Part shown: in pieces, positions 1-64,000 of the stretch
Layout: the number at the start of each line of letters is the position of its first letter
Numbering within the stretch: the first letter of the stretch is position 1
Assembly: GCA_020631855.1 (NCBI GenBank)
Contig: JACKGU010000001.1
Coordinates: 103,601 to 167,600 of the forward strand
Length of the DNA stretch: 64,000 nt
Reading direction: 5' to 3'
Source of the DNA: Candidatus Nomurabacteria bacterium
GTDB lineage: Bacteria; Patescibacteriota; WWE3; UBA101185; UBA10185
The notes under the pieces: model-generated
Told to the model about the DNA's origin: nothing
What the model saw: only the letters and a program-made list of their open reading frames with translations
The model's database searches: none
Program-made: the position numbers and the translations under genes

Positions 1-582
1 ATCCCGTGCGAACTAACTGAGGTATCTCAAGAAGTTTTTATGAAAATCACGAGCGCCGCAAAGAATCCTTCAGGAATTATAGCTTTGGTAAAACAGAGAG
101 ACGCGTCGTTAGTAAAACATACCCCTAACTTTGGAGATTTGTATCTTGCTGCTGAAGGCATTGAGCAGCCATACAACTTAGGCGCTCTAATAAGACTTGC
201 TGATAATGTTGGTGCCAAAGGGGTTTTTCTTTGTGATGTTAGGGCAGATTTATATGACCCCGAAACAGTCCGCAGTAGTTTGGGAACTATATTCTGCTTA
301 AAAATATTTCGTACCACTTCGGTAGAAGTGGCAAATTGGTGTAGGATAAATGATCTTAAAACATGTATCACGTCTCCGGGTGCAAAACTAAGTTGCTTCG
401 ACACCGATTTAACCAAATGCTCTGTTGTTGTAGTTGGTGCTGAACACGGTGGGTTATCAAAATTTTGGTTAGATAAAGCCGACATAAAAATAAAAATTCC
501 AATGTACGGACAGGCCGAATCTTTAAGTGTTTCCAGTTCCGCGGCTATCTCCTTATACGAACTTGTTAGACAAAAAGGCTAG
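1..582 (+). CDS. SpoU/TrmH-family RNA 2'-O-methyltransferase, 5'-truncated by the window edge
   Basis: The reading frame is open from nt 1. The C-terminal SPOUT-fold motifs 'VVVVGAEHGGLS' and 'IPMYGQAESLSVSSSAAISLYEL' are typical of the TrmH/SpoU family. Confidence 0.7.
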   Translation: MPCELTEVSQEVFMKITSAAKNPSGIIALVKQRDASLVKHTPNFGDLYLAAEGIEQPYNLGALIRLADNVGAKGVFLCDVRADLYDPETVRSSLGTIFCLKIFRTTSVEVANWCRINDLKTCITSPGAKLSCFDTDLTKCSVVVVGAEHGGLSKFWLDKADIKIKIPMYGQAESLSVSSSAAISLYELVRQKG

Positions 583-655
583 AATTTAAGTAAATTGAAT
601 TTAAGGTATTGTGTCTACAAAAATTAGAATTGCAGAATACCCAAGTTTTATTGCA

Positions 656-714
656 GAAAATAAAAAACGCTCCATAAGGAGCGACGTTGAAGCGACAACC
701 ACAGAGCGTTTTTT
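656..714. terminator. Hairpin flanked by an A-run and a T-run (CGCTCC-ATAA-GGAGCG; AAAAAACGCTC...GAGCGTTTTTT); a bidirectional intrinsic-terminator candidate
   Basis: The inverted repeat is directly visible downstream of the methyltransferase stop. Confidence 0.45.
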
Positions 715-1165
715 ACGTTTAGCCTTGTTAGGCCAAGGTAATAATACCTACATGCTTCAGGACAGGAGAAGCAAGTTATTATTATGCTAGGACAGTTTCA
801 TAAGAATAACAAGCGACCCGTATTGTATAATTAAGAACTTAACATCGTTGCTAAGAGGGAAAATTTGTGTGTTAGCAATTAGCGTTGAGGTTTTAGTTTC
901 GCCATCATAACCCTATAGTATTGACAGATTAGGCGTTTTATTATAGAATACCTCTATAAATAAACACAACTAATAATCAATAAATACATATAATAAAGTT
1001 TAACTTCTGATTTTTGCCTGAATCAGCAGTTTAAATTAAACAGCTGAACAGCACCTTAAAATGCTATAAAATGGGTTTTCGGGCTAGGGTTGAGACGCGG
1101 CATTGTTCTGTATAAATTACTCTACTCCTTTCGGTTCTGCGCACTCTGCGTAAAAAGCAGTTTTC

Positions 1166-1222
1166 GTTGCCAGCATTTTTTTGGACTTGAGTTAAAATCA
1201 AGCACAAAAAAATGCTGGCAAC
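1166..1222. repeat. Perfect 17 bp inverted repeat GTTGCCAGCATTTTTTT / AAAAAAATGCTGGCAAC around a 23 nt loop, inside the GC-rich island
   Basis: Seen directly in the sequence. The loop contains a smaller CTTGA/TCAAG hairpin. Confidence 0.6.
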
Positions 1223-1292
1223 TTGCCTGCAGTAAACCAGCCCCCCCCGGGGGCAAAAAATGGGCACAACAGTGCCCAAGGAGAGTAGTAGA

Positions 1293-1703
1293 ATGATTTT
1301 CCAAGGAAAAGACCTCATCGAGGGCCTAGAGAAGGCCCAAAGAGAAGTCCGGTCGGCGTGAGCCGACCTATACTCGCGGGAGCTGGCATTAGAAGAAGCG
1401 CGTCGTAACGCGATACTTCATGCGGAGGCAGTAATTGCCTTTGCGACGCCCCCCGCCCCCGTCCCGGCCCCCACGGCCCCCCCGGTCTCGGCCCCCACGG
1501 CCCCCCCGGTCTCGGCCACCACGGCCCCCCCGGTCTCGGCCACCAAGACTGCAGCGTACGCCCTCGTACTGTTGCTTGTTTTGTTGTCGGCTGTTTTTTT
1601 AGTATTTTTTGTCCCTGAGCTCTCGCTCGAGGCAAGCCTTGTGTATGCTCTTGCGATCGTACTGTTTCTCTCGGGAGGTGCTTGGGTCGCAAAGCGACTC
1701 TAA
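1293..1703 (+). pseudogene. Small Pro/Ala/Thr-repeat membrane-anchored protein frame, interrupted by an in-frame TGA at 1359-1361
   Basis: An ATG at 1293 follows a GGAGAG Shine-Dalgarno-like site. The same frame runs on after TGA(1359) through a 3x APTAPPVS repeat and a hydrophobic helix (AAYALVLLLVLLSAVFLVFFV...LVYALAIVLFLSGGAW) to TAA at 1701, and an intrinsic terminator follows. There is no ATG, GTG or TTG after the TGA. Confidence 0.3.
1467..1538 (+). repeat. 24 bp GC-rich tandem repeat x3 (GCCCCCACGGCCCCCCCGGTCTCG), coding APTAPPVS x3 on the + strand
   Basis: The direct repeat is visible in the sequence. It is a strong GC outlier against the AT-rich background. Confidence 0.8.
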
Positions 1704-1705
1704 AA

Positions 1706-1747
1706 CCCCCCCCGCACCGGCGGGACCAGTTTTGTTTTTTTCTCTTG
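1706..1747 (+). terminator. Rho-independent terminator (CCCGC-ACCG-GCGGG stem-loop followed by a T-run)
   Basis: A GC stem plus TTTTGTTTTTTT sits immediately after the TAA at 1701-1703. Confidence 0.5.
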
Positions 1748-1975
1748 CATTTTTTACCTTATAGTGTATAATGCATCATTAACAATAGTTTAATAACTTA
1801 TTATATTTATTGTAATTTTTATTCCTGCCAAGTAACAAATAAAAAAGCTTTTGTCCTGCACCTTCTATTTATGGTTTTAGAGATAGAGTAGATTGGTTGG
1901 GTTTGGTTACGCCCTTACGCGACCAATCTATTTTATTCCTAAGGCCTTATAGCGAGGTTTACAGGAGTACTTCAT

Positions 1976-2770
1976 ATGGCAAAAAAATTTTCCAAAAAAC
2001 AGTTTCGAAGGTTAGTTCGTATCACAATATTGCTTTATTTTATTGTTGGTATGGAGGCCGCTGTAATATATAGTAAGTATAATAAGAATGATGCTAATAT
2101 CGTTTCAGCATCGAAGCCTTTTTATTCACAAGATTTACTCGCTGCTAACGTACTTGGTTTGAGTTCCAGGCATGGGAAAGACGTCGTTGTCGAAGATCTA
2201 GATGTTGATTCTGAGACTTCTTCTACAAACCCGGTCTCTGCTAACAGCACTGAACAAGAAATACCAACCAGTTCCGTTTTCGAAAGTATTTTAGGTTCAA
2301 TAACTTCGACCCCCTCAAGGCTTGAGATTTCAAGCCAGGGTATAAATATTCCTTTGGTACAAGTTGGTGTTTCTTCGAGCGGCTCTATGGAAACTCCGGT
2401 GGATTGGAATAGTGGTGGATGGTATTCCAGATCTGCAAAATTAGGCGCTTTTGGAAACACAATTATAAACGCTCACTACGATAATAATTTTGGTGCTCCC
2501 GCAGCTTTCTGGAGGTTGCAAAATGTGGCTGTAGGTGATACAGTAGGTGTGTTTGACGAGTTAGGCCGGCGTTTTGATTATGTCGTGTCAGAAACTTTCT
2601 ATGTTGATATCCAAGACCCAGAAAGGTTAAAAATATTTGACGAGCCTTCAGCAGGGAAGTCTGAGCTAACACTTGTTACTTGTGGCGGGGTATGGGTGCC
2701 CTCAGAAGGAACATATAACAAGCGCCTTGTTGTTAAAGCGGAGTATGTTGGCTTTTCTTTTGTAGACTAG
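1976..2770 (+). CDS. Sortase-family transpeptidase with an N-terminal membrane anchor
   Basis: An N-terminal transmembrane helix is present. The 'TLVTCGG' active-site Cys motif (TLxTC) lies near the C-terminus and 'AHYD' supplies the His. Confidence 0.75.
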   Translation: MAKKFSKKQFRRLVRITILLYFIVGMEAAVIYSKYNKNDANIVSASKPFYSQDLLAANVLGLSSRHGKDVVVEDLDVDSETSSTNPVSANSTEQEIPTSSVFESILGSITSTPSRLEISSQGINIPLVQVGVSSSGSMETPVDWNSGGWYSRSAKLGAFGNTIINAHYDNNFGAPAAFWRLQNVAVGDTVGVFDELGRRFDYVVSETFYVDIQDPERLKIFDEPSAGKSELTLVTCGGVWVPSEGTYNKRLVVKAEYVGFSFVD

Positions 2771-2908
2771 GCAATTTGTTTAGTGTTTTTTGTGTTTGTT
2801 TGACGATATGTTTTTTTAGGTTGGGAGGTGACTCGGGGCAGTGGTCATCTCCCGACCTAAGAGTGCATATAACTATTGTTTGTAAATTTCCGAAAGGTTA
2901 GATAAAAA

Positions 2909-4369
2909 ATGCCTACAGCAAAAAAAGTTCATTCTGACAGAGATCAGATTGCGCAAAAAAATAGCGATAGCTCTATTAACACGGACGGCTCAAATGGGTC
3001 CGCAGTCGTAGAAGCAAAAAGCTTATCCGATAGCTCGACGTCCAATAACCCCGAGTCGAAAAATAATACCTCAGTCTCAAAGACTGATCAGGACGACGTT
3101 TCTGCTGTTAGAACAACGGTAATTACAACCGAATCTAGGAATAATAAATCCCACCAGTCTCGTGGAAGGCACTCGTCAGGTTCTTCCGGAAACAACGGAG
3201 GAAACTCTGGGACTACAAATTCTTCTGGAAATAGCAAGTTTTTTACAGGCGAAACTATTAAGGTCGAGGGTGTTTTAGAGCTTTTTACAGATTACGGTGT
3301 TATTAGGCAGGATATTGCAGACACAGGAGATAACGACTTGCCGAAAGATGTTTATACTAGCCTTTCGCAGATAAAAAGATTTAGTTTAAGAATGGGTGAT
3401 TTGGTTGAAGGCTATGCTCGTGCACCAAAAGAAGGTGAGAGATATTTATCATTGTTGCAAATAGAAAAGGTAGATGGGTTAGATCCTTCCGAGGCAAAAA
3501 AACGACCAAGATTTTCTAAACTAACCCCCATTTTTCCTGATGAGTGGATGAAGCTGGAGACAGCTCCTGAAATCTTATCGACAAGAATCATAGACCTCGT
3601 TTCCCCTATAGGTAAGGGGCAAAGAGCCATGCTTGTTGCGCCTCCAAAAGCGGGTAAGACCTGGTTATTACAAGATATAGCGAATGGTATTACAAAAAAC
3701 CATCCGGAAGTAGTATTAATGGTAGCTCTTATTGGCGAACGCCCTGAGGAAGTTACCGATATGAGAAGAAACGTAAATGGGGAAGTATACGCCAGTAATT
3801 TTGATCAGGATCCTGCTGATCAAACTCGTGTAGCAGAGATTTGCCTAGAAAAGGCGAAAAGAACCGCGGAAAAAGGAAAAGATGTTGTAATACTTATGGA
3901 TTCTTTAACCAGGCTTGCTAGAGCTTACAATATGGTAGTTCAGCCTTCTGGCCGCACACTAACCGGTGGTTTTGATCCTTCTGCTCTGTATCCTGCAAAA
4001 AGATTTTTCGGCGCTGCCAGAAATTTAGAAGAGGGCGGTAGTTTAACAATTATTGCTACTGCGCTTGTTGATACCGGTTCTAGAATGGATGACGTAATTT
4101 TTGAAGAGTTTAAAGGGACCGGAAATATGGAGTTAAAGTTGGATAGAGCTTTGTCCGAGAGAAGAATTTTTCCGGCGATTGATATAAAATCAAGCAGTAC
4201 AAGGCGGGAAGATTTGTTATACGATAAAAATTCAATGGAGATGGTGCATAAGTTAAGAAGAATGATAGATTTGCTTGATGACAAAGAAACTACCGACCTT
4301 GTTCTACAGCAGCTCAAAAAGTCTAAATCCAACGAGGATTTCTTGAAGACGCTAGGCCAGCCGGCCTAA
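2909..4369 (+). CDS. rho: Transcription termination factor Rho with an N-terminal low-complexity Ser/Asn-rich insertion
   Basis: The Walker A motif 'APPKAGKT' and Rho motifs such as 'VALIGERPEEVTDM' and 'GGSLTIIATALVDTGSRMD' are present. Confidence 0.9.
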   Translation: MPTAKKVHSDRDQIAQKNSDSSINTDGSNGSAVVEAKSLSDSSTSNNPESKNNTSVSKTDQDDVSAVRTTVITTESRNNKSHQSRGRHSSGSSGNNGGNSGTTNSSGNSKFFTGETIKVEGVLELFTDYGVIRQDIADTGDNDLPKDVYTSLSQIKRFSLRMGDLVEGYARAPKEGERYLSLLQIEKVDGLDPSEAKKRPRFSKLTPIFPDEWMKLETAPEILSTRIIDLVSPIGKGQRAMLVAPPKAGKTWLLQDIANGITKNHPEVVLMVALIGERPEEVTDMRRNVNGEVYASNFDQDPADQTRVAEICLEKAKRTAEKGKDVVILMDSLTRLARAYNMVVQPSGRTLTGGFDPSALYPAKRFFGAARNLEEGGSLTIIATALVDTGSRMDDVIFEEFKGTGNMELKLDRALSERRIFPAIDIKSSSTRREDLLYDKNSMEMVHKLRRMIDLLDDKETTDLVLQQLKKSKSNEDFLKTLGQPA

Positions 4370-4379
4370 TTAATCTGCT

Positions 4380-4516
4380 TAACGTGCGGCTTTACAATCT
4401 CGCTACTTAAAATTCCTGCATAAGTTAGTAGATGTAGTTTACCCAACATGTTAGGCTTTGCAACGCAAAGAGATTGCAGCAAACCACCCAGCGCAAGCTG
4501 GTGGTGGTTGATAATG
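4380..4516 (+). repeat. Intergenic roughly 125 bp repeat element, copy A (the 5' portion is divergent)
   Basis: The shared core is ...TTACCCAACATGTT.GGCTTTGCAACGCAAAG...GCAAACCACC..GCGTAAGCTGGTGGTGGTTGATAA. Confidence 0.7.
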
Positions 4517-4526
4517 TCAAGCTAAG

Positions 4527-5834
4527 GTGCTTAACTGTGCTTTTTTTGATAAAATAGGCACACAAAAAGTCATGCCGTTTTTAAAACGAAAACAAAAAAA
4601 CCTTGGCTCTAAAATTAAGAGCACCAGATTATGGACAGTCGCTATTAATAGGCCGAAATCTCGGAGGTTTTCTCAATTGAGTTTTGAAGGTTTTGTACCT
4701 AAAGGTACAAATAAACTTAATACTGTTTTTCGTTTAACTTTTTCCTTTTTCTCTTATATTTTCAAGTACTTCAAACTCAAGACAACAAAAACATTAAAAA
4801 TACCCGGCAAAGTCGCCCTATTTTCAGTCACTACTTTTATGAGTCTTAAAGCTTTTATGGTACGTAAACTAATATGGTCTCAGGGTAAGCTTGGTAGGCC
4901 TATTGCAACAGGTGTAGTTATGTCTGTGGTGCTAGCCCTGTTTTTTCTTGGAAAAATATTAAATAGCTCTACTTTGGTTGTGAGCCAGGAACTGGATTCC
5001 GGATATCTATCAAGTACAACCGATATCATACCCCAAACAAATACAGCTCTTACAACAGTGCCGGAAAGTCGTAAAAGGAATGAGTCTTTTATTTATATCG
5101 TTGAGCCGGGGGATACTTTATCTTCAATCGGTAATAAATTTAAAATCTCAACCGATGCTTTAAAATATGTAAACAGCCTTACCGACTCTTCCATAATTCG
5201 TACAGGTCAGGAAATTATCATTCCTCCGGTTTCGGGATTAATTCACACCGTTAAATCGGGCGACACTCTAAACAGCATTGCCCGTAAGTACGATGTTGCT
5301 CCTCAGGCTATTGCAGATTTTAACTATATTCTAGATACGTCTAAATTAGCTTTAGGTACAGAGCTCGTGATTCCCGGCGCCAAGGTTCCCGAGCCGGTTA
5401 TTCCGGCAGCTCCTTCGGGCCCTGCGGCTCCTCCGGGAAATTTTGTGTCCGCGCCTTCTACAGGAAAATGGTGTGTGTGGCCGACCGGGCCAAGGATTAT
5501 TACCCAATACTATTCTTGGTATCATAATGGAATCGATATAGCTACTCCTTCAGGCTCGGCCATGCCTGCTCTTTTTGCTTGCGCGGGCGGTGTAGTAACA
5601 AGAGCCGGTTGGGATCCCTTCGGCCTAGGACTGCATGTAAGGATAGATCATGGTAATGGTTTTGAGACTGTGTACGGGCATATGAGCAGCATTTCCGTAA
5701 GTTATGGTCAAAGAGTAGAGCAGGGGCAAATGATTGGAGTGATGGGTAGCACAGGGCGTTCTACCGGACCTCACGTGCATTTTACTGTTAACTACAACGG
5801 CGCGTCGCAAGATCCTTTAAAATATACTTATTAG
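4527..5834 (+). CDS. LysM-domain peptidoglycan endopeptidase of peptidase family M23; the true start is probably internal (ATG at 4839)
   Basis: Two LysM repeats are present (YIVEPGDTLSSIGNKF..., HTVKSGDTLNSIARKY...). The C-terminal M23 motifs are 'HNGIDIA', 'HVRIDHGNGFETVYGHM' and 'GSTGRSTGPHVHF'. The first roughly 100 codons are basic and of low complexity. Confidence 0.8.
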   Translation: MLNCAFFDKIGTQKVMPFLKRKQKNLGSKIKSTRLWTVAINRPKSRRFSQLSFEGFVPKGTNKLNTVFRLTFSFFSYIFKYFKLKTTKTLKIPGKVALFSVTTFMSLKAFMVRKLIWSQGKLGRPIATGVVMSVVLALFFLGKILNSSTLVVSQELDSGYLSSTTDIIPQTNTALTTVPESRKRNESFIYIVEPGDTLSSIGNKFKISTDALKYVNSLTDSSIIRTGQEIIIPPVSGLIHTVKSGDTLNSIARKYDVAPQAIADFNYILDTSKLALGTELVIPGAKVPEPVIPAAPSGPAAPPGNFVSAPSTGKWCVWPTGPRIITQYYSWYHNGIDIATPSGSAMPALFACAGGVVTRAGWDPFGLGLHVRIDHGNGFETVYGHMSSISVSYGQRVEQGQMIGVMGSTGRSTGPHVHFTVNYNGASQDPLKYTY

Positions 5835-5959
5835 TTTATAATTTTGTTACTAAAACCACTTGCGTAAGCTGTAGATGTAGTTTACCCAACATGTTGACTT
5901 TGCAACGCAAAGAAACTATTGCAAACCACCTGCTGCGTAAGCTGGTGGTTGATTAATTG
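5835..5959 (+). repeat. Intergenic roughly 125 bp repeat element, copy B
   Basis: It starts TTTATAATTTTGTTACTAAAACCACTTGCGTAAGCTGTAGATGTAGTTTACCCAACATGTTG... immediately after the TAG stop. Confidence 0.75.
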
Positions 5960-6091
5960 TGCTGATGCAGAGAGCTTCATTTCTCAGACGAGGGCGTAAA
6001 AGCGTAGAGTAAAGAAGATAGTACAAAACTAGATTCGTAGTATTTCATTCCTCTAGGCTTAAAGCAATTTGAGTGCTAGAATTGCCTAACT

Positions 6092-7255
6092 ATGATTGAT
6101 ACAGCTGTAATAAAGGTTAAAGCCGGTAAAGGCGGAGATGGAAAAGTCTCTTTTAGAAGAGAGAAATATATCCCGAAGGGTGGCCCCGATGGTGGTGATG
6201 GCGGTGACGGGGGGAATGTTTATTTAATAACCGATCACAACATGGCTACATTGCTCGACTTTAAATCTAAACCAACTTACGAAGGTCAAAATGGTGAGGC
6301 CGGAGGAAGTGTTCAGATGTCGGGTGCAAAGGGTGAAGATTTATATATTAAAGTTCCCGAGGGTACGTTAGTGTACGAAATATTGCCAGATAGAAAAATT
6401 TTACTGGTTGATATGGTTGCCCAAGAGGATGAGTCCCAAAAGGTTTTTTTACTTGCACGCGGGGGCAAGGGCGGCAAAGGAAACACTCGCTTTAAAAGCT
6501 CTACTAATAGAACCCCTATTCAGTTTACTAAGGGGACTTTGGGCGACGAGAAAGATATTCAGTTAGAAGTTAAACTTGTTGCAGATATTGGTTTAGTTGG
6601 TAAACCAAATGCAGGAAAAAGCACACTTATTAATAAACTGACAAATGCAAATGCAAAAACCGCGAGCTATCCTTTTACTACCCTAACTCCAAATTTAGGC
6701 ACAGCCCTGCTAAAAAGTGGTCAAAATGTGATAATAGCTGATATACCGGGATTAATAGAAGGGGCCTCTTCGGGCAAGGGGCTGGGGGATGACTTTTTAA
6801 GACACATTGAACGTACTAGAGTCATTTGTCATGTAATTGATCCGCTGGATGGCGTTGTATTTGATCCCGATTCTTATGATGATGGGAAAGATTTTTCTAA
6901 GATTGTTGCTTCTAACGCAGTAGGTTGTTATAAGACTATACGACAGGAACTGTCGGAATATGAAAGCGATCTAACAAGTAAGCCTGAACTAGTTGTTGTG
7001 AATAAGTGTGACATTACAGAGGTTTTCGAGGCACAGCCGGCCATAGAGAAGGGTCTTTTGTCGATTAAGGACGTGGAGAGTGTGGTTTTTATATCAGCGG
7101 CGACGGGCGAAGGGATAGAATTGCTGAAGGACGCTTTAATGCGCGTTCTCGACTCGGCCCCCAAAAGAACCGTATTTGAAGCTGATAAGATTCAAGAGAC
7201 AAAGAGATATACCCTTAGAGATTTACCAAATAAGAGAATTGTGTATAATAGATAA
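6092..7255 (+). CDS. obg: GTPase Obg/CgtA
   Basis: The Gly-rich Obg fold (GGDGGDGGDGG) at the N-terminus and the G1 motif 'GKPNAGKST' are present. Confidence 0.9.
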   Translation: MIDTAVIKVKAGKGGDGKVSFRREKYIPKGGPDGGDGGDGGNVYLITDHNMATLLDFKSKPTYEGQNGEAGGSVQMSGAKGEDLYIKVPEGTLVYEILPDRKILLVDMVAQEDESQKVFLLARGGKGGKGNTRFKSSTNRTPIQFTKGTLGDEKDIQLEVKLVADIGLVGKPNAGKSTLINKLTNANAKTASYPFTTLTPNLGTALLKSGQNVIIADIPGLIEGASSGKGLGDDFLRHIERTRVICHVIDPLDGVVFDPDSYDDGKDFSKIVASNAVGCYKTIRQELSEYESDLTSKPELVVVNKCDITEVFEAQPAIEKGLLSIKDVESVVFISAATGEGIELLKDALMRVLDSAPKRTVFEADKIQETKRYTLRDLPNKRIVYNR

Positions 7256-7306
7256 GTATTTCCTTTGCGCTTCTTAGCTTGAAAAAGTACGTAGAAGAAA
7301 GTATGT

Positions 7307-7383
7307 GGGCCTGTGGCGCAACTGGTTAGCGCGCCTCAATGGCATTGAGGAGGCTAGGGGTTCGAGTCCCCTCAGGTCCACCA
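7307..7383 (+). tRNA. tRNA-Ala (anticodon GGC), CCA encoded
   Basis: I folded the cloverleaf by hand. The acceptor stem is GGGCCTG/CAGGTCC with the G3:U70 Ala identity pair, the anticodon loop is AT-GGC-AT, and the T-arm is AGGGGTTCGAGTCCCCT. Confidence 0.85.
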
Positions 7384-7394
7384 AACCTCTTGTA

Positions 7395-8099
7395 TTAATT
7401 AGACACCCACCAATTAAATTCCGAATCCGCTTTAACCGGAACGTCTGTTTCAATAGTAAAGCCTTCTCCTGCCGTTTTACTGCTTACCCAATACTTAGAA
7501 GCGGGGGAGTAATCGTCGTTAAATGTTATGTATATCTTAGAAAGTTCATTTATATTTGTGTTTTTAACTGTAATTGATTTTGAACCTCTTGGTATATAAG
7601 CCACGCCTGATGTTACATTTGCGTAGTCATAGTTTTGATTTGCAGAGGATAAGTCGTCATTTGCGTATAATATAACATTTTTAGGGTCCTTCTTTTTTAA
7701 CTGTGTTATTTGAAGAATGATAAGGACAATAATTAAGCCAAGCAATGCATATGACGTAACCGAATCTTTAACTGTTAGCATTCTGATGCTTTGTTTTATG
7801 TTTTGATTTGTTTGTGTGTTATGTAATTTACTGTTAATCTGTTCGTTTGTTGCTCCGGAATTTTTAAGATCTTGTATAATCTTCAAAGTTTCAACGACTT
7901 CTAGGGGATAGTGACCTGCTATTTCTCCCCTTTCTGTCTTTTTTCTTATCATGTGGGGTAGCCACCCTATCTTCGTGTAGTATCTTAGCCTGTTGTATGG
8001 GTCTGTTTTTCCAAAATCAATGCCCTCTTTTTTAGCTGCCTGTATTATCTTGTCTACTGATAGTAGATTATTATTTTTTGTTATTTTTTTCTTTTTCAT
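7395..8099 (-). CDS. Single-pass membrane protein with an N-terminal MerR-like helix-turn-helix, a transmembrane helix, and an extracytoplasmic domain ending in 'FNWW'
   Basis: 'DPYNRLRYYTKIGWLPHMIRKKTERGEIAGHYPLEVVETLKIIQDLK' fits the MerR-family HTH pattern. The transmembrane helix is 'SYALLGLIIVLIILQIT'. The C-terminal roughly 85 aa are homologous to the extreme C-termini of both giant fibre proteins (F[ND]WW[VI]). Confidence 0.5.
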   Translation of the reverse strand: MKKKKITKNNNLLSVDKIIQAAKKEGIDFGKTDPYNRLRYYTKIGWLPHMIRKKTERGEIAGHYPLEVVETLKIIQDLKNSGATNEQINSKLHNTQTNQNIKQSIRMLTVKDSVTSYALLGLIIVLIILQITQLKKKDPKNVILYANDDLSSANQNYDYANVTSGVAYIPRGSKSITVKNTNINELSKIYITFNDDYSPASKYWVSSKTAGEGFTIETDVPVKADSEFNWWVSN

Positions 8100-8234
8100 A
8101 TATTGTCTTTATTGTGCGTTAACATATTCAGGGGCTACTTGTTTATTGCATTGTCTACTTCTCGTTGATCTTTTCTTGCTTTCTAAAGTAGCTGTCGTTT
8201 TTAGCTCGAATGTTTTGGTATATTCTAACATAAA

Positions 8235-9149
8235 GTGTCGTCTATTTTGAATATACGCTTAAAGCTAAATCGTGGTTTTGCCTGGTATCATTTTTTTATG
8301 TGCAGCTTTATAACTTTAGGCAGTCCTTTTTACCCGCAGGGCATACGTTTGCAAAAAAACCCGCCTTTTAAGCTATATTACATCGGAGATTTGAATACGG
8401 CAATAGGCAATAAGATCATAAGCATAGTAGGCAGCAGAAAGATGACAAAGTATGCGAACATGGTATTGGAAAGATTTATTCCTGTTTTTGTTCGGTCGGG
8501 GCTTGTTGTGGTTTCTGGCTTTATGCATGGTGTAGATATTAAAGCTCACGAACTCGTTGTTTCAAGCGGTGGTCGGACCATAGCAATTTTGCCTTGTGGT
8601 TTAGATATTAATTATCCTTCTGATTTTGCGTATCTCAGAGACGCGATTGTTAAAGGTGGGGGCTTGCTGTTATCGCGCTTTTCTGAAGGGGAGAGGCCGC
8701 AGCGATGGATGTACATCAAGCGCAACGAGCTTGTAGCATCTATATCCGAGTGTGTTTTAGTCATTGAGGCTGATGCGGGCAGTGGAACTATGACTACTGC
8801 CAATATAGCTCTAAAAATTAAAAAGCCTGTTTTTGTAATTCCGTCGTCTATAAATTCTCCTAATTCATCTGGAGTTGTTGAGCTGTTGCAAAAAGGAGCC
8901 CACGCAGTTAACGACCCTTTAGACATCCTAAAATTTTTTAAAGTTGCTTATGAAAATACAAAAAATGTTCCAGTAGAAATAGAGGGGGATCAGCTTGATG
9001 TTTTCCTCTATTTACAAACAAAGCCTAGTAACGCCTATGCTTTATCGAAAGGATTGAGACTTGAGTTATCATCGGTTTACATAGTATTGCATGAACTACT
9101 CGCGCGAGGCCTCGTGTACTTAGATAAAGGGAAGTACCATGCCAAATAA
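8235..9149 (+). CDS. dprA: DNA-processing protein DprA (Smf)
   Basis: The Rossmann-like DprA core is recognisable: 'IVGSRKMTKYANMV', 'VVSGFMHGVDIKAHE' and 'GSGTMTTANIALKIKKPVFVIP'. Confidence 0.8.
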   Translation: MSSILNIRLKLNRGFAWYHFFMCSFITLGSPFYPQGIRLQKNPPFKLYYIGDLNTAIGNKIISIVGSRKMTKYANMVLERFIPVFVRSGLVVVSGFMHGVDIKAHELVVSSGGRTIAILPCGLDINYPSDFAYLRDAIVKGGGLLLSRFSEGERPQRWMYIKRNELVASISECVLVIEADAGSGTMTTANIALKIKKPVFVIPSSINSPNSSGVVELLQKGAHAVNDPLDILKFFKVAYENTKNVPVEIEGDQLDVFLYLQTKPSNAYALSKGLRLELSSVYIVLHELLARGLVYLDKGKYHAK

Positions 9150-10785
9150 AATTTTGTCTGTTGTAGCTTCTGGCTCTGAGCTGGTTCGGGTTGAGATTGA
9201 AGTAGTTGTTAAAAAACGAGGCTTTCCCTCCTTTGAACTTGTTGGCCTTGTAGGCAAAGATGCGGTTGAATGTAAGAAACGTATCCTGTGCGCCTTTGAA
9301 AGCGCCGGTATAAGAATCAGAAATATGAAGGTTTTAGTAAATCTACGTCCTTCTAATGTAGTAAAATCCGGCGCACATTTTGATTTAGCAATATCTGCGG
9401 GTATATTGCTAGCCATTAAAAAACTTACACTAAATCGAAGCTTGTTGCTGGTGGGGGAGGTATCCCTTAGTGGACACTTTATCCCTAGTAGCTATGATGT
9501 CCTGGTTAAAATGCAACACGTCCTTAATGAGGAGCATGTTCTAATTGTTGCCGGCGAGATTGGGTTAAAAAGGCATGACTCGGTTCAAAACTTTTATTTT
9601 GTAGAATCTATAGAAGATCTTGGAGTGTTTTTAGAATCACTTTCGCGTTACCAAGATTTTGCATCCCTTCCGCCTGCTGTAGAAAAAAAGGGGATGGATA
9701 TTTTTGGATCTCTGCTTTGCTATGATTCCGAAGAAGATTCTTTGTATCGTACCGCAGAAAAAAGTTTTGATTCTATATTGGGCAATGAGAAGATCAAACG
9801 GGCTCTTGAAATATCGGCTGTCGGCAGACATAGTTTATATGTTTATGGCCCTCCGGGTTCAGGTAAAACTACACTACTTAATTCACTTGTTTTTTTGTTA
9901 CCTAAAATGGAACCCAAGGAGGCCCTAAGGTCCTCCATTCTTTATGGTTTGGAAAATTTGTCGAGTGCTTCTTCTGACCGTGCTGGGGTTACTCTTATGC
10001 CGCCGTGCCGGATACTTTCACACACTACTTCAGTCTCAAGTTTAACCGGAAAGTCAAATAGCCGCAGTATTGGGGAGCTTTCTCTGGCCCATAATGGGGT
10101 TTTAATTATGAATGAGTTAAATTTATTTTCTTCGAAGGTTTCAGATCTCATCAAGGAAGTGTTAGATGATAAAGCTTTTTATGTGATTAAAGATAGGCGC
10201 TTGGTTAAAGTACCGTCTGAGTTTATATTGCTCGCCTCAAGTAATTTATGTCCGTGCGGTTATTATGGTAGCGAAATAAAAAAATGTACCTGCTTGCCTT
10301 TTCAGGTAAGACAATTTAATTCCAAAATTTCAGGAGCATTTTTAGATAGGTTTGATATGACTGTTTATGCTGAGCAAGTTACGGATACGTCCGAAAATTA
10401 TTCTAGCGAAAAAGTTATGGCTGAAGATAAAAAATTAGTCACGAACCTCCCAGAAAAAGATTCGTACAAATTTGAACAGTTAAAAAATAAAATATTTTCT
10501 GCGGTTGAATACAGAAAAAACAGACTATTGAGTTTTCCAGACTCTGCTCAAATAAACAATAAAAATATATATACCCCTGAAATCTTTTTCCAGAAAAGTA
10601 AAATAACTTTGGAAGCCAAGATTTTCGCATTGAGTATTTTAAAATCGAATTCACTTTCAATGAGAGGCTTCAGCAAGTTTTTAGCCTTATCTAGAACCTT
10701 AGCAGATATAGACAGTGATGAAAAGATTAGAGTTCAGCATGTGGCGGAAGCCATCTCTTTTAAAGAGGCAGTTGCATTGCAATAA
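9139..10785 (+). CDS. comM: ComM/YifB-family Mg-chelatase-like AAA+ ATPase
   Basis: The N-terminal Lon-like domain, the Walker A motif 'GPPGSGKTTL', 'HNGVLIMNELNLF' and the zinc-ribbon 'CPCGYYGSEIKKCTC' are present. Confidence 0.85.
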   Translation: MPNKILSVVASGSELVRVEIEVVVKKRGFPSFELVGLVGKDAVECKKRILCAFESAGIRIRNMKVLVNLRPSNVVKSGAHFDLAISAGILLAIKKLTLNRSLLLVGEVSLSGHFIPSSYDVLVKMQHVLNEEHVLIVAGEIGLKRHDSVQNFYFVESIEDLGVFLESLSRYQDFASLPPAVEKKGMDIFGSLLCYDSEEDSLYRTAEKSFDSILGNEKIKRALEISAVGRHSLYVYGPPGSGKTTLLNSLVFLLPKMEPKEALRSSILYGLENLSSASSDRAGVTLMPPCRILSHTTSVSSLTGKSNSRSIGELSLAHNGVLIMNELNLFSSKVSDLIKEVLDDKAFYVIKDRRLVKVPSEFILLASSNLCPCGYYGSEIKKCTCLPFQVRQFNSKISGAFLDRFDMTVYAEQVTDTSENYSSEKVMAEDKKLVTNLPEKDSYKFEQLKNKIFSAVEYRKNRLLSFPDSAQINNKNIYTPEIFFQKSKITLEAKIFALSILKSNSLSMRGFSKFLALSRTLADIDSDEKIRVQHVAEAISFKEAVALQ

Positions 10786-11106
10786 TTGTTATTGTATATT
10801 TTGTTTATGGCCAATCTCATAAGATTATCAAAAGCTTTTGCTGACAAAAATAGAGTAAAGATACTACAAATGCTCAGCGAAGGCCCTTTAAATGTAAGTA
10901 CAGTAGCAGACGACCTAAATGTAGAAGAAAACTTAGCCTCCCATCATTTAAGAGTTTTACATTCTCTCGGTCTATTAAAAAACACAAAAAGAGGAAGACA
11001 GGTTTTTTATTCTCTAAATAAAGCAAAAATGGTTTCTTTAATTAGAGATCTTCGTGAAGTACCTTTTTTCAAAGAAGTTTTGGAAGAGGCGTTAACAAAA
11101 GAGTAA
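10786..11106 (+). CDS. ArsR/SmtB-family HTH transcriptional regulator
   Basis: 'LSKAFADKNRVKILQMLSEGPLNVSTVADDLNVEENLASHHLRVLHSLGLL' is a winged-HTH ArsR signature. Confidence 0.7.
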   Translation: MLLYILFMANLIRLSKAFADKNRVKILQMLSEGPLNVSTVADDLNVEENLASHHLRVLHSLGLLKNTKRGRQVFYSLNKAKMVSLIRDLREVPFFKEVLEEALTKE

Positions 11107-11122
11107 TTTTTCAAACCTTTTT

Positions 11123-11246
11123 TTATAATTTCGTTACTTAAAACTACTTGCGTGAGCTAGAAAATGTAGTTTACCCAACAGGTTGGGCTTTGCAATGCAA
11201 AAAAATTACAACAAAACACCTGTGTAAGCCGGTGATGGTTGATAAG
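11123..11246 (+). repeat. Intergenic roughly 125 bp repeat element, copy C
   Basis: TTATAATTTCGTTACTTAAAACTACTTGCGTGAGCTAG...CCCAACAGGTTGGGCTTTGCAATGCAAAAA... Confidence 0.75.
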
Positions 11247-11484
11247 ATATATATTTTCTCAATCTCTTCGCGTCTAATTAATTAATTTTTGTTTACCGAA
11301 AAGCTCTGGTTGTTGTTGCGTTTATTCTGCGGTAATTATTATGCATAGAGCTTATCCACAAGTCAGAACTAAATAGTTGATAACTTTGCAATAATTATGC
11401 GGTAATTATGTTCTTTGCTCTGAGTAGTCTATTTAGTGTAGACAGATCCGAACAACAGCTTTTTTAAGGTGTTATATTTTCTTT

Positions 11485-12177
11485 GTGAGCAGCATCACAG
11501 AATATATAAGAAGAAATTCATATGTTGTCAGTGCGATGGTCGGGCTTTTGATAGCGCTATTATTTACATTGTTTTTATTGTTTAATGCGGCACCGGAGAG
11601 CAAAAATATCTATTCAGATGATGCTTCGGATGGAACTAATAATGACAATGAGGGACCAAAGATGATATACGTCGACATAGGCGGAGCTGTTGCAAACCCG
11701 GGCCTCTACGGCTTTGAAGAGGGGGCTAGGTTGAATGATGTTCTTGTTCAGGCCGGGCCTTTTCTTGATAACGTTTCTTTTGATTGGGTTTCTAAGCAAT
11801 TAAACTTGGCCGAGCCCGTGAAAGATCACCAAAAAATTTACATACCGTTCGATTTTGATATACAGGCCGAATGTTCAGGAACGGTGGTTATAGATGAGAT
11901 TGTTTTTACTCCTCAGATCGATAATTCTTCGCGAAACAGCAATAATGAAAGGATCTCGGTTACTCCTGTTGTGGATGCTTCTGATGACGGCGATCCGCGG
12001 TTTGTAAATGTAAATACAGCTTCCGTCGAGGAGCTGGATAAGCTTCCGGGTATAGGAGATGTATATGCAGGGAGAATAGTTTTAAACAGGCCTTACGCTA
12101 ATCTGGAAGACTTAAAGACCAAAGCAGATCTATCTGACAGCGTAGTAAGCAAGATCTCAAGTTTAGTGGTTTTCTAG
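11485..12177 (+). CDS. comEA: Competence protein ComEA (SLBB domain plus helix-hairpin-helix DNA-binding domain)
   Basis: The C-terminal 'VNVNTASVEELDKLPGIGDVYAGRIV' HhH motif and the N-terminal transmembrane anchor are present. Confidence 0.8.
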   Translation: MSSITEYIRRNSYVVSAMVGLLIALLFTLFLLFNAAPESKNIYSDDASDGTNNDNEGPKMIYVDIGGAVANPGLYGFEEGARLNDVLVQAGPFLDNVSFDWVSKQLNLAEPVKDHQKIYIPFDFDIQAECSGTVVIDEIVFTPQIDNSSRNSNNERISVTPVVDASDDGDPRFVNVNTASVEELDKLPGIGDVYAGRIVLNRPYANLEDLKTKADLSDSVVSKISSLVVF

Positions 12178-13346
12178 TGTTTTGGTTAAAGAAGCATTGG
12201 TTTCATTTAACTTTTCTCTTGTTGTGTCTCGTTCGAGTTGGGCATTATTTTTATGATGTTCAGGGCGGCCTTATATGTATAAGAGAGCGTGTTTTTACAT
12301 CTTCGAGGGAAAGCTCAGAGACTCCGATAGCGGTTCCGGGATCTTTTTTCAGCACAACTGCTTATAGAGTTAGGGGAGTGCTGTTCGTTTTTCGTGAAAA
12401 AGTTGACTTGTTTAAAAAACTAACAACGCTCTTAGTTCGAAGGTCTTTGCCTAGTCCACATAGTGAGCTGCTTTTGGGCAGCACCCTCGGTATAAATGAT
12501 TTATCTCTCGTGCCCAGGTTTAACGACGTCGTGGTCGTAACCGGCACTATACATGTGATTGTAGTGTCGGGGTACAATATATCTTTGGTTTCAGGCATGG
12601 TCACCCGAGCTCTTGGCTCGAAGTACAGAAGAAAAAACTTTATTATTGCGAGCTTAGGCACATTTGTGTATGCGGTAATATCAGGATTTGAGCCTCCGGT
12701 TATTCGTGCTTGGATAATGGGGACGATAGCCTCTTACGGAACTTTTTTGGGGAGAAAAAATGATATCGTAGGGGTTTTATTTGTATCTGCCGAATCTATG
12801 CTGTTGGTTCAGCCGGCTTTTATATGTAGCTTAAGTTTTCAATTAAGTTTTCTTGCAACCTTGAGCTTGTTGTTTTTTTCTTTTGCGGTATCAAGGGTAC
12901 TTAGTTTTATAAATAAAAGCCGCCTTGGTAGGTTATTTTATCAGGATCTGGTGGCAACTGTTTCTGCACAGATTTTGGTCTTGCCGTTAATAGCTTTTTC
13001 TTTCGGACGTATTAGTCTTGTTTCTTTTGTTGCGAATGCTTTATTACTTTGGACAGTGCCTTTAGCCACAGTTTACGGATTGGCGTTGCTTGCTGTGCTT
13101 TATTTAAGTTATTTCCTCAATTTTTGGCCATTTGTCTTTTTGGCTAAAATAATTTCAGCATTTGTTTTTGTTTTTTTAGATATTTTTATTAGGGGTGTGT
13201 ATTTTTTTGCCGCCGTCCCGTACGCTAACATAGATTTTAAAATGCCTCTAAGAGTTTTACTTATGTATTACTTTGCGTGTTTTCTAGTGGTTCTGGCGCC
13301 AAAGTTTTTTTCTCGTTTAAAAATTTTTTCTTCCGAGAAAGCCTAG
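12177..13346 (+). CDS. comEC: ComEC/Rec2 membrane competence-domain portion (N-terminal part of a split comEC)
   Basis: It is a polytopic membrane protein carrying the competence-domain motif 'GTIHVIVVSGYNISLVSGM' (compare GxxHxLxISGxH). The start overlaps the comEA stop. Confidence 0.7.
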   Translation: MFWLKKHWFHLTFLLLCLVRVGHYFYDVQGGLICIRERVFTSSRESSETPIAVPGSFFSTTAYRVRGVLFVFREKVDLFKKLTTLLVRRSLPSPHSELLLGSTLGINDLSLVPRFNDVVVVTGTIHVIVVSGYNISLVSGMVTRALGSKYRRKNFIIASLGTFVYAVISGFEPPVIRAWIMGTIASYGTFLGRKNDIVGVLFVSAESMLLVQPAFICSLSFQLSFLATLSLLFFSFAVSRVLSFINKSRLGRLFYQDLVATVSAQILVLPLIAFSFGRISLVSFVANALLLWTVPLATVYGLALLAVLYLSYFLNFWPFVFLAKIISAFVFVFLDIFIRGVYFFAAVPYANIDFKMPLRVLLMYYFACFLVVLAPKFFSRLKIFSSEKA

Positions 13347-13374
13347 TCATAACCTTGTGTTTATGTAGGATATC

Positions 13375-14253
13375 ATGCTTAAACATTTAGCCATTGCTAC
13401 TTTATATTATTTAATTCTAGGGTCTATTGAGCTTTTGGGCCTGTATTCTAATATTCAGCCAGCTATAAAAGCCTACGATGTAGGTCAGGGAGATGCGCTT
13501 GTTTTAATAACTGAAAAAGGAGAAAAGGTTCTTGTTGATGGAGGTCCGAGCTTTGATCTTGACTACAAATTGCTTTCAGACTTTCCTTCTATGGATTTTT
13601 GTCCTATAGATGTTGTTGTGCTTACACATCCTCATGCAGATCATTTGCAAGGATTATATAGATACGTGTTGAGATGCTCGCCTAATTATATTGTTTTTGA
13701 TAACGCTATTTATGATTCGAAGTTATATTTTGATTTTAAAAATGAAGTTGAACGGCATGTTATGGAAAATACTTCCGTTCATTTAACTTCGAATCAGTTT
13801 AAAAGTAATTTGTTGGGGATTGAGGTGTTGTGGCCGCCTGAAAATTTTGATTTTCGACGTGTTGATAATATTAATAATGTCTCGATAGTGTTGTTTTACA
13901 ATTCTAAGGCGGCCACCCCAGCTTTACTACTAGGTGACTTAGAAAAAGACTCTCAAAGCCTGATGCTACGTGAAATACTTTTTGAGAATGAGGGGAATGA
14001 GATTCCCTTTAATTATAATCGATTCAGCGGCACGTCTTCTAAGCAGAGTGCCGTACTAAAACTTGCACACCATGGGGCAGAAAACGGGCTGAACAGGCAG
14101 TTGTTTAATATTTTTTCTCCTTCTGAATGTTTAATAAGTGTTGGGGAGAAAAATTCATATGGACATCCCTCGAGCATTACTTTGAAATATGCAGAAAACT
14201 TTTGTGAAATACTACAGACCGAAATATTAGGAGATATTACTCTACCTCTGTGA
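13375..14253 (+). CDS. comEC: MBL-fold metallo-hydrolase corresponding to the ComEC C-terminal beta-lactamase domain (second part of the split comEC)
   Basis: 'DVGQGDALVLI' and the 'HPHADHLQG' HxHxDH motif are present. It sits 29 nt after the previous ORF in a different frame. Confidence 0.7.
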   Translation: MLKHLAIATLYYLILGSIELLGLYSNIQPAIKAYDVGQGDALVLITEKGEKVLVDGGPSFDLDYKLLSDFPSMDFCPIDVVVLTHPHADHLQGLYRYVLRCSPNYIVFDNAIYDSKLYFDFKNEVERHVMENTSVHLTSNQFKSNLLGIEVLWPPENFDFRRVDNINNVSIVLFYNSKAATPALLLGDLEKDSQSLMLREILFENEGNEIPFNYNRFSGTSSKQSAVLKLAHHGAENGLNRQLFNIFSPSECLISVGEKNSYGHPSSITLKYAENFCEILQTEILGDITLPL

Positions 14254-14343
14254 TAAAAGCAAAATTTTAAAATTTCGTTTTAGGGCGGTCTTTGTGTTAG
14301 TAAATAGGCTGTCCTTGTAGTTCTGTTCTGCTATACTTACACC

Positions 14344-16335
14344 ATGCAAAATCTACAACACAGCATTTCGATTAAGCTTATTGAGCTTGTGAAAAGAGAG
14401 TACTCGTTGGACATAGATTATGAAACAGCTGTTTTAGAGAAACCTAAAAAAGAGGAATGGGGGGATTTAGCCTCTACGGTAGCACTGAAAATTTCTTCAA
14501 AGGCCGGTCATAGTCCGGCGGATATTGCAAAGAAACTGTGTTTTCTATTAAACAATGAAGAATTCACATTTACGTTTAACGACGTTGTATATCCAATTTT
14601 TGAAAAGATCGATTTTGCTTTTCCTGGATTTATAAATTTTAAGTTTTCTGTTCCTTATTTATTAAACTATGCGCTAGAACTTTCTTCTAAAGGTTTAAAT
14701 GTCAAAGATCAAAAAAGACCAAACATCTCGCTTAAAATTGCTCTTGAGCACTCAAATGTTAATCCAAATAAAGCAGCGCATGTTGGACATTTACGGAACG
14801 CTTGCATAGGGCAGTTTATTGAACGTGTGTACGAAAAAATGGGCCATGATGTCAATGTCCAATATTATGAGGATGATCTGGGTGTCCAGGTTTCCACCTC
14901 TCTTATGGGCACAATGGAGCTTAAAGATATTAATCCTTCTGACTACGAGAAGTTCGACCACTATGCGTGGGATGTTTACGCGAAGATGGAAAGTTTGATT
15001 GTTCAAGATGAAAATCTTCAAAAAAAACGCGAGCACTTAATGCAAAGGCTAGAAGATAGTAAAGACGAGATATCAGTAGAGCAATCCAAGCTTGCTGATA
15101 GAATTCTCAAAGACCAGCTGGTTACGTTTGGAAAATTGGACTTCGATTACGACGTCATAATTAGAGAAAAAGATATTGTTTCTCTTGGGTTATGGAATCG
15201 TGCTTTTGAGAAGCTTAAAACAAACCCTAATGTGTATTTAGCAACAAGCGGCCCTTCTAAAGGTTGCTGGATGATTAACATGTCCGGTGACAAAAACGAA
15301 GATGCCGGATCTTTAATTTCTGATAGCGAGAATCAGGAAGAAATCTCAGTCCAAGAACCTCTAGGTGGGGGCCGTGTTATTGAAGAAGATAAAGTTATTG
15401 TAAGATCTAATGGAGTTCCGACATATACGGGCAAGGACATTGCATACCACATGTGGAAATATGGTTTGTTGGGGTTGGATTTTTATTACAGAGAGCTTGA
15501 TATTGGGACACAGAAAAAGATTTTATGGACCACTTCGTCTGAAGAATCAGATATTTCAAAAGATGTGTCTTTTTCCAAAAATGATTACGTTATTGATGTT
15601 ATTGATGTAAAGCAAACCTACGCCATCGATGTGGTCCGAGCCTCCTTAAGTTATTTGGGATATACTTCTGAGGCCGAAAATATGACCCATGTAAACTACG
15701 GTTTCGTTTACCTGTCTCCTAAAACTGCAGAAAAAATGGGAATTGATACTTCCGATGGAAAAACACAATATGCCATGAGCGGCCGTAAAGGTTGGGGCAT
15801 TAAAGTAGATGATTTAATAGAGATGGTAGATAGCAAGCTACGGGCGGAATACGGGGACTTTAAGAATGTTAATGATGTTAGGAACGGGGCTATAAAATTT
15901 GAAATGCTCAGATACAACACTTTTCAGGATATTGTTTTCGATCTTGATGCCGCTCTTAGCTTAAACGGATTCTCAGGGCCTTATATTCAATATACTCATG
16001 CCCGAACATTCTCGATTTTGGAGAAAGGGGCTTTTCAAGAAATTGATTTTTATTCTTTACCAACATCTTTACATGAACGCGAGGTTGCTGTTCTGGCTCA
16101 GTTAGCTAAATTCTCCTCGGTTGTTTTGGAGGCGGCATATGAATTTGCTCCCAATAACCTCTGTAACTATCTTTTCGAATTGGCACAGAAATACAATACG
16201 TTTTACAACGAGCTCCCTATACTGAGTAGTCCTCAGGAAGAAAAAAAAGTAAGAATGGCAATAACCGAGTCTGTAAAGGCAGTAATAACCGAAGGCCTTT
16301 TTTTGATAGGCATAACTGCCCCGAATCGTATGTAG
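14344..16335 (+). CDS. argS: Arginine--tRNA ligase
   Basis: The class I 'HVGHLRN' (HIGH) motif, a C-terminal DALR anticodon-binding region and the typical roughly 600 aa length (with an insertion) are present. Confidence 0.85.
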   Translation: MQNLQHSISIKLIELVKREYSLDIDYETAVLEKPKKEEWGDLASTVALKISSKAGHSPADIAKKLCFLLNNEEFTFTFNDVVYPIFEKIDFAFPGFINFKFSVPYLLNYALELSSKGLNVKDQKRPNISLKIALEHSNVNPNKAAHVGHLRNACIGQFIERVYEKMGHDVNVQYYEDDLGVQVSTSLMGTMELKDINPSDYEKFDHYAWDVYAKMESLIVQDENLQKKREHLMQRLEDSKDEISVEQSKLADRILKDQLVTFGKLDFDYDVIIREKDIVSLGLWNRAFEKLKTNPNVYLATSGPSKGCWMINMSGDKNEDAGSLISDSENQEEISVQEPLGGGRVIEEDKVIVRSNGVPTYTGKDIAYHMWKYGLLGLDFYYRELDIGTQKKILWTTSSEESDISKDVSFSKNDYVIDVIDVKQTYAIDVVRASLSYLGYTSEAENMTHVNYGFVYLSPKTAEKMGIDTSDGKTQYAMSGRKGWGIKVDDLIEMVDSKLRAEYGDFKNVNDVRNGAIKFEMLRYNTFQDIVFDLDAALSLNGFSGPYIQYTHARTFSILEKGAFQEIDFYSLPTSLHEREVAVLAQLAKFSSVVLEAAYEFAPNNLCNYLFELAQKYNTFYNELPILSSPQEEKKVRMAITESVKAVITEGLFLIGITAPNRM

Positions 16336-16353
16336 TGTTGTATAATATTAGCA

Positions 16354-17349
16354 ATGTTTGGGCGACGATCTTACTCACGAACCACTAAACCGGGAATTGT
16401 AAAAAGGATAATTAGAACTACTGTTTCTAGTGTGGTGCTAGGAGGATTCATTTTTGCTATATCGTATGCAGTGAAATTGGGCTCCGAGATTAATATTGAA
16501 CGTTTGGCGTCTCTCTCAACGCCATTAACAGAAAAGATCGGTTTATCTCAGGAAGAAGTTGGGCAGGTAGCAGGAGAATTTGTTTCCAGAATATCCGACA
16601 CCGGCGTGCATCAAACCCCTGACATTTCAGTGTCAGCGAAATCCAACAAGTTACGCTTTTTAGTTATATCTGATTCTCATGACGACAATATAAATTTAGA
16701 GAATGCCATAAATTACGCGGATAAAGAGGGCGTGTCTTTTATAGCGCATTTAGGGGATTTAACAGACTGGGGCGACCTGGAAAGTTTAAATGAGGCCCGA
16801 GGTGTTTTGTACGAAAGTTCTGTGCCTAGCTATGTATTGCCCGGAGACCATGATCAAGGGCAGACCGGAGATTTAAGCAACTTTATAAATGTTTTTGAAA
16901 GTCCAAACAGAGTTATTACAATTCAAGGCGAGAAGATTGTCTTTTTTGATAATAGTGCTAATTTCACTCCCTTAAGCCAAGAAGATTTAGCTTGGTTTGA
17001 AAATAACATTCGTGGGGCTAAAATAGTTTTATTAGCTCAGCCTTTGTATCACCCCATTGTAAACGCCACTTTTGGCGTTATGGGCGTTTTTCAAGGTGAA
17101 AAAACTCCAGAAGTTTATGATCAGGCCCAGCTTCTGCTTGGCTATATTAGAGATTCTCAGGTTGAGGTTGTTATAGCGGGGGATAGGCATAATTTTAGTA
17201 AAAACAGTGACCCGGTTAGAAAATCTTTAACTCATGTAGTTTCTGGTGCTTTGGGCGATGAAGCGAATAAACTTATGAGTCCGAGAGTACTGCTCGTAAG
17301 CATTGATACTCAAGGCTCGGTTACTGTAGAAGATGTTGTTATAGAATAA
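16354..17349 (+). CDS. Membrane-anchored calcineurin-like metallophosphoesterase
   Basis: 'LVISDSHDD', 'HLGDLTDWGD' and 'VLPGDHD' are phosphoesterase motifs. An N-terminal transmembrane helix is present. Confidence 0.65.
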   Translation: MFGRRSYSRTTKPGIVKRIIRTTVSSVVLGGFIFAISYAVKLGSEINIERLASLSTPLTEKIGLSQEEVGQVAGEFVSRISDTGVHQTPDISVSAKSNKLRFLVISDSHDDNINLENAINYADKEGVSFIAHLGDLTDWGDLESLNEARGVLYESSVPSYVLPGDHDQGQTGDLSNFINVFESPNRVITIQGEKIVFFDNSANFTPLSQEDLAWFENNIRGAKIVLLAQPLYHPIVNATFGVMGVFQGEKTPEVYDQAQLLLGYIRDSQVEVVIAGDRHNFSKNSDPVRKSLTHVVSGALGDEANKLMSPRVLLVSIDTQGSVTVEDVVIE

Positions 17350-17460
17350 TTTTCTAAGGAGCAACCTTTTGCCCATAGGCCTACTTTCTATTTATCACTT
17401 CCTCATTTTTGAAGTTCGTTAAGTCTATTGTGGCTTTGGGTTATTTGGCGCCGTTTTTAA

Positions 17461-18042
17461 TCAATATCCGTACAAGTCTTCATGCACTCTTCGATATGAG
17501 ATTATTTCTTCAGGCTTGAACCACAGAGAGATCTCAAATTTTGCTTCGGGCTCGTTTCCCGACGCGTGGATTATGTTGAAAACTGTTCTTTTCCTGACGA
17601 CTGATGTGTATGAAGATTCCGAACTATAGTCGCCTCTAATTGTTCCCGCCGGGGCTTCGTTTGCAAATGTGGGTCCTACTAAAACTCTAATCTTCTGAAC
17701 CGCGTTAACTCCCTCAAGCACAAAGGCTAGTACGGGACCGGAAACTAAATAGTCGTGGTTAGCTTTATTCACCAAAGCACCTATTTCTATTGGCTCAGTT
17801 GTGCCGTATAAATCCATAATATCTAAATTGTGTTTTTCCGCATCTTCAAGCCTTATTTTACCTATTTTAATCTTCCATTCATCATCTTTTTCGTAATGTC
17901 TTTCGGCCAGTTCTCTGGTTGGTACAATCAGCTTAGCGCCTACAATCTTTAGATTGGCTCTTTCGAATCTGTTTAATATTTCCCCGACTATTCCTCTTTT
18001 TACTGCCTCGGGCTTTATTAGTACTAAAGATTGTTGTATCAT
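17461..18042 (-). CDS. ndk: Nucleoside diphosphate kinase (with an internal insertion)
   Basis: 'LVLIKPEAVKRGIVGEIL' and the active-site 'NIIHASG' (NxxHgSD) are present. Confidence 0.8.
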   Translation of the reverse strand: MIQQSLVLIKPEAVKRGIVGEILNRFERANLKIVGAKLIVPTRELAERHYEKDDEWKIKIGKIRLEDAEKHNLDIMDLYGTTEPIEIGALVNKANHDYLVSGPVLAFVLEGVNAVQKIRVLVGPTFANEAPAGTIRGDYSSESSYTSVVRKRTVFNIIHASGNEPEAKFEISLWFKPEEIISYRRVHEDLYGY

Positions 18043-18176
18043 TTTATTCTCCCAAATTTAAATTTTTTCCCTTAATTTGCGGGACGCCGTGTGAGCTGGA
18101 TAAAATTTAAGTAAGTTACTTAATCAGCTACAAGTTCTCATGGAGTATAGCATAAATTATTTGGTTAAGAACAGCT

Positions 18177-18593
18177 TTATCCGGTCTTTATAAGTTGATT
18201 TTTTGTCGATAAACCCAGAATAAAAGGATAGGCAACAAAAAGAAAAACATAGTTGTCTAACGAAAGTACTTTTGTTGGATTTTGTAGAAAGTTATACCAA
18301 GTAGTTAGCCCAACATAAGACGCAAGTAAATTCAATATTATTGCAGTTGTTAGGATTTGAAGTCCTAAGATGAAATATTTTGCCCAGTCCAGCCTGGTCG
18401 CGTTATTTTTAAGCGGGCAGGTATTACGCCCTAGCAGTTGATACACCACGCACCATCCGGCTAAAGCTTCGTAAAGAGTGAAAAGGCCCCAAAGTGCTGC
18501 CGAGGTACTTCTGGTTGCGAGAGCGATTACAAGCAGAGCTGCCCCTAATGCAAATCTTAATAGTCTATCGTGGCGTCCAAGGTTTTGTTTCAT
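18177..18593 (-). CDS. Small membrane protein, DUF2892/YgaP-like
   Basis: It has two or three transmembrane helices and an N-terminal 'RLLRFALGAALLVIAL...GWCVVYQLLGRNTCP' pattern. Confidence 0.4.
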   Translation of the reverse strand: MKQNLGRHDRLLRFALGAALLVIALATRSTSAALWGLFTLYEALAGWCVVYQLLGRNTCPLKNNATRLDWAKYFILGLQILTTAIILNLLASYVGLTTWYNFLQNPTKVLSLDNYVFLFVAYPFILGLSTKNQLIKTG

Positions 18594-18694
18594 GCATCAA
18601 GCATATCACTTCAGAGGGAACTTTGTTTATATTTGTGTTTTACAAAATCGTGGATTTCCGGCGCTCGAAGTCTTGGGCATCACAGGGTATTCCG

Positions 18695-19402
18695 TTAAAT
18701 TCTTTCAAGAATGTATTTTAGCTCCAGGCTCTGTTCTCCCATAGCGTCAAAGGGACTTTCAATTATTATAGGCAGCCCCTTATCTTTAATCCAGCTAATT
18801 ATTTCATCTTGCTTTGTCCTGAAAAGCGGGTAGTGAATTTCTTTCTCGTCGTAGCCGCTTAAATGATACTCAACAACCCGACCTTCAAAAACTTCTTGAA
18901 AATCTTCTGCTAGTTTTCCGGTCGGGTCGTTTTCAAAACAGTGTTGTAGGCCCAGCGTGAGTTTAAAGTCGTATTTGTCTAAAATGGATCCCATATCTTT
19001 AATTGATTTGCCGAAATTTTTTCGTTTGTCCATATTCTCAACAGATAGTGGCATTTTGTTGAAGCTGTTAAACCAATCCCAATCATCAATTATGTCTGCA
19101 TGAAAAACAATGTTTTGAAGATTATGCTTGTGGTGAATTTTTTCTAATTTGTGTAAAATTCTGTTTGAATCCGTGTCGTTTTTGTAATTTCTTACCGGTG
19201 CGTGAAGCGAGACGTATTGGTATTCCGAGAAGTCTGAATCAGTGTCTATTACATAATCAATTAAGCTTTCATCAATAGCATTTATTTCGATAGCATTGAG
19301 GCTCCTGTCTTTATGAAAAAGACTCATGATTTCTTCCGAAAATCTTTCAAGGGAGGTTGTGTTTATTTTATAAAAAACTCCGTTTCCGAAACCAATAGTC
19401 AT
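18695..19402 (-). CDS. Hypothetical protein, possibly a sugar-phosphate isomerase/epimerase-like TIM barrel
   Basis: Only weak motifs are present ('YVSLHAP', 'EYHLSG'). Confidence 0.3.
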   Translation of the reverse strand: MTIGFGNGVFYKINTTSLERFSEEIMSLFHKDRSLNAIEINAIDESLIDYVIDTDSDFSEYQYVSLHAPVRNYKNDTDSNRILHKLEKIHHKHNLQNIVFHADIIDDWDWFNSFNKMPLSVENMDKRKNFGKSIKDMGSILDKYDFKLTLGLQHCFENDPTGKLAEDFQEVFEGRVVEYHLSGYDEKEIHYPLFRTKQDEIISWIKDKGLPIIIESPFDAMGEQSLELKYILERI

Positions 19403-19439
19403 TTTCGGTAACCTTTCTTTTCCCCCTAGTTATATTTTG

Positions 19440-19527
19440 TGGCGGAGGGGGAGGGATTCGAACCCTCGTGTGCTTTCACACGCACGGTTTTCAAGACCGG
19501 CCAGATAAACCACTCCTGCACCCCTCC
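19440..19527 (-). tRNA. tRNA-Ser (anticodon UGA), type II with a long variable arm, CCA encoded
   Basis: The reverse-complement folds with acceptor GGAGGGG/CCCCTCC, anticodon loop CT-TGA-AA, variable stem GTGTG/CACAC and T-arm GAGGGTTCGAATCCCTC. Confidence 0.8.
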
Positions 19528-19658
19528 AAGGGTTTTTGTTAGTTTCGAGTATATCATAAAGCCCCCATTTTTAGTGTTTTTCTGTTAAAATATACCTGCT
19601 TGGTATTAAGTTGTGGCGGCTATTGTCGGTATATGAGATTAAGCCGTTTACAAAATCT

Positions 19659-19733
19659 GCCCTCGTAGTTCAATGGACAGAACACACCTCTCCTAAGGGT
19701 GAAATATAGGTTCGATTCCTATCGGGGGCACCA
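19659..19733 (+). tRNA. tRNA-Arg (anticodon CCU), CCA encoded
   Basis: The acceptor is GCCCTCG/CGGGGGC, the D-stem GTTC/GAAC, the anticodon loop CT-CCT-AA, and the T-arm contains TAGGTTCGATTCCTA. Confidence 0.8.
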
Positions 19734-19803
19734 CGCTAAATTTTCTCAATAGGGCGTGCGTGTTATATGTTTCAAATTATGTTAATCTAATTTTTGATTA
19801 CCG

Positions 19804-20526
19804 ATGTTCAAACTTTACCCAAAAGTCAGTAAAAAAACTTACGTATACAAGAAGGCTTTATCTGGTCGAGAGGCTTTTGTGGTAAGAGTCGCGTCTTGGT
19901 CTTTGCTGCTTTGCGGACTTATTTTTTTTACCTTAGGCGCCGGGCCGATTATTAAAGATGAAGTATGGTATTACGTAAAAGAAAGACTTAACGTAAAGAC
20001 CCGTTTGGCTAATGGCGAAAATCCAGGAGAAGGAAGCGTTTTTTCAAAATATTTAACCAGCCAGCCCATCCTTATTGAGCCTGTGAATAGAGATTTTTCA
20101 ATTGTTATAGAAAAAATAGGTGTTAACGCTCCTATAGTGGCCGATGTGCCGGTTTCTGATGAAGAGGCGTATAACGAGTCTTTGAAGAGCGGAATTGCTC
20201 ACGCGGCAGTTTCAGACTATCCCTCGGTCGAACCCGGAAATGTATATTTATTTGCCCACTCCTCTCTTGATTTTTGGAAGCTTGGGAAGTTTGCTACTGT
20301 TTTCAATTTGTTGCGTAAACTCGAGGTTGGGGACTTAGTGCACGTTTTTTATGAAGACGAAGAGTACATATACAAGGTTGTGAATAAAGAAATATTATCA
20401 GGATGGAATACGTACCCCATTACACGTCCTGTTATTGAACCCACTTTAACTTTGCAAACCTGCAATCCTCCCGGAACTACTATCAACAGGCTTGTAGTAA
20501 CCGCAAACCTTATTGAGAAGAGATAG
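19804..20526 (+). CDS. Sortase-family transpeptidase (second copy)
   Basis: An N-terminal transmembrane helix is present. The catalytic 'TLTLQTCNPPG' (TLxTC) lies near the C-terminus and the His is in 'LFAHSS'. Confidence 0.7.
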   Translation: MFKLYPKVSKKTYVYKKALSGREAFVVRVASWSLLLCGLIFFTLGAGPIIKDEVWYYVKERLNVKTRLANGENPGEGSVFSKYLTSQPILIEPVNRDFSIVIEKIGVNAPIVADVPVSDEEAYNESLKSGIAHAAVSDYPSVEPGNVYLFAHSSLDFWKLGKFATVFNLLRKLEVGDLVHVFYEDEEYIYKVVNKEILSGWNTYPITRPVIEPTLTLQTCNPPGTTINRLVVTANLIEKR

Positions 20527-20573
20527 GGTCTGTAGACTTTGCGTGTTTTATAATTTCGTTTTAACTCGTTTTT

Positions 20574-21725
20574 TTATCTTATACCGATTGTGTAGAGATT
20601 AACTTCCTCGTCCGATTTAAAAGAAGTTAAAATTATTATTTTGTCTCCTGATGGAGCGCTATACACGTTGCTTGAATATAGCTTTCCGCTATAAAGTAGG
20701 GTTTTGTTGCTTCCGTCAATTCTAACCAAATAAATTGAGCCGCTCTTTGATTCCTGATCGTAATTCTCTACAAGAATGAGATGGTAGCTGTCGGCGTACC
20801 AAGATATTATTGGTTGAGGCGAATTTTTATCTATGGTAAATACAAGAGTGTCTTTTTTCTCGCCTATAGGTAAGGGTTTTTCCATATTATATGTTTTATA
20901 CTCAAGCTGATCGCCGTTTTCTTGTATGTACATAAATTTTTTTCCATCCGGTGACCAGAGGCTGTCTATTGATTTTGCCATCTGTGCAAAGTCGTCCGAA
21001 ATATCGATTTTTTGTATAAAGTCTTCGCGCTTCTTTAATAGTTCCGAAAGCCAGCGTTCTCTTATTGTGTCTGGAGATTCTGTTGTTTGCGAGGTTCTAG
21101 TTTCTATGTCGATAAGATGATAGATATCTTTGTCATCTTGAACCAGTAATTCTGTTTCATCGGGCGACCACTCAATGGATTTTCCTAGAGAAAAAAGTGT
21201 TCTGGCAGTATTTTCTATGGCTATTGAAGGCGTGGATTTAAAAAGGTTAATTCCGGATTGAGTCAGAGGTATTATCCAGATTCCCGGAGCGTTAAGATCG
21301 TTTGTGAAGTATGCAAGTTTCGAGAGTGAAGGTGAGACAACGGGATATCTGGCTCCGGTATTTGTTAGAGGTTCAAAACTCGGACTTCCGGATACAAGTA
21401 CTGCGGTGATATCCGTAACTAGTTCTTGAAAAACTTCTATGTCTTTTTCCCACGGTATAAATCCACTTTTAACGATTTTTAGTTTATATGTTCCCGGATT
21501 CAAGCTGGGAATACTGTTGTTTGTTGCGGCTTTTAAGACATCATTGACGTATACGCTTGCGCCGTCTGGAATTGATTTCACATTAATCATGCCGGTTTGT
21601 TTAAAATCTATCGGTCTGGATGTTTCTTTTGAAATTCTGTATCCCGATGTGTAGAGATATATTAAAGCAGTGATGCCTATTAAAACTGCCCCAGTTATAG
21701 TTGATTGAAAAAGCTTACCCTTCAT
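20574..21725 (-). CDS. Membrane-anchored PEGA-domain protein with a C-terminal beta-propeller-like region
   Basis: 'VKSIPDGASVYVNDVLKAATNNSIPSLNPGTYKLKIVKSGFIPWEKDIEV' is a PEGA-domain pattern. Confidence 0.5.
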   Translation of the reverse strand: MKGKLFQSTITGAVLIGITALIYLYTSGYRISKETSRPIDFKQTGMINVKSIPDGASVYVNDVLKAATNNSIPSLNPGTYKLKIVKSGFIPWEKDIEVFQELVTDITAVLVSGSPSFEPLTNTGARYPVVSPSLSKLAYFTNDLNAPGIWIIPLTQSGINLFKSTPSIAIENTARTLFSLGKSIEWSPDETELLVQDDKDIYHLIDIETRTSQTTESPDTIRERWLSELLKKREDFIQKIDISDDFAQMAKSIDSLWSPDGKKFMYIQENGDQLEYKTYNMEKPLPIGEKKDTLVFTIDKNSPQPIISWYADSYHLILVENYDQESKSGSIYLVRIDGSNKTLLYSGKLYSSNVYSAPSGDKIIILTSFKSDEEVNLYTIGIR

Positions 21726-21752
21726 ATCTAGTGATTCTACCGCTAAAAGATT

Positions 21753-22910
21753 TTGTCAGCAACTTGTTGTATACTTATCTGCATGAAGATAGCTATAGAT
21801 GCTTATCAGATGGCCACAGAAGGTAGAGTAGGAACTACTACCTACATATACAATACTGTCAAAAACATTCTTGAAAACAATCAAAAAAATCAAACCTTGT
21901 TGTATGCGCCCGGTGATATTTTAGATGAGTACACATTGCCTAGTGCTAAATCAAAGATTTTACCCACTTTTATTTCTTGGACTCAGGTTAGTTTGTTGTT
22001 GGAACTTTTACGAAACAACCCGGATGTTATTTTGCTTCCAAGGCAGACCCTGCCTGTGCTATACAGGCCAGTGAGGAAGCTACTTCGTGTTGCAACTCTT
22101 GGAAGGTATAGGGGTACAAAGCTCGTTTCAGTAATACACGATATTTCGGGTGGTTGGATGCGTTATGGTCCGACTTTTGCAACCTGTGTTTTATCTGATC
22201 AAATTGTTGCTGTATCTCAAAGTACAAAAAAAGACATGGTCAGCGCTTTTAAAATACCTGAAGATAAAGTGCAGGTTATATACGAAGGTCTGGATGAAAG
22301 CATTTTTAAGGCCGGGCCAAAAGATGTGTCGATGATAAAGGAAAAGTATAGCGAAAACTGCGATTACGTTTTATATGTTGGAAGCTTGATTAAGAGAAAG
22401 AATCTTGATCGTCTTATTGAAGCCTTTGCTCAAGTAAAAGAGTCAGAATTAGTTGCTGAGAAGTATCCGAAGCTCAAGCTAGTTCTGGCCGGAGGCTATG
22501 ATCCTAAAAATAAATACGCAGAACAGTTGCTTGAGAAAGTATCAGTAGCAAAAGATGTTATATATGTTGGAAAAGTTCCTCAAGAGGAACTGGGAGCTTT
22601 ATACAGCGGTGCTTTAGTTACGGCGCTTGTATCGTTAAAAGAGGGTTTTGGGTTGACAATTTTAGAGTCACAGGCTTGTGGCACGCCTGTCCTGACTTCA
22701 AATATTAGCTCAATGTACGAAATCAGCGATAATTCCTGCATGCACTGCAATCCTTATGATACACACTCGATAAATAACACCATGCAAGAGATAATATTAA
22801 ACGACCCTTTAAAAACTGAATTAATAACAAGAGGTCTTAAAAACATAAAAAAATACAACTGGGGCAGTTCAGCGTCTTCTTTAGTTAGATTAATGTCTAA
22901 AATACCTTAA
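21753..22910 (+). CDS. GT4-family glycosyltransferase (GT-B fold)
   Basis: 'YVGSLIKRKNLDRLIEAF' and 'EGFGLTILESQACGTPVLTSN' (E-x7-E region) are present. Confidence 0.75.
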   Translation: MSATCCILICMKIAIDAYQMATEGRVGTTTYIYNTVKNILENNQKNQTLLYAPGDILDEYTLPSAKSKILPTFISWTQVSLLLELLRNNPDVILLPRQTLPVLYRPVRKLLRVATLGRYRGTKLVSVIHDISGGWMRYGPTFATCVLSDQIVAVSQSTKKDMVSAFKIPEDKVQVIYEGLDESIFKAGPKDVSMIKEKYSENCDYVLYVGSLIKRKNLDRLIEAFAQVKESELVAEKYPKLKLVLAGGYDPKNKYAEQLLEKVSVAKDVIYVGKVPQEELGALYSGALVTALVSLKEGFGLTILESQACGTPVLTSNISSMYEISDNSCMHCNPYDTHSINNTMQEIILNDPLKTELITRGLKNIKKYNWGSSASSLVRLMSKIP

Positions 22911-23742
22911 AAAACAATAAGTCTAAATCTTAAGAATAAAATACCTTCTTAATATATAAAATAAACCTCTAAATAACAAAAAAATATATTTACGTATCAG
23001 AACTCATTTAAATGTCTTATTAAGTGTAGTACTACATTTAAAAATGTACTAATCACCCTATGTAAGAAGTAATCTTCCTTAATGCTTTTTATACTCTTGA
23101 ATAACTTAGATAATGTCACTATATACTATTATATGTTCAGTTGCCTTATAATATCATAAGTAAACCCTGACGTTTAGTGTAACAACTTAAAACATTTAAA
23201 TGATTTATTAAAGTGTATGTATGTTTTAAATAACACGTAAGAACATTTAAACGTTTATATTGTTTTATACACAATTATGCAATAAACATAAACTGCTAAA
23301 CATTATATGAGTATCAATAGGAAAATATATAACACTATAGAAACCAATAGCGATCTCTTAGTAGTAAATAAGCAGCCCTAGATGTTGTGGCAATCAAAAA
23401 CATCTTAGAGCATCGAAGGGCATACAATAATATATAAAAGAGAGAATGAAAAGGCTCGCTGATTATTCTTAAAATAAATTTTTAATAAGAACTTATAAGA
23501 AATAAGTGCTTATTACAAATCAAAGAATACTTTATATTTTCTCTATTTTTTGCTCTTCAGCCTGTGCGACATGTCTCAAAGTGTAATAAACGTGTATAAT
23601 AAACAAGAGTGCGAAAATGTATTACAATTGCTAGCACCGCAAATTATTTTAGCAGTCATACAAAAGCATGAAAACGTTTCTCTCTGGCTTCAAATTTTTT
23701 TGAAATTAACTTTCTTTAGAATTTGTATGAATAGTATAAGTT

Positions 23743-24858
23743 GTGCTGTCTTTGGCAAACCCGGACTATAGGGCGTTGACATGTCATAAAAATTTATGCA
23801 ACCATAAAGACATGAAATTAGATGATAGATTTTATACCTCGACCGAAGTAGCTGAAATTTTAGGCGTTAGCCTAAGGTCTGTTTATCGATACCTTGAAGA
23901 AGGTAAGATTGATGCTGAGATAAAAACAGCAACAGGTAGACATAGATTTACAAAACAGAACATTATGGACTTTTTATATCCAAGTCAACATGATGGGTCT
24001 TCAGAAAGCAACCAACAACAATCTACTAATAAGTATACTGTTTCTCGTGATCTTGATTCTGCAAATAATGTGTCTTCTCAAGACAATAAGCTTGCGGGCG
24101 ATGAAGATGATGATTTAGATTTATTTAGTGATGTCCAAGATGAAGAAGACGATGTTATTTCAGAACAAGCCCAGGGAGAAGAGATTGATTGGCTGGCTAA
24201 ATTCAGAGCAGCGGCACAAAAATATTCGCAAAATCCTGCAAGTGATACTCAGGATAAGTCTGCTCAAGACAAAACTCTAGAAGATGGAAGTGATGAAGTG
24301 CTTTCAGATGTAACTGATTCATATTATGATACAGCTCGTCAACAAGAGTCGCTGGACTCTTTGCTAGATACCTCTGATGACGGTTTGGCAGGTGTGGAGG
24401 AAGAATACGAGGATGATGGTGATCTTCCAGTTGATTATGTGCCTGTGCAGCAAAAGAAGGTCGCTGATAAGATTGAGAAGTATTATACAAGTGACGTAGG
24501 TGGCTTAAGAGAGCTAGCACAATATATAAATAAAGCCAGTAGAAAATCAAACGTTCCTTACGCTTTTACAATGAATTCCGGCATGTCTTTACATAAATTA
24601 ATAAGACCATTCTCAGTTCTTCATGCTTATGTGAAAGATACTGACCTGGAATTTTTTGAAAAGTCTTTAGAGCTTACTGAGTCTGACGCCGGCAATGCCC
24701 AGCTATGCTTATACGTAGTTTCTAGTAATAAAGTTTTTGATGAGGGTAAAGAGATGCACGGCTTGAACGTAGTTTCCGATCAACAGCTCAGAAAAGACCT
24801 TATAGATAGTGGAGAAATAGACTTAGCTAATGAGCTAGACGAGGTGGTAGGCTTCTAA
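23743..24858 (+). CDS. Protein with an N-terminal excisionase/MerR-type HTH (HTH_17-like) and a long acidic low-complexity C-terminal region; the likely start is the ATG at 23812
   Basis: 'FYTSTEVAEILGVSLRSVYRYLEEGKIDAEIKTATGRHRFTKQNIMDFL' matches the HTH_17 pattern. Runs of Asp/Glu/Ser follow. Confidence 0.5.
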   Translation: MLSLANPDYRALTCHKNLCNHKDMKLDDRFYTSTEVAEILGVSLRSVYRYLEEGKIDAEIKTATGRHRFTKQNIMDFLYPSQHDGSSESNQQQSTNKYTVSRDLDSANNVSSQDNKLAGDEDDDLDLFSDVQDEEDDVISEQAQGEEIDWLAKFRAAAQKYSQNPASDTQDKSAQDKTLEDGSDEVLSDVTDSYYDTARQQESLDSLLDTSDDGLAGVEEEYEDDGDLPVDYVPVQQKKVADKIEKYYTSDVGGLRELAQYINKASRKSNVPYAFTMNSGMSLHKLIRPFSVLHAYVKDTDLEFFEKSLELTESDAGNAQLCLYVVSSNKVFDEGKEMHGLNVVSDQQLRKDLIDSGEIDLANELDEVVGF

Positions 24859-24881
24859 GTAATTTCATTTGGTTATAATGC

Positions 24882-24918
24882 GGGGCCCCCGAGTTTTCTC
24901 GGGGGCCTTTTCGTTTTT
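24882..24918 (+). terminator. Rho-independent terminator (GGCCCCCGAG-TTTT-CTCGGGGGCC followed by TTTTCGTTTTT)
   Basis: A perfect 10 bp GC-rich stem and T-tract are visible. Confidence 0.6.
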
Positions 24919-24948
24919 AGTCCGATTTGTGCAGTCATTATGGGATAG

Positions 24949-26559
24949 GTGCTTTTTTTGTGTTACAATCTACTTGTTGCAATTATGAAAAATTCCAAGA
25001 AGTCGATAATAAAAGCCTTAGAGACTATAATAGAAACTCAAGCCGGAACAGCCGACAAGGTGCAAAAAGTTCTCATGGTTGGGGCCGAGGTCGCGCCCTA
25101 TGCTACGGTCGGAGGCTTTTCATATGTACTCTCTTATTTATCCAAGGAGTTGGTAAGGCTAGGGCACGATGTTCGTTTGTTTATGCCCAGATTTGGCTTC
25201 ATCGACCAAGAAAAATACAATATCGAGATGGTTTATGAGGGCCTTAAGGTTCCTACTGATAACATAGAAATTCCTTATTTGATATGTAATGTCAAAAGCG
25301 CCGTGAGTCCTTCCGGTGTTACAGTTTATTTTCTGGAAAACAACGAATACTATGAAAAAAGAGCTAATGTCTACTCATATAGTGATGATTCTATACGCTG
25401 GGCTTTGCTTTCTAGGGGGGCATTGGAGTTTATAAAGACCGGTATTTTTGTTCCTGATGTTATACATTCGAACGATTGGCATACGGGCATTGTGTCCAAC
25501 TATTTAAAAACCTCATATGCTAAAGAACCACTATTGAGTGATATTGCTACTGTTTTTACTATTCATAATCTTTCAATTCAGGGTTACATGCTTGATCATA
25601 ATAATGTTTCTGAGTTGGATTTTGATGATGGTCGTTCCGCTATTGCTGATTTTTTTAGCGACAGGATAAAAAAACAAAACTTTATGAGGCGAGGTATATT
25701 GTACTCAGATGTTGTAAACACGGTGTCCAAAGGGTATGCAAAAGAGGTTCTAACACCAGAATATGGCGAGAGTCTGGATAGACTCTTGTTAGAGGTAAAG
25801 GAAAAATTCTTCGGAATTGTCAATGGCATTGACTATGAAGAGTTTAATCCAAAAACAGATAAGCTTTTGTTTCAAAACTATGACAAGAGTACTTTAGAGA
25901 AGAGGTCTATGAATAAATTGGCGCTTCAAGAAGAATTCGATCTTCCTGTCAACCAGGACATTCCGGTTTTTGGTTTCGTTGGGCGCCTTGATTTTCAGAA
26001 AGGTGTGGATTTAATAGTCCGTACTTTTGGACATGTGCTAAAAGATTATAATGTTCAATTTGTTCAAGTAGGTGGTGGAGATTCAGGTCTGGCTTCGATG
26101 CTTAAGGAGCTGAAAGACACCTTTCCTTTGAATGTAGGCATTCATCCTTACCCAAACTTTACTCTACCTAGAAAATTATTTGCCGGATGTGATTGTATTA
26201 TGTACCCTTCGAGATTTGAACCTTGCGGAGTTGTTCAGCTTGAAGCGATGCGATATGGGGCTGCTCCTCTTGTTAGGAATGTGGGTGGGTTGAAAGAAAC
26301 TGTGGAAAATTTTGATTCTTTAACAGGCGAGGGAACGGGCTTTGTGTTCAATGACTTTGACGAATTTTCTTTATATGGTCAGTTAGTTAGGGTAGTCGAG
26401 TTGTTAAAAAACAAAGGTCTTTGGAGACGTTTACAGCTTAATGCAATGTCACAAGATTTTAGCTGGACATTTAGTGCCAAAGAGTACGTTAAATTGTATG
26501 AACTTTCAGAGAAGTTTAGGACAAAAACTCTAGTAACCAGAAATCCCTTGTATAATTGA
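24949..26559 (+). CDS. glgA: Glycogen/starch synthase (GT5)
   Basis: The N-terminal 'KVLMVGAEVAPYATVGGFSYVLSYLSKEL' (the KxGGL region) and the GT-B C-terminal domain are present. Confidence 0.75.
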   Translation: MLFLCYNLLVAIMKNSKKSIIKALETIIETQAGTADKVQKVLMVGAEVAPYATVGGFSYVLSYLSKELVRLGHDVRLFMPRFGFIDQEKYNIEMVYEGLKVPTDNIEIPYLICNVKSAVSPSGVTVYFLENNEYYEKRANVYSYSDDSIRWALLSRGALEFIKTGIFVPDVIHSNDWHTGIVSNYLKTSYAKEPLLSDIATVFTIHNLSIQGYMLDHNNVSELDFDDGRSAIADFFSDRIKKQNFMRRGILYSDVVNTVSKGYAKEVLTPEYGESLDRLLLEVKEKFFGIVNGIDYEEFNPKTDKLLFQNYDKSTLEKRSMNKLALQEEFDLPVNQDIPVFGFVGRLDFQKGVDLIVRTFGHVLKDYNVQFVQVGGGDSGLASMLKELKDTFPLNVGIHPYPNFTLPRKLFAGCDCIMYPSRFEPCGVVQLEAMRYGAAPLVRNVGGLKETVENFDSLTGEGTGFVFNDFDEFSLYGQLVRVVELLKNKGLWRRLQLNAMSQDFSWTFSAKEYVKLYELSEKFRTKTLVTRNPLYN

Positions 26560-26591
26560 CAAACCTATAACACTGTGGTAATATTTGAACA

Positions 26592-27947
26592 TTGAGATCA
26601 GGTGTGGATTGCAGTCTGGGAAGGAGCTTAACTTCCTATTCTGTGGGCAGGAGAATAGGAATTATTCTTCCCAGACTGGAGTTCATACTATACAATAGTT
26701 ACGTGAGGTATTCTTTTTTACTACATTTTTATCAGCCATTTTTTCAGTCCGAGCACGTATTTAGGAAGATTGTTGCAGAGTCTTACGCCCCTTTAATCAA
26801 GCTCGTAAAAAACAAAAAAAACTTAAAACTAACCATAAATATGCCCCTCAGTACTTTGGAATTACTTGATCGTTACGGACATTCCTCAATAATCTCTGAC
26901 ATTAAGGTACTTTCGGAGAGTGGTAAGGTGGAGCTGGTTGGATCTGCTGCTTACCACAATTTACTAACTAAAACCCCAAAGTCAATTAATGAACAAGCTG
27001 TCATTCTAAACGAATACGCCCTTGGATATTATTTGGGTAAGAGGACAGGTTTTGAGGGCGAATCAGCAACAATGTTTAAAGGTATTAGGGGATTTTTCGC
27101 GCCTGAGCTTGCTGTAAACAAGGAAGTAGTTCAATTTGTAGAAGAGTTAGGCTATGAGTGGCTATTAGTAGACCCAACAGCTATTAAAGATTTTTGGGAT
27201 GGGGGTAGTGTGCCTTCTAAGCTGTGCAAATTGGCGGATTCTGAACTAGTGCTTGTATCTAGAGATAAAGTTTTGAGTGATCTCGTGGCTTTCAAAAGAA
27301 ACTCTGATGTTAGGGATCTTGGGCCTTTTATTGCTGGAGATGCTGTAGTATCAGTAGATGCTGAGACTTTCGGGCATCACAACGTTAATGGTTTACTTTT
27401 GCTCGAGAACCTAATCGAGTTGATCTCGGACCAAGGAGGTGAAATAGTCACAATATCAGAATATATTTCATACTTTGCAACTGAGCCGATAGGCGAGGTT
27501 TGCGAAAGTACTTGGGCCGCATCTTTGCAGAATTCCGACCCTTATGTTTATTGGAGCTCTGAGGAAAATGAGCTGCAGGTCGCGCTGTGGAAAACGCTTA
27601 GGACATTGTGGAACCATTTTGAAGGAATGACATACAATGAAATAACACAATTTGAGGTCTACCCTGTATGGGATTCTTCTGTGGTAAATTTTAATTCCGG
27701 TTCTACAGACACTAACCTTGTACTTTTCAATCTTCTTCTAGTGAATGTTCTTAAAGTTTCAAGCAGCGATCAGTTTTGGTGGTCTTCTCGTAAGAAAATA
27801 TTTGATTCTCCTATTTTATTCAATAAATCCATCATTTCAAGTTATATTGACATGTACAGAAGTATCATGAATTTAGATACTATAAAAGATACTAGAGATC
27901 TAAAATCTTTGTTGGAGATAGTTGAAGATAGGCTGCAAAAAGAATGA
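26592..27947 (+). CDS. GH57-family glycoside hydrolase-like protein (alpha-glucan branching or debranching type)
   Basis: The 'LHFYQP' N-terminal motif and the catalytic-region 'DAETFGHH' are present. It is paralogous to the next gene. Confidence 0.5.
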   Translation: MRSGVDCSLGRSLTSYSVGRRIGIILPRLEFILYNSYVRYSFLLHFYQPFFQSEHVFRKIVAESYAPLIKLVKNKKNLKLTINMPLSTLELLDRYGHSSIISDIKVLSESGKVELVGSAAYHNLLTKTPKSINEQAVILNEYALGYYLGKRTGFEGESATMFKGIRGFFAPELAVNKEVVQFVEELGYEWLLVDPTAIKDFWDGGSVPSKLCKLADSELVLVSRDKVLSDLVAFKRNSDVRDLGPFIAGDAVVSVDAETFGHHNVNGLLLLENLIELISDQGGEIVTISEYISYFATEPIGEVCESTWAASLQNSDPYVYWSSEENELQVALWKTLRTLWNHFEGMTYNEITQFEVYPVWDSSVVNFNSGSTDTNLVLFNLLLVNVLKVSSSDQFWWSSRKKIFDSPILFNKSIISSYIDMYRSIMNLDTIKDTRDLKSLLEIVEDRLQKE

Positions 27948-29572
27948 GTTTGGCGCAGGGTAGGAAAAGAGAGGACATGATTGAGGCTTTTTTATTATTA
28001 CATTTTTATCAGCCCTACGATCAAGAAAAGCATATAATCGACAGAGTGCTCAGGGAGTCTTATCTTCCTCTTATAAACCTATTTAGAGAAAACCCTTCCC
28101 TTAAGGCTATTTTTAATATTTCCGGTTCACTGACCAAGTTGTTATTGGAAAATGGTTATTCTGAGTTTGTCGATGGGTTGAAAGAGCTATTGATATCTAA
28201 TCAGATTGAGCTTACGGCGACCTCCATGTATCATGCTTTTCTACCTTTGTTGCCTGAAAAAGAAATATTAAGACAAATAAATCTAAATAATGATTTTTAT
28301 AAACAGCTTCTAGGGGATTTATATTTACCTTCTGGCTTTTATTCTCCTGAATTGGCAATAAGCGAGGAGTTGCTTTCTGTTGTGTCTTCTGAGTTTGGTT
28401 ACACATGGTTTGCCTGTCCGAAACTTTGTGTTGACGAGAAAGTTTATAATCCGAATTTACTTTATAGGCATAAATCTACCGGCAGCTTTTTATTTATTAG
28501 AAATAAGGAGATGAGCAATACTTTGCTTTCAGGTTATCTGCGAGATGAGAGGGCAGTAGATTCAGTAATTGCTTCTTCTGCTGACCGAAAGATCTTTAAA
28601 TGGTATTTGGCAATGGATGCAGAAACTTTTGGACACCATAGGGTGGGATATGTGAAAGACTTACAAAGACTGTTACTATCTGAAGAAATACACACTTCAA
28701 CCCTAAAGGATTGTGTTTCACAAGGGCCTCTTTCTGAGAAAACTGTGGATATTTCTGTCCGTTCTTGCACGTGGTCCAATACTGAGCAAGATTTTTGGTT
28801 GAAAAATGAAAGTGGTGAAGTATATGTAAATTCTTTTAGTTTATGGAAAGACAATGACAACCCTATTCATAGGTCTCAGTGGGAGTTGCTTGATTATGTT
28901 TTAGATATACTGAATAAGAGCTCTAAAGAAGAAAACTACTCTTATGCCAGGGAGGTAATGGATTATGCTGTTTCTTCAGATCAGTTTTGGTGGGCGAGCG
29001 CCAAGCCTTGGTGGAGTATTGAGATGGTAGAGAAGGGGGCTTATCTTTTAACCTCTGTTGTGGAAATGCTACACACAAAGGATAGTGAGGAGTACCATAA
29101 GGCACAGGCTCTGTATCAAGAAATAATGAGAAATGTCTTTTGGTGGCATAGAACAGGAAGATCTAAAAATCTTGGAATTACCCCCGAAGAAAGAGGGCAT
29201 GGTGAAAAAAAGGACCCAATGTTGCTCAGAACTTCTCCGGAATGGTTTAATCAGATTATGTTGGAATTGGAGTATGAGATGCTTCGGGCAGAACAAACAA
29301 AAAACTACGAGTTAGCAATAAAATGGCGTGACGCAATATATAAACTTTCTCTCATGAACGATGACTTAGATGTTTTACATGTGGTGGATGAGCTGTGGTC
29401 TTTCAGACCTGATCCGTGGAACACCACCCTGGTCAAACCTTTTTTGGAGCATGATTGGTCAGAGTTTTCTGATTTTATAAAAAAATTCCTTATTTATGTT
29501 TCTTCCGAGGAAGATTTATTGTACTGGAAAGAGCATAAAAAGCCTAAAAAGCACCAAAGCATTAGTTTATAA
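27944..29572 (+). CDS. GH57-family glycoside hydrolase-like protein (paralog)
   Basis: 'LLHFYQPY' and 'DAETFGHH' are present. It overlaps the upstream gene by 4 nt. Confidence 0.5.
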   Translation: MSLAQGRKREDMIEAFLLLHFYQPYDQEKHIIDRVLRESYLPLINLFRENPSLKAIFNISGSLTKLLLENGYSEFVDGLKELLISNQIELTATSMYHAFLPLLPEKEILRQINLNNDFYKQLLGDLYLPSGFYSPELAISEELLSVVSSEFGYTWFACPKLCVDEKVYNPNLLYRHKSTGSFLFIRNKEMSNTLLSGYLRDERAVDSVIASSADRKIFKWYLAMDAETFGHHRVGYVKDLQRLLLSEEIHTSTLKDCVSQGPLSEKTVDISVRSCTWSNTEQDFWLKNESGEVYVNSFSLWKDNDNPIHRSQWELLDYVLDILNKSSKEENYSYAREVMDYAVSSDQFWWASAKPWWSIEMVEKGAYLLTSVVEMLHTKDSEEYHKAQALYQEIMRNVFWWHRTGRSKNLGITPEERGHGEKKDPMLLRTSPEWFNQIMLELEYEMLRAEQTKNYELAIKWRDAIYKLSLMNDDLDVLHVVDELWSFRPDPWNTTLVKPFLEHDWSEFSDFIKKFLIYVSSEEDLLYWKEHKKPKKHQSISL

Positions 29573-29688
29573 TTTCGTTACTTGAAACTACTTGTGCAAG
29601 CTAGTAGATGTGGTTTATCCAACATGTTGGGCTTTGCAATGCAAAGAAATTACAGCAAACCGCCTGCATAAGGTGTTGGTGATTTATA
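29567..29688 (+). repeat. Intergenic roughly 125 bp repeat element, copy D (its 5' end overlaps the TAA stop)
   Basis: TTTATAATTTCGTTACTTGAAACTACTTGTGCAAGCTAGTAGATGTGGTTTATCCAACATGTTGGGCTTTGCAATGCAAAG... Confidence 0.75.
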
Positions 29689-29743
29689 GATTCGGCAATG
29701 TTCGTTTGTATTAAACAGCTCTCTTTTTTGCTATCATTGTTTT

Positions 29744-31126
29744 ATGAAGGTTTTATTTGTTACTTCTGAGGTTGCTCCAATAAGAAAATTCGGTGGTTTA
29801 GGAGATTTTTCCGCGTCATTGCCCAAAGCCCTGTCGGGTTTGGGGGTCGCTGTCGATATAATCTTTCCTTACTATGCTGAAAATAAGTTAGAGAATTATG
29901 TTGTGACTAAACTGATTGAACTGCAGGTACCTTATAACAATAAAAGTCATACTATCCCATTCTATTGCATAAAACTTAATAGCGACTTGAGGGTTCTAAT
30001 GCCCAAAATAACCCACTCAAACTTGCCGGTAGATAATTATTCCGATGTAGAATTTTTCTCTTTTTTTAATAGGTGCGTGGTTGAATACATTAAAAGTCAG
30101 TACAATACGTACAATGTCGTTCATTGCAATGATTGGCATGCGGGTTTTGTTACGCATATTTTGGAGCAAGAATTGGGGCATGACAGGCCCAAGACTCTTT
30201 TAACGATTCATAATTTTGGCTATCAGGGTGTTTTTGATCCTGTAATTGTCATGGAGATGGGACTGACGCCCGGTGAGCATCCCTTAGTCGATTGGGACAT
30301 ATCTGACGGGGATGTTAACATGCTTTTACAGGGTATTGGTTCTAGTGATTTTGTTAACACGGTGTCGCCGTCTTATGCGTCAGAGCTCATGGAGCAGCAG
30401 GAGGTTGCAGATAGTCCTCAAATTATTCAAGTACTTTTAGGAAGAAAAGATAGATTTAAAGGTATATTAAACGGAATTGATTATACTCAGCTGCCGAGAA
30501 GTTTTTCTGCGCAAGATTTCAAAAAGCATAAGAGCGAGACGAAGAGGATGTTGCAGGAGAAGTTTAAACTTGATTTAAAAGAACAGGCACCTCTTTTTTC
30601 TTTTATCTCTAGATTAGATCCGGGGCAAAAAGGTTTAGACATTCTTTTCGAAAGTGTTAAGACAATAGATGCTATAGAGGGACAGTTTATTTTATTAGGA
30701 ACAGGGGACAAGGCGTGGGAAAAGAAGTTTTCCGACATACTGTCACATAATATGTCTGTTAATATCACTTTTGACGTTGAGTTAGCAAACGCTATTTATT
30801 CTGCCAGCGATTTCTTTTTTGTGCCTTCTAAGTATGAGCCTTGTGGTTTGACTCAGATGATGGCCATGTGGTACGGTGCGCTGCCGATAGTGCACAATGT
30901 TGGGGGCCTAAAAGATACTGTGGTTGATGGAAAGAACGGTTTTGTTTTTGATGACTATTCTTCGAAAGCTCTCTCCGAAGCAATTATAAGAGCCTCCGAA
31001 GTTTATAAGAATAGACCCGTACTGGACGAGATGATCAAGTCCGCCATGTTAGCAGATTTTAGCTGGAAGATAAGCGCTTTGGAGTATAAACGGTTGTATG
31101 AAGATTTGGTAAGAGGTACTATTTAA
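29744..31126 (+). CDS. glgA: Glycogen/starch synthase (GT5), second paralog
   Basis: 'MKVLFVTSEVAPIRKFGGLGDF' and the C-terminal 'GGLKDTV' are present. Confidence 0.75.
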   Translation: MKVLFVTSEVAPIRKFGGLGDFSASLPKALSGLGVAVDIIFPYYAENKLENYVVTKLIELQVPYNNKSHTIPFYCIKLNSDLRVLMPKITHSNLPVDNYSDVEFFSFFNRCVVEYIKSQYNTYNVVHCNDWHAGFVTHILEQELGHDRPKTLLTIHNFGYQGVFDPVIVMEMGLTPGEHPLVDWDISDGDVNMLLQGIGSSDFVNTVSPSYASELMEQQEVADSPQIIQVLLGRKDRFKGILNGIDYTQLPRSFSAQDFKKHKSETKRMLQEKFKLDLKEQAPLFSFISRLDPGQKGLDILFESVKTIDAIEGQFILLGTGDKAWEKKFSDILSHNMSVNITFDVELANAIYSASDFFFVPSKYEPCGLTQMMAMWYGALPIVHNVGGLKDTVVDGKNGFVFDDYSSKALSEAIIRASEVYKNRPVLDEMIKSAMLADFSWKISALEYKRLYEDLVRGTI

Positions 31127-31128
31127 GC

Positions 31129-32118
31129 ATGAAAGATTCTGCCCAAACAGCAAAGCCCCAAAATCATTTTATTTTCGATCCTTTAACCGGCGATGCTACG
31201 ATTATCGCTGTCAATAGAGCCAAAAGACCGGATCAAACCGGTTCGGTTGGAAGAAAAGATTCTGTTTCTAGGACTCCCGTTTCCTCCATAGTGAAAGATT
31301 CTGCAGAGGCCCCAAAGCCGAAACCTTGCCCTTTTTGTAAGGGCAACGAGTCTATGACGCCTGCAACTTTGTATCAGGATGAGGATGATTGGAACGTTCG
31401 TGTGTTTGAAAATAAGTTTCCGCTTTTGGAGAATCACGAAGTAGTAGTACATTCTCCTGATCATGATAAAGATATTGAAGATTTAAGTACAGACGAAGTT
31501 GTAAAGATTTTAAGGGCTTATTTAAATAGGCTTGGCATTTACAACGCTGAAGAAAAAGAAGTAATTATATTTAATAATCGCGGAGGAAAGGCAGGAGCCT
31601 CCCTAATGCATCCTCATTCTCAGGTAGTAGCTTCCAAAGGATTTCCTGGAACTATTGAGCAGGAGAAGAGCAGTGCCCTTCACTACTACAATTCGCATGT
31701 GATGTGTTATTGGTGCCATGAAATGGAAAAAGAAATAGTAAACAAACAGCGCGTAGTTTTAGAGTCCAAGCATTTTGTAGTTTATGTGCCCGAGGCGTGC
31801 CGATGGAGTTACGAAATGCGCTTGTTGCCGAAAAAGCATACACCGACTTTTGCTTATACTACTGAACCCGAACTATATGATCTTGCCGATGTGTTGCAAA
31901 AGGTTCTTAAAGCTTATAATCATCTTTTTGATAGGCCTGATAGAAATTTTTGGATACACACTGAAAGGTATGAACCTTACCATTGGCACATTGGGTTTAT
32001 CCCTCATATTAAAGTTTTTGGTGCGCTTGAGTTAGGCGCCGGAATATGGGTGAGTGATAAGGCCACCTCAGAGGACGCTGCCGCGCAACTTAGAGATGTT
32101 ATAGCTACTTTTAAGTAG
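31129..32118 (+). CDS. GalT-family (HIT superfamily) hexose-1-phosphate nucleotidyltransferase
   Basis: The zinc-knuckle 'CPFCKGNE' and the active-site 'HPHSQVVA' (HxHxQ) are present. Confidence 0.7.
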   Translation: MKDSAQTAKPQNHFIFDPLTGDATIIAVNRAKRPDQTGSVGRKDSVSRTPVSSIVKDSAEAPKPKPCPFCKGNESMTPATLYQDEDDWNVRVFENKFPLLENHEVVVHSPDHDKDIEDLSTDEVVKILRAYLNRLGIYNAEEKEVIIFNNRGGKAGASLMHPHSQVVASKGFPGTIEQEKSSALHYYNSHVMCYWCHEMEKEIVNKQRVVLESKHFVVYVPEACRWSYEMRLLPKKHTPTFAYTTEPELYDLADVLQKVLKAYNHLFDRPDRNFWIHTERYEPYHWHIGFIPHIKVFGALELGAGIWVSDKATSEDAAAQLRDVIATFK

Positions 32119-32181
32119 GGGACTACGGGCGTTTGGATTTTTCCTCAGCCACTTTTTTCTCACGGTTTGGTATTTGTGTTT

Positions 32182-32305
32182 TTATAATTTAGTTACTTAA
32201 AACTACTCGCGTAAGCTGGTAGGTGTAGTTTACCCAACATGTTGGGCTTTGCAGCGTAAAGAAGTTACAGCAAACCTCCTGCGTCAGCTAGTGGTGGTTT
32301 ATTGG
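32182..32305 (+). repeat. Intergenic roughly 125 bp repeat element, copy E
   Basis: TTTATAATTTAGTTACTTAAAACTACTCGCGTAAGCTGGTAGGTGTAGTTTACCCAACATGTTGGGCTTTGCAGCGTAAAG... Confidence 0.75.
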
Positions 32306-32386
32306 ATAGTTTTAAAAGGTTTGGATAATGAAGGCACCCCGCTTTGCGGGGTGCCTCGGAAACATTCCTAAAGTTCTAGTTCTAGT

Positions 32387-32788
32387 TTATTTAAGTTCAA
32401 CCTTTGCTCCTGCTTCTTCCAGCTTCTTCTTAGCGGCTTCAGCGTCTTCTTTCTTTGCCCCTTCCAACAATGCTTTAGGAGCTGACTCTACTAATTCCTT
32501 TGCTTCTACTAATCCCAATGATTGGTTGACTTCTCGAACTGCTTTAATTACAGCAATTTTATTTGAACCTGCGTCTGCAATTATGACATCAAATTCTGTT
32601 TGTTCATCTCCTGGTGCTTCAGCTACAGCTCCCGCCGCAGGCATTGAGCCCATGACCATAGGTGCCGCTGCAGTAATTCCAAACTTTTCTTCCATAGCTT
32701 TTACGAGTTCGTTAAGCTCTACAATGGTCATTTGTTCTACCATTTCTAGTACTTTTTCTGCGTTTTTACTTAGTGTTACTTCTGACAT
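32387..32788 (-). CDS. rplL: 50S ribosomal protein L7/L12
   Basis: The Ala/Glu-rich hinge and the C-terminal '[21 protein letters not shown]...[14 protein letters not shown]' are present. Confidence 0.9.
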
Positions 32789-32880
32789 AGATCTACACCT
32801 CCTTAATAAATTACAATTTCTATATTCTTAATTACGTGCCTTAGCACATAGGGTTTTTGGATAATTCCAAGAACCTGCAA

Positions 32881-33426
32881 TCAAGCCTCTTTCTTAGAAG
32901 CAAGTTGTGAAACTGCATAAATAAATTTTCTTTGTACTCCAGAAGTTGCTCCGGCAAAGCCTTGAAGAGGGGATTTTAATCCCCAAATCAGCTTGCTTAA
33001 AAGCTCTTCTCTGCTAGGTAATGAGTTTAGTTCTGTTAGTTCGTTGGCGGTTAAAAACTTGCCTTCAACAAACCCCGATTTTACTACCGGAAGAGAATTT
33101 TCTTGAGTTTTTATAAAGCCGAATAAGGTTTTAATGCTTGAAATGGCATCTGCGAAGCCGAATATTGTCATGGTACCGTCTTTAAGTTCTGTGTCTAGAT
33201 TAGAGTCAGTTAGATTGTTTTCTTTGAGTGCGATCTTCAACAACGTGTTTTTTGCAACAGAAGAAGATGCGTCTACAGCCCTAAGCTTTGATCGTAAGTC
33301 GCTCATTTCAGTAGCTTTTATTCCATGATAGTTTACGAAGACTATCGATTTTGCTTTAGCTACTTTTTCACTCAGGTCTTTTACTGCTTGTTTGTTTTTG
33401 TTATTTGGCATAATTCTTTCTTTCAA
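32881..33426 (-). CDS. rplJ: 50S ribosomal protein L10 (the probable start is at the internal MPNNK)
   Basis: 'VKDLSEKVAKAKSIVFVNYHGIKATEMSDLRSKLR' is present and the gene is adjacent to rplL. Confidence 0.85.
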   Translation of the reverse strand: MKERIMPNNKNKQAVKDLSEKVAKAKSIVFVNYHGIKATEMSDLRSKLRAVDASSSVAKNTLLKIALKENNLTDSNLDTELKDGTMTIFGFADAISSIKTLFGFIKTQENSLPVVKSGFVEGKFLTANELTELNSLPSREELLSKLIWGLKSPLQGFAGATSGVQRKFIYAVSQLASKKEA

Positions 33427-33685
33427 ACTTTATTAGTCAATTAATCTGCAACTGCAAGAGACTTTTAAATCTCAATTAATTTCTGGTTGATCCTTAGCCT
33501 ATAAATAATGCTACACGAGGGTGATAAAAATATTGTTATAAAATTTTATTTGCCTCGGCAAGATTATTAAGCTTTAAGGCCCTTGCTGTCTTAGGTACTA
33601 CATTAGTTTACAATTTTTTTTCTTAGTGTCAAGTATCGCGCACAGTGAGACCAACATTCAGGCAATTTATAGTTGTTGCTTGTGT

Positions 33686-35908
33686 TTAGTTAGTCTCGGT
33701 CGTAGGAACTTTATCAAGCTCTATGGAGGGATCTAATACAGGATCCTTCAAAGGCTCTTGAAGAGTAACTTGTGTTTCGTTGTTTGGCCCCGGCTCTTGG
33801 GTTGTTAGCTCTTCAACCGTTGGCTTCTCATCTGATGTTCCTGCAACTTGTGGTTCTGGGAGCGCTTCTATAGCGGCAACAACCATATTGTAGTCTTCGG
33901 AATCGGGCTGCACCAGTCTCTTGGTAATTTCGTACTCTGTTTTTGCTAGGTCGTATTTTTCAATTTTTTCTAGGGCTTGCGCTAAGTTATAGTGCGCATT
34001 AGCGTAATCTCCTTTTAAGTTAGCCGCTTGTCTAAAAAGATTTGCTGCTTCAAGATATTTTTCTTGAGAAAAGTAGACATTGCCTAAATCCAGCCTTAGT
34101 CTCGGGCTGTTTGGATCCAGCCTGATGGCATTTTCATAAGCCTGAATTGTCAAAGTATCGGCATCTTTAGCCACACTAAGCAGTTGTTTAAAGATTGTTG
34201 CTCTTAGTTCCCAAGAATTTGCGTTAAGAGGGTCTAAGACTTCGGTGCTGGTTTTTACCTGGTTTACGGCTTCGGTAATCGCATTCTGAATGATGGAGCT
34301 TTCTTCCTCGGTCGGCTCTTCCTGCGCGGACATGTTTTGAGCTATCAACATGTTGGTTTGTGCATAAGCATTTCGATATTCTGCTCTTGTAGGAGCATAG
34401 GAAATGGCCTTCTGCTGATATAGGTACATTTTTACACCATCTCCTTGCGCAAAGGCCTTTATAGAACCTGCGAAGTAATATTCTGCAGCATAGGCCCTGT
34501 AAAATAGAATTGATCCCAGCAAGGCTACGGCTAGCACCGGTATAGCAGCAAACACGTGGAAGCTCTTTAGTAGCCCTGTGTTGGTGCCCACATTCTTAGG
34601 GGCTTTTTGGATTGCCGCTATCTTGAGTTCAATAATTTGGGTAATCACTCCGCTATTTTTTACTGCCATTATAGTCGTAAGGGCGGTAAAAAGCATTAGC
34701 ATGAAGCTATTTAAAATATTAGCGTAAGTAAAAACATACGTAATGGCCATGGCAATCATTAAAGTTGCAACAAGCTTCTCCGTATTCTCATTTGCGGCTA
34801 AAATCGACTCTGTCCCTGCCTTAATAGTTCTTTGGGCTATAAATATAAAGGCTATCACCCCGGCTATACCTAGTGTCGCCATAAGGTTATACACTTCATT
34901 GTAAGGCTTATCCATCCTGATATTCCAAAGGTTGGTGTTGTTTATGTAAACGGGCCTGTATCTTGTGTAATTTAAGTTGTACGTTGCCGGACCTGTACCT
35001 AAAACAGGGAAGTCTGTGATGGTTTTAGATGCTACAACCCACGAAGACATTCCATCAGACTTAAGATCTTTTGGAAAATCGGGTTTAGCAAGAAGCTCTT
35101 TTGTATTTGGGCTCATCATGCCAATTGTCAATACTATTGCCACTAATGTTCCCGGAAGAACGGCTTTAAAGACCATTTTTGTTTTTGCTCTGCTAGTTAT
35201 TAAGAGAATTAACAAAGATCCTACAGCAAGAAATGCCCATGCCGAGAGTATATTAAATAAAACCAGGAGAGCGAGGTTAACAGCTATTGTTAGCATTGTC
35301 AGTAGTTTAATCGGCAGTAACTTAATTGAGGGATATATGCCGGCTGAAAATACTACTGCAAAAGCAGCGAGAATGGCGCTGTTTGAAGTTGAACCTGCAA
35401 ACTGAGTACCATAAGGAACTCTTAGTGAGGTCAGAACGTTCAGATCAAAATAAGCTAAGAGCGCAGTTAAGGTGCTAATCGTGGTGCCGATAAGTAAGAA
35501 AATAAGAGTTTGGACGACCTCCTGTTTTGTCATATCAGTAAGTACAAGAGCATAGTAGCAGAGAGCGGTTACAAGTATGCCTAGCAAGCTCGGAAACCAA
35601 CGTCCGTAGTTTCCGTAGATGCTGGCAGTCTTGCTGATGGAAAAAAAAGACGCCAAAGCGAACACAACTATGAAGAAAAGTATGGCCGGATTAAGTGACG
35701 ATTTTATAAAGTTTACGTTTTTTGTGTATAGGATTTTAAAAGCTGTCACAAAAAGAAGAAACAATGTAAAGGATATCAATAGTGCCTGCTTGTTATACTC
35801 GAAATAATCCGAAGTTATCGGCAGGAAAAATAGTGGCATCATTAATGCCACAAAAGAAGTTACTGAGGTTATTAGTTTATCAAAAAGCTTAGCAGGTCTT
35901 TCATTCAT
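33686..35908 (-). CDS. Polytopic membrane protein (O-antigen ligase/Wzy-like region) with C-terminal TPR repeats
   Basis: It has at least 10 predicted transmembrane helices, followed by TPR-like 'AYENAIRLDPNSPRLRLDLGNVYFSQEKYLEAANLFRQAANL..YANAHYNLAQALEKIEKYDLA'. Confidence 0.45.
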   Translation of the reverse strand: MNERPAKLFDKLITSVTSFVALMMPLFFLPITSDYFEYNKQALLISFTLFLLFVTAFKILYTKNVNFIKSSLNPAILFFIVVFALASFFSISKTASIYGNYGRWFPSLLGILVTALCYYALVLTDMTKQEVVQTLIFLLIGTTISTLTALLAYFDLNVLTSLRVPYGTQFAGSTSNSAILAAFAVVFSAGIYPSIKLLPIKLLTMLTIAVNLALLVLFNILSAWAFLAVGSLLILLITSRAKTKMVFKAVLPGTLVAIVLTIGMMSPNTKELLAKPDFPKDLKSDGMSSWVVASKTITDFPVLGTGPATYNLNYTRYRPVYINNTNLWNIRMDKPYNEVYNLMATLGIAGVIAFIFIAQRTIKAGTESILAANENTEKLVATLMIAMAITYVFTYANILNSFMLMLFTALTTIMAVKNSGVITQIIELKIAAIQKAPKNVGTNTGLLKSFHVFAAIPVLAVALLGSILFYRAYAAEYYFAGSIKAFAQGDGVKMYLYQQKAISYAPTRAEYRNAYAQTNMLIAQNMSAQEEPTEEESSIIQNAITEAVNQVKTSTEVLDPLNANSWELRATIFKQLLSVAKDADTLTIQAYENAIRLDPNSPRLRLDLGNVYFSQEKYLEAANLFRQAANLKGDYANAHYNLAQALEKIEKYDLAKTEYEITKRLVQPDSEDYNMVVAAIEALPEPQVAGTSDEKPTVEELTTQEPGPNNETQVTLQEPLKDPVLDPSIELDKVPTTETN

Positions 35909-35983
35909 GTATTAATGGTATTACTATTTAAGTCTGATTGTCAAACGAATGTTTCCCTTTATGGTAAATATTGCTGTGTAGCT

Positions 35984-38900
35984 TTATTTTATGGTTATAA
36001 TCCACCAATCAAATTCTATATCTTCTGTTACCGGACTGTTGGTTTTAACAATAAAGTATTCTTTTTCAGCCTTTTCATATACGTATAGCACCTCGTTATA
36101 GGTATTGCTAGTTGGTGTTATTATGACCTTGGAGTTGGCATCTATTGATTTTGTTTCTATTTTTACCTCGGTACTTTCGGCTTTCAAGACCCCACTGCCG
36201 ACATAGTCGCTGTCTTTATCAAATACAAGCTCTGAAGTTTTGATTTGTGCCGCTTCAACCTCTCCCTCAATACGAACTGTTCCATCTGCTTCAAATAGAA
36301 TAGCGCCGTCCATAAAATCTATGTTTCCGGACAGATTCTTTTGGAAGTATATGGTTTGTAGTTCACATAGTTCTTCATTTAGGCTACCTGTTGCTTTGGT
36401 GTAACATGAAGGTCCAATAACACTAAGCTCGTTTGTTAGAGACTCAAGTCTAATGCTTCCAACTTGAAGATCTTTGGTAATTGTTAAACCACCAAGTGTT
36501 GTATCTCCTGTAACTAGGAAGTTTGCATCAAGGGTCATTGTTGTAGTACTGTCTTGAGTTTGAGTAGTAAGTCCAAGAGCTTCTGCGAATCCTTTAAAGG
36601 ATTCATATGTATCTTTAAGCTCTTGAATCTTGGAATCAATGTATGTGGTATCTTCAGGTGTGACTTCGATTGTATTAGTTTGAGTTAGATTGGTTTGAGT
36701 TTCCGTATCAACTTCAAGCTGTGCTAATTGTTCTTGCAGATCCTCGATCTTCTGCTCTTGTTCTTGGATACCTTTAATAAGGTAGGGGACTAGATGGTGG
36801 TATTCAATTGACCATGTGTTTGCGGGATCATCAGGTTTATCAACTACCTGCGGTAGATACTCATATACATCTTGAGCAATAAGCCCTGTTGCTCTTCCTC
36901 TATCTGCCCATTTTGTTCCTTCTTTCCAATCAAAATCAACAACTTCAAAACGATTAATTAATTCAAGTGCATTAAGATTTGATGTTTCAATATTATCTTT
37001 AAGTCTTCTATCTGATGCTGTAACGTTAATAGAAGCATTACCGATATACATAGTAGTTGAACCTGAACCATTTGACGAGTCATCAAGTAGATTAGCATCG
37101 ACCGCGTTACCTATATGAAAGCCTCCTCCTGCATATACAATATCTCCGACATCTAAGAAATCTCTAAAGTAGCTATAGCCGTTTGAAACTCCAACATGAA
37201 ACACTTCATCATAGATATCTCTAACCACAAAACTCTTACCTGATGTTCCTCCTGCATCAAGACGTAAATATCCATCTCCGCTACCGAAGCTTTCTGTATA
37301 GAGAGAGGTGCTCTTGCCGTAGCTGTCTTCCAGCTCAAGGTTTCCGACAACATGAAGCTCAGAGCCGGGGGTTGTTGTACCGATTCCAACGCGGTCTGTG
37401 CCTGCGTTGACATAAAAAAGAGCCGAGTTTGAGGACCCTCGAATGTTGAAATCGATATCCGTAGCCGCGGGATTAACATACATTATATCTGAGGTCCCTT
37501 CTGAAAGCCTTAGAAAAGCTGCTCCTCCTGCTACCACATCAAGCTGATCATCAGTAAAAGATAGGTAGGTATTAGCGTCCCCATTATGATATATGTACTG
37601 ATCTAAGCCTATATCTCCGGCAACATCAAGTGCGTAGTCTGGGGCGGAGGTTCCTGCACCTATTCTTCCGTTCGCGGCTACCGCGCTTAAAACTGTCCCG
37701 CCGGTGTCTTTCCACTCTTGAAGGTTCGAAGACTGGCTCGTAATACCTTTTACTGTCAAAGGCACGCCGGCTGAGTTTTGAGAGTGAATTGTCAATCCTG
37801 CTCCCGCACCTGAAAATAGTCCGTAGATTAAAGGAGTAGTTGTGCTTGAGTTTGCAATATATAGGGTATTTGAACCTCCCTCGTTATATCCTGCTTCATA
37901 TCCTAAGAATACGTTTGAACTTCCGTTTAACGAATAGCCGGCTCTTGATCCAACAATTGTGTTATAGTCAAGGCCGGTTCGAACTGTAAAATTCGCATAT
38001 CCGGCCATATAGCCCAAAAACGCATTCCTAGTTCCGCCAATTCGAGATCCAGACATTGCTCCTATTGATGTGTTTCCTGACTCTGTAGTATTGCCCAAAA
38101 ATACATAGCTTCCCACCCCGACATTACTGCCTCCGGAGGTATTTGCGGTAAAATTACTTGTTCCTATAACATTATTGCTACTTCCAGAAATGTTATTTTG
38201 AAGTGCGCCATTTCCTATTGCTACATTTGCAATTGCAGTTGTAGAGTAGAGCATTGCGTTCATTCCAATTGCGGTATTGTTATATCCTACGGTGAGGTTA
38301 GATAGTGTGGCTGCTCCAATAGCCGTGTTGCCACCAGCATTACCGTCAGGGTTTCTACCGTCGAGGTTATATAGGGCAGAGTGACCAATTGCAACATTAT
38401 TGATGCTGTATTTTGCTTTCTGCAATGTTCCGTACCCTATGGCAACGTTTTGAACACCGGTTTCGTTTGCATAGAGAGAAGCTCCTCCGATAGCAACATT
38501 GTACCCGGTGCCCGCATAGCTCATGCTTGCTAGAGAGCCGGAACCGATAGCTACATTTCTACTAGTCGAGACGGCGCTTCTAAGGGCGCTGTCACCCAAG
38601 GCAACATTTCCCGAGCTTGCTAGGCCTAGGTATTGCAGTGCGTTTGTTCCAAAAGCAAAGGCACCGTTCAGAGATCTTTGTTCGTTGACAATTGTTCCTG
38701 TGTCATCAAGCAGCACCACCGCTGCAGAGTTTTTAGTCACTAGTTTTACAGATACGTTATCTATTGATCCGTCGAAATCAGATGAGGGGGTAAATACAAG
38801 CCCGCCGCTTGCTCCTGCAGTAATAACCGGTGCAAAATTATTATTTGAATCATATGTAGTTAAATTTGGTGATTGTGCGCCATTTACTTTCACTCTTACT

Positions 38901-41900
38901 GTACCCGCAGTCATGTTTTTTATTTGAAACTGAACAACATACACAGATCCGTTTGAAAAAGAAATGGCCTGGCTGAGGTCGGCCGTTGCTCCGGCTGTAT
39001 GGGTAGCATATCCTGAAGCATTCCATGCCCAGTTTGTACCATATGTCCAATCGGAAGATGTTGCAAAGTCGCCGTTGGTTACCATTTCTGATCCAGGGGC
39101 AGTAATTGCCGACTTGCCCCTGAACGTAGATATGCCGGTATCAGAATCAACTGAAAAATAGTTTACGGCGGAACTATTTTGTACAGCTAAAGTTTTTGTA
39201 AATAGGCCTGCCCCATCTTTGCTAATACTGGCGAGTACTGTACCCCCGTTATTCTGCCACTCTTGCAAGTTAACGCTTTGCCCCGAAGCCCCTTTTACAA
39301 GAAGCCCTTTGCGAGCTGAGGTGGGGGATTCAATTTTTACTTGCGTTCCCGCATCTATGCTTGCGGTTCCGAAGGTAGAAACAGCTCCGCTGACAGTAAA
39401 ATAAGTCGAGTTGATATTTGTATAGGTAGCTTCTAGCGTGAGTTGCCCAGTGCCGTTCCTATATAAAAATGTATCAGACCCTAGAGCAATGCCTCCGGTT
39501 GCGGTAGTGTGGTTTGCAATTTCAAGTGCATGTGTTGCCGAGGTTGTTCCAATTCCAATATTACCGCTAGCATCGATAATGAAAGGAGTAGTGTCTGATC
39601 CTACATCGTTAACTCTAAAACTGTTTCCTGTACCTGTGTTGGTTATTGAAAATTCCTCACTACCATCTACTGCGATATCTGTACTTGCGTCAAGAGCCAT
39701 AGCATCTTTAAATTCAGTGAAGTCAAGAGAATCTGCAGTTATTGCTGTTGCTCCTATTGTACCTCCACTTAGTACGCCGGAAGAGGATGTCACTACCCCA
39801 TCAGATAATCCACTAAACGTTATTGTTCCGCTACTCGTGATACCTGCTGCCGCTATTATCTGCCCACTGCTATTTACCTGAAACAGATCTCCATTGCCTA
39901 CTGTTAATGCTGATGCGGGAGAGGTGTCCCCGATGCCGACTTTACCTGTTATTGTCATATTTGCAAGATATCCCCCTGAGTTTAGAACTCTTATATAACT
40001 GTCAGCATCATTTCTCCAAGCGTCAAGACCCAGCTCTGTCCTTGTTGCTCTAAATGTGCTTGTGCTTGAATCTCGAACAATAGAAGTAGCCTTACCGTTT
40101 ACGGTGTCAAAAAAGAATCTAACAGTACCTCCGTTGTCTCCTGCAATCTCGAGAGGATAGCTAGGGCTTGTTGTCCCAATCCCCACATTGCCGTTGTCTA
40201 AAATTACTACCTCACTTGTAGTATCGCCGTCAGGATCAAAGCCAAGATAATTACTGGTAGTGTTATATCCCAGGATAGCTTCATTGCCAGTATCACCAAT
40301 ATGAATACTCGATCCTTTTACAAATAATTCAGTCCAGCGAGAACTTGATGAACCAAGACTACTCACACCATCAGCCGCAGGCAAGAAATCATCAGAAGCA
40401 ATTAAGTCAGAACCGTTCCATCTAAGATATTCAGTCGCACCGTTTCCAAAATAGAGATAATTAGCCAACTCAATATCACCGGCCACGTCCAGTAGCTGGC
40501 CGGGACTGGCTGTTCCTATACCTACATTGCCCGAAGAATTTATGACCATTCTTTGTGTTCCAGAGGTTGTTGTGTTATTGGCAGCTGTAGTAAAGATAAT
40601 ATCTGTTGCAGCATTTAACAAAGAAGTGCCTCCGCCAAAATTTATAACATTTGTAGAAGTCCCGGACCCAGCATTAAAAATAGCAAATGGTTCTTCAGCG
40701 TTATTGTAGTGAGCAATTCCAAGTCGGGCATTTTTTGAAGTCGCGTCTGTTCTTGTTGTATATAAATTATCTGCCCCCAGTAAGAGTGAAACTGAACCGT
40801 TTGATATATCGAGTCCTGCACTAGGGGTATTCGTACTAATACCTACAAGGCCGGCAGTATCTATAAATAGTCTTTGAGTTCCATCTGTAAGTAAGGCAAG
40901 GCTTCGGGCCGACCCACCGCCGGAGCCTTTTGAAGTTCCAACACTCAACACATTCGAGCTCCAATAAAAATCACCACGTTCGTATGAGGTTCCCGAGGAG
41001 TAGGTATTATAGATTCGGAAGGACTGCGCATTTGTAGAGTTTCGAAGTGAAATGTTGTTTGCACCGTCGGAAAGTAAAAATGCACTAGGCCCTGTTGTGG
41101 AATTAAACCCAAGAGCATAGCCGGCTTGTATTGCTAACGCCGCAGTGGCATTGTTGATGCCTAGTAAATCGGCACCGGATTTTGAAAAGAATATTGCCGA
41201 CCCGCTTTGTCTCATACCTATTCCGGTTGCATTTCCAAAAGATAATGACGGGGCCGCTGCGGTTCCATCAGGCAGCAAAAGTTGCCCTGATGCTAGCTCC
41301 AAAGTACCCCCCGGCGTTGCGGTTCCAATGCCAACTCGGTGTGTGCTTGAATCAACATATAAATCATTTGTGTTTACTGTAAAGTCTCCGGTTCCGGAAA
41401 GTCCGATGTTGAAGTTACTCCCGCCCGCAGGATTAAAAGTTATCGCGCCGGTTGTTTGAGTAAAGGTTGTTGAGGCACCGTCAAGCGTGACACTAGTGCT
41501 TGCAATATTTAAGGCGCCGTCTACATTAAGATCTCCCGCTATAGTTAAAGTATTTCCGGACTCATAGGTGTCGTTTGCGTTTGATCTCAAAAAATCACTC
41601 CCGGCAAAAGATCCCAGCTGGTCAGCCGTTTTAGCATTAAATGCGTAAGGGACAGCTGCTAAAGTTTTTCTTGGAGAAAAGGTTTCTCCTTCTGAAAAGT
41701 CTCCGTTACCGCTAGGATCAAATTCAACCTCAATAAATAAAGATCCGCTGGTAAAATCAGGTCCCCCGTTCTGGTTACAGCTTGAGAAAGTTCCTCCGCA
41801 ATCTAGTTCTAATGTGAATACGTCGCCGAAGTCATCAAGCTCGACATCCGATTTTGTTTCTTGCCACACAAGTGTTCCTCCAGAAGAGGAAGTATATATG

Positions 41901-42163
41901 CTGACTCTAAAGTCGCATGTATCTGCGCCGCTTGTATTAATACAAGCGGCGTCCGAACTTGTTAAATTTGTGCCATCAGGGTTAACGATTTTTCCCTGGT
42001 AAACTAGGGCCTCGTTAATTGCAGCAAAAACTTTATGCCCAAAATTATTTAGATGATTGATAAGTAATAAAATAAAGAGTAAAGCCACAAATCTTGCAAC
42101 AGGCTTAGCCAAGCCCTTAGTTGCAAGTACTATGCGTTTGTAGGCAGTAGTTGTTAAGTTCAA
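35984..42163 (-). CDS. Giant (2059 aa) secreted/anchored fibre protein resembling a phage tail fibre, with GIGTxxP collar motifs, Gly/Asn-rich beta-helix repeats and a C-terminal peptidase-S74 intramolecular-chaperone domain
   Basis: An N-terminal signal-anchor is present. The collar motifs recur (RVGIGTATPGGTLELA, NVGIGTASPGQLLDVAGD, NVGIGTTSPSYPLEIAGD, RVGIGTTTPGSELHVVGN). The repeats are 'NVAIG..SL / NTAIG' type. The C-terminus carries 'SDRRLKDNIE...IEYHHLVPYLIKGIQEQEQKIEDLQ', which is the CIMCD cleavage/chaperone signature. Confidence 0.75.
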   Translation of the reverse strand: MNLTTTAYKRIVLATKGLAKPVARFVALLFILLLINHLNNFGHKVFAAINEALVYQGKIVNPDGTNLTSSDAACINTSGADTCDFRVSIYTSSSGGTLVWQETKSDVELDDFGDVFTLELDCGGTFSSCNQNGGPDFTSGSLFIEVEFDPSGNGDFSEGETFSPRKTLAAVPYAFNAKTADQLGSFAGSDFLRSNANDTYESGNTLTIAGDLNVDGALNIASTSVTLDGASTTFTQTTGAITFNPAGGSNFNIGLSGTGDFTVNTNDLYVDSSTHRVGIGTATPGGTLELASGQLLLPDGTAAAPSLSFGNATGIGMRQSGSAIFFSKSGADLLGINNATAALAIQAGYALGFNSTTGPSAFLLSDGANNISLRNSTNAQSFRIYNTYSSGTSYERGDFYWSSNVLSVGTSKGSGGGSARSLALLTDGTQRLFIDTAGLVGISTNTPSAGLDISNGSVSLLLGADNLYTTRTDATSKNARLGIAHYNNAEEPFAIFNAGSGTSTNVINFGGGTSLLNAATDIIFTTAANNTTTSGTQRMVINSSGNVGIGTASPGQLLDVAGDIELANYLYFGNGATEYLRWNGSDLIASDDFLPAADGVSSLGSSSSRWTELFVKGSSIHIGDTGNEAILGYNTTSNYLGFDPDGDTTSEVVILDNGNVGIGTTSPSYPLEIAGDNGGTVRFFFDTVNGKATSIVRDSSTSTFRATRTELGLDAWRNDADSYIRVLNSGGYLANMTITGKVGIGDTSPASALTVGNGDLFQVNSSGQIIAAAGITSSGTITFSGLSDGVVTSSSGVLSGGTIGATAITADSLDFTEFKDAMALDASTDIAVDGSEEFSITNTGTGNSFRVNDVGSDTTPFIIDASGNIGIGTTSATHALEIANHTTATGGIALGSDTFLYRNGTGQLTLEATYTNINSTYFTVSGAVSTFGTASIDAGTQVKIESPTSARKGLLVKGASGQSVNLQEWQNNGGTVLASISKDGAGLFTKTLAVQNSSAVNYFSVDSDTGISTFRGKSAITAPGSEMVTNGDFATSSDWTYGTNWAWNASGYATHTAGATADLSQAISFSNGSVYVVQFQIKNMTAGTVRVKVNGAQSPNLTTYDSNNNFAPVITAGASGGLVFTPSSDFDGSIDNVSVKLVTKNSAAVVLLDDTGTIVNEQRSLNGAFAFGTNALQYLGLASSGNVALGDSALRSAVSTSRNVAIGSGSLASMSYAGTGYNVAIGGASLYANETGVQNVAIGYGTLQKAKYSINNVAIGHSALYNLDGRNPDGNAGGNTAIGAATLSNLTVGYNNTAIGMNAMLYSTTAIANVAIGNGALQNNISGSSNNVIGTSNFTANTSGGSNVGVGSYVFLGNTTESGNTSIGAMSGSRIGGTRNAFLGYMAGYANFTVRTGLDYNTIVGSRAGYSLNGSSNVFLGYEAGYNEGGSNTLYIANSSTTTPLIYGLFSGAGAGLTIHSQNSAGVPLTVKGITSQSSNLQEWKDTGGTVLSAVAANGRIGAGTSAPDYALDVAGDIGLDQYIYHNGDANTYLSFTDDQLDVVAGGAAFLRLSEGTSDIMYVNPAATDIDFNIRGSSNSALFYVNAGTDRVGIGTTTPGSELHVVGNLELEDSYGKSTSLYTESFGSGDGYLRLDAGGTSGKSFVVRDIYDEVFHVGVSNGYSYFRDFLDVGDIVYAGGGFHIGNAVDANLLDDSSNGSGSTTMYIGNASINVTASDRRLKDNIETSNLNALELINRFEVVDFDWKEGTKWADRGRATGLIAQDVYEYLPQVVDKPDDPANTWSIEYHHLVPYLIKGIQEQEQKIEDLQEQLAQLEVDTETQTNLTQTNTIEVTPEDTTYIDSKIQELKDTYESFKGFAEALGLTTQTQDSTTTMTLDANFLVTGDTTLGGLTITKDLQVGSIRLESLTNELSVIGPSCYTKATGSLNEELCELQTIYFQKNLSGNIDFMDGAILFEADGTVRIEGEVEAAQIKTSELVFDKDSDYVGSGVLKAESTEVKIETKSIDANSKVIITPTSNTYNEVLYVYEKAEKEYFIVKTNSPVTEDIEFDWWIITIK
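36252..37333 (-). repeat. 1082 bp segment 100% identical to 47632..48713 (the shared 3' cassette of the two giant fibre genes, present as direct copies)
   Basis: Base-by-base comparison gives a constant offset of 11380. Identity breaks at 36251/47631 and at 37334/48714. Confidence 0.9.
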
Positions 42164-42225
42164 ATTTTTTCAGTTAGTTTCTTAAATTAACTATTTATAA
42201 GTTTATATTAATCGAATATGGAGTG

Positions 42226-43698
42226 TCAAAGATTTCGCTTGGATTTTGTAAGTTTTTTATATAGCAGGTAGTTGTTAAGATAAATGAAGACAAAGATTAC
42301 TGCCCAGACTATAGGGTCGTAATTTATATGTAAAGTAATGTCTTTGGTATAGAAAATATGTTTTTGGGTTGCATAGAACAGCTCCCGATGAACCAAAGGG
42401 GAAACCCCCACATCTATTTTATAAAGCCCCTGTTCAAATAGTAGGCTGTAGTCACCGTTCTTTGAAGTAAGTATGGGCGTTCCTTCAAAAAAATTAGTTG
42501 GCGTATAAGAATTCCAGACGTCTTTTTCATAATCGTATTGGTATAAACTTAGTCTGGCGTTTTTTACCGGACCGTCCTTAACCACCTTAGCTGTTATTAA
42601 AGCATTCGCGAACCGCCCCACGTGTTTAACTTTTATTAGCCCTAGTTTATCTAGAACAATAGGGATTTTCACTGTTTGAGGCTTGTTTGTGTTTTTAAGT
42701 TTAATCAAAATCAAGAGCTCGGAATATTTTTCTGTTGGCTTGATTTTGAAATATATGTTTTTATTTTTTGAATAGTAGTCGGAGGTGCCGTAAAGCAACG
42801 TGTATTCCTGTACTTCTTTTGGAAACATGAGGTTAAATCCTATTTCTGTCTCAGGTACTGTGTAGACTGGATATCCGTTTTCTCTAAAGAATAGCTCGTA
42901 GGGTATCCCTTCGACATCCACGTCGATTCTTATGTTTATGTCGTCTTTCGGATCTAGCGGATTGGTGCTATTTTCGATCTCGTCTCCATCTCTTATGCCG
43001 CCGCCGTCAGTGTCCGGGAGCAGGGGACTGGTGCTATACACTTTGACTTCCCGGAAATCGTTTAGCCTGTCATTGTCGGTATCTTTATAAAATGCGTTTG
43101 TTTTATATATTATTATTTCTTCATAATCATCTAGCCCGTCGTTATCGGTATCGCGATTTTTTGGATTTGTGTAGTATATAAATAATTCGTCGTAGTCATT
43201 TAATCCGTCCCCGTCTGTGTCTATATTGTAAGGATTAGTGCCAAAATATTTTTCGCTTATGTTGGGAACTCCATCTCCGTCGCTGTCAGCTCTGGGATCG
43301 GTGCCGGCCTTGTTGTCTTGCTTCTTATTATCATTGTCTGTTCCTTTGTTTACGCCTTCATAGTCGTCTGATGGGTCTAATGGGTTTTTGCCCTGACTTA
43401 TTTCCAAGCCATCCATTAGGCCCCCGCCATCTGTATCGGGATTAATCGGACTTGTTGTATAGCCATATTCCTGCAGGTTTAGCAATCCGTCATTGTCATT
43501 GTCAAGTGTAGCATCGCCCCCATCCCCGGGGTCTAGCCCATACAAGATTTCCCATGTATTGGGCATTCCGTCTTGGTCGTTATCATTTGAAACCTCAAGC
43601 GTTACTGTAGTTTGCTGTACTGTATCGGCAAAAGCCGGACTTAAGTGCGCCCAGTAAAGTCTAAGCATAGCGATAAGAAATATTAGGCAGTATGTCAT
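42226..43698 (-). CDS. Secreted protein with thrombospondin type-3-like Ca-binding repeats (DxDxDG), a beta-sandwich region and a C-terminal transmembrane anchor
   Basis: Repeated 'DTDGDGLNDYDE', 'DTDNDGLDDYEE', 'DSDGDGVPN' and 'DTDGGGIRDGDE' motifs are present. The C-terminal hydrophobic 'IVWAVIFVFIYL' is followed by a basic tail. Confidence 0.55.
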   Translation of the reverse strand: MTYCLIFLIAMLRLYWAHLSPAFADTVQQTTVTLEVSNDNDQDGMPNTWEILYGLDPGDGGDATLDNDNDGLLNLQEYGYTTSPINPDTDGGGLMDGLEISQGKNPLDPSDDYEGVNKGTDNDNKKQDNKAGTDPRADSDGDGVPNISEKYFGTNPYNIDTDGDGLNDYDELFIYYTNPKNRDTDNDGLDDYEEIIIYKTNAFYKDTDNDRLNDFREVKVYSTSPLLPDTDGGGIRDGDEIENSTNPLDPKDDINIRIDVDVEGIPYELFFRENGYPVYTVPETEIGFNLMFPKEVQEYTLLYGTSDYYSKNKNIYFKIKPTEKYSELLILIKLKNTNKPQTVKIPIVLDKLGLIKVKHVGRFANALITAKVVKDGPVKNARLSLYQYDYEKDVWNSYTPTNFFEGTPILTSKNGDYSLLFEQGLYKIDVGVSPLVHRELFYATQKHIFYTKDITLHINYDPIVWAVIFVFIYLNNYLLYKKLTKSKRNL

Positions 43699-43816
43699 TG
43701 CTATAATAATAATTCACCGAGCTCCTTTAGTCACTATATTCTTATATTTCTGGGGTATCCGCCTTATTTAGAAGAAAAAAATTCATGTAGTAACGAGGAA
43801 GTGCGCTGTATTTAAT

Positions 43817-43938
43817 TTATAATTTCATTACTTAAAACTGCTTGCGTAAGCTAGTAGACGTAGTTTACCTTACATGTTGGGTTTTGCAACGCAAATAAAT
43901 TACAGCAACCCTCCTGTGTGGGCTGGTTGGCTTTAAAA
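43817..43938 (+). repeat. Intergenic roughly 125 bp repeat element, copy F (between two minus-strand genes)
   Basis: TTATAATTTCATTACTTAAAACTGCTTGCGTAAGCTAGTAGACGTAGTTTACCTTACATGTTGGGTTTTGCAACGCAAAT... Confidence 0.7.
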
Positions 43939-43951
43939 AAATAACTTCGTA

Positions 43952-44944
43952 TTAGCTAAGTTTATTCTCTTTTTTAAAGGATAGCGCCGCGCGCCAAAGT
44001 ATAAATAGTGACAGTAGAACGCCAAGCAGTACTGTGAGTAGGAACTTCAAAGGAATTAGCCAAAAAGTAGTATCTGCTTCCATGGTGTTAAGCCTTTCGG
44101 TCGTGCCGTATTTTAGCAATATATTTGCTTGAATTTTTCCCATTGGCGGAACTAAGCCCCTTTTCGTTATTGTTGTTTTTTCTGAAAAGCTTCTATCCGG
44201 TGATTCCGGTAGCATTGTACTTTGGCTTTGATTAAAGATGGTATTAATTGGAGGAAAGAACCTGTTACCCTCAATAAATATTGCTCCGGTGGGTATGATA
44301 TGAACATTTCCTGAGTTTTTAATAGTTGTGGAAAATTCTATTTCAGGATTTTCAACGAAGTAAAATTTTTTATTTGTTTTAAAATCTACAATAGACGCAT
44401 TTTCTTCAATTTCTCCCGGAACAGTAGTTAGTATTAAGCTTGCCACTCTACCTATTGTTCCTACTCTTGAGCCTTCGTTTGCGTCAGGTTTTTCCGATTG
44501 AACAAATATGGCAGCGTAGTGCCCTCCTGTAGTTGCATTTTGCGGAACAGTAATGGTATAAGGTATTTCTATTGTTTCATTATCTTCAAGTTCTACTACG
44601 TCTTGCGCAAATGTGATCCAGGTTCGAAGAGAGTATGTGTTAGAGCCCTCCTCTTCCTGATTTTCTATAAAAGTAGGTGTTCCGTCGTTAGATAGAACTA
44701 AAAAATCTCTTGCGTAAATATATAAAGTTTTTTTAGATCCTGAGTAGTTTCCCAGCCTGAGTTTTTTTTCGTAGGTTTTTCCTTGTTCTATATTAAAGTT
44801 ATTCTTAGCAGGGGACAGTTCTATGTTTAAAGCCTGTGCGTTAGCTGTTTTATATGCGATTGAGGCAAAAGATGCCGAAATAATCACACCGATTAAACAT
44901 GTGAGCAGAAAATCTTTAGACTTAGCTATATCTTTAATATTCAT
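43952..44944 (-). CDS. Cell-surface protein with an N-terminal signal peptide and a C-terminal transmembrane anchor plus short basic tail (architecture reminiscent of DUF916/DUF3324 Gram-positive surface-complex proteins)
   Basis: The N-terminus is 'LLTCLIGVIISASFASIAYKTANA'. The C-terminus is 'FWLIPLKFLLTVLLGVLLSLFILWRAALSFKKENKLS'. Confidence 0.4.
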   Translation of the reverse strand: MNIKDIAKSKDFLLTCLIGVIISASFASIAYKTANAQALNIELSPAKNNFNIEQGKTYEKKLRLGNYSGSKKTLYIYARDFLVLSNDGTPTFIENQEEEGSNTYSLRTWITFAQDVVELEDNETIEIPYTITVPQNATTGGHYAAIFVQSEKPDANEGSRVGTIGRVASLILTTVPGEIEENASIVDFKTNKKFYFVENPEIEFSTTIKNSGNVHIIPTGAIFIEGNRFFPPINTIFNQSQSTMLPESPDRSFSEKTTITKRGLVPPMGKIQANILLKYGTTERLNTMEADTTFWLIPLKFLLTVLLGVLLSLFILWRAALSFKKENKLS

Positions 44945-44965
44945 ATCAAAATCATTTTACGGCAG

Positions 44966-45928
44966 TTAGTTGTTAGTTGCTACAGTAACCGTGACTATTT
45001 GATCGTATTCTCCGGCAACTGTAGTACCGGCAATGCTGGCTTTGTAGGTTAGTGTAAGCGTGGCCGCGTTTACAGCCGCAGTACTGTTAGCAATATTGGT
45101 GGCAGATGTAGGAACAGCATCGTCTCCGGAGTCAAATGGAGATTGCGCTGTCAGCCCCGATACGGCTGTTGATATTCCGTACTCTTCTGATCCTGCGGTC
45201 ACAGTTCCGTCAGCAACGTCGTTTATATCATTGCCGCTGCCATCGTTTAGCGCTGCATCCGCAGATATTTTAAGTTGTACGCCGGTAACGTTATTTGAAT
45301 TTACTGTGTAGGTTTGGGAGGCTGAGCTCACGGCTGTGGTTGTCAAAACCCCTAAATCCATGGTGACGTCATTTACCGCTAGGTTTACAAAAAGAGGCAC
45401 GGAAGCAGTTACAGTAGTAGTGTTAGTATTTGTTTTTATTCCTACACCATAGTCAAGAGAATTATTTGTTGAATCGGTTGTTGTTATAGCAACAGATTGT
45501 TGAGCATAAGTTGTTGAAGTGTAAGATGTAAGTCCGTCAGTCATTGCAACTGTTATGGCTGTAGAACCTGATATAGAAGCATCGAGCGTTATTGTAATTG
45601 TGTTTGCCGTGCTGTTGTTTGATCTGGTTGGTGTAGTTTGGCCTGTAACTGTTATGTTTGTTCCGGAAGCATTTATTGTTGCTTGAGTAGGAAAGGTTAG
45701 AATAATTTTGTCTCCGCTCGATAAAGCTGTTGTGTTGGTGAATACAACAGTAGTAGTTCCGGGGGAAGCAGACTGTGCCCATGTTCCATCGGATATTTTT
45801 GTTGCCGCCTGTACTTTGCCACCAAAAACAATCAGCATTAGTATATTTATATTTATTAAATAAGCAATTAAATAGATGGGAATGGTTTTAGCTAAAGACC
45901 TTTTTGTTAGTATTTTTCGGCAGTTCAT
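44966..45928 (-). CDS. Thr/Ser-rich secreted surface protein with a conserved C-terminal 'KASIAGTTVAGEYDQIVTVTV' strand motif
   Basis: A signal-anchor is present. The composition is roughly 35% Thr/Ser/Ala/Asn. It is paralogous at the C-terminus to the divergently transcribed 46036..47154 gene. Confidence 0.45.
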   Translation of the reverse strand: MNCRKILTKRSLAKTIPIYLIAYLININILMLIVFGGKVQAATKISDGTWAQSASPGTTTVVFTNTTALSSGDKIILTFPTQATINASGTNITVTGQTTPTRSNNSTANTITITLDASISGSTAITVAMTDGLTSYTSTTYAQQSVAITTTDSTNNSLDYGVGIKTNTNTTTVTASVPLFVNLAVNDVTMDLGVLTTTAVSSASQTYTVNSNNVTGVQLKISADAALNDGSGNDINDVADGTVTAGSEEYGISTAVSGLTAQSPFDSGDDAVPTSATNIANSTAAVNAATLTLTYKASIAGTTVAGEYDQIVTVTVATNN

Positions 45929-46035
45929 GGGCCCTTTCTTATTACGTAGAAAATTAGAACTTTTAGCCTGTAATAATTACATACAATGCTAGAGATTGTT
46001 TTTTGTTTTGTCAAGTTTAATCTATAATAGAGCAT

Positions 46036-47154
46036 ATGCTCGGAAATTATGAAAAATCAAGGACAACTGCTATTACTAATAGAAATGTAATTCAGGACGT
46101 TAACTTTAGCAGGCGGGCTATTGTTTTATCTGTTTTCATTTTTTTATACTTTTTCTTATTAAGTAGTTTCTTATCGATTAGTGCTCAGGTACCCGCAAGC
46201 TCGAGTTTTGTAATTAAGGGTGAAAATGTCTCTCCTTCCGGAGGTGTGGGCTCTACCCCCAATTTCATGTTAAATGCAGATTTAAGCCCTTTCTCTCAAA
46301 GCCCTGCTGATGCCAGCTCATTTAAAGCTTATATAGGTTATAATCCTCGTATACAGGCTAATACACCTTACGAACCAACTCTAGACAATGCTACCGGTCA
46401 ATACTACGATAGGTTACTACTTACCATTGACCCTTCGGGAAACCCCACAGATACTCTTTTTGCTGTTGCGATATCGGCAAACTCCTGGAGTACCACATAC
46501 TATGTACAAAACGATAACACTCTAGCATTGTCTTTAGGCCCTGAGGATTACAGAACTTATGCGGGTTGGGGAGGATCGGGAGGCACCCTGATCTTAGGGC
46601 TGAGCCCTTCCTCTTCTTATGTTGCCAAAGTTAAGGCCTTGAACGGTGATTTCACTGAGACTTTATATGGCCCGGAATCTTCTGCTGTAGAAACAGTGGT
46701 GCCTTTTATTAGTTTGTCTGTTTCTTCTTCTGTTTCGGAATTTGGGGTTTTAAGTGCAAATGAAATTAAATCGGCCTCTTCTGTCGATCTTTCTGTTACT
46801 ACAAACGCGGAGTCAGGTTATTCTCTCTCGGTAAATGGTACGGGCAGCGGTGTTCAGCCCGGACTGTACAATGGGGTGGGTAATGTCATAGTTTCTCAAG
46901 ATACTGTTCTTTCAGTTGGTACAGAAGGTTACGGAGCTCAGGGCTCCTCAGGTACTGCAACGATTTCTTCCAAATACGATTTAGCTGGTGACTTTGTAGG
47001 CAGCTTGGATCTATCTCCTCAGGAGCTTGCCTCCAACTCTGTGCCGGTTTCTGGTGATAGTTCTACCATAACTTTCAAAGCTTCAATTTCCGGAAATACC
47101 GTTGCCGGAGAGTATGAAGACATTGTTTATTTCACTATCTCCCCATCTTTATAA
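46036..47154 (+). CDS. Thr/Ser-rich secreted surface protein, a paralog of 44966..45928 (C-terminal 'KASISGNTVAGEYEDIVYFTI')
   Basis: An N-terminal transmembrane or signal sequence and the shared C-terminal motif are present. Confidence 0.45.
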   Translation: MLGNYEKSRTTAITNRNVIQDVNFSRRAIVLSVFIFLYFFLLSSFLSISAQVPASSSFVIKGENVSPSGGVGSTPNFMLNADLSPFSQSPADASSFKAYIGYNPRIQANTPYEPTLDNATGQYYDRLLLTIDPSGNPTDTLFAVAISANSWSTTYYVQNDNTLALSLGPEDYRTYAGWGGSGGTLILGLSPSSSYVAKVKALNGDFTETLYGPESSAVETVVPFISLSVSSSVSEFGVLSANEIKSASSVDLSVTTNAESGYSLSVNGTGSGVQPGLYNGVGNVIVSQDTVLSVGTEGYGAQGSSGTATISSKYDLAGDFVGSLDLSPQELASNSVPVSGDSSTITFKASISGNTVAGEYEDIVYFTISPSL

Positions 47155-47271
47155 TTTCGTTACTTAAAACTACTTGTGTAAGCTAGTAGATGTATTTTAT
47201 CCAACATGTTGGGCTTTGCAACGCAAAGAAATTACAGCAAACCATCTGTGTAAGCTGGTGTTGGTTGGTAG
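47149..47271 (+). repeat. Intergenic roughly 125 bp repeat element, copy G (overlaps the TAA stop of the upstream gene)
   Basis: TTATAATTTCGTTACTTAAAACTACTTGTGTAAGCTAGTAGATGTATTTTATCCAACATGTTGGGCTTTGCAACGCAAAG... Confidence 0.75.
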
Positions 47272-47363
47272 TTATTGCTAAGTATACACGCAGGAACAAA
47301 CCATTTCTCATAGTTTGACATGGAGATTGCCTATTTTACCAGTGCTCCCCAAGTCGCATTTTT

Positions 47364-50300
47364 CTATTCAGATTTCAATACCCACCAGTTGAATGAAGAA
47401 TCTTCGTCTATTGTCTTTGATATGCTTACTTTGAAACTCTCGCTCTCTGTAATCTTACTAACATACAGTTGTTGTCCTTTGGTGTCTGTGGTTGGGGTTA
47501 TAAATACTATCGCATCTTTACTAATGCCCCTCACCTCTACTGTTACAGAACTTTCCCCACTCTTTATCGCGCTTTGTCCTATTGTTTCGCTATTTGAGAG
47601 ATACTTATAATCTTGCGCTGTTATGGTTTTAGCTTCAACCTCTCCCTCAATACGAACTGTTCCATCTGCTTCAAATAGAATAGCGCCGTCCATAAAATCT
47701 ATGTTTCCGGACAGATTCTTTTGGAAGTATATGGTTTGTAGTTCACATAGTTCTTCATTTAGGCTACCTGTTGCTTTGGTGTAACATGAAGGTCCAATAA
47801 CACTAAGCTCGTTTGTTAGAGACTCAAGTCTAATGCTTCCAACTTGAAGATCTTTGGTAATTGTTAAACCACCAAGTGTTGTATCTCCTGTAACTAGGAA
47901 GTTTGCATCAAGGGTCATTGTTGTAGTACTGTCTTGAGTTTGAGTAGTAAGTCCAAGAGCTTCTGCGAATCCTTTAAAGGATTCATATGTATCTTTAAGC
48001 TCTTGAATCTTGGAATCAATGTATGTGGTATCTTCAGGTGTGACTTCGATTGTATTAGTTTGAGTTAGATTGGTTTGAGTTTCCGTATCAACTTCAAGCT
48101 GTGCTAATTGTTCTTGCAGATCCTCGATCTTCTGCTCTTGTTCTTGGATACCTTTAATAAGGTAGGGGACTAGATGGTGGTATTCAATTGACCATGTGTT
48201 TGCGGGATCATCAGGTTTATCAACTACCTGCGGTAGATACTCATATACATCTTGAGCAATAAGCCCTGTTGCTCTTCCTCTATCTGCCCATTTTGTTCCT
48301 TCTTTCCAATCAAAATCAACAACTTCAAAACGATTAATTAATTCAAGTGCATTAAGATTTGATGTTTCAATATTATCTTTAAGTCTTCTATCTGATGCTG
48401 TAACGTTAATAGAAGCATTACCGATATACATAGTAGTTGAACCTGAACCATTTGACGAGTCATCAAGTAGATTAGCATCGACCGCGTTACCTATATGAAA
48501 GCCTCCTCCTGCATATACAATATCTCCGACATCTAAGAAATCTCTAAAGTAGCTATAGCCGTTTGAAACTCCAACATGAAACACTTCATCATAGATATCT
48601 CTAACCACAAAACTCTTACCTGATGTTCCTCCTGCATCAAGACGTAAATATCCATCTCCGCTACCGAAGCTTTCTGTATAGAGAGAGGTGCTCTTGCCGT
48701 AGCTGTCTTCCAGTTTAAAACTTCCAAGAACATGCAATTCGGCGCTAGGGCTAGTGGTTCCGATTCCAACGACCCCCTTTAGTAGTGTAGTAAGAATGCT
48801 GTCGTTTCCTAGTACAACGCTGTTGCTTCCGGCTCCGATAGCCCCAAATCCTATTACTACCTCATTTTCTCCGCCATCTGCTAATGCCTTAGTTTGCGAC
48901 CCGAGATACAAGGATGTAATGCTAGTTGAATTAGGACTTGCGCCGTCTGCCAAATATGTTCCTGCAAAGACCCCAATAGCGGTGTTCCAGTACCCTGTTG
49001 TGTTGTGATACAAAGAAGCTACGCCTGATGTTGTGTTGTAACTACCTGTAGTATTTTCGTATAGAGCTTGTTCCCCAAATGCGCTATTGCTTGATCCCGT
49101 AGAGTTTGTATATAAAGTTTCAAAGCCGACCCCGGCATTACTTTGTCCGGTTAAGTTAGAGTAAAGAGTTCGGTAGCCTGTAGCTATGTTTTGACCCCCC
49201 GTGCTGTTTGCTCGGAGAGCCTGGTGGCCGAGGGCAACGTTATAATATCCGTAAGTGTTTAAATATAAAGCTTCAGATCCGAATGCAATATTATAGTTTC
49301 CGGTAGTGTTTGAGGACAGCGCGTAAGCTCCAAAGGACGAGTTTTGACTGCCCGAAGTGTTTGCTTGCAAAGAGAAGTAACCAACTGCTGTGTTGTCAAT
49401 CCCTGTCGTATTTGTTGTTAACGAAAAGTATCCAACCGCTGAGTTTTGGCTTCCTGTAGTGTTTGAGTATAGAGCGTAAGATCCAAAGGAGGAGTTGTAG
49501 TTACCTCCTGTGTTTGTATATAAAGCCCCGGAACCTACAGCTGAATTTCCGTTCCCACTAACGTTTGAAAATAAAGCTTGATAACCTAAGGCTGCGTTGT
49601 CGCTGCCGGTAGTATTGTACCTTAAAGCCGTATAACCAACCCCAACATTATAGTTCCCTGTAGTGTTTGTACGAAGCGCATTGGTACCAAATGCAGAGTT
49701 ATAGCTTCCTGTTGTATTTTGTCTTAGCGTATAGGGCCCGACTGCGGTGTTGTAGCTCCCACTAGTGTTTTCATATAAAGCGAAATATCCCGCTGCTAGG
49801 TTATAGTCTCCTGTGGAGTTTGAGTACAAGGTAGAAGTGCCTAAAGCTGAGTTATAGCTTCCGGTAGTGTTTGAGTATAAGGCACTTCTTCCTATTGCAA
49901 CATTTGAGTTTCCTGTAGTGTTTGAATACAAAGCAGAATATCCAAATGCAGAGTTATAGCTCGCTGTAGTGTTTGAGTACAGTGCGCTACTCCCTACAGC
50001 AACATTAAAGCTTCCCGAAGTATTAAAGATTAGCGCGTCTCTACCGGTGGCAATATTGTCGGTTCCGACAGTATTTCTAAACAAAGCATTTGTTCCTGTC
50101 GCAATGTTATTGCTCCCGGTGGTGTTAAAATATAGGGCGGATATGCCTGAGGCAATGTTATAGTTGCCTGTAGTATTGGTGTATAAAGTAGTTCCGCCTA
50201 TGGCAATGTTGCCGGTTCCAATAGTGTTGTAATACATAGAATTGTTTCCTACAGCAACGTTGCTTCCCCCCGTAGTGTTTCTTCGGAGCGCGCTGGGACC

Positions 50301-52937
50301 AAATGCATAGTTATAACTTCCCGTTGTATTGGAAGATAAAGAGTCATTTCCTAGAGAAATATTACCTGTCCCTGTAGTGTTTGAGAATAAAGCTAGATAA
50401 CCGGCTGCAATGTTATTGCTGCCGCTTGTGTTTGAATATAGCGCGAAAGCTCCGGCGGCAATATTATAATTTCCTGTAGAGTTGGAGTATAGAGCACTAT
50501 TTCCGAATGCAGTGTTGAAACTTCCTGTAGAGTTAAAGTACAAAGCATTGTAACCCGTTGCAACGTTAGAGTTTCCTGTGGTGTTCGAGTAGAGCGCATA
50601 AGATCCGGTAGCAATATTAGCAGGACCTGAAGTATTGCTAGCCAAGGCATAGTCTCCGGTAGCAATATTATAATTTCCTGTAGAGTTAAAGTATAGAGCA
50701 TAAAATCCCGCAGCAAAGTTATAGCTTCCTGTGGTGTTTGAGTATAGAGCGTGATCTCCTGTGGCAATATTATTGGCCCCTGAAGTATTTGAATATAGAG
50801 CACTTCCTCCTACAGCAATGTTCCGATTTCCTGTAGAGTTAAAGTATAGTGCGTTGTAGCCTGCAGCAATATTGTTTCCTCCCGTAGTGTTAAAATACAA
50901 TGCGTAGTTACCTAGAACCAGGTTGTAACTCCCTGTGGTGTTGGAAGCTAGTGCATGTTTACCTAAAGCCACGTTGCTGACTCCTGTGGTGTTGTTGAAC
51001 ATAGCAAAGGGGCCAAAGGCTAAATTGTCATTACCGGTAGTGTTTGAATATAGGGCCGAGCTTCCAAAGGCTGAGTTATAGTTTCCGTTAGTGTTTGAAT
51101 ATAGGGCGGCGGCTCCTAGGGCGGAGTTATAGTTTCCGCTGTCAATATTGCTCAGGGCCCCTGCACCTACTGCTGTATTTGAGCGACCATACGTTAAAGT
51201 ACTCAGTGCGTTATAGCCCAGCCCGGTGTTATAGCTCGCAATACTAGCATCCGGAGAACCCTGTCCTAGAGTAAAATTTCCGCTATTCTCCCCTACAAAT
51301 GTGTTTTGTCCTGTATTACCTTCCCAGTGATAATTGTGGATAAAACTTGCGGACTCTTTATATATGACTCCTGTAGTAGGGGAGCTTGTATTTTCCAATA
51401 CCATTGCTCCTACTAAATCTAGCGCTTGCGCAGGGGCAATTTTTCCTATCCCCACATTACCGCTTGAGTCTATGACAAAAGGTGAAGTATCTCCCGCGGA
51501 GTCGTTCACTAAAAACGATACCCCTGTTCCTGTATTTGTAAGTGAGAACTGATTCGCTCCTGTAATAGCTATATCTGTCGAATCGTCGAGGGTCATCGCA
51601 TCTTTAAATTCAGTGAAGTCTAAGCTGTCGGGACCGACAGAGGCAGCCCCTACAGTTGTCCAGGCCAGAGTACCATTACCGTCATTTGCAAGTACATAGC
51701 TGGCGGCCCCGGCTTGTGTGGTTGGCCATGCGTAAGTAACATTATTTATTTTAATAATGTCCCCTGAGGCATTAACTTGAAATTGAGATGCTGTGCCAAC
51801 CGAAAGAGGGGACTGTGGGTTATTTGTATTTATTCCCAAGGCATGTGTTGCGCTGTTATAAAATAGATACGCTGTGTCTTGCATGAAACCGCTTCCCGAA
51901 CCAAAAATTATGCCGCCTTCATCTGCAGTAGATCCTTCTAAAAAATTTAGTTCTTCGGCGGTAGCATTTACATTTGTTCCTCCTATACTCCAGGTGCCTC
52001 CTATGGCCAAAGTTCCGTTTAAATTAAAATTATCTTCGTACGTGAAGTCTGGCACCAGATTATTACCGTCTATAATGTTGTCTGCAAGAGCATTCGCATT
52101 TAGAGTTCCAATAATGTCGCCTGTAAGTTCCAACGAGTTTTCAAGAGAGTTTTTAGAGACCGCATCTATTGCCAGCAAGCCGTTTATTGTCGATGCTCCG
52201 GTAAAGTTTATGGTTGTAGTTGAGACGCCCCCTTCAACTGTTGCCGGGCCGGTGATATTTAATGAGCTCAATATGTTTGTTGGTACATTTAGAGTAAATC
52301 TGAGTTCAGGAGATCTGGCTCTTGCGGCTAAAACCTCTGCCTCTTGTCGTTGTATTCTTTGAGTGCCTTTTTCATCTCCCCGCTTATAGTTTGCTATATA
52401 TTTTTTTATTGATAGTGCACTTTGTATATTTTTATCGGGAGTTTCGCGGCTTAGATTATTGAAATCTTTTGCAATTGTTATTGCCAACAAAGCAGCACCT
52501 ATTACAACTGAGGCCAAAATAGCTTTTTTAAATACATTGTTTTTTTGTGTTTTTGCCACTGCTCGTTTTAAGGGGCCCTGTTTAAATTTAACCTTTTTCA
52601 CAATATTTTTAGCTTCTGTTTTAGCAGTTGATTCTGTTGGTTTGCTAGCACTGCTTTCGCTAAGATTTTCTTTGGGCCTTGTATTTATGGGAACATATGC
52701 AAGGTTTTCGATCGGGTTTTTTGTCGTATTAAGTCTGTGATTTTTATAATTTATTATGTCATTGACATTAAAACGCCTGTATCCGTTAGCATCTCTGTTC
52801 TCTATGATTATTGCTTGTTCTGCTAACCTTCTTACGGTAGAGGAGGAGACCCCCAGTATTTTAGCAGCCTCCGAAACAGATAAGAGATTGTTTGATTCAG
52901 AATTGTTTGATGTGTTTTTAATATTTTGGGCAGACAT
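47364..52937 (-). CDS. Giant (1857 aa) protein with an N-terminal excisionase-type HTH, a transmembrane helix, GIGT collar motifs, about 40 copies of a 17-aa 'ALYSNTTG..N.A.G' beta-helix repeat, and a C-terminal peptidase-S74 chaperone domain
   Basis: 'LLSVSEAAKILGVSSSTVRRLAEQAIIIENRDANGYRRFNVNDII' matches HTH_17. The transmembrane helix is 'AILASVVIGAALLAITIA'. A long periodic Gly/Asn/Thr repeat array follows. The C-terminal 360 aa are identical to giant protein 1 through the 'SDRRLKDNIE' CIMCD motif. Confidence 0.75.
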   Translation of the reverse strand: MSAQNIKNTSNNSESNNLLSVSEAAKILGVSSSTVRRLAEQAIIIENRDANGYRRFNVNDIINYKNHRLNTTKNPIENLAYVPINTRPKENLSESSASKPTESTAKTEAKNIVKKVKFKQGPLKRAVAKTQKNNVFKKAILASVVIGAALLAITIAKDFNNLSRETPDKNIQSALSIKKYIANYKRGDEKGTQRIQRQEAEVLAARARSPELRFTLNVPTNILSSLNITGPATVEGGVSTTTINFTGASTINGLLAIDAVSKNSLENSLELTGDIIGTLNANALADNIIDGNNLVPDFTYEDNFNLNGTLAIGGTWSIGGTNVNATAEELNFLEGSTADEGGIIFGSGSGFMQDTAYLFYNSATHALGINTNNPQSPLSVGTASQFQVNASGDIIKINNVTYAWPTTQAGAASYVLANDGNGTLAWTTVGAASVGPDSLDFTEFKDAMTLDDSTDIAITGANQFSLTNTGTGVSFLVNDSAGDTSPFVIDSSGNVGIGKIAPAQALDLVGAMVLENTSSPTTGVIYKESASFIHNYHWEGNTGQNTFVGENSGNFTLGQGSPDASIASYNTGLGYNALSTLTYGRSNTAVGAGALSNIDSGNYNSALGAAALYSNTNGNYNSAFGSSALYSNTTGNDNLAFGPFAMFNNTTGVSNVALGKHALASNTTGSYNLVLGNYALYFNTTGGNNIAAGYNALYFNSTGNRNIAVGGSALYSNTSGANNIATGDHALYSNTTGSYNFAAGFYALYFNSTGNYNIATGDYALASNTSGPANIATGSYALYSNTTGNSNVATGYNALYFNSTGSFNTAFGNSALYSNSTGNYNIAAGAFALYSNTSGSNNIAAGYLALFSNTTGTGNISLGNDSLSSNTTGSYNYAFGPSALRRNTTGGSNVAVGNNSMYYNTIGTGNIAIGGTTLYTNTTGNYNIASGISALYFNTTGSNNIATGTNALFRNTVGTDNIATGRDALIFNTSGSFNVAVGSSALYSNTTASYNSAFGYSALYSNTTGNSNVAIGRSALYSNTTGSYNSALGTSTLYSNSTGDYNLAAGYFALYENTSGSYNTAVGPYTLRQNTTGSYNSAFGTNALRTNTTGNYNVGVGYTALRYNTTGSDNAALGYQALFSNVSGNGNSAVGSGALYTNTGGNYNSSFGSYALYSNTTGSQNSAVGYFSLTTNTTGIDNTAVGYFSLQANTSGSQNSSFGAYALSSNTTGNYNIAFGSEALYLNTYGYYNVALGHQALRANSTGGQNIATGYRTLYSNLTGQSNAGVGFETLYTNSTGSSNSAFGEQALYENTTGSYNTTSGVASLYHNTTGYWNTAIGVFAGTYLADGASPNSTSITSLYLGSQTKALADGGENEVVIGFGAIGAGSNSVVLGNDSILTTLLKGVVGIGTTSPSAELHVLGSFKLEDSYGKSTSLYTESFGSGDGYLRLDAGGTSGKSFVVRDIYDEVFHVGVSNGYSYFRDFLDVGDIVYAGGGFHIGNAVDANLLDDSSNGSGSTTMYIGNASINVTASDRRLKDNIETSNLNALELINRFEVVDFDWKEGTKWADRGRATGLIAQDVYEYLPQVVDKPDDPANTWSIEYHHLVPYLIKGIQEQEQKIEDLQEQLAQLEVDTETQTNLTQTNTIEVTPEDTTYIDSKIQELKDTYESFKGFAEALGLTTQTQDSTTTMTLDANFLVTGDTTLGGLTITKDLQVGSIRLESLTNELSVIGPSCYTKATGSLNEELCELQTIYFQKNLSGNIDFMDGAILFEADGTVRIEGEVEAKTITAQDYKYLSNSETIGQSAIKSGESSVTVEVRGISKDAIVFITPTTDTKGQQLYVSKITESESFKVSISKTIDEDSSFNWWVLKSE

Positions 52938-53077
52938 AAAACTTTATCAAATACCGCTATGTAGCAATTTGATAACCAATCTAATAATAAGTAAATAATA
53001 GTTCGATGTCAAATGATTATATCTGTCAAAAAGGTCAAGTTATTGACTTGTGATGCCTGTTTGCGTATGCTTTTTAT

Positions 53078-53932
53078 ATGCAGGTTCTGCCCGGAAACTT
53101 TGATTTTTTTTCAAGTTTAATATCCAATTCGAAAAGTAGCTTATTTCGTATTATATTACAGTATTTCATAGTATCTCTTATCTATTTTATTTCTACATAC
53201 AGTGTCATATACTCGCAAACAGTTTTGGATAATGGGGTAGGTATTTCAGTGGAAGTTCCTTACAGCAGTATTCAGGGATCTTTTCCCGATCCGGGATCGA
53301 TCGTTAGCTTTCGAGACGGTTTGTATTCGTTGTCAAGCGCTGAATATGATAGTAATGTCATAGGTGTAATACCTTCCGATTCTGTTATTACGATTAACGA
53401 TGATTCTTTATCAAGCAGCATTTTTGTCATGACAAGCGGTGAAACTTTCATAAAAGTATCTGGTGCGGGTGGAAATATTTTAGAGGGAGATTATATAACA
53501 TCTTCGGATGTTTCGGGTGTGGGCAAGAAGGCAGAGACAAGCGGGCAGGTGGTTGGTATCGCCTTAGAAAGTCATGATTTCGCATCTACGGAAGAGGTGT
53601 ACGATTTATATTCTTATGTAACTATCCGCTCTGTGTATTTCGATGATGCCCTAAAAGTAAATTTAATGGAGCTTTTACAAAATGGTTTTAGAGTTCCGTA
53701 TTTAACTCCCTTAACAACCTTAAGATATATTCTTGCCTCTTTAATAGCCGTTTTTTCTTTTATAGGTGGTTTGAGGCTGTTTGGTAAAACATCAACTAAC
53801 AGCATTGAGGCTTTAGGGAGAAATCCTTTGGCAAGTAGCGTTATTAGGTCTACCGTAGTTTTTAACTTTATACTGACCGCAGCAATCATATTAGCAGGTT
53901 TATCGATTTCTTATTTAATTTTAGTATTATAA
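53078..53932 (+). CDS. Membrane protein at the atpB/atpE position. Its C-terminal two-helix hairpin resembles an F0 c-subunit (loop 'ALGRNPL', compare ARQPE) and also carries 'GLRLFGK' (compare the a-subunit stator motif LRLFGN), but no carboxylate is present
   Basis: The genomic position is immediately upstream of atpF-H-A-G-D-C. Hand alignment to the E. coli and PS3 c-subunits places Ala/Thr where the essential Asp/Glu sits. A possible internal start at ATG 53666 would give an 89-aa hairpin protein. Confidence 0.35.
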   Translation: MQVLPGNFDFFSSLISNSKSSLFRIILQYFIVSLIYFISTYSVIYSQTVLDNGVGISVEVPYSSIQGSFPDPGSIVSFRDGLYSLSSAEYDSNVIGVIPSDSVITINDDSLSSSIFVMTSGETFIKVSGAGGNILEGDYITSSDVSGVGKKAETSGQVVGIALESHDFASTEEVYDLYSYVTIRSVYFDDALKVNLMELLQNGFRVPYLTPLTTLRYILASLIAVFSFIGGLRLFGKTSTNSIEALGRNPLASSVIRSTVVFNFILTAAIILAGLSISYLILVL

Positions 53933-53936
53933 GAGT

Positions 53937-54671
53937 ATGCCCATTTATACTTTGATACAAAATAATAATATCTGGATCCTATTTGTTTTTGAAATTATTA
54001 TTCTTTGTTTATTCTTTTCAATAATATACAAGGCTATAAAATTTTTATTAGTCAGGGCCGAGCTGTTTGGTTCGTCTGATTTAGAGAAAAGTTTAAGTTA
54101 CGATAAAGCCTCTAAAATTATTGAATACGCTCAGCGACGGGCTATAAAAATTTTAGCCAGGGCTAGTATTGACGCCGAAAAGAAATTGCGCGGAGCTACG
54201 AAAGTTAATAAAGATCTCCAGGAAGAGCTTTTCCAGAATTTAAATAGGGTTTATGTAAGTCATATAAAAGAGTTTGAAGGGCTGTCTGAATCTTTGCTGT
54301 TGAATTACAAAGCCGTACTGCAGAGGGAATCTGCGGTTGGAGCCCAGGTATTAGAGGAGATGGGTGCTAGTGTTGAGGAGATGGTTAAAGCCGAAGGTAA
54401 AGAATTTAGAAAAAATCTGGAAAGCCGAACTTTGTTGGCCGAGGAGAAGTTATCCAATGAAATTGACGAAGAATATAAAAAAGTTAAAAAAGAAATCGAA
54501 TTATATAAGGAAAGTCGTCTAAAGGAGGTGGAAGAGAAAGTTAATGCTCTCCTATATTCCATAATTAGTCAGTATATTAGTAAAGATATATCTGTAACCA
54601 TTCATGAGGAGTTAGTAAAAGCTCATTTTGATCGTTTAGTTCAAGAGTTACAACTAAAGAAAAAAGTATGA
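53937..54671 (+). CDS. atpF: F0 subunit b-like (N-terminal transmembrane helix plus long charged coiled coil)
   Basis: The call rests on architecture and on position between the c-like gene and delta. Confidence 0.5.
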   Translation: MPIYTLIQNNNIWILFVFEIIILCLFFSIIYKAIKFLLVRAELFGSSDLEKSLSYDKASKIIEYAQRRAIKILARASIDAEKKLRGATKVNKDLQEELFQNLNRVYVSHIKEFEGLSESLLLNYKAVLQRESAVGAQVLEEMGASVEEMVKAEGKEFRKNLESRTLLAEEKLSNEIDEEYKKVKKEIELYKESRLKEVEEKVNALLYSIISQYISKDISVTIHEELVKAHFDRLVQELQLKKKV

Positions 54672-55126
54672 AAATCCCGTCTATTTATACAAAAGAAACA
54701 TTAGATCAAATAGTTTTTGATCTCTCTTCTTTAAGACTTTCTTACAACCCAAATGATGAAAAAGGGTTTAAGCAGAAGTTGTTAACTAAGTTTTCAAGCC
54801 AATCAGCTGCGTTTTTTTTGGAAGTTTTGGAAAATGTTCCCTTCGAGGATATTCCGAAAATATTGGATGAATTTGAAAAGTTCCTTGGTTCTCTTCGTGT
54901 AGTAACTTTGGTTTTAGCATTTGCCCCGCGTCCCGAGTTTATACAGGAGATTCATAACCGTGTTTCTAAAATTGTGCCGGAGGCTTGTGTATTGGATATA
55001 GTTGTTGATGGTGCCGTGGTAGGAGGTTTTTCCATAGATTTTTCGGGCAAGTTTTTCGATTTTACCCTTGCTCAAGATCTTATCAAGAGAGATCTATCGG
55101 AAGAGCTCAAGTCTTGTAGCCCATGA
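54668..55126 (+). CDS. atpH: F1 delta (OSCP) subunit-like
   Basis: The C-terminal 'LDIVVDGAVVGGFSIDFSGKFFDFTLAQDL' is a delta-like motif. The gene sits immediately before atpA. Confidence 0.55.
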   Translation: MKIPSIYTKETLDQIVFDLSSLRLSYNPNDEKGFKQKLLTKFSSQSAAFFLEVLENVPFEDIPKILDEFEKFLGSLRVVTLVLAFAPRPEFIQEIHNRVSKIVPEACVLDIVVDGAVVGGFSIDFSGKFFDFTLAQDLIKRDLSEELKSCSP

Positions 55127-56588
55127 AAAATTATAATTTTTATCTAAAAGAATATGGCGAAATAGGTCATGTGGAAAAGATTGTTACACCTATTGTTGAA
55201 GTTGCAGGTTTGCCTTCTTGTACTATAAGTGAGATGGTTGTTTTTGAAGACGGCTCTTTAGGAGAGGTTATTGCGGTAGATCAAGAAAAGGCAACCGTAC
55301 TTTTATATGAGCATCGTAATTTGGACGTAGGTCAGAGAGTCGCTAGGACCGGCTCCGGGCCGACCGTAAAATATTCAGAAAGCCTTTTTGGTAGCATGGT
55401 TGACTCGTTTGGAGATGAAATTGCATTAAGCACAAAAAGCAAAAGTTTAGAAAGCGATTATGTTGATTTGCAAATTTACACTTCAGCTTCTGATATATCC
55501 ACCCGAAGTGTTGTTTCTGAGCCATTTATTACTGGGGTTACGCTTATAGATTTGATGACGCCTCTGGGACGAGGTCAAAGGGAGTTACTAATTGGAGATA
55601 GAAAAACAGGTAAAACCTCTTTTGCATTGCAACTACTTCTTGCGCAAAAAGACAAAGAGTCGGTTAATATATATGCTTGTATAGGAAAAAATAAGTCAGA
55701 GGTTCAGTACGTAAAAGATTTTTTGATTAAAAACGATCTGCTCAAAAAAACAATAATTGTCGCCTCTTTTTCTACTTCAGCAGTAGGTAAAATATATTCT
55801 ACTCCTTACGCTGCAATGAGTATTGCAGAAAAACTCTCCAAAGAAGGAAAAAACGTCGTTCTGGTGCTGGATGACATGTTAAGCCATGCTAAATACTACA
55901 GAGAGATAAGCTTGCTGGCTAATATTTTTCCGGGTAGAGATTCTTATCCGGGAGATATGTTTTACGTTCACGCCAGGCTTTTAGAAAGGGCAGGTAATTT
56001 TAACAACGGCACATCGATTACGTGCTTTCCAATAGTTTCTACTGCAAACGATGAACTTTCCGGTTATATTGAGACAAACCTTATGTCAATGACTGACGGA
56101 CATCTCTTTTTTGATAGGGGCAGGTTTTACGAAGGTTTGCGTCCGGCTGTGGATCCTCTATTGTCAGTAACACGAGTTGGGAGACAGACTCAAAATTCTT
56201 TGAGGTGGGCTATAAATAGAGAATTAAACAGTTTTTTTGTGTTACACAAAAAAACAGGGGCCTTTATTCATTTTGGAGCCGAAGTTAGCGAAGGTGTAAA
56301 AGCTACTATTGGAATGGGGGACCGTTTGAATATTTTGTTTGCACAGCCCGCCCAGGAATCATACACGCTAGAACTACAAATGCTAATGCTTGTTCTTGTT
56401 TGGAGTAATTATTTAAGCAATATTTCCGGAAACGATGCTCTTAAAAAGAGACTTATTGAAATAAAAGAGTTTTATGAGAGCGATAAAAATTTTCAAAATA
56501 TAGTTTTGGCAGCAGTTGCTGAATCGAAAAACTTTAATGAATTAATAAGGAATATAATTGGTGCAGTTGCCAAGTTTGGAATAAAATA

Positions 56589-56589
<1 letters not shown>
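55123..56589 (+). CDS. atpA: F1 ATP synthase alpha subunit
   Basis: 'GRGQRELLIGDRKTGKTS' (Walker A) and 'PGRDSYPGDMFYVHARLLERAG' are present. Confidence 0.9.
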
Positions 56590-59232
<2,643 letters not shown>

Positions 59233-59249
59233 GGTAAGTAAGTATCTCC

Positions 59250-59300
59250 TTACGGGCCCTGCTTTAGCTATATTATAGCTGAATCTGTACCGAGGGCCCC
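59250..59300. terminator. Nested palindrome (GGGCCC...TAGCTATATTATAGCTG...GGGCCC) between convergent atpC and rplA; a bidirectional terminator candidate
   Basis: The inverted repeats are seen directly. The outer stem overlaps the last codons of rplA. Confidence 0.4.
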
Positions 59301-59926
59301 ATTGTGGAACTTATGAAGACAGATACTATGTAGGCTTCCGGTTTTACTTTTTGTGGCCTGTGGTTTCTTATTGTACTCATGACCTCTTCAAAGTTCTCTA
59401 CTAACTTTGATGTATCAAAAGACCTTTTTCCAATTATTGTGTGTATTATAGGAGCGTTTATTTCGTTTCTTATTTCAATTTTTCCTCCCTTAACTTGGGA
59501 AACCGCTTTTTCGACATCGTCGGTGACTGTTCCTGCTTTTGGGCTAGGCATCACGCCTGCCGGGCCAAGAATCTTGGCCGCTTTGGCTAGCTTGGCCATA
59601 AATTTTGGCTCTGATATTAGTACATCAAAATCTATTTTGGGTTTTATTTCTCCTTTTTCCAGCCTTTCAATGTCGTGTTCCGTTAAATTTAACTCAGCTT
59701 CTTTTACGGTTTTATCAGAAAAAACAGCTACTTTTACTGTTTTTCCTGTCCCGTGAGGTAGCACGGTTGTTGTTCTAACAGTTTGTTCTTGTTTCTTGTG
59801 GTTAATACCAAGGTTTGCATGAACTTCTATAGTTGCGTCGAAGTTACCCTTTGAATTAGCTTTTATAAAATCTATGGCCTCTTTTATATTCAATATTTTT
59901 CTATCTTTTTTTTGTATTTTAGGCAT
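59273..59926 (-). CDS. rplA: 50S ribosomal protein L1
   Basis: '[41 protein letters not shown]' is present. Confidence 0.9.
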
Positions 59927-60365
59927 TTTCTACTTTAACTCCCATAGATCTGGCAGTACCCTCAATAATTTTTACAGCTTCTTCCAAAGAGTCTGTGTTA
60001 AGATCGGGCATTTTAGTTTTGGCAATATCTTCAATCTGAGATTTTGATAAAGTTCCCACTTTCTCTTTAATGTTGTTTGCTGCTCCCTTTTGAACTTTTA
60101 ATGCTTTTTTAATTAAGTCTGATGTAACCGGGGTCTTGGTAATAAAGGTAAAAGATTTATCTTCAAACACAGTAATAACAACAGGAATTATATTTCCTGC
60201 CATTGATGCTGTTCTGGCGTTAAACTCTTTGCAGAAGTCCATTAAAGGAACTCCATGCTGGCCTAAAGCAGGGCCAATTGGAGGTGCCGGTGTTGCTTGG
60301 GCTGCCGGAATATTTAACTTTATGTACCCTTTAATTTTTTTTCCTTTTTTCTTTTTTTCTGCCAT
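59919..60365 (-). CDS. rplK: 50S ribosomal protein L11
   Basis: '[35 protein letters not shown]' is present. Confidence 0.9.
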
Positions 60366-60374
60366 AGCTACCCT

Positions 60375-60944
60375 TTATATACTTTTAACCTGAGTAAAGT
60401 CAAGTTCAAGAGGTGTTTCTCTTCCAAAAACTGATACTAACACTTTTAATTTGCCCTGATCTTCGCTCACCTCTTCTACTTTTCCAAGAAATTCCGAGAA
60501 AGGGCCGTCAACTATTTTTATGGTGTCTCCCTCGGAGAATTTAGCTTCAAATTTGGGCTGCTCTGTTTTTATATACTTTAGTAATGCCTGAACCTCTTTT
60601 TCTGGTAGGGGAGTAGGATTAGTGCCCATTCCAACGAAACCTGTCACTCCGGGGGTTCCCCTAACTACTGTCCAAGTGCTATCGTTCATGTCCATGTGTA
60701 CTAGGATATATCCGGGGTAGAGCCGTTCTTCTATCGTGCGTTTTTTTCCTTCTGATACCACTATTTTTTGTTGTTGAGGTATTAGGACTTTTAGTATTTT
60801 ATCTAAAGCTCCAAGAGATTCTGCTCTTTGCTTTAGATTTATAGCTACTTTCTTTTCGTGTCCCGAGTAGGTATGTACTACATACCATTTAGCCATCGGG
60901 TTCTCGTGGTCCGAGATTACATATATATTTCCATTATCTGTCAT
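60375..60944 (-). CDS. nusG: Transcription antitermination factor NusG
   Basis: The NGN domain 'KWYVVHTYSGHEKKV' and the KOW domain 'GDTIKIVDGPFSEFLGKVEEV' are present. Confidence 0.85.
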   Translation of the reverse strand: MTDNGNIYVISDHENPMAKWYVVHTYSGHEKKVAINLKQRAESLGALDKILKVLIPQQQKIVVSEGKKRTIEERLYPGYILVHMDMNDSTWTVVRGTPGVTGFVGMGTNPTPLPEKEVQALLKYIKTEQPKFEAKFSEGDTIKIVDGPFSEFLGKVEEVSEDQGKLKVLVSVFGRETPLELDFTQVKSI

Positions 60945-61117
60945 AGTAAAACCTTAATAAATTCTTTAAAAACTAAATCTGCACTAGCGACGAAAAACGC
61001 CACCACCAAGCTAACACCTATTACGTATGCAGTCAATAGCAAGGTCTGTTTCCGACTTGGCCATTCCACTTTTTTAAACTCTGTATACGAGCCTTTTAAA
61101 AATCTTATTGGATTCAT
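60941..61117 (-). CDS. secE: Preprotein translocase subunit SecE (58 aa; not in the ORF track, which has a 60-aa cutoff)
   Basis: My own translation of the minus strand gives MNPIRFLKGSYTEFKKVEWPSRKQTLLLTAYVIGVSLVVAFFVASADLVFKEFIKVLL, with the SecE signature 'EFKKVEWPSRKQT' plus a transmembrane helix. Its TGA stop overlaps the nusG ATG (ATGA). Confidence 0.7.
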   Translation of the reverse strand: MNPIRFLKGSYTEFKKVEWPSRKQTLLLTAYVIGVSLVVAFFVASADLVFKEFIKVLL

Positions 61118-61421
61118 ATTTCTTAGGCAGTTACACGCTCTTTTCGCAAGCAGTAATTTATTGCACTATTTTAACATTTCCACGCCAAAAAAAAAGGACT
61201 GATTTTTTAACTACTACAGCCGGTCATAGCCAATGCTCACAAATGCTTGTTGCCACGTGCAAAGCAAAGGCACAAAAGTAGCTTAAAGTATTTTGGGTTT
61301 GCGCATGGCACGCGGTTGCCGATCTCATTCTAAGACTAGCTAAGTCAGGCCTGTGTCTTATTTAGGTTAACTTTCATTCTCGGGTAGCGATGTATATTAA
61401 ATCTGTTAAAATAGTATTTAT

Positions 61422-62039
61422 ATGATTAGTTTATTATTTTCAGAACCACTTGTGTTTGCGCTATTATTCGGAGTTCTTGTTTTCTCTCTCACAGTGCATG
61501 AGTATATGCATGCCGCAGTTGCGGACAGGTTAGGGGATTCGACCGCCAGACTTCTTGGTAGAGTTACCCTTAATCCCTCTGCCCATCTTGACCCGATTGG
61601 AACTCTGTTGCTTTTGGTTGCTGGTTTCGGTTGGGGAAAGCCTGTACCTTTTAACCCCATTAATTTCAAAAACCCGAAACGTGATATAGCCATTGTTGCA
61701 GTTGCGGGTCCGTTATCAAATTTTGCAATGGCCTTAGTCTTTGGACTTATTTTGCAGCTGCTTCCTGTGGCCCTGCCACAATTAATTCTAAGCGTTTTTA
61801 CATTGCTTGTTTACTATAATGTAGCGCTTGGAGTTTTTAACCTTTTACCTATTAATCCTTTAGACGGATTCAAAGTTGTAAACGGTTTTTTATCTCACGA
61901 GATGTCTATTCAGTGGCTTCAGCTTGCGCCTTATGGTATTTATATCTTGTTGTTTGGGTTCTTTACTAACACAATAGAAAAGCTAATTTCACCAATAATT
62001 TCCGCTATCACAGGGTTTATTTTGCGTGCTCCTTTTTAG
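61422..62039 (+). CDS. Peptidase M50 (site-2-protease family) small integral membrane zinc metalloprotease
   Basis: The 'HEYMHA' HExxH motif sits in the first transmembrane helix, 'LDG' is present, and several transmembrane helices are predicted. Confidence 0.6.
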   Translation: MISLLFSEPLVFALLFGVLVFSLTVHEYMHAAVADRLGDSTARLLGRVTLNPSAHLDPIGTLLLLVAGFGWGKPVPFNPINFKNPKRDIAIVAVAGPLSNFAMALVFGLILQLLPVALPQLILSVFTLLVYYNVALGVFNLLPINPLDGFKVVNGFLSHEMSIQWLQLAPYGIYILLFGFFTNTIEKLISPIISAITGFILRAPF

Positions 62040-62067
62040 GTTGTTTTAAAGCATTTTTTTGTATCTT

Positions 62068-62316
62068 GACAACCGTTTTCCGAGTAGTAAAATTATAACT
62101 AATGAGTAATCTCATTCACCTGACGTGAACGCTTACGCTGAAGAAGTAAGTTTTCTCAGCAAGTATCTCTTCTGGGATTCGAGATAACTGGCATAATAAC
62201 CAGTTTTAGAAACCCACCTTAAGAAATCGAGATGCAACTTTCAGCGCCCTGTCACGTTGGGTACGAAATTATTAGACTAGAAGCCAAAAAAATCCGCGAT
62301 TGCGGATTTTTTTTGC
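62068..62316 (+). ncRNA. Candidate small non-coding RNA or 5' leader: promoter-like TTGACA-16nt-TAAAAT, roughly 210 nt without an ORF, then a strong intrinsic terminator, 46 nt upstream of folD
   Basis: The promoter-like hexamers are at 62068-62073 and about 62090-62095. The terminator AAAAAAATCCGCGATTGCGGATTTTTTT is at 62285-62313. No ORF longer than 30 codons lies in between. Confidence 0.3.
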
Positions 62317-62361
62317 GCCGGTCTTGCTTTTGATCTCCCATAGTTATAACTTAGATACCAA

Positions 62362-63153
62362 ATGGAATTATTTTTAGCAAAAGATTATACGCCTAAATTG
62401 GACAGCCTTATAAAGGTTAGGGTCGGGACGGGTAATTGGGGTCGCTTAGCGATTATAAAAATAGGCTCTAATCAAGCATCGGCAAAGTATGTAAGTTTAA
62501 AGACCGCATATTGCGATTCTATGGGCATTCAGGTAAAAGTTTATGAGTTCGACGAGACGCCCCCAAAAGAAGAATATTTGAAAATAGTGAACGATCCTAA
62601 AAATTCGAGCGTGATTGTCCAGCTGCCTCTTCCTGCAAGCTGCCCAAACTCATATCTAGATTTTATTGCCCCCTCCAAGGATGTGGATTTTCTTTCTGAT
62701 CTTAGGAGAGAGATCTTTTTCGCCGGGGATCACTCTGTGCTGCCCCCTGTAGTTAGGGCTTTTGAGTTATTTCTAAAGCAAATTTCACCAAAAAAAATGA
62801 CCTCCGCAGTAGTAGGGGAGGGCTATCTTGTAGGTAAGCCCATAAGAAGCTATTTACAAAATCAAGGTTTTGAAGTCACTGCTTTCAATGAGACGCAAGA
62901 CCTCTCTAACTATCTATTTGTACAGGATGTGGTTGTTTTGGCCACAGGTTCCGCAAGGTTTTTTTCTGGCAAAAACTTTGCTGATGAGGTTAACGTTGTT
63001 GATTTTGGTACTTCCAGAGCGCCTGACGGGTCATTGGCGGGGGATTTGAACCTGAATTCGGATATTAGGCATTTGGGCCTTGTGGCACCTTCTCCTGGAA
63101 GCATGGGGCCTCTTGTTATTAGGTATCTTGTTATGAACCATTTAAAAATGTAG
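62362..63153 (+). CDS. folD: Bifunctional methylenetetrahydrofolate dehydrogenase/cyclohydrolase
   Basis: 'IIKIGSNQASAKYVSLKTAYCDSMGI', 'VIVQLPLPAS' and 'AVVGEGYLVGKPI' are present. Confidence 0.85.
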   Translation: MELFLAKDYTPKLDSLIKVRVGTGNWGRLAIIKIGSNQASAKYVSLKTAYCDSMGIQVKVYEFDETPPKEEYLKIVNDPKNSSVIVQLPLPASCPNSYLDFIAPSKDVDFLSDLRREIFFAGDHSVLPPVVRAFELFLKQISPKKMTSAVVGEGYLVGKPIRSYLQNQGFEVTAFNETQDLSNYLFVQDVVVLATGSARFFSGKNFADEVNVVDFGTSRAPDGSLAGDLNLNSDIRHLGLVAPSPGSMGPLVIRYLVMNHLKM

Positions 63154-63233
63154 GCCTGTCATAGCTAGGCTTACTGGTTTCTTGCTTTTTTGCCCCTTTG
63201 CATATCGCCCCTGTTAGTCGTAAAATTAAAACA

Positions 63234-64000
63234 ATGAGTTTAAACCCCTACAGTCTATATTGTTCTGTCTACCGTAATATTGCCAGGCCGTTGCTTTTTT
63301 TGACTCCGTCGGAAAAAATACACGAACGCGCTTTGGAAACCGGTGAGAAAATAAGCAACAATAAAAAGGCTGCAGGCTTTATACGCAATTTGTGCAATTA
63401 TGATAACTCAGCACTAGAGCAAGAAATTTTAGGCGTAAAATACCGAAATCCTGTTGGATTAGCGGCCGGATTTGATTATGATGGAAATTTGGCGAGTTTT
63501 ATGTCTTCTTTAGGGTTTGGCTTTAATACTGTTGGAACAGTAACCGCCTTACCCTATGAAGGTAATACAGGCCCAAGATTGGGACGGTTGGTAAAGTCAA
63601 AGTCGCTTTTAGTTAACAAAGGATTCAAGTCTGAAGGTGCGGAAAAAATATTTTCCAGACTAGCTAAAAAAGATCTCAGCAATATTACTTTAGGTATAAG
63701 TATAGGTAGCTCTAATTTGCCTGAAATAGATACAACCGAAAAAGCCATTAATGATTATAGCAGCACCTTCAATATGTTTAACGACGTTGAATACGTTGAT
63801 TATTTCGAGCTAAATGTTAGTTGTCCAAACACAAAAATTAAAGAACCTTTTACTAATTGTCCTAACCTGTCAGCCTTGTTAAGCTCCCTAAGCACTTTAA
63901 AGATAAAAGTGCCTATGTATCTGAAATTGCCTAATGAAATTTCCGCAGCGGACCTATTTCCGCTAATAGATTTGGCCTTGGGAAAAGGTGTATCAGGAGT
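63234..64000 (+). CDS. pyrD: Dihydroorotate dehydrogenase (quinone, class 2), 3'-truncated by the window edge; absent from the ORF track because no stop codon is reached
   Basis: My own translation gives 'LGVKYRNPVGLAAGFDYDGN' and 'GFGFNTVGTVTALPYEGNTGPRLGRL...LLVNKGFKSEGAE', which is the class-2 DHODH N-terminal signature. Confidence 0.8.
   Translation, partial: MSLNPYSLYCSVYRNIARPLLFLTPSEKIHERALETGEKISNNKKAAGFIRNLCNYDNSALEQEILGVKYRNPVGLAAGFDYDGNLASFMSSLGFGFNTVGTVTALPYEGNTGPRLGRLVKSKSLLVNKGFKSEGAEKIFSRLAKKDLSNITLGISIGSSNLPEIDTTEKAINDYSSTFNMFNDVEYVDYFELNVSCPNTKIKEPFTNCPNLSALLSSLSTLKIKVPMYLKLPNEISAADLFPLIDLALGKGVSG

What the first reader, a model, noticed from the sequence alone, without database searches (positions are those of the whole stretch)
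35984..52937. Roughly 17 kb surface-fibre island: two proteins resembling phage tail fibres, plus a Ca-binding thrombospondin-type-3-repeat protein, an anchored surface protein and two Thr/Ser-rich paralogs, with no phage structural genes
The 2059 and 1857 aa proteins have the hallmarks of long tail fibres and endosialidase-type tailspikes. They carry 'GIGTxxPxxxLxV' motifs 5-6 times each. Giant 2 has about 40 tandem 17-aa 'ALYSNTTGxxNxAxG' repeats and giant 1 has 'NVAIG/NTAIG' repeats, both consistent with beta-helix or beta-roll structure. Each ends in a peptidase-S74 CIMCD that would be auto-released after trimer folding. In this locus they are cellular genes with a signal-anchor (giant 1) or an HTH plus a transmembrane helix (giant 2). 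Their neighbours are other secreted or anchored proteins. No capsid, sheath, baseplate or terminase gene is present. For a putative epibiont, these are prime candidates for host-cell attachment or recognition fibres. Giant 1, the TSP3-repeat protein, the anchored 330-aa protein and a T/S-rich protein are co-directional at 35984-45928 and look like an operon.
Basis: partly seen in the sequence, partly recalled or inferred. Interest (0 to 1): 0.75.

Follow-up and report, generated by a model that had tools for sequence, protein, structure and literature searches.

The report
Pam-type pilus operon with phage-like fibres
This is a chromosomal (not prophage) gene cluster of a candidate-phyla-radiation bacterium that joins a recently described Pam-type pilus operon to two giant proteins built like phage tail fibres, most likely the cell's host-contact gear. 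Most parts are of known kinds; the new details are one fibre's DNA-binding membrane anchor and a tip cassette shared exactly by both fibres.

Summary
Both giant ORFs (2059 and 1857 aa) carry a Peptidase_S74 domain with an SDRRLK motif, capping-loop motifs and 17-aa repeats. Giant 2 has 42 repeat units in perfect register. All flanking genes are cellular.

The interpretation needs revision. The two Thr/Ser-rich paralogs are Pam-type pilins. The "anchored 330-aa protein" is a PapD/WxLIP-fold, membrane-anchored pilus chaperone. The pilus system was described in a 2026 preprint, which also notes in one sentence that a "tail fibre-like protein" and ATP synthase genes sit next to it.

Giant 1 is a Bdellovibrio-MAT-like fibre. 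Its N-domain is conserved and it is the last gene of this operon in at least 8 loci, but body length and tip differ between loci.

Giant 2 belongs to a recurrent, undescribed architecture: MerR-type HTH, one transmembrane helix, fibre, S74 and a C-terminal β-sandwich. Such genes lie divergently beside the ATP synthase operon in four genomes.

The two giants share a 1082-bp, 100 % identical cassette covering the fibre tip, S74 and a linker. About 343 residues follow the predicted cleavage site, and no phage homolog covers the last ~240 of them.

A role in host adhesion is inferred, not shown. Verdict: a new variant of known kinds, of moderate to high interest.

The parts
35984..42163 (-). Giant 1 (2059 aa). 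A MAT-like secreted fibre made of signal peptide, conserved N-domain, mosaic shaft, tip, S74, linker and CTD.
   Evidence: ORF; Pfam S74; sub-threshold Bdello_MAT_N; PDB sequence hits to Bdellovibrio MAT fibres 8on4/8ond/8oml; PHROG tail fibre and tailspike families.
42023..42163 (-). Giant 1 signal peptide (aa 1-47), probably cleaved before 'AINE'.
   Evidence: Hydrophobic segment at aa 16-34. Conservation among orthologs begins exactly at AAINE.
41429..42022 (-). Giant 1 conserved N-terminal domain (aa 48-245), with four invariant Cys. Presumed docking module.
   Evidence: 57-59 % identity to L072 and L074 orthologs whose bodies differ. E 1e-33 to 1e-80 in metagenome loci. NF053851 Bdello_MAT_N, 35.5 bits over aa 157-195.
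38084..38608 (-). Giant 1 NxAIG repeats at about 17-aa spacing (aa ~1186-1360).
   Evidence: Regex spacing mostly 17 (17/19/17/17/23/17/17/34) and autocorrelation peak at 17. phrog_4636 tail spike hit at aa 1220-1324.
36252..37333 (-). Shared cassette, copy 1 (g1 aa 1611-1971). It covers the last 106 aa of the mature fibre tip, S74, a coiled coil and a β-helix-like linker.
   Evidence: 100 % identical over 1082 bp to 47632-48713; 361 aa identical. Contig ends of independent assemblies fall at its borders.
36842..37015 (-). Giant 1 Peptidase_S74 domain (aa 1717-1774). Predicted cleavage before S1717, with K1722 as the general base.
   Evidence: Pfam PF13884 E 2e-13, profile positions 1-57 of 58; SDRRLK.
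35987..36251 (-). Giant 1 terminal 88-aa β-sandwich CTD ending in FDWWI.
   Evidence: 28 % identical to the giant 2 tail. Conserved in P0016, P0002 and many HTH giants. Weak K1-lyase_C (E 0.03) and weak 7eea (E 0.036).
42226..43698 (-). TSP3-repeat protein (490 aa): signal peptide, eight Ca-binding-type repeats, a β-rich domain and a C-terminal TM helix. It occupies the position that PamR holds in Saccharibacteria.
   Evidence: Pfam TSP3_bac; motifs and TM. Orthologs lie between the chaperone and the fibre in L072, L074, L075 and L077. No similarity to PamR.
43952..44944 (-). Membrane-anchored two-domain PapD/WxLIP-fold protein (330 aa). Pam-type pilus chaperone (PamC/D-like).
44966..45928 (-). 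Pam-type pilin (320 aa).
46036..47154 (+). Divergently transcribed Pam-type pilin paralog (372 aa).
   Evidence: NF058581 E 3e-5. Paralogy to the 320-aa pilin. Orthologs in the same divergent position in L072, L074, L075 and L077.
47364..52937 (-). Giant 2 (1857 aa): cytoplasmic MerR-type HTH, TM helix, fibre, tip, S74, linker and CTD.
   Evidence: ORF; Pfam; PHROG. Same architecture in P0002, P0172 and others.
52743..52886 (-). Giant 2 MerR/HTH_17 helix-turn-helix (aa 18-65).
   Evidence: Pfam MerR 30.4 bits, HTH_17 27 bits. Orthologs in L005 and L006 score 41-49 bits.
52470..52538 (-). Giant 2 transmembrane helix (aa ~134-156), preceded by a Lys/Arg-rich stretch, which implies N-in topology.
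   Evidence: Hydropathy. Sequence KKVKFKQGPLKRAVAKTQKNNVFKK before the helix.
48972..51122 (-). Giant 2 array of 42 x 17-aa repeats (shaft).
   Evidence: 40-45 % identity over 98 % of a 441-aa sample to tail fibres of Pelagibacter phages HTVC112P/111P, Methylophilales phage Venkman and P-SSM2.
47632..48713 (-). Shared cassette, copy 2 (g2 aa 1409-1769).
48222..48395 (-). Giant 2 Peptidase_S74 domain (aa 1515-1572).
   Evidence: PDB 8jov tail fibre alignment across ASDRRLK.
47367..47631 (-). Giant 2 terminal 88-aa CTD ending in FNWWV.
33686..35908 (-). Polytopic (about 13 hydrophobic segments) membrane protein with C-terminal TPRs, immediately downstream of giant 1. A conserved neighbour of S74 fibres.
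   Evidence: Pfam TPR; hydropathy. Homologous (E 1e-31) to the gene after S74 protein P0016 in L004.
53078..58996 (+). F-type ATP synthase operon, divergent from giant 2. A conserved neighbour.
   Evidence: Pfam. Same divergent pairing with HTH giants in L005, L006 and L071. Pam chaperone homologs lie 8-10 kb from atpA in 24 of 60 CPR loci.

Best explanation
The island is a chromosomal cell-surface apparatus of a CPR (Patescibacteria) bacterium. It has two kinds of appendage.

(1) A divergent Pam-type pilus. Two pilins (320 and 372 aa) are exported by Sec and polymerised by donor-strand exchange with the help of a membrane-anchored PapD/WxLIP-fold chaperone (330 aa). A TSP3-repeat protein with a C-terminal anchor replaces PamR.

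(2) Two trimeric, phage-tail-fibre-like proteins.
- Giant 1 is secreted, and its signal peptide is cleaved before AINE. Its conserved N-domain docks it to a partner encoded in the same operon.
- Giant 2 is a type-II membrane protein with a cytoplasmic MerR-type HTH.

In both giants the C-terminal S74 module trimerises and templates folding of the upstream β-helical shaft. It then cuts itself off at Ser1717 (giant 1) or Ser1515 (giant 2) through a Ser-Lys dyad. This exposes the same 106-aa distal tip on both fibres, because that tip lies inside a recombination-homogenised cassette.

The fibres, on the order of 100 nm long by extrapolation, and the pili probably make the first contact with a host cell.

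Shown here: domain identities, folds, synteny, the exact repeat and the absence of phage genes.
Inferred: trimerisation, autoproteolysis, surface display, host binding and the docking partner.
For: S74 and fibre character:
- S74 is above the cut-off and SDRRLK is present.
- Capping-loop motifs VGIGTxxPxxxL occur 8 and 3 times. They are the motif defined for S74 fibres in PMC10769870.
- PDB sequence hits to Bdellovibrio MAT fibres.
- The shaft repeats are 40-45 % identical to real phage tail fibres.

Pilus parts:
- The chaperone model (pLDDT 90) matches WxLIP and the fimbrial chaperones.
- It is homologous to the chaperone of a bona fide pam operon, in which PamT, the pilins and PamR all score above NCBIfam cut-offs.
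- Pilin evidence.

Synteny:
- The order pilin-chaperone-(pilin)-TSP3-N-domain fibre is conserved in L072, L074/L076, L075 and L077. Chaperone-fibre adjacency is seen in L080, L082 and L083.
- HTH giants lie divergently from atp in L005, L006 and L071.

Context and repeat:
- Flanking genes are cellular.
- The exact repeat is real, because contigs from five other samples break at its borders.
Against: - No experiment and no trimer model supports the folding or cleavage steps.
- The pilins score below the NCBIfam cut-off (29 and 24 bits against 55).
- No PamT or PamR was found.
- About 343 aa follow the cleavage site, far more than a canonical CIMCD. The terminal CTD is conserved even in giants without S74, so 'discarded chaperone' may be too simple.
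- The HTH has no role in a pure adhesin model.
- The host of this organism is unknown.
- Giant 1 orthologs mostly lack S74.
Confidence: 0.6

Rival explanations
1. The giants are remnants of a prophage, tailocin or contractile-injection-system tail module.
For: - Strong PHROG tail-fibre and tailspike hits.
- Phage homologs of the shaft repeats and of S74.
Against: - No capsid, terminase, portal, sheath, tube, baseplate, integrase or lysis gene occurs in 64 kb.
- There is no tRNA at the borders.
- The genes sit between rplA and rplJ, next to the ATP synthase operon.
- Synteny with pilus genes is conserved across several CPR genomes.
- The N-termini are a Sec signal or an HTH plus TM helix, not virion-attachment domains.
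Confidence: 0.03
2. The fibres are not adhesins. They are envelope or matrix scaffolds, or polysaccharide-degrading tailspike-like enzymes that remodel the cell's own or the host's surface.
For: - Some phage hits of the repeat region are annotated endo-N-acetylneuraminidase.
- The CTD is weakly similar to the K1 capsule lyase C-terminal domain and to a cyanophage tailspike.
- CPR cells have elaborate envelopes (general knowledge).
Against: - No catalytic domain is detected in either giant.
- The tip left after cleavage is only about 106 aa.
- The closest characterised cellular relatives, the MAT fibres, bind prey glycans (PMC10769870).
- The phage annotations rest on the repeats, not on a sialidase domain.
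Confidence: 0.15
3. Giant 2 and its relatives are membrane-tethered transcription regulators. The extracellular trimeric fibre senses contact or tension, and the cytoplasmic MerR-type HTH, as a tethered trimer or after intramembrane proteolysis, controls the adjacent ATP synthase operon and/or its own gene. This does not exclude adhesion.
For: - The HTH-TM-fibre architecture recurs. Of 30 long representatives, 29 have the HTH, most have a single TM helix, 6 have S74 and 2 have a Peptidase_G2 IMC domain.
- The HTH is conserved above Pfam cut-offs in orthologs.
- The divergent arrangement with atp holds in four genomes.
- An M50 site-2-type protease gene lies at 61422-62039.
Against: - No operator-like palindrome is found in the 140-bp intergenic region.
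- L007 has a related giant next to atp without an HTH.
- MerR proteins normally dimerise through a coiled coil that is absent here (general knowledge).
- The HTH could be a mere cytoplasmic anchor.
- S74 is outside the cell, so a MYRF-type release cannot apply.
Confidence: 0.15
4. The 1082-bp identity is an assembly artefact, or alternatively a programmed recombination switch that excises the 11.38-kb segment between the copies.
For: - Contig L067 (11,403 bp, 23-bp terminal overlap) equals one repeat period and encodes a chimeric protein of g1 body plus g2 tail.
Against: Against an artefact:
- The source contig is 520 kb.
- Five other assemblies are 100 % identical and break exactly at the repeat borders, as expected for a true two-copy repeat.

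Against a switch:
- A cycle in a de Bruijn graph gives the same contig without any excision.
- No recombinase gene is nearby.
Confidence: 0.08

Closest known systems
Bdellovibrio bacteriovorus MAT (mosaic adhesive trimer) fibres, S74 subgroup (PMC10769870)
   Same: - Cellular, not viral.
- Signal peptide followed by a conserved β-rich N-domain.
- Long mosaic trimeric β-helical shaft with V-G-G/N-x-x-x-P-x-x-x-L capping loops.
- C-terminal S74 with SDxxxK.
- Tips swapped between paralogs.
- Used by a bacterium that lives on other bacteria.
- Direct sequence hits to MAT crystal structures and to NF053851.
   Different: - The NF053851 match is partial and below the cut-off.
- The host is a monoderm-like CPR cell, not a Gram-negative predator.
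- Giant 1 is embedded in a pilus operon.
- Giant 2 replaces the N-domain with an HTH plus TM helix.
- About 285 aa, including a conserved CTD, follow the S74 domain.
- The proteins are twice as long as typical MATs.
Pam pilus system of Ca. Mycosynbacter amalyticus and other CPR bacteria (bioRxiv 10.64898/2026.03.03.709456)
   Same: [quoted passage not shown]
- PapD-like chaperone with a C-terminal TM helix.
- No usher.
- Neighbourhood of ATP synthase and a tail fibre-like gene.
- CPR-restricted.
   Different: - The pilins score below the NCBIfam domain cut-off.
- No PamT or PamR is present. A TSP3-repeat anchored protein and an N-domain fibre occupy the distal end of the operon.
- The operon lies on the other side of the atp operon, in the opposite orientation.
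- The closest pilin homologs come from WWE3-type genomes, not from Saccharimonadia.
Phage tail fibres and tailspikes with a C-terminal intramolecular chaperone domain (K1F endosialidase, T5 pb1; Pfam PF13884)
   Same: - S74 domain with a Ser-Lys dyad directly after a β-helical tip.
- 17-aa shaft repeats 40-45 % identical to pelagiphage and cyanophage fibres.
   Different: - No virion-attachment N-terminus and no phage context.
- The released fragment is about 343 aa, against roughly 150 aa.
- No phage record covers the last 240 aa.
WxL surface-protein clusters of Firmicutes (WxLIP = DUF916 + DUF3324; PMC10599100; PDB 9i1y)
   Same: - Both have a C-terminal TM anchor.
- Both sit in clusters with secreted β-rich surface proteins.
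   Different: - No WxL motif is evident in the pilins, although no WxL domain model was matched or specifically tested.
- WxLIP is described as an adaptor that binds WxL domains and host ligands, not as a pilus chaperone.
- Homology between the two systems is unproven.
MYRF (eukaryotic membrane-bound transcription factor with an S74/ICA domain)
   Same: It combines a DNA-binding domain, one TM helix and an S74 trimerisation and self-cleavage domain in one polypeptide.
   Different: - The order differs. MYRF is DBD-ICA-TM, so cleavage frees the DBD.
- Here the order is HTH-TM-fibre-S74, so cleavage is extracellular and cannot free the HTH.

Membership tests
Peptidase S74 / CIMCD | Match to PF13884 above the gathering score | tested here: met
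   50.7 bits against 22, profile positions 1-57 of 58, in both giants.
Peptidase S74 / CIMCD | Catalytic Ser and Lys in an S-D-x-x-x-K motif at the start of the domain | tested here: met
   SDRRLK at g1 aa 1717 and g2 aa 1515. It aligns to ASDERLK of tail fibre 8jov.
Peptidase S74 / CIMCD | The domain forms the extreme C-terminus (a released fragment of roughly 150 aa) | tested here: not met
   343 aa follow the predicted cleavage site. The extra 240 aa have no phage homolog.
Peptidase S74 / CIMCD | Trimerisation-dependent autoproteolysis | not testable with these tools
   Needs expression of wild type and a Ser-to-Ala mutant.
Bdellovibrio MAT fibre superfamily | Signal peptide followed by the conserved ~130-aa β-rich N-domain (NF053851) | tested here: inconclusive
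   Giant 1 scores 35.5 bits against a cut-off of 60, and only profile positions 123-161 match. The domain is conserved within CPR. Giant 2 lacks it and has an HTH plus TM helix instead.
Bdellovibrio MAT fibre superfamily | β-helical shaft with V-G-G/N-x-x-x-P-x-x-x-L capping loops | tested here: met
   8 motifs in giant 1 and 3 in giant 2. Giant 1 aa 417-585 aligns to MAT structures 8on4, 8ond and 8oml (E 1e-4).
Bdellovibrio MAT fibre superfamily | Variable C-terminal tips (S74 or non-S74) on a conserved N-domain | tested here: met
   N-domain orthologs are 742-2059 aa long. They carry an NS74 β-sandwich tip (L072, L074, L077), S74 (window, L078) or the CTD (L081).
Bdellovibrio MAT fibre superfamily | Surface display and binding of prey or host glycans | not testable with these tools
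   No cultured representative and no binding assay.
Pam pilus system (CPR) | Pilin with the CPR_Pam_pilin_C domain (NF058581) above the cut-off | tested here: not met
   29.4 and 24.0 bits against 55. Homology is still supported by hhalign to bona fide L014 pilins (E 1.6e-7 and 6.8e-6).
Pam pilus system (CPR) | [quoted passage not shown] | tested here: met
   [not shown]
Pam pilus system (CPR) | PapD/FimC-like chaperone with a C-terminal transmembrane helix (PamC/D) | tested here: met
   Helix at aa 299-329. Homolog (E 4e-25) of the L014 gene between the pilins and PamR.
Pam pilus system (CPR) | PamR (RbmA-like anchor) and PamT (tip pilin) | tested here: not met
   No NCBIfam hit in the island proteins. 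The TSP3 protein shows no similarity to the L014 PamR.
Pam pilus system (CPR) | Neighbourhood with ATP synthase genes and a tail fibre-like gene | tested here: met
   Window layout. 24 of 60 atpA-anchored CPR loci carry the chaperone homolog. Preprint statement.
Prophage / tailocin tail module | Adjacent capsid, terminase, sheath, tube, baseplate or lysis genes | tested here: not met
   None in 64 kb. By contrast, the real phage locus L001 has them around its S74 fibres.
WxL cluster (Firmicutes) | WxLIP (DUF916/DUF3324) protein | tested here: inconclusive
   [not shown]
WxL cluster (Firmicutes) | Partner proteins with a C-terminal WxL domain | not tested
   No WxL Pfam hit was reported for the pilins at E <= 0.01. 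No dedicated comparison was made.

The most novel reading that the evidence does not exclude
The HTH-TM-fibre-(S74 or G2 chaperone)-CTD giants could be a new class of one-component, contact-sensing transmembrane regulators of CPR bacteria. In this reading a roughly 100-nm trimeric extracellular fibre is physically coupled to three cytoplasmic MerR-type DNA-binding domains. Engagement of the host would then be reported directly to the chromosome, for example to the divergently transcribed ATP synthase operon, switching the epibiont's energy metabolism on attachment.

A related reading is that the conserved N-domain of giant 1 docks a phage-type fibre onto the Pam pilus machinery, making a hybrid pilus-fibre organelle.
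Probability: 0.12. Interest if true: 0.85.

Novelty: new variant of a known kind. Interest (0 to 1): 0.58.

Why it matters
CPR/Patescibacteria make up a large share of bacterial diversity and mostly live attached to other cells, yet how they recognise hosts is largely unknown.

This locus shows that a whole clade couples the newly described Pam pilus operon to MAT-like, phage-type fibres with exchangeable tips. That provides concrete candidates for host-range determinants, and it parallels phage receptor-binding proteins and the prey-recognition fibres of Bdellovibrio.

Two further observations can be tested directly:
- The exact shared tip cassette points to active tip swapping.
- The conserved pairing of HTH-anchored giants with the ATP synthase operon hints at a link between surface contact and gene control.

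The fold match between the Pam chaperone and Firmicute WxLIP also suggests an evolutionary bridge between CPR pili and WxL surface clusters.

Tried and rejected
- Searches with giant modules (S74, post-S74, N-domain, body), the pilins and the TSP3 C-terminus against ORFs of 60 atpA-anchored GTDB loci found nothing except the HTH. The Saccharibacteria loci therefore show no S74 fibre within 10 kb of atpA. The 'tail fibre-like' gene of the preprint may be another protein, for example the bactofilin-like, TM-anchored 350-aa gene L014:13914-14966.
- BLASTP of the TSP3 protein against the L014 PamR found no similarity, so 'TSP3 = PamR' was dropped.
- A PDB sequence search with the pilin gave no hit at E <= 1. 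The Pam structures 25PZ and 25QA appear not to be in the copy.
- An inverted-repeat search in the giant 2-atp intergenic region of the window found none.
- The promoter scan is not above chance overall (45 sites against 45.8 expected). However, four of the five perfect TTGACA -35 hexamers found on the minus strand lie just upstream of giant 2, the 320-aa pilin, giant 1 and the TPR gene. This is suggestive only.
- The CTD was searched against Pfam and the PDB. Only weak hits came back: K1-lyase_C at E 0.03-0.05 and 7eea at E 0.036. It is left unassigned.
- Literature searches for S74 or tail fibre together with CPR, Patescibacteria or Saccharibacteria found no description of such cellular fibres.
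- BLASTP of giant 1 against giant 2 did not list the identical cassette. It was established by direct DNA comparison.
- The AtpA scan did not recover the source genome among the GTDB representatives, so taxonomy rests on homolog labels.


Full report
**Observation**

- giant 1: 35984-42163 (-), 2059 aa
- TSP3-repeat protein: 42226-43698 (-), 490 aa
- 330-aa protein: 43952-44944 (-)
- Thr/Ser-rich 320-aa protein: 44966-45928 (-)
- its divergent paralog: 46036-47154 (+), 372 aa
- giant 2: 47364-52937 (-), 1857 aa

Pfam places Peptidase_S74 well above its cut-off in both giants (50.7 bits against 22). It also places a MerR/HTH_17 domain at giant 2 aa 18-65 and TSP3_bac in the 490-aa protein. Both S74 domains begin with SDRRLK, the Ser-Lys motif, and align across that motif to a solved phage tail fibre, 8jov.

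Giant 2 has 42 units of 17 aa in perfect register with no indel. They are visible as a 51-nt DNA period at 48994-51108. Giant 1 has about nine NxAIG units, most of them spaced 17 aa apart.

The 'GIGTxxPxxxL' motif occurs 8 times in giant 1 and 3 times in giant 2, not 5-6 times each.

The two Thr/Ser-rich proteins are paralogs over their C-terminal halves (E 5e-12).

**Context**

Nothing in the 64 kb is phage-like. Flanking genes encode:
- ribosomal proteins L10 and L7/L12 (32387-33426)
- L1, L11 and NusG (59273-60944)
- an F-type ATP synthase operon (53078-58996)
- glycogen enzymes, sortases, DprA, ComEC, Obg, Rho and ArgRS

No tRNA or integrase marks the borders.

The window is part of GCA_020631805.1, contig JACKGT010000005.1 (520 kb), labelled 'Candidatus Nomurabacteria bacterium'. 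The best pilin homologs carry WWE3 labels, and the nearest AtpA among GTDB representatives is from a Levyibacteriota MAG. The class assignment is therefore uncertain, but the organism is a CPR bacterium.

**The co-directional genes are a pilus operon**

NCBIfam gives both Thr/Ser-rich proteins sub-threshold, full-length matches to CPR_Pam_pilin_C. That led to the preprint 10.64898/2026.03.03.709456. It describes:
- Pam pili of Ca. Mycosynbacter amalyticus
- membrane-anchored PapD-like chaperones PamC and PamD
- an RbmA-like anchor, PamR, and a tip pilin, PamT

I tested this here.
- Its homologs lie 8-10 kb from atpA in 24 of 60 atpA-anchored CPR loci.
- In one of these loci, L014, NCBIfam recognises PamT, two Pam pilins and PamR above their cut-offs. 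The chaperone homolog (E 4e-25) sits between the pilins and PamR.
- A profile of the window's pilin family matches the L014 pilins (E 1.6e-7 and 6.8e-6).
- The 320-aa pilin model (pLDDT 92) has the expected two-domain layout and resembles the donor-strand pilins CsuA/B, FimH pilin domain, CupE, FimA and PapA.

PamR and PamT are absent. The TSP3 protein, which has a C-terminal TM helix, occupies PamR's position but is unrelated to it in sequence.

**Giant 1 is a MAT-like fibre and a fixed member of this operon**

Its only PDB sequence hits are Bdellovibrio MAT fibres (8on4, 8ond, 8oml). It also has a partial, sub-threshold match to Bdello_MAT_N.

In relatives the gene order is: divergent pilin | pilin - chaperone - (pilin) - TSP3 - fibre. 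This order recurs in L072, L074/L076 (a WWE3 genome), L075 and L077. Chaperone-like genes directly precede such a fibre in L080, L082 and L083.

The fibre's first ~200 mature residues are 57-59 % identical, with four invariant cysteines. Conservation starts exactly at 'AAINE', which argues for a cleaved signal peptide.

Body length ranges from 742 to 2059 aa. The orthologs in L072, L074 and L077 end in a different, mutually conserved β-sandwich tip without S74. The conserved part is therefore the N-domain, a presumed docking module whose partner is unknown. The tip is exchangeable.

**Giant 2 belongs to a recurrent architecture**

An exhaustive search with its first 230 aa found 228 representatives. 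Of 30 long ones:
- 29 carry the HTH
- most have one TM helix at aa 130-340
- 6 have S74
- 2 have a Peptidase_G2 intramolecular chaperone domain
- many end in the same 'F-D-W-W-I' domain

P0002 (664 aa) is a miniature version in a cellular context next to mreB.

In L005 and L006, the two loci with the closest AtpA matches, and in L071, such HTH giants are transcribed divergently from the ATP synthase operon, as in the window. L007 has a related giant next to atp that has a plain signal anchor instead.

The Lys/Arg-rich stretch before the helix implies a cytoplasmic HTH. I found no operator-like palindrome in the 140-bp intergenic region.

**The shaft and the cassette**

A 441-aa sample of the 17-aa array is 40-45 % identical over 98 % of its length to tail fibres of Pelagibacter phages, a Methylophilales phage and cyanophage P-SSM2. 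The resemblance to phage fibres is therefore homology, not impression.

The two giants share 1082 bp at 100 % identity (36252-37333 = 47632-48713). The flanks are at background identity, and the 88-aa tails are only 28 % identical. The cassette starts just after the last capping loop and ends at the border of the terminal domain. It thus contains the final 106 aa of the mature fibre, S74, a coiled coil and a linker.

Contigs from five other samples are 100 % identical to the window and stop at the cassette borders. One contig, L067, is an 11,403-bp cycle equal to the repeat spacing plus 23 bp. The repeat is therefore genuine. The cycle is most simply an assembly-graph loop, but excision cannot be excluded.

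Because giant 1 orthologs carry another tip, the window's giant 1 has evidently acquired a giant-2-type C-terminus, which was later homogenised.

**What does not fit the textbook CIMCD**

About 343 aa follow the predicted cleavage site. Phage homologs cover only the tip and S74, and none covers the last ~240 aa.

The terminal β-sandwich is conserved in giants with S74, with a G2-type chaperone, or with neither. It has only weak similarity to tailspike C-terminal domains. Its role is unexplained.

**Mechanism proposed**

- Both fibre types are exported by Sec.
- The C-terminal module nucleates trimer folding and then cleaves itself off.
- Giant 2 stays anchored by its TM helix. Giant 1 is held through its N-domain by an operon-encoded partner, with the chaperone-like protein or the TSP3 protein as candidates.
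- Pam-type pili are polymerised by the anchored chaperone.
- Pili and fibres together reach for the host surface.

Lengths of roughly 100 nm are my extrapolation from the 550-Å model of the 922-aa Bd3182 protein.

Only the sequence, fold and synteny statements are shown. Trimerisation, cleavage, localisation and binding are inferred from the S74, MAT and Pam literature.

**Novelty**

The pilus system and cellular S74 fibres are each known. Their co-localisation in CPR has been mentioned once, without analysis. Literature searches found no description of CPR S74 fibres.

As far as I could determine, these points are new:
- the HTH-TM-fibre architecture and its conserved pairing with atp
- the operon membership and tip variability of the N-domain fibre
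- the TSP3 protein in place of PamR
- the exact shared tip cassette
- the long conserved post-S74 extension
- the WxLIP fold link

I rate the finding a new variant of known kinds.

Noticed in passing
window 32387-33426 and 59273-60944: The usually contiguous rplK-rplA-rplJ-rplL cluster is split. rplK and rplA (59273-60365) and rplJ and rplL (32387-33426), all on the minus strand, are separated by about 26 kb holding the ATP synthase operon, both giants, the pilus genes and the TPR gene.
   Followed up: partly
L067 (JGI 3300010350, Ga0116244_10007866), whole contig: This 11,403-bp contig has a 23-bp terminal overlap and equals one period of the 1082-bp direct repeat (11,380 bp). It encodes a chimeric protein of giant 1 body plus giant 2 tail. 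It is most likely an assembly-graph cycle, but it is also what an excised circle or a tandem amplification would look like.
   Followed up: partly
L073 1608-8831 (ENA ERZ26696514, 1.0-Mb contig): A 2407-aa SdrD_B/GEVED/DUF8202 adhesin ends in a domain homologous to the Pam-type pilin C-domain (E 8e-34 to pilin aa 147-319). It lies directly upstream of pilins and the chaperone. It looks like a giant tip adhesin incorporated by donor-strand exchange, analogous to FimH or PapG.
   Followed up: no
window 33686-35908: A 740-aa protein with about 13 hydrophobic segments and C-terminal TPRs follows giant 1. A homolog (E 1e-31) follows the S74 protein P0016 in 'bacterium BMS3Abin15' (L004). The family is unassigned. 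From memory, the GTGPATY-type loop is reminiscent of O-antigen-ligase or PglL-like enzymes, so it might glycosylate the Ser/Thr-rich pilins or fibres.
   Followed up: partly
window 23743-24858: A second HTH_17/MerR-type protein (371 aa) has a long acidic, low-complexity middle region and no hydrophobic helix obvious on reading its sequence (no hydropathy scan was run on it). It has the same HTH type as giant 2's N-terminus but is soluble.
   Followed up: no
window 52984-53012, 45986-46014, 42200-42229, 35915-35944 (minus strand): Four of the five perfect TTGACA -35 hexamers found on the minus strand of the scanned region lie just upstream of giant 2, the 320-aa pilin, giant 1 and the TPR gene. 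The fifth, at 33605-33632, lies downstream of the TPR gene. The 'operon' may therefore have internal promoters. The scan as a whole is not above chance.
   Followed up: no
L072 1-2373 (C-terminal 790 aa of a giant-2-like protein): This ortholog keeps the post-chaperone linker and the FDYWI CTD but has no S74. From memory, the region before the linker (VGIVSTSPGFTLGAG ... VALAGRVPVEV) resembles Peptidase_G2-type intramolecular chaperones. This suggests that different chaperone types are interchangeable in front of the same CTD. Pfam gave no significant hit.
   Followed up: partly
L014 13914-14966 (Saccharibacteria): A TM-anchored 350-aa protein with a weak Bactofilin-like β-helix hit lies between the ATP synthase operon and the bona fide pam operon. 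It may be the short 'tail fibre-like' neighbour mentioned in the preprint.
   Followed up: no
whole window / GCA_020631805.1: The NCBI label 'Candidatus Nomurabacteria' fits poorly with the best homologs. Pilins at 50-64 % identity come from WWE3-labelled genomes, and the nearest AtpA is from a Levyibacteriota MAG and mislabelled 'Gammaproteobacteria' MAGs. The genome was not found among the GTDB species representatives.
   Followed up: partly
L072 9196-9856 and 6474-7148: In this relative a PemK toxin pair is inserted between the TSP3 gene and the fibre gene, and a CHRD-domain protein lies between the chaperone and TSP3. The operon tolerates insertions.
   Followed up: no

What the first reader, a model, noticed from the sequence alone, without database searches (positions are those of the whole stretch)
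52640..52975. Giant fibre protein 2 begins with a cytoplasmic excisionase/MerR-type HTH followed by a single transmembrane helix, giving a DNA-binding domain fused to an extracellular fibre roughly 1700 aa long; a perfect 9 bp inverted repeat lies just upstream
The N-terminus 'LLSVSEAAKILGVSSSTVRRLAEQAIIIENRDANGYRRFNVNDIINY' is a textbook HTH_17 (excisionase-family) DNA-binding domain. It is followed by a basic linker and one hydrophobic helix ('AILASVVIGAALLAITIA') in a single open frame (ATG 52937). This is the ToxR/CadC-like topology: a cytoplasmic DNA-binding head, a membrane span and an outside domain, here attached to a giant adhesin-like fibre. Immediately 5' of the start codon (52942-52975) lies TTATCAAAT-N14-ATTTGATAA, a candidate operator for autoregulation. 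I know of no described family in which a tail-fibre-like surface appendage is fused to a membrane-tethered transcription factor, so this could couple surface contact (for example with a host cell) directly to gene regulation.
Basis: partly seen in the sequence, partly recalled or inferred. Interest (0 to 1): 0.8.

Follow-up and report, generated by a model that had tools for sequence, protein, structure and literature searches.

The report
Surface fibre with built-in DNA-binding head
A giant tail-fibre-like surface protein of a tiny Patescibacteria (CPR) bacterium carries a DNA-binding domain on its cytoplasmic end and a conserved binding-site-like repeat in front of its own gene. This design recurs across the phylum and suggests the fibre controls its own production, but it appears undescribed.

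Summary
Window 47364-52937 (-) is one 1857-aa ORF from a Candidatus Nomurabacteria MAG. It encodes a MerR-type winged HTH (aa 16-72), a basic 62-aa linker and one TM helix (aa 135-159). Outside the cell come about 1700 aa of fibre: 41 x 17-aa repeats and a Peptidase_S74 chaperone. The perfect 9-bp inverted repeat lies at 52944-52975, between a near-consensus promoter and the ATG.

It is not a one-off or an assembly artefact. A profile search found 82 cluster representatives with 1-3 N-terminal HTHs followed by one TM helix, 25 of them 1000-4725 aa. The taxonomically labelled ones are almost all Patescibacteria.

The repeat is conserved. Six distant relatives of the same HTH subtype carry TAYYAAR-N16(19)-YTTRRYA at the same leader position, with compensatory changes. 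Other HTH subtypes carry their own motifs: TGGACA arrays (22/22) and TACCTA (6/8, including 4/4 loci fetched to test the prediction).

The best reading is a membrane-tethered regulator that acts on its own promoter, with ToxR-like topology but different parts. DNA binding, the identity of the binder and any contact sensing remain untested. I found no description in the searchable literature.

The parts
47364..52937 (-). Single ORF of 1857 aa: HTH, linker, TM helix, giant fibre, S74 chaperone and a C-terminal domain
   Evidence: The identical protein is on NCBI GCA_020631805.1 JACKGT010000005.1, named 'tail fiber domain-containing protein [Candidatus Nomurabacteria bacterium]'.
52722..52892 (-). 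MerR-type winged helix-turn-helix, aa 16-72 (Pfam core aa 18-65)
   Evidence: Pfam MerR 30.4 bits and HTH_17 27.0 bits. AF2 pLDDT 78-88 with H21-28, H32-40, wing E46-48/E54-57 and H58-73. Foldseek matches RacA, BldC and MerR-family proteins. R36, R48 and R54 are invariant and R37 nearly so across 14 family members.
52536..52721 (-). Basic, low-complexity cytoplasmic linker, aa 73-134
   Evidence: 14 K+R against 5 D+E. pLDDT is below 50. Linker length across the family has a median of 55 aa and a range of 13-148 aa.
52461..52535 (-). Single transmembrane helix, aa 135-159 (hydrophobic core aa 139-156)
   Evidence: It is the only segment with Kyte-Doolittle mean >=1.8 over 19 aa in the whole protein. 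It is modelled as a helix at 135-160. The positive-inside bias is shared by the family.
52278..52337 (-). Conserved extracellular juxtamembrane motif EVLAARARSPELRFTLNVPT, aa 201-220 (family consensus VLA[AG]-x6-10-[FL]xFNVNVP[ST]xF)
   Evidence: V202 is nearly invariant and L203 invariant in A2. The motif occurs in many members and loci. It is also present in the integrase-SAM-headed variant P0031.
48984..51044 (-). Array of 41 x 17-residue repeats (NTTGxxNxAxGxxALxS), aa 632-1318: the fibre shaft
   Evidence: 39 motif hits are spaced by exactly 17 aa, or 34 aa where one copy is degenerate. The composition is rich in G, S, T and N.
48222..48395 (-). Peptidase_S74 intramolecular chaperone domain, aa 1515-1572, with the S-D-R-R-L-K motif at aa 1515-1520
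   Evidence: Pfam 50.7 bits against a cut-off of 22. It aligns to the solved tail-fibre chain 8jov across the 'ASDxRLK' motif.
47631..48770 (-). 1140-bp block 98.4% identical to 36251-37390 in the other giant fibre gene (covers the S74 domain and the coiled coil)
   Evidence: blastn; protein comparison.
52944..52975 (.). Dyad element TTATCAAAT-N14-ATTTGATAA (core TATCAAA-N16-TTTGATA at 52945-52974): candidate operator, or a 5'-terminal leader hairpin
   Evidence: The repeat is perfect, 9+9 bp. It is conserved in L003, L008, L009, L061 and L064 with N16, and in L019 with N19. 84.5% of pair cells are paired against 35-54% in slid controls, and 7 of 12 pairs show double-sided changes. The covariance model finds no second copy in the window.
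52984..53012 (-). Sigma-70-like promoter: -35 TTGACA, 17 nt, -10 TATTAT (11/12 matches). The dyad starts 9 nt after the -10.
   Evidence: The same -35/17/-10 layout with 8-12 nt to the dyad occurs in five other subtype-A loci.
52928..52933 (-). CTGCCC motif at +5..+10 of the ORF, a nucleotide-level motif seen family-wide near the start codon
   Evidence: 27 of 34 family genes have it within 130 nt upstream of the HTH codons, against a background of 0.02. It occurs in different reading frames or before the ATG.

Best explanation
What it is. The gene encodes a type-II (N-in, C-out) membrane protein. A MerR-type winged HTH sits in the cytoplasm. A flexible basic linker of about 60 aa and one TM helix tie it to an extracellular fibre of about 1700 aa. 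The fibre resembles a phage tail fibre and is presumably trimeric. It folds with a C-terminal S74 intramolecular chaperone.

Family. The protein belongs to a large family that appears specific to Patescibacteria. Members carry 1-3 such HTHs and one TM helix, fused to ectodomains that range from a small SH3_3 domain to fibres of 4700-5500 aa.

Likely mechanism (inferred). The HTH binds the dyad element TATCAAA-N16-TTTGATA. This element starts about at the transcription start of its own gene, so the fibre represses its own promoter. That would be product-level negative feedback on fibre number.

Why this could work in cis (inferred). The HTH is the first part of a 5.6-kb gene to be translated. 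The nascent chain would stay tethered next to its own promoter while the rest is transcribed, translated and inserted. Feedback could therefore act in cis, and the locus would be held at the membrane.

Shown here: the architecture, its recurrence, the predicted fold, the predicted topology, the conserved subtype-specific leader motifs and their position relative to predicted promoters.

Inferred: DNA binding by this HTH, the sign of regulation, trimer formation and any response to fibre state.
For: Architecture and fold.

Recurrence: the profile search gave 13,592 hits at E<1e-3. Among the top 150 representatives, 82 have an HTH followed by a TM helix: 28 with one HTH, 52 with two, 2 with three. 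25 of them are at least 1000 aa, up to 4725 aa. Independent loci come from Saccharibacteria-, WWE3-, Levybacteria- and Microgenomates-labelled MAGs and from metagenomes. Ectodomains are fibre-like and carry S74 or Peptidase_G2 chaperones.

Cis-elements:
- Subtype A shares the layout -35 TTGACA /17/ -10 / 8-12 nt / 30-nt dyad / 7-20 nt / ATG in 6 loci, plus L019 with looser spacing.
- The dyad shows covariation.
- The covariance model finds it only at these genes in 0.52 Mb.
- Subtype B has T[GA]GACA boxes in 22 of 22 loci, mean 3.6 per 150 nt against 0.15 background. They are often direct arrays with a 10-11-nt period, which cannot form hairpins.
- Subtype C has TACCTA in 6 of 8 loci, including 4 of 4 loci fetched specifically to test the prediction, where chance is about 0.05 each.
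- No motif crosses between subtypes.

Parallel design: an unrelated DNA-binding head, the integrase SAM-like domain (1-2 copies), occupies the same position before the TM helix of related giant proteins. In P0031 the post-TM motif is also the same.

Precedents from established knowledge: ToxR and CadC bind DNA while membrane-integrated. BldC, a MerR-like HTH without a dimerisation domain, binds direct repeats cooperatively. GlnR and TnrA bind dyads.
Against: - There is no experimental evidence for DNA binding.
- The subtype-motif association could partly reflect shared ancestry of gene and leader.
- The A-type dyad begins at about +1 to +6 of the predicted transcript and its inner spacer is often self-complementary. 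It could equally be a 5'-terminal RNA hairpin. The fixed N16 spacing puts the half-site centres 23 bp apart, which is unlike classical MerR operators.
- MerR proteins normally act as dimers through a coiled coil that is absent here. S74 fibres are trimers, so the stoichiometry with a dyad is unclear.
- Soluble HTH_17/MerR paralogues exist nearby and could be the real binders: window 23743-24858, and 93-aa genes divergent from C-type genes in L115 and L117.
- The window hairpin is not more stable than shuffled sequence (z = -0.47). This argues against the RNA reading but says nothing for the DNA reading.
- Promoters and transcription start sites are only predicted.
Confidence: 0.5

Rival explanations
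1. The leader elements act at the RNA level. They would be a 5'-terminal stem-loop or protein-binding repeats that stabilise or gate translation of a very long mRNA. The cytoplasmic HTH would then have another job, most plausibly tethering DNA or the nucleoid to the envelope under the fibre. This is how the MerR-like domain of B. subtilis RacA anchors the chromosome to the pole.
For: - The A-type dyad starts 8-12 nt after the -10, so at the very 5' end of the transcript, and fills most of a 45-55-nt leader.
- Compensatory changes keep the pairing.
- The right arm abuts AGG/AAG, a possible ribosome-binding site.
- RacA is the best structural match.
- 5'-terminal hairpins are known to stabilise mRNAs (established knowledge).
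Against: - The outer boxes are conserved in sequence, not only in pairing, across proteins that are about 30% identical.
- C.A-type mismatches (5) are as common as G.U-type (4), so there is no RNA-specific wobble tolerance (pair table).
- The window hairpin is no more stable than shuffles.
- Subtype B and D motifs are direct arrays with a 10-11-nt period that cannot pair.
- Motif type tracks the HTH recognition helix.
- No Rfam family matches.
Confidence: 0.22
2. The leader motifs are DNA operators, but a different, soluble regulator binds them, for example a small HTH_17/MerR paralogue. The fibre's HTH would either compete for the same sites or be a non-specific DNA or membrane anchor.
For: - Soluble HTH_17/MerR-type genes lie near several family genes: a 71-aa gene in L002, 93-aa genes divergent from C-type genes in L115 and L117, and a 371-aa conserved HTH_17 protein in the window at 23743-24858.
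- B-type leaders carry a second conserved repeat, GATAAGATTA x2, upstream of the -35. This implies at least two binding activities.
Against: - No soluble HTH gene is adjacent to the window gene or to most A- and B-type loci.
- The motif type covaries with the fused HTH's recognition helix.
- It does not explain why a DNA-binding head is retained on the fibre across the phylum and replaced only by another DNA-binding domain.
Confidence: 0.15
3. The HTH is a protein-protein interaction module, as in RodZ, whose cytoplasmic HTH binds MreB. It would position or cluster fibres and would not bind DNA.
For: RodZ gives a precedent for an HTH-TM-ectodomain protein whose HTH binds a protein (established knowledge). 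No DNA-binding data exist for this protein.
Against: - The arginines typical of DNA-contacting positions in the recognition helix and wing are conserved: R36, R48 and R54 invariant and R37 nearly so.
- The fold matches DNA-bound MerR-type domains.
- Tandem HTH duplications are common.
- An integrase DNA-binding domain replaces the HTH in some relatives.
- Subtype-specific leader motifs would be left unexplained.
Confidence: 0.06
4. Artefact: a small HTH gene has been fused to a fibre gene by a sequencing or assembly error, or the fibre is really translated from an internal start (for example GTG at about aa 113) as an ordinary signal-anchored protein.
For: An internal GTG precedes the basic stretch and the TM helix and would give a canonical signal anchor (sequence).
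Against: - There is no stop between the HTH and the TM helix in the window, nor in more than 60 independent assemblies from NCBI, ENA, JGI and Logan with very different linkers.
- The promoter, leader and ATG are conserved upstream of the HTH.
Confidence: 0.02

Closest known systems
ToxR / CadC / TcpP membrane-integrated one-component regulators
   Same: N-terminal cytoplasmic DNA-binding domain, one TM helix and an extracytoplasmic C-terminal domain. They bind promoter DNA while in the membrane.
   Different: Those use an OmpR/PhoB-type winged helix (Trans_reg_C), which is absent here. They have small periplasmic sensor domains and regulate other genes. Here the head is MerR-type, the outside part is a structural fibre of 1700 aa or more, and the only candidate site is at the protein's own gene.
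BldC (Streptomyces) and other minimal MerR-like HTH proteins; excisionases (Xis, HTH_17)
   Same: The same winged-HTH fold without the MerR coiled coil or effector domain (BldC TM-score 0.7-0.8, rmsd 1.0-1.2 A). BldC binds variable numbers of direct repeats cooperatively, which resembles the B- and D-type box arrays.
   Different: BldC and Xis are small soluble proteins. Here the domain is the head of a membrane protein and is often duplicated in tandem.
RacA (Bacillus subtilis chromosome anchor)
   Same: It is the best structural match to the HTH (5i44). It is a MerR-like domain used to attach DNA to a fixed envelope site.
   Different: RacA is soluble, reaches the membrane through DivIVA, and binds about 25 GC-rich ram sites near the origin. 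Here the link to the membrane is covalent and only one site per locus is seen.
Phage tail fibres/spikes with a C-terminal S74 intramolecular chaperone, and Bdellovibrio MAT (mosaic adhesive trimer) fibres (PMC10769870)
   Same: G/S/T/N-rich repetitive shaft, an S74 autoproteolytic chaperone with the S...K motif, mosaic exchange of C-terminal cassettes between paralogues, and use by a cell rather than a virion for surface recognition (MAT).
   Different: None of these has a cytoplasmic DNA-binding head or an N-terminal TM anchor of this kind. NF053851 (Bdello_MAT_N) does not hit this protein, and hits fibre 1 only weakly.
RodZ
   Same: The order HTH - single TM helix - extracytoplasmic domain.
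   Different: RodZ has an XRE-type HTH that binds MreB, not DNA, and a small periplasmic domain.

Membership tests
MerR family transcriptional regulators | N-terminal MerR-type winged HTH (PF00376/PF13411) | tested here: met
   PF00376 scores 30.4 bits against a cut-off of 28.2. PF13411 scores 18.9 against 21.6, so it is below cut-off. Fold matches to HiNmlR, SoxR, CueR and GlnR.
MerR family transcriptional regulators | Long C-terminal coiled-coil dimerisation helix plus an effector-binding region | tested here: not met
   After helix 58-73 the model is disordered up to the TM helix. No further cytoplasmic domain is detected.
MerR family transcriptional regulators | Operator dyad inside an over-long (19-20 bp) -35/-10 spacer | tested here: not met
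   The predicted spacer is 17 nt, and the dyad lies 9 nt downstream of the -10.
Excisionase / HTH_17 family | Match to PF12728 and TIGR01764 above their cut-offs | tested here: inconclusive
   PF12728 scores 27.0 bits, exactly at the cut-off of 27. TIGR01764 scores 21 bits against 28.8. Xis structures are weaker fold matches than RacA, BldC and MerR proteins.
ToxR-like membrane-integrated regulators | OmpR/PhoB-type winged-helix DNA-binding domain | tested here: not met
   No Trans_reg_C hit in Pfam.
ToxR-like membrane-integrated regulators | N-in, single-pass topology with an extracytoplasmic C-terminal domain | tested here: met
   This is a prediction only. There is one hydrophobic segment and a basic pre-TM linker. 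The family shows a positive-inside bias in 50 of 74 members against 13 reversed. No signal peptide precedes the HTH.
Peptidase_S74 (intramolecular chaperone) tail-fibre/spike proteins | S74 domain with the conserved Ser...Lys cleavage motif near the C-terminus of a fibrous protein | tested here: met
   PF13884 scores 50.7 bits against a cut-off of 22, at aa 1515-1572. 'TASDRRLK' aligns with 'SASDERLK' of 8jov. Autocleavage and trimerisation were not tested.
Bdellovibrio MAT chimeric fibre family | NF053851 Bdello_MAT_N N-terminal domain | tested here: not met
   No hit for this protein. The neighbouring fibre 1 scores 35.5 bits against a cut-off of 60.
Patescibacterial HTH-TM-ectodomain proteins (unnamed family defined here) | 1-3 N-terminal MerR-type HTHs, then exactly one TM helix 13-148 aa later, then an ectodomain | tested here: met
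   The window protein has one HTH and a 62-aa linker. 82 representatives share the layout.
Patescibacterial HTH-TM-ectodomain proteins (unnamed family defined here) | Subtype-specific repeated motif between the promoter and the start codon, and a CTGCCC motif at the start codon | tested here: met
   The A-type dyad is at 52945-52974 and CTGCCC at 52928-52933.
RacA-like chromosome anchors | MerR-like HTH plus a C-terminal coiled coil that binds DivIVA; many ram sites near the origin | tested here: not met
   Only the HTH fold is shared. There is no coiled coil. A single site was found in 64 kb. The genome-wide site distribution is not testable with the sequence available.

The most novel reading that the evidence does not exclude
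The fibre is a contact sensor. Engagement, tension, shedding or regulated proteolysis of the extracellular fibre on meeting a host cell would change occupancy of the operator, or would release the HTH. That would switch the episymbiont's gene expression in a bacterial, Notch-like, one-protein path from surface contact to the promoter. A related reading is that the nascent N-terminal HTH represses its own promoter in cis while the giant ORF is still being transcribed and inserted, which would meter initiation to one transcript at a time.
Probability: 0.15. Interest if true: 0.92.

Novelty: new variant of a known kind. Interest (0 to 1): 0.74.

Why it matters
Patescibacteria (CPR) make up a large share of bacterial diversity and mostly live attached to other cells. 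How they sense and regulate attachment is largely unknown, and they encode few conventional regulators.

A phylum-wide family places a sequence-specific DNA-binding head on the cytoplasmic end of surface fibres and other ectodomains. Matching conserved sites sit at the genes' own promoters. This would be a simple, previously unrecognised regulatory design: structural surface proteins that count or report themselves directly to the chromosome.

It also gives concrete, testable operator-protein pairs for organisms with almost no known cis-regulatory code: TATCAAA-N16-TTTGATA, TGGACA arrays and TACCTA dyads.

Finally, it warns annotators that 'MerR family transcriptional regulators' of 2000-5500 aa are membrane-anchored fibres.

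Tried and rejected
- The word-index homology search with only the N-terminal 294 aa returned nothing, not even the protein itself. The index apparently samples few words from long proteins. The full-length query and the exhaustive profile search worked.
- The 14-sequence alignment A2 was too diverse for locus scanning, so A1 was used instead.
- Single-motif enrichment of TTATCAAAT in the window gave 4 copies against 1.7 expected, which is not significant.
- RNA folding of the window leader gave z = -0.47.
- Rfam gave only chance-level hits in the leaders.
- The covariance model of the dyad found no further copy in the window. The only extra hit was weak (E = 0.17), upstream of the divergent neighbour in L009. 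No regulon could therefore be defined from the sequence available.
- A shared operator across all homologues was rejected, because the motifs differ by HTH subtype.
- Eight literature searches found no description of the fusion. Text searches in two papers also found nothing on it: a Patescibacteria review and a giant-gene preprint.
- AF2 gave no usable model outside the HTH, so the linker, the fibre base and oligomerisation were not modelled.
- An SPase-type cleavage at the post-TM 'VLA|A' motif was considered and set aside, because it lies 40-60 aa beyond the TM helix.

Full report
**1. What is in the window**

The finding lies at the 5' end of a single ORF, 47364..52937 on the minus strand, 1857 aa. 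The start is ATG 52937. An in-frame TAA sits 7-9 nt upstream, inside the right arm of the inverted repeat, so no start is possible further upstream.

The identical protein is on a 520-kb contig of NCBI assembly GCA_020631805.1. It is named 'tail fiber domain-containing protein [Candidatus Nomurabacteria bacterium]', so the organism is a Patescibacteria/CPR MAG.

Evidence for each part:
- **HTH.** Pfam places MerR (30.4 bits, cut-off 28.2) and HTH_17 (27.0 bits, cut-off 27) at aa 18-65. An AlphaFold2 model is confident only for aa 16-72 (pLDDT 78-88). It shows strand, helix 21-28, helix 32-40, a beta-hairpin wing at 46-57 and helix 58-73. Its best PDB matches are the RacA DNA-binding domain, HiNmlR, BldC, SoxR, GlnR/TnrA and Xis proteins.
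- **TM helix.** Hydropathy finds exactly one TM segment in the whole protein, aa 135-159. The model shows it as a helix.
- **Linker.** The 62-aa linker before the TM has 14 K+R against 5 D+E. By the positive-inside rule the HTH is therefore cytoplasmic and the remaining 1700 aa are outside.
- **Fibre.** Peptidase_S74 matches at aa 1515-1572. The ectodomain contains 41 strict 17-residue repeats at aa 632-1318. The S74 intramolecular chaperone carries the S-D-R-R-L-K motif, which aligns with a solved tail fibre, 8jov. About 285 aa follow it.

The inverted repeat TTATCAAAT / ATTTGATAA is perfect and lies at 52944-52952 and 52967-52975.

**2. Is it real and recurrent?**

A full-length homology search recovered other giant proteins with the same N-terminus:
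- P0005, 2715 aa.
- P0010, 2294 aa, Patescibacteria.
- P0021, 2213 aa, with two HTHs.
- P0119, 1585 aa, MerR_1 plus S74.

An exhaustive profile search used the segment from the HTH to just past the TM helix against 1.84 billion cluster representatives. It gave 13,592 hits at E<1e-3. Among the best 150:
- 82 have 1-3 N-terminal HTHs followed by a single TM helix, with a median gap of 55 aa and a range of 13-148 aa.
- 25 of these are 1000-4725 aa.
- Many shorter ones are fragments. For example, a 1464-aa 'partial' clusters with a 5517-aa protein.

Where sources give names, they read 'MerR family DNA-binding transcriptional regulator' or 'helix-turn-helix domain-containing protein'. All but two are labelled Patescibacteria group bacterium. 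One is labelled only 'bacterium' and one 'Candidatus Acidoferrales bacterium'.

Scans of species-representative genomes and of metagenomes found the architecture in MAGs labelled Saccharibacteria, WWE3, Levybacteria/Levyibacteriota, Microgenomates and Patescibacteria group. Hits in Bacillus, Flavobacterium and similar genomes were small proteins without a TM helix. A few MAGs labelled Gammaproteobacteria or Acidoferrales also carry the architecture. I suspect mislabelling but did not check.

Other family features:
- **Ectodomains.** They are rich in G, S, T and N. Several end in S74 or Peptidase_G2 chaperone domains. A complete short class of 320-350 aa has two HTHs, one TM helix and SH3_3.
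- **Post-TM motif.** A conserved motif, VLA[AG]..[FL]xFNVNVP[ST]xF, lies 40-60 aa after the TM helix in many members. In the window protein it is at aa 201-220.
- **Positive-inside bias.** K+R is higher before than after the TM helix in 50 of 74 members and lower in 13.

A frameshift or fusion artefact is therefore excluded.

**3. The inverted repeat is a conserved leader element**

Taken alone, a 9-bp perfect repeat is not remarkable in AT-rich DNA. The comparative evidence is what makes it significant.

*Subtype A.* These HTHs have the recognition helix ..GVS[SP]S[TS][LV]RR[LFY]... The loci are the window, L003 (P0010), L008 (P0191), L009 (WWE3), L061 (P0137), L064 (P0175) and L019. Their proteins match the window N-terminus at only about 23-35% identity where this was measured. 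All seven carry TAYYAAR-N16-YTTRRYA (N19 in L019).

The layout is the same in six of them:

| Element | Value |
|---|---|
| -35 | perfect TTGACA |
| spacer | 17 nt |
| -10 | 4-5 of 6 matches |
| gap to dyad | 8-12 nt |
| dyad | 30 nt |
| gap to ATG | 7-20 nt |

The scanning tool independently found the window promoter, with 11 of 12 matches.

On an alignment of the seven elements:
- The 12-pair dyad is paired in 84.5% of cells, against 35-54% when the partners are slid.
- 7 of 12 pairs show changes on both sides, against 3.6 +/- 1.4 in shuffles (8 of 500 shuffles reach the observed value).

A covariance model searched over 0.52 Mb finds only these seven sites. The one exception is a weak hit about 45 nt upstream of the divergent neighbour gene in L009.

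*Other subtypes carry different motifs in the same place.*
- **Subtype B** (..GVSTKTLRRW..). It has T[GA]GACA boxes in 22 of 22 loci: mean 3.6 per 150 nt, against a background of 0.15. They form direct arrays with a 10-11-nt period, or two direct copies plus one inverted.
- **Subtype C** (two HTHs..GVSIDT[IV]RRWDKSG..). L052 and L107 suggested a TACCTA/TAGGTA box. I fetched four further C-type loci to test this, and all four have it (L114-L117). The chance of one or more copies per 170 nt is about 0.05.
- **Subtype D** (L030, L084). It has three direct YTGATAA repeats right after the -10.

No motif occurs in the leaders of another subtype.

Perfect repeats of 9 bp or more within 80 nt of the start are also commoner at family genes (5 of 22) than at control ORF starts (6 of 218).

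**4. How it most likely works**

The anatomy is that of a membrane-integrated one-component regulator. The comparative data show that each HTH subtype travels with its own repeated motif, placed at or just downstream of the predicted transcription start of its own gene.

The simplest reading is sequence-specific binding of the fused HTH to its own leader, which would give negative autoregulation. Three further points support DNA binding:
- R36, R48 and R54 are invariant and R37 nearly invariant, in the recognition helix and the wing.
- Tandem duplication of the head is frequent.
- In related giant proteins (P0014, P0031, P0033) the head is replaced by one or two integrase N-terminal SAM-like DNA-binding domains, again followed by one TM helix. 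In P0031 the post-TM motif is also the same.

Direct-repeat arrays with a helical period recall BldC, a MerR-like HTH without a dimerisation domain that binds direct repeats cooperatively. Dyads recall GlnR/TnrA. Both comparisons rest on established knowledge and on the fold matches.

By inference, each fibre in the membrane contributes repressor heads. Fibre number would then feed back on transcription. The N-terminal head is made first and is tethered through ribosome, mRNA and RNA polymerase, so it could act in cis during synthesis of the 5.6-kb message.

None of this is shown experimentally.

**5. Rivals**

- **RNA element.** The A-type element would occupy the very 5' end of the transcript, and its inner spacer is often self-complementary. 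A 5'-terminal stabilising or translational hairpin is therefore a serious alternative. The HTH would then be a RacA-like DNA-to-envelope tether. Five points argue against it:
  - The box sequences are conserved, not only their pairing.
  - C.A-type and G.U-type mismatches are equally frequent.
  - The window hairpin is unremarkable in stability.
  - The B and D arrays cannot pair.
  - Motif type tracks the HTH subtype.
- **Soluble binder.** A soluble paralogue may be the true binder.
- **Protein interaction.** A RodZ-like protein-interaction role is unlikely, given the conserved arginines and the displacement by an integrase domain.
- **Artefact.** Excluded by recurrence.

**6. Comparison with known systems**

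It works like ToxR/CadC in topology but is not a member, because there is no OmpR-type domain. Its head is MerR-type by Pfam and by fold. It lacks the MerR coiled coil and effector domain, and the MerR promoter geometry. It is closest to minimal MerR-like proteins such as BldC and to the RacA head.

Its ectodomain belongs with S74-chaperoned tail fibres. Functionally it is nearest to cell-borne fibres such as the Bdellovibrio MAT proteins (PMC10769870), but the MAT N-terminal model does not hit it.

Eight literature searches and text searches in two papers found no description of a DNA-binding head on a surface fibre, nor of membrane-anchored MerR-type proteins in Patescibacteria. The searchable library is limited to open-access papers and preprints, so prior description elsewhere cannot be excluded.

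**7. Verdict**

The family assignment needs correcting. DNA binding and contact sensing are untested.

I rate it a new variant of a known kind: a membrane-integrated transcription regulator built from a MerR-type head and a giant trimeric fibre. It defines a large Patescibacteria family with subtype-specific cis-elements. Interest is 0.74.

Noticed in passing
window 52928-52933 (-); also 31139, 53087 (+) and the starts of 35984-42163, 42226-43698 and 44966-45928 (-): A CTGCC(C) motif lies within +5..+17 of the start codon in 6 of 42 window genes, where 0.5 is expected. Five of the six are in the surface-protein cluster at 35984-53932. Across the HTH-TM family, CTGCCC lies near the start in 27 of 34 genes (background 0.02). 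It occurs in different reading frames, or just before the ATG in subtype B (CTGCCCTATG), so it is a nucleotide-level signal of unknown function.
   Followed up: partly
window 47631-48770 and 36251-37390: The two giant fibre genes share 1140 bp at 98.4% identity, covering the S74 chaperone and the coiled coil. Their shafts and last ~90 aa differ. This suggests recent gene conversion or cassette exchange between paralogues.
   Followed up: partly
window 53078-53932 (+), with 53937-58996: The divergent neighbour is a 284-aa protein with an N-terminal extracellular-looking domain and a C-terminus resembling ATP synthase subunit c (weak NCBIfam hit). ATP synthase-like genes follow it. The pairing of HTH-fibre gene with this gene and atpH/atpA is conserved in L009 (WWE3, 41% identity) and L002 (34%). 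Its predicted -10 ends 7 nt before the ATG, which suggests a leaderless mRNA.
   Followed up: partly
window 46036-47154 (+) and 44966-45928 (-): Two neighbouring genes give weak, below-cut-off hits to NF058581 'CPR_Pam_pilin_C' (Pam pilus system pilin subunit). The fibre genes may therefore sit in a surface-appendage cluster.
   Followed up: no
window 23743-24858 (+); L003 11880-12791 (-): A soluble 371-aa protein has an HTH_17/BldC-like head, a long acidic linker and a conserved C-terminal domain. An orthologue lies next to the P0010 locus. It is a possible soluble partner or competitor of the membrane-bound heads.
   Followed up: no
P0014, P0015, P0031, P0033 (relatives, not in the window): These giant fibre proteins have a cytoplasmic head made of one or two phage-integrase N-terminal SAM-like domains instead of the MerR HTH, followed by one TM helix. 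P0031 keeps the same post-TM motif (VLG..LVFNIPTNF).
   Followed up: partly
L002 4822-4855; L014, L017, L020, L063, L066, L067, L016, L018, L029, L072 and others: Subtype-B leaders, and L016, carry a second conserved repeat, GATAAGATTA x2, immediately upstream of the -35. This implies a second binding activity at these promoters.
   Followed up: no
window 35984-42163 (-): Fibre 1 (2059 aa) has a plain signal anchor and no HTH. Its N-terminal region weakly matches the Bdellovibrio MAT fibre N-domain (35.5 bits against a cut-off of 60). P0014 and P0033 have a similar base.
   Followed up: no
L061 1-759 and 1501-2825: Two HTH-headed giant genes lie in tandem on one contig: a 1795-aa MerR plus Laminin_G_3 protein, followed by P0137. 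Some genomes therefore carry several family members side by side.
   Followed up: no
P0138 aa 838-1096: One family member carries an intein splicing domain inside its ectodomain.
   Followed up: no
L115 57-338 (-), L117 21-302 (-): A 93-aa soluble MerR/HTH_17 gene is transcribed divergently from the C-type (2 HTH - TM - SH3_3) genes.
   Followed up: no
L015, L016 (OZ246394.1, 1.61 Mb), L018; P0257: Some family members sit in MAGs labelled 'uncultured Gammaproteobacteria bacterium' or 'Candidatus Acidoferrales bacterium'. Their leaders look like those of Levybacteria members, so the labels may be wrong. This was not verified.
   Followed up: no

Follow-up and report, generated by a model that had tools for sequence, protein, structure and literature searches.

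Metabolic reconstructions of CPR/Patescibacteria routinely class the atp operon of these bacteria as an F-type ATP synthase, and discuss either synthesis driven by the proton motive force or proton pumping in reverse. The sole remark that we find in the literature on a system like the one described here is in Kantor et al. 2013 (PMC3812714), where the complete WWE3 genome RAAC2 has adjacent "a, b, c" genes without homology to known subunits, the putative c is common to OP11/WWE3 genomes, and both the function of the enzyme and its coupling ion are left open. The other close system is found in mycoplasmas. The Type 2 (G1) and Type 3 "F1-like X0" clusters of Mycoplasma (Beven et al. 2012, PMC3369863; Toyonaga et al. 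2021/2025; Berlureau et al. 2026, PMC12994834) are needed for the MIB-MIP surface system and power the gliding of M. mobile. They encode a "Protein 5" in which a signal peptide and a large ectodomain precede a hairpin of two TM helices at the C-terminus.

In the window (the whole 64-kb stretch of DNA that was analysed, from an ultra-small CPR bacterium), a single 284-aa ORF at 53078-53932 (+) stands in place of atpB and atpE, as the first-pass annotation had stated. This protein, which we call the c-fusion, resembles the F-type c subunit (PF00137; we take the Spirulina c15 ring, 2wie, and the A. woodii c2 subunit, 4bem, as its examples) in forming a two-helix hairpin with a cytoplasmic loop E-x-x-G/A-R-Q/N-P, in its predicted N-out/C-out topology, and in its place as first gene of an operon, ahead of b, delta, alpha, gamma, beta and epsilon. 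Unlike the F-type c subunit, the c-fusion has no membrane carboxylate (the residue is Ala, and F/I/V/A/L/G in relatives), it carries a signal peptide and a 150-aa extracellular domain fused N-terminally, its Gly-rich helix-1 motif is replaced, and neither the window nor any of 86 related loci has an a-subunit partner for it. The locus shares with the Mycoplasma clusters F1-like subunits (alpha, beta, gamma and epsilon), the absence of ion-translocating a and c subunits, the expectation of ATP hydrolysis alone, and a tie to surface proteins, which in Mycoplasma are MIB-MIP and the giant Gli "legs" and here are tied by gene linkage alone. The c-fusion has the same layout as Protein 5 (MSC_0620/MMOB1650), a likeness of architecture; an NCBIfam search with the c-fusion matches a subunit c model and no other. 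In contrast to the Mycoplasma clusters, the CPR cluster keeps b and delta, lacks the 12-TM "Protein 1" and the cytosolic "Protein 2" (no conserved multi-TM family is found near the operon across loci), has a hairpin that is recognisably derived from c, and has as its partner a giant protein of the MerR-HTH/TM/fibre type. Against the MSC_0618/0619 models, alpha and beta score 271-388 bits, under the cut-offs of 520-850 and no higher than they score as canonical atpA and atpD. The CPR machine probably arose independently of the Mycoplasma one, since the two belong to different phyla. Judged by its description, the RAAC2 operon is of the same type as ours; that account (Kantor et al. 2013, PMC3812714) mentions no homology to c, no missing carboxylate, no ectodomain fold and no linked giant gene.

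The c-fusion opens a tightly packed operon of overlapping, intact reading frames without gaps between genes, and it does so as the conserved first gene in more than 80 loci, for which reason the suggestion that the protein may be unrelated to the ATPase is rejected. The genes that follow had been read as atpF-atpH-atpA-atpG-atpD-atpC in normal order, and Pfam, NCBIfam and our family profiles identify the same subunits. The b subunit (53937-54671, +; 244 aa) starts with a single TM helix at its N-terminus, beyond which it forms a long helical stalk; it is a true b by its family profile, which matches the ATP synthase b of the PDB with E=7e-8, and the family is present in 79/87 loci. The delta/OSCP-like subunit (54668-55126, +; 152 aa) has a shortened N-terminal domain and matches Pfam OSCP at 1.2e-6; its family profile matches OSCP/delta with E=9e-8, over the OSCP C-terminal domain only (OSCP residues 74-185). 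The F1 alpha subunit (55123-56589, +; 488 aa; ATP-synt_ab 3e-63) scores under the NCBIfam cut-offs for atpA, its N-terminus is shortened, and the stretch before its P-loop is presumably some 14 residues shorter than that of E. coli alpha. Next are gamma (56589-57542, +; 317 aa; PF00231 1e-21), whose family is found in 77 loci, and beta (57539-58996, +; 485 aa), which at 435 bits falls just under the TIGR01039 cut-off of 463. The last gene, epsilon (58993-59232, +), encodes just 79 aa and, as first noted, consists of the beta-sandwich N-domain only (PF02823 7.8e-13, residues 3-78); the epsilon family is short throughout (79-123 aa, median 88). The catalytic motifs of F1 are preserved in 67-74 orthologues: across loci, alpha keeps its P-loop, GDRKTGKT, and its Arg-finger motif, SVTRVG, and beta keeps GG[AS]GVGKT, GERxREG and a SELSEED-like loop (69-74 orthologues). 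Judged by these motifs, the F1 of the operon (alpha, beta and gamma, with a short epsilon that lacks the inhibitory C-domain) is catalytically intact, and it comes with a real b/delta stalk.

The order c-fusion, b, delta, alpha, gamma, beta, epsilon is kept in nearly all loci with enough DNA. The exceptions include three loci in which b and delta are absent (L066, L072, L076) and three with the c-fusion and b genes alone, F1 genes being absent from the flank (L041, L042, L047), so that the stator described below is not universal. At some loci, the c-fusion and b lie among glycosyltransferase and PEGA-type genes. Upstream of the operon in the window, a divergent intergenic region of 140 bp (52938-53077) is common to the operon and to the giant gene, and has promoter-like sites on either strand: TTGACT-17-TATGCT on the plus strand (53043-53071), ending 7 nt before the c-fusion ATG, and TTGACA-17-TATTAT on the minus strand (53012-52984; 11/12 matches). 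Both are matches to consensus only, and the total count of sites in the region scanned for promoters and terminators is not above that of shuffles.

The C-terminal hairpin of the c-fusion (53693-53932, +; residues ~206-284) is a true homologue of the F-type c subunit, as its first reading by eye had suggested. In Pfam, the 284-aa protein has no match, ATP-synt_C (PF00137) included, and just 2/33 relatives match that model (E=0.021); in NCBIfam, the last ~70 residues match the subunit c model NF005608 with E=1.6e-4, at 22 bits against a cut-off of 128. The remote homology is nevertheless supported by profiles and by hhalign. The family profile against the PDB finds F-type c subunits exclusively (best E=2.4e-4), and hhalign aligns 68 columns of the hairpin with four canonical c subunits (E=3.9e-5, probability 70%). 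In the AF2 model, the hairpin helices cover residues 211-248 and 250-283, and Foldseek superposes them on c-ring chains with TM 0.75-0.88 and rmsd 1.2-2 A. Nine relatives carry the JGI COG label "subunit c/K". Across 159 distinct hairpins the loop E244-A-L-G-R248-N-P250 is invariant; in canonical F-ATPases, this loop lies on the cytoplasmic side and touches gamma and epsilon. The identity of the hairpin as a c derivative is solid, and with a loop of the kind that contacts gamma/epsilon and no carboxylate it supports the proposal of a non-canonical rotor component. Two further readings of this region do not hold. The resemblance of "LRLFGK" to the a-subunit stator motif "LRLFGN" is due to chance, because the Arg is unique to the window protein and is S/Y/T in relatives. 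A free c-sized product of 89 aa from the internal ATG at 53666 is unsupported because the Met in question, Met197, is not conserved.

The N-terminus of the c-fusion (53078-53218, +; residues 1-47) is a signal peptide or TM helix, in line with the membrane helix first placed there. The AF2 model has a helix at residues 21-46, and in relatives the N-terminus has a hydrophobic h-region that ends in A-x-A followed by Q. The NCBI gene model (P0001, 235 aa) is ~49 codons shorter, with a start near an in-frame TTG (codon 50), and thus drops this segment. The ectodomain that follows (53219-53692, +; residues ~48-205) is a beta-rich domain of ~150 aa with a conserved motif GDxITSSxxPGxGxKAxxSGxVxGxALE. 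It had been described as a Ser/Gly-rich soluble region; it is instead predicted as a confidently folded domain (pLDDT >90), with strands across residues 52-186. Comparison of the model with the PDB using Foldseek finds phage cement and decoration proteins (8pkh with E=1e-3, 8hdt, 5wk1, 7kmx), and comparison with BFVD finds a domain that occurs in tail, fibre and "preneck appendage barrel" proteins of phages (E from 1.7e-11 to 1e-9, rmsd 2.2-3.3 A). The ectodomains of relatives have weak Pfam matches to XM1_gp53 and Phage_cement_2. By these model comparisons, the ectodomain has a phage tail-fibre/appendage/cement fold. The same ectodomain is also found within the giant proteins of six loci (L001, L020, L033, L063, L064 and L073).

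Divergent from the operon is a gene for a giant protein of 1857 aa (47364-52937, -). It has a cytoplasmic MerR/HTH_17-type domain at the N-terminus (residues 18-65; Pfam MerR 3.5e-7, HTH_17 5.4e-6) and no N-terminal signal peptide, a single TM helix at residues ~138-160, a long repeat-rich ectodomain (1700 aa lie beyond the TM helix), and a C-terminal Peptidase_S74 intramolecular-chaperone domain (residues 1515-1572; Pfam 2.2e-13). A giant-family gene is found within three genes upstream of the c-fusion in 64/78 loci, immediately upstream in 43, and the N-terminal ~250-450 aa of these genes are conserved (57 loci). The linkage is stronger than that of the rplA-rplK-nusG neighbours, which recur at just ~30 loci, and the N-terminal module is kept beside the operon across lineages in which the identity of the c-fusion is just 32-48%. 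Part of this adjacency may be inherited synteny. The window also contains a second S74 giant (35984-42163), and MerR-HTH giants have paralogues. Both the linked gene for a giant surface protein and the fold of the ectodomain are new here; the first-pass annotation missed them, while its observation of an operon with an odd gene in place of a and c is confirmed and its interpretation is partly supported.

We propose that the operon encodes a derived F-type rotary ATPase of WWE3/Microgenomates (CPR) that has lost ion coupling, hydrolyses ATP and delivers its work to the cell surface, a reading to which we give an even chance of being right. The product of the operon probably burns ATP, as a motor that acts on the cell surface, and does not make it. 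The hairpins of the c-fusion would form a ring on the gamma/epsilon foot, and the ectodomains, once the signal peptide is cleaved, would form a crown at the outer face of the membrane. An outward crown fits the canonical c topology, in which the N- and C-termini are outside. ATP hydrolysis would then turn gamma, epsilon and the ring against an alpha3beta3 head held by b and delta. Without an a/c ion path, such a machine could not use an ion gradient to make ATP, nor could it pump ions, and the torque would be delivered outside the cell, where its likeliest recipient would be the divergent giant membrane-anchored fibre protein, or else the cell envelope. The machine may move the surface fibres with which the cells attach, put them under tension or reset them, and would work like the Type 2/Type 3 "F1-like X0" ATPases of Mycoplasma. 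Besides the loci that lack b and delta or F1 genes, those without a nearby giant-family gene and the share that synteny may have in the linkage, two further points count against the proposal: the canonical helix-1 packing motif GxGxGxG of c rings is not kept in the hairpin, and a model without an a subunit has no evident anchor for the b TM helix beside the ring. A more specific version, which we put forward tentatively, is a hitherto unrecognised class of transmembrane mechanical motor, in which an ion-blind c ring hands on the torque of F1 to an extracellular crown of phage-fibre-type domains, which cranks or turns giant trimeric surface fibres; this would be an ATP-driven engine for attachment, retraction or motility in the WWE3/Microgenomates lineages of the CPR, convergent with the gliding and MIB-MIP motors of Mycoplasma.

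The giant gene could also be no more than a syntenic neighbour, with the machine acting on the cell envelope (wall, S-layer or membrane remodelling) or on another surface partner. The 14/78 loci without a giant-family gene among the three upstream genes agree with this, as do the paralogues of the giants and the c-fusion and b genes placed among glycosyltransferase and PEGA-type genes, but the persistence of the giant N-terminal module by the operon despite the divergence of the c-fusion, a linkage that exceeds that of the ribosomal-protein neighbours, and an ectodomain module common to the c-fusion and the giants make this explanation unlikely.

Another F1-related ATPase, that of the FliH-FliI-FliJ (SctL-SctN-SctO) system, also has a b/delta-like stator and is put to a task other than ATP synthesis. 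On that pattern, the operon would encode a motor for the export, assembly or unfolding of the giant protein, with the c-fusion as a membrane dock and not a transmitter of torque. Besides the gene linkage, a weak match of the b-like protein to the type III secretion stator SctL (E=9e-4) points this way, and so does a giant protein that has no signal peptide and a single TM helix with 1700 aa to be placed past it. The Fli/Sct ATPase, however, is a homo-hexamer without a c ring that docks on an export gate, and none of these features is seen here. Hetero-hexameric alpha/beta together with gamma, epsilon and a c-type loop indicates a rotary enzyme, the gene neighbourhood has no conserved homologue of an export gate, and an outward crown is of no obvious use to an export dock, all of which leaves an export motor distinctly unlikely.

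A synthase or pump that is still ion-coupled would need either an a subunit, canonical or very divergent, and perhaps a normal c, encoded elsewhere, or a way of binding ions without a carboxylate, such as a Ser/Thr/Asn cluster. In canonical c subunits, a conserved Asp or Glu in the middle of helix 2 (the D61/E62 position; D61 in E. coli) binds H+ or Na+. No F/V/A rotor is known to work without such a membrane carboxylate. The first-pass annotation saw Ala/Thr at this position; it is Ala in the window protein by every alignment, and across 159 distinct hairpins the position (+20) is always hydrophobic (F/I/V/A/L/G), with D/E in none. Neither membrane helix has an Asp or Glu in any of these hairpins, save for one Glu at the position of a conserved Asn. 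That residue, Asn263, is nearly invariant, and a Thr and a Ser within the membrane are conserved, as ion binding by polar groups would have it. The b TM helix offers no other path: a search for a conserved acidic or polar residue finds none, and Glu19, which the window protein has there, is not conserved. As first noted, the operon is without recognisable a and c. Six-frame searches of the window together with the 86 related loci, in all 1.28 Mb around 87 operons, with hand-typed queries (an HMM built on four c sequences, and the a subunit of E. coli), find no a subunit (PF00119) and no free c, and match only the fusion proteins; the multi-TM ORFs of the window are ComEC, a 12-TM+TPR protein, YgaP and an M50 peptidase. 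A canonical atpB-atpE pair or a second operon may still lie beyond these 1.28 Mb, but the complete WWE3 genome is described as having no recognisable a or c (Kantor et al. 2013, PMC3812714). Retained ion coupling is, on balance, improbable.

Relatives of the c-fusion number 92 at 90% clustering; the family comprises 789 clusters at 50% identity (E<=1e-30), has 10 invariant columns, and is found in 228 GTDB species genomes of WWE3, Levy-, Shapiro-, Ames-, Gottesman- and Woesebacteria. A family of this size under such strong constraint contradicts the suggestion of a degenerate protein. That the whole operon is what remains of an ATP synthase in decay, without coupled function, is very improbable: the loss of the a subunit and the carboxylate, a complete Microgenomates genome in which ATP synthase is entirely absent, and the loci without b/delta or F1 genes would fit decay, but catalytic motifs all intact in ~70 orthologues, invariant hairpin columns, hundreds of family clusters and tight, overlapping, intact frames do not.

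If the surface motor that we prefer has indeed neither an ion site nor an a subunit, the inference of an ATP synthase is wrong for a large part of the CPR, since it concerns hundreds of protein clusters and at least 228 species genomes, and such cells would energise their membranes via pyrophosphatase, transporters or other means. For rotary motors, it would provide a natural c ring freed of ion transport and fitted with an external domain. These bacteria would be only the second lineage, after the mycoplasmas, in which an F1 motor has apparently been redeployed to the cell surface, and since b, delta and a recognisable c are retained, they may reveal by what steps a true ATP synthase turns into a machine of this kind. 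Linkage with the giant fibre gives a testable handle on how these episymbionts attach to their hosts.

The first gene of the atp-like operon (53078-53932, + strand), one of seven, encodes a 284-aa protein without a match in Pfam, which we name the c-fusion protein. Its residues 220-282 match the NCBIfam model of F0F1 subunit c (E=1.6e-4) and, among PDB entries, a c subunit from a cyanobacterium (E=0.03). A database search finds 92 relatives, 90 of them 235-295 aa in length and two weaker ones of about 160 aa; nine of the 92 carry the JGI label 'subunit c/K'. The family alignment has three parts: an N-terminal hydrophobic segment leading to A-x-A and then Q, the usual pattern of a signal peptide that is cleaved off; a conserved region of about 150 aa including GDxITSSxxPGxGxKAxxSGxVxGxALE; and a hairpin of two helices joined by an invariant EALGRNP loop. 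Searched against the PDB, a profile of the hairpin alone finds F-type c subunits exclusively (best 4bem_A, E=2.4e-4), and hhalign aligns the hairpin to four canonical c subunits over 68 columns (E=3.9e-5, probability 70%). AlphaFold models the protein with a mean pLDDT of 87.7 (above 95 in the hairpin), and the modelled hairpin can be superposed on c-ring chains at TM 0.75-0.88 and an rmsd of 1.2-2 Å. NCBIfam, the PDB profile, hhalign and the superposition all support the c-like hairpin that the first-pass annotation had aligned by hand. The essential Asp61/Glu56 is absent, as had also been proposed: every alignment places an Ala at the position of E. coli D61 and Spirulina E62. In the 159 distinct hairpins that we collected from database matches and related loci, this position is F, I, V, A, L or G and never an acid, and neither membrane helix has an Asp or Glu, with the exception of one Glu replacing a conserved Asn. 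The c-fusion subunit cannot bind coupling ions by known chemistry. Over the same 159 hairpins, E, G, R, N and P of the loop never vary; in canonical enzymes, the cytoplasmic loop of the c subunit contacts gamma and epsilon. Two other suggestions, an a-subunit-like 'LRLFGN' motif and an internal ATG start yielding a c-sized protein, are rejected, because the Arg of 'LRLFGK' is found in this sequence alone and Met197 is not conserved.

The middle region had been described as Ser/Gly-rich and soluble; AlphaFold models it as a folded beta domain (pLDDT above 90) rather than a low-complexity linker. Foldseek against the PDB finds phage capsid cement or decoration proteins of Borrelia phage BB1, Pam3, TW1 and XM1, with E from 1e-3. 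The matches in BFVD are much stronger (E 1.7e-11 to 1e-9, rmsd 2.2-3.3 Å, about 140 columns) and identify the fold as that of a domain embedded in proteins of phages, namely tail, tail-fibre, 'preneck appendage barrel' and Mtd-N proteins. Weak Pfam matches in relatives agree (XM1_gp53 in 7/33, Phage_cement_2 in 3/33). Since the signal peptide is of the cleaved type, the ectodomain is placed outside the cell, which in turn gives the hairpin the topology of a canonical c subunit: its two termini lie outside and its loop inside. The c-derived membrane subunit thus carries an outward-facing domain of phage-fibre type. The NCBI model of this protein (P0001, 235 aa) is about 49 codons shorter, starting near an in-frame TTG at codon 50, and it loses the signal peptide (53078-53225) that is present in all relatives. 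Because a −10-like hexamer, TATGCT, ends 7 nt upstream of the ATG at 53078, the c-fusion mRNA may have little or no leader.

An unexpected outcome of clustering was a link between the c-fusion family and a 1857-aa protein encoded divergently from the operon (47364-52937), which has a MerR/HTH_17-type N-terminus, one TM helix, a long, repeat-rich ectodomain and a C-terminal Peptidase_S74 domain. Chaperone domains of the S74 kind are characteristic of the tail fibres and spikes of phages. In 57 loci, the giant genes found upstream keep the first 250-450 residues of this giant, and the remainder is variable. Of the 78 loci whose upstream DNA spans 1.5 kb or more, 64 have a giant-family gene, recognised by an iterated profile, no further than three genes upstream of c-fusion, and in 43 it is the direct upstream neighbour. 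By comparison, the rplA-rplK-nusG genes on the downstream side are shared by only about 30 loci. The HMM of the c-fusion ectodomain also matches inside the giants of six related loci (E 1e-10 to 1e-29): L001 (1379-5551 and 8141-9739), L020 (2205-9089), L033 (1992-9617), L063 (907-5220), L064 (2589-8723) and L073 (71-9733). By these matches, the ectodomain is a predicted module common to the ring protein and the fibres. A second giant of 2059 aa with a C-terminal Peptidase_S74 chaperone domain (35984-42163, − strand) indicates that the giant fibre-like proteins have paralogues in the genome; its neighbour (33686-35908, − strand) encodes 740 aa, with about 12 TM helices followed by TPR repeats at the C-terminus. 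We propose that the hairpin ring would assemble on gamma and epsilon, that ATP would power its rotation, and that the work would pass to the crown and thence to the fibre or envelope. Mechanical work on the surface or a fibre as the output is a tentative reading. The operon is strongly linked to a giant fibre gene. We regard it as unlikely that the complex acts on the envelope with the giant gene merely a neighbour, and as slightly less likely still that it is an export or assembly ATPase.

Searches of the operon and the 64-kb window found neither an a subunit nor a normal c. The multi-TM ORFs of the window are a ComEC-type competence protein (12177-13346, + strand; Pfam Competence, 3.7e-40), the 12-TM protein with TPR repeats, a YgaP-like protein and an M50 peptidase. 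The lack of a recognisable a or separate c, first reported for the operon, extends to the six-frame translations of the window and 86 related loci (1.28 Mb), where a c HMM matched fusion proteins only and the E. coli a sequence matched nothing, the c and a query sequences being approximate. ORF clustering across loci finds no conserved multi-TM family near the operon, and the TM helix of b has no conserved polar residue. Ion coupling through parts that we do not see is quite improbable, and we hold it very likely that the complex is an F-type ATPase which has a c-derived subunit and is uncoupled from ions. For the complete genome of WWE3 RAAC2, Kantor et al. 2013 (PMC3812714) reported adjacent 'a, b, c' genes without homology to known subunits and a putative c resembling a membrane protein of OP11/WWE3 ATPase operons, and left function, direction and ion open. 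This oddity of the CPR operon was thus noticed in 2013, and our literature searches find no later description of it. Elsewhere in the window, a run of large genes including putative glycogen-synthase-like N-termini (24949-32118, + strand) resembles the glycogen operon of the same RAAC2 genome (Kantor et al. 2013, PMC3812714), a likeness that would be consistent with the window coming from WWE3.

The seven genes abut or overlap from 53078 through 59232. Pfam and NCBIfam clearly recognise alpha (ATP-synt_ab, 3e-63), gamma (1e-21) and beta (4e-65; TIGR01039 at 435 bits, slightly below its cut-off). Epsilon has 79 aa and the beta-sandwich domain alone (7.8e-13), bearing out the N-domain-only reading; its family ranges from 79 to 123 aa (median 88), and is thus generally without the inhibitory C-terminal helices. 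The third gene has a weak OSCP/delta match (1.2e-6), and its family profile matches the C-terminal domain only (OSCP residues 74-185, E=9e-8). The second gene has no match in Pfam; a profile of 23 orthologues matches PDB entries of the ATP synthase b subunit (best E=7e-8), and the match takes in the TM helix at the N-terminus. F1 and a peripheral stalk are therefore both encoded, leaving no space for a further gene within the operon. Both the N-terminal domain of delta (54668-55126) and the N-terminal helix of alpha (55123-56589), which bind one another in canonical enzymes, look shortened; the alpha P-loop begins at about residue 155, and at about residue 169 in E. coli. That the complex is a relic of an ATP synthase is very improbable, as the beta motifs GG[AS]GVGKT, GERxREG and the SELSEED-like loop, and the alpha motifs GDRxTGKT and SVTRVG, are intact throughout the orthologues, which argues for an enzyme under selection. 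The complex is thus of F-type descent and combines an intact F1 with a stalk and a membrane subunit derived from c.

Relatives occur in 228 genomes in a scan of one genome per GTDB species, and a profile search of 1.84 billion representatives finds 789 clusters at E<=1e-30; among the 150 of them listed, nearly all are 230-325 aa, with one of 199 and one of 446 aa. The 80 fetched loci are named WWE3, Levy-, Shapiro-, Ames-, Gottesman- and Woesebacteria, and there are also some MAGs whose labels are evidently wrong: nine records (L055, L058, L060, L064, L066, L069, L070, L072 and L075) are titled 'Gammaproteobacteria' or 'Alphaproteobacteria' and many of the closest MAGs 'Saccharibacteria', probably all automatic taxonomic mislabels. 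The gene order is the same in five loci fetched through database relatives, and tblastn with ORF clustering finds c-fusion, b, delta, alpha, gamma, beta and epsilon in nearly all loci with enough DNA (b in 79, delta in 68, gamma in 77 and epsilon in 63 of 87 sources, window included). Some loci vary. L066 (3913-7855), L072 (4345-9014) and L076 (5628-10184) have alpha directly after c-fusion, then gamma, beta and epsilon; they lack genes for b and delta, and their alpha is shorter (429-472 aa), which makes this a stalk-less machine like those of mycoplasmas. L041 (9665-11267), L042 (9992-11395) and L047 (2933-4456) have c-fusion and b with no F1 genes in the 10-kb flank; they lie among glycosyltransferase genes, adjoining a family of single-TM proteins of about 390 aa. 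In L065 (10791-12512) and L069 (10826-12547), a 573-aa single-TM protein is inserted between c-fusion and b. Parts of diversity-generating retroelements adjoin or interrupt the operon in three loci: a bAvd/23S_rRNA_IVP gene between gamma and beta in L001 (14745-15119), and RVT_1 downstream in L002 (10816-11835) and L003 (10079-11494), the latter also with bAvd.

Among systems that have been studied, the Mycoplasma Type 2/3 'F1-like X0' ATPases come closest. Their clusters encode a protein in which a signal peptide and a large ectodomain precede two TM helices at the C-terminus; these ATPases lack a/c ion coupling, and they are required for the MIB-MIP surface system or power gliding via giant legs (Beven et al. 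2012, PMC3369863; Toyonaga et al. 2021/2025; Berlureau et al. 2026, PMC12994834). The CPR complex does not qualify as a member of that family: the alpha and beta of the window score below the Mycoplasma family models and no better than against canonical ones, and the CPR operon, unlike the Mycoplasma clusters, keeps b and delta and has no 12-TM protein. The combined reading, an ion-uncoupled c-derived ATPase that would deliver mechanical output to a surface or fibre, seems to us evenly balanced. We regard the CPR complex as most probably an independent version of the type of machine known from Mycoplasma.
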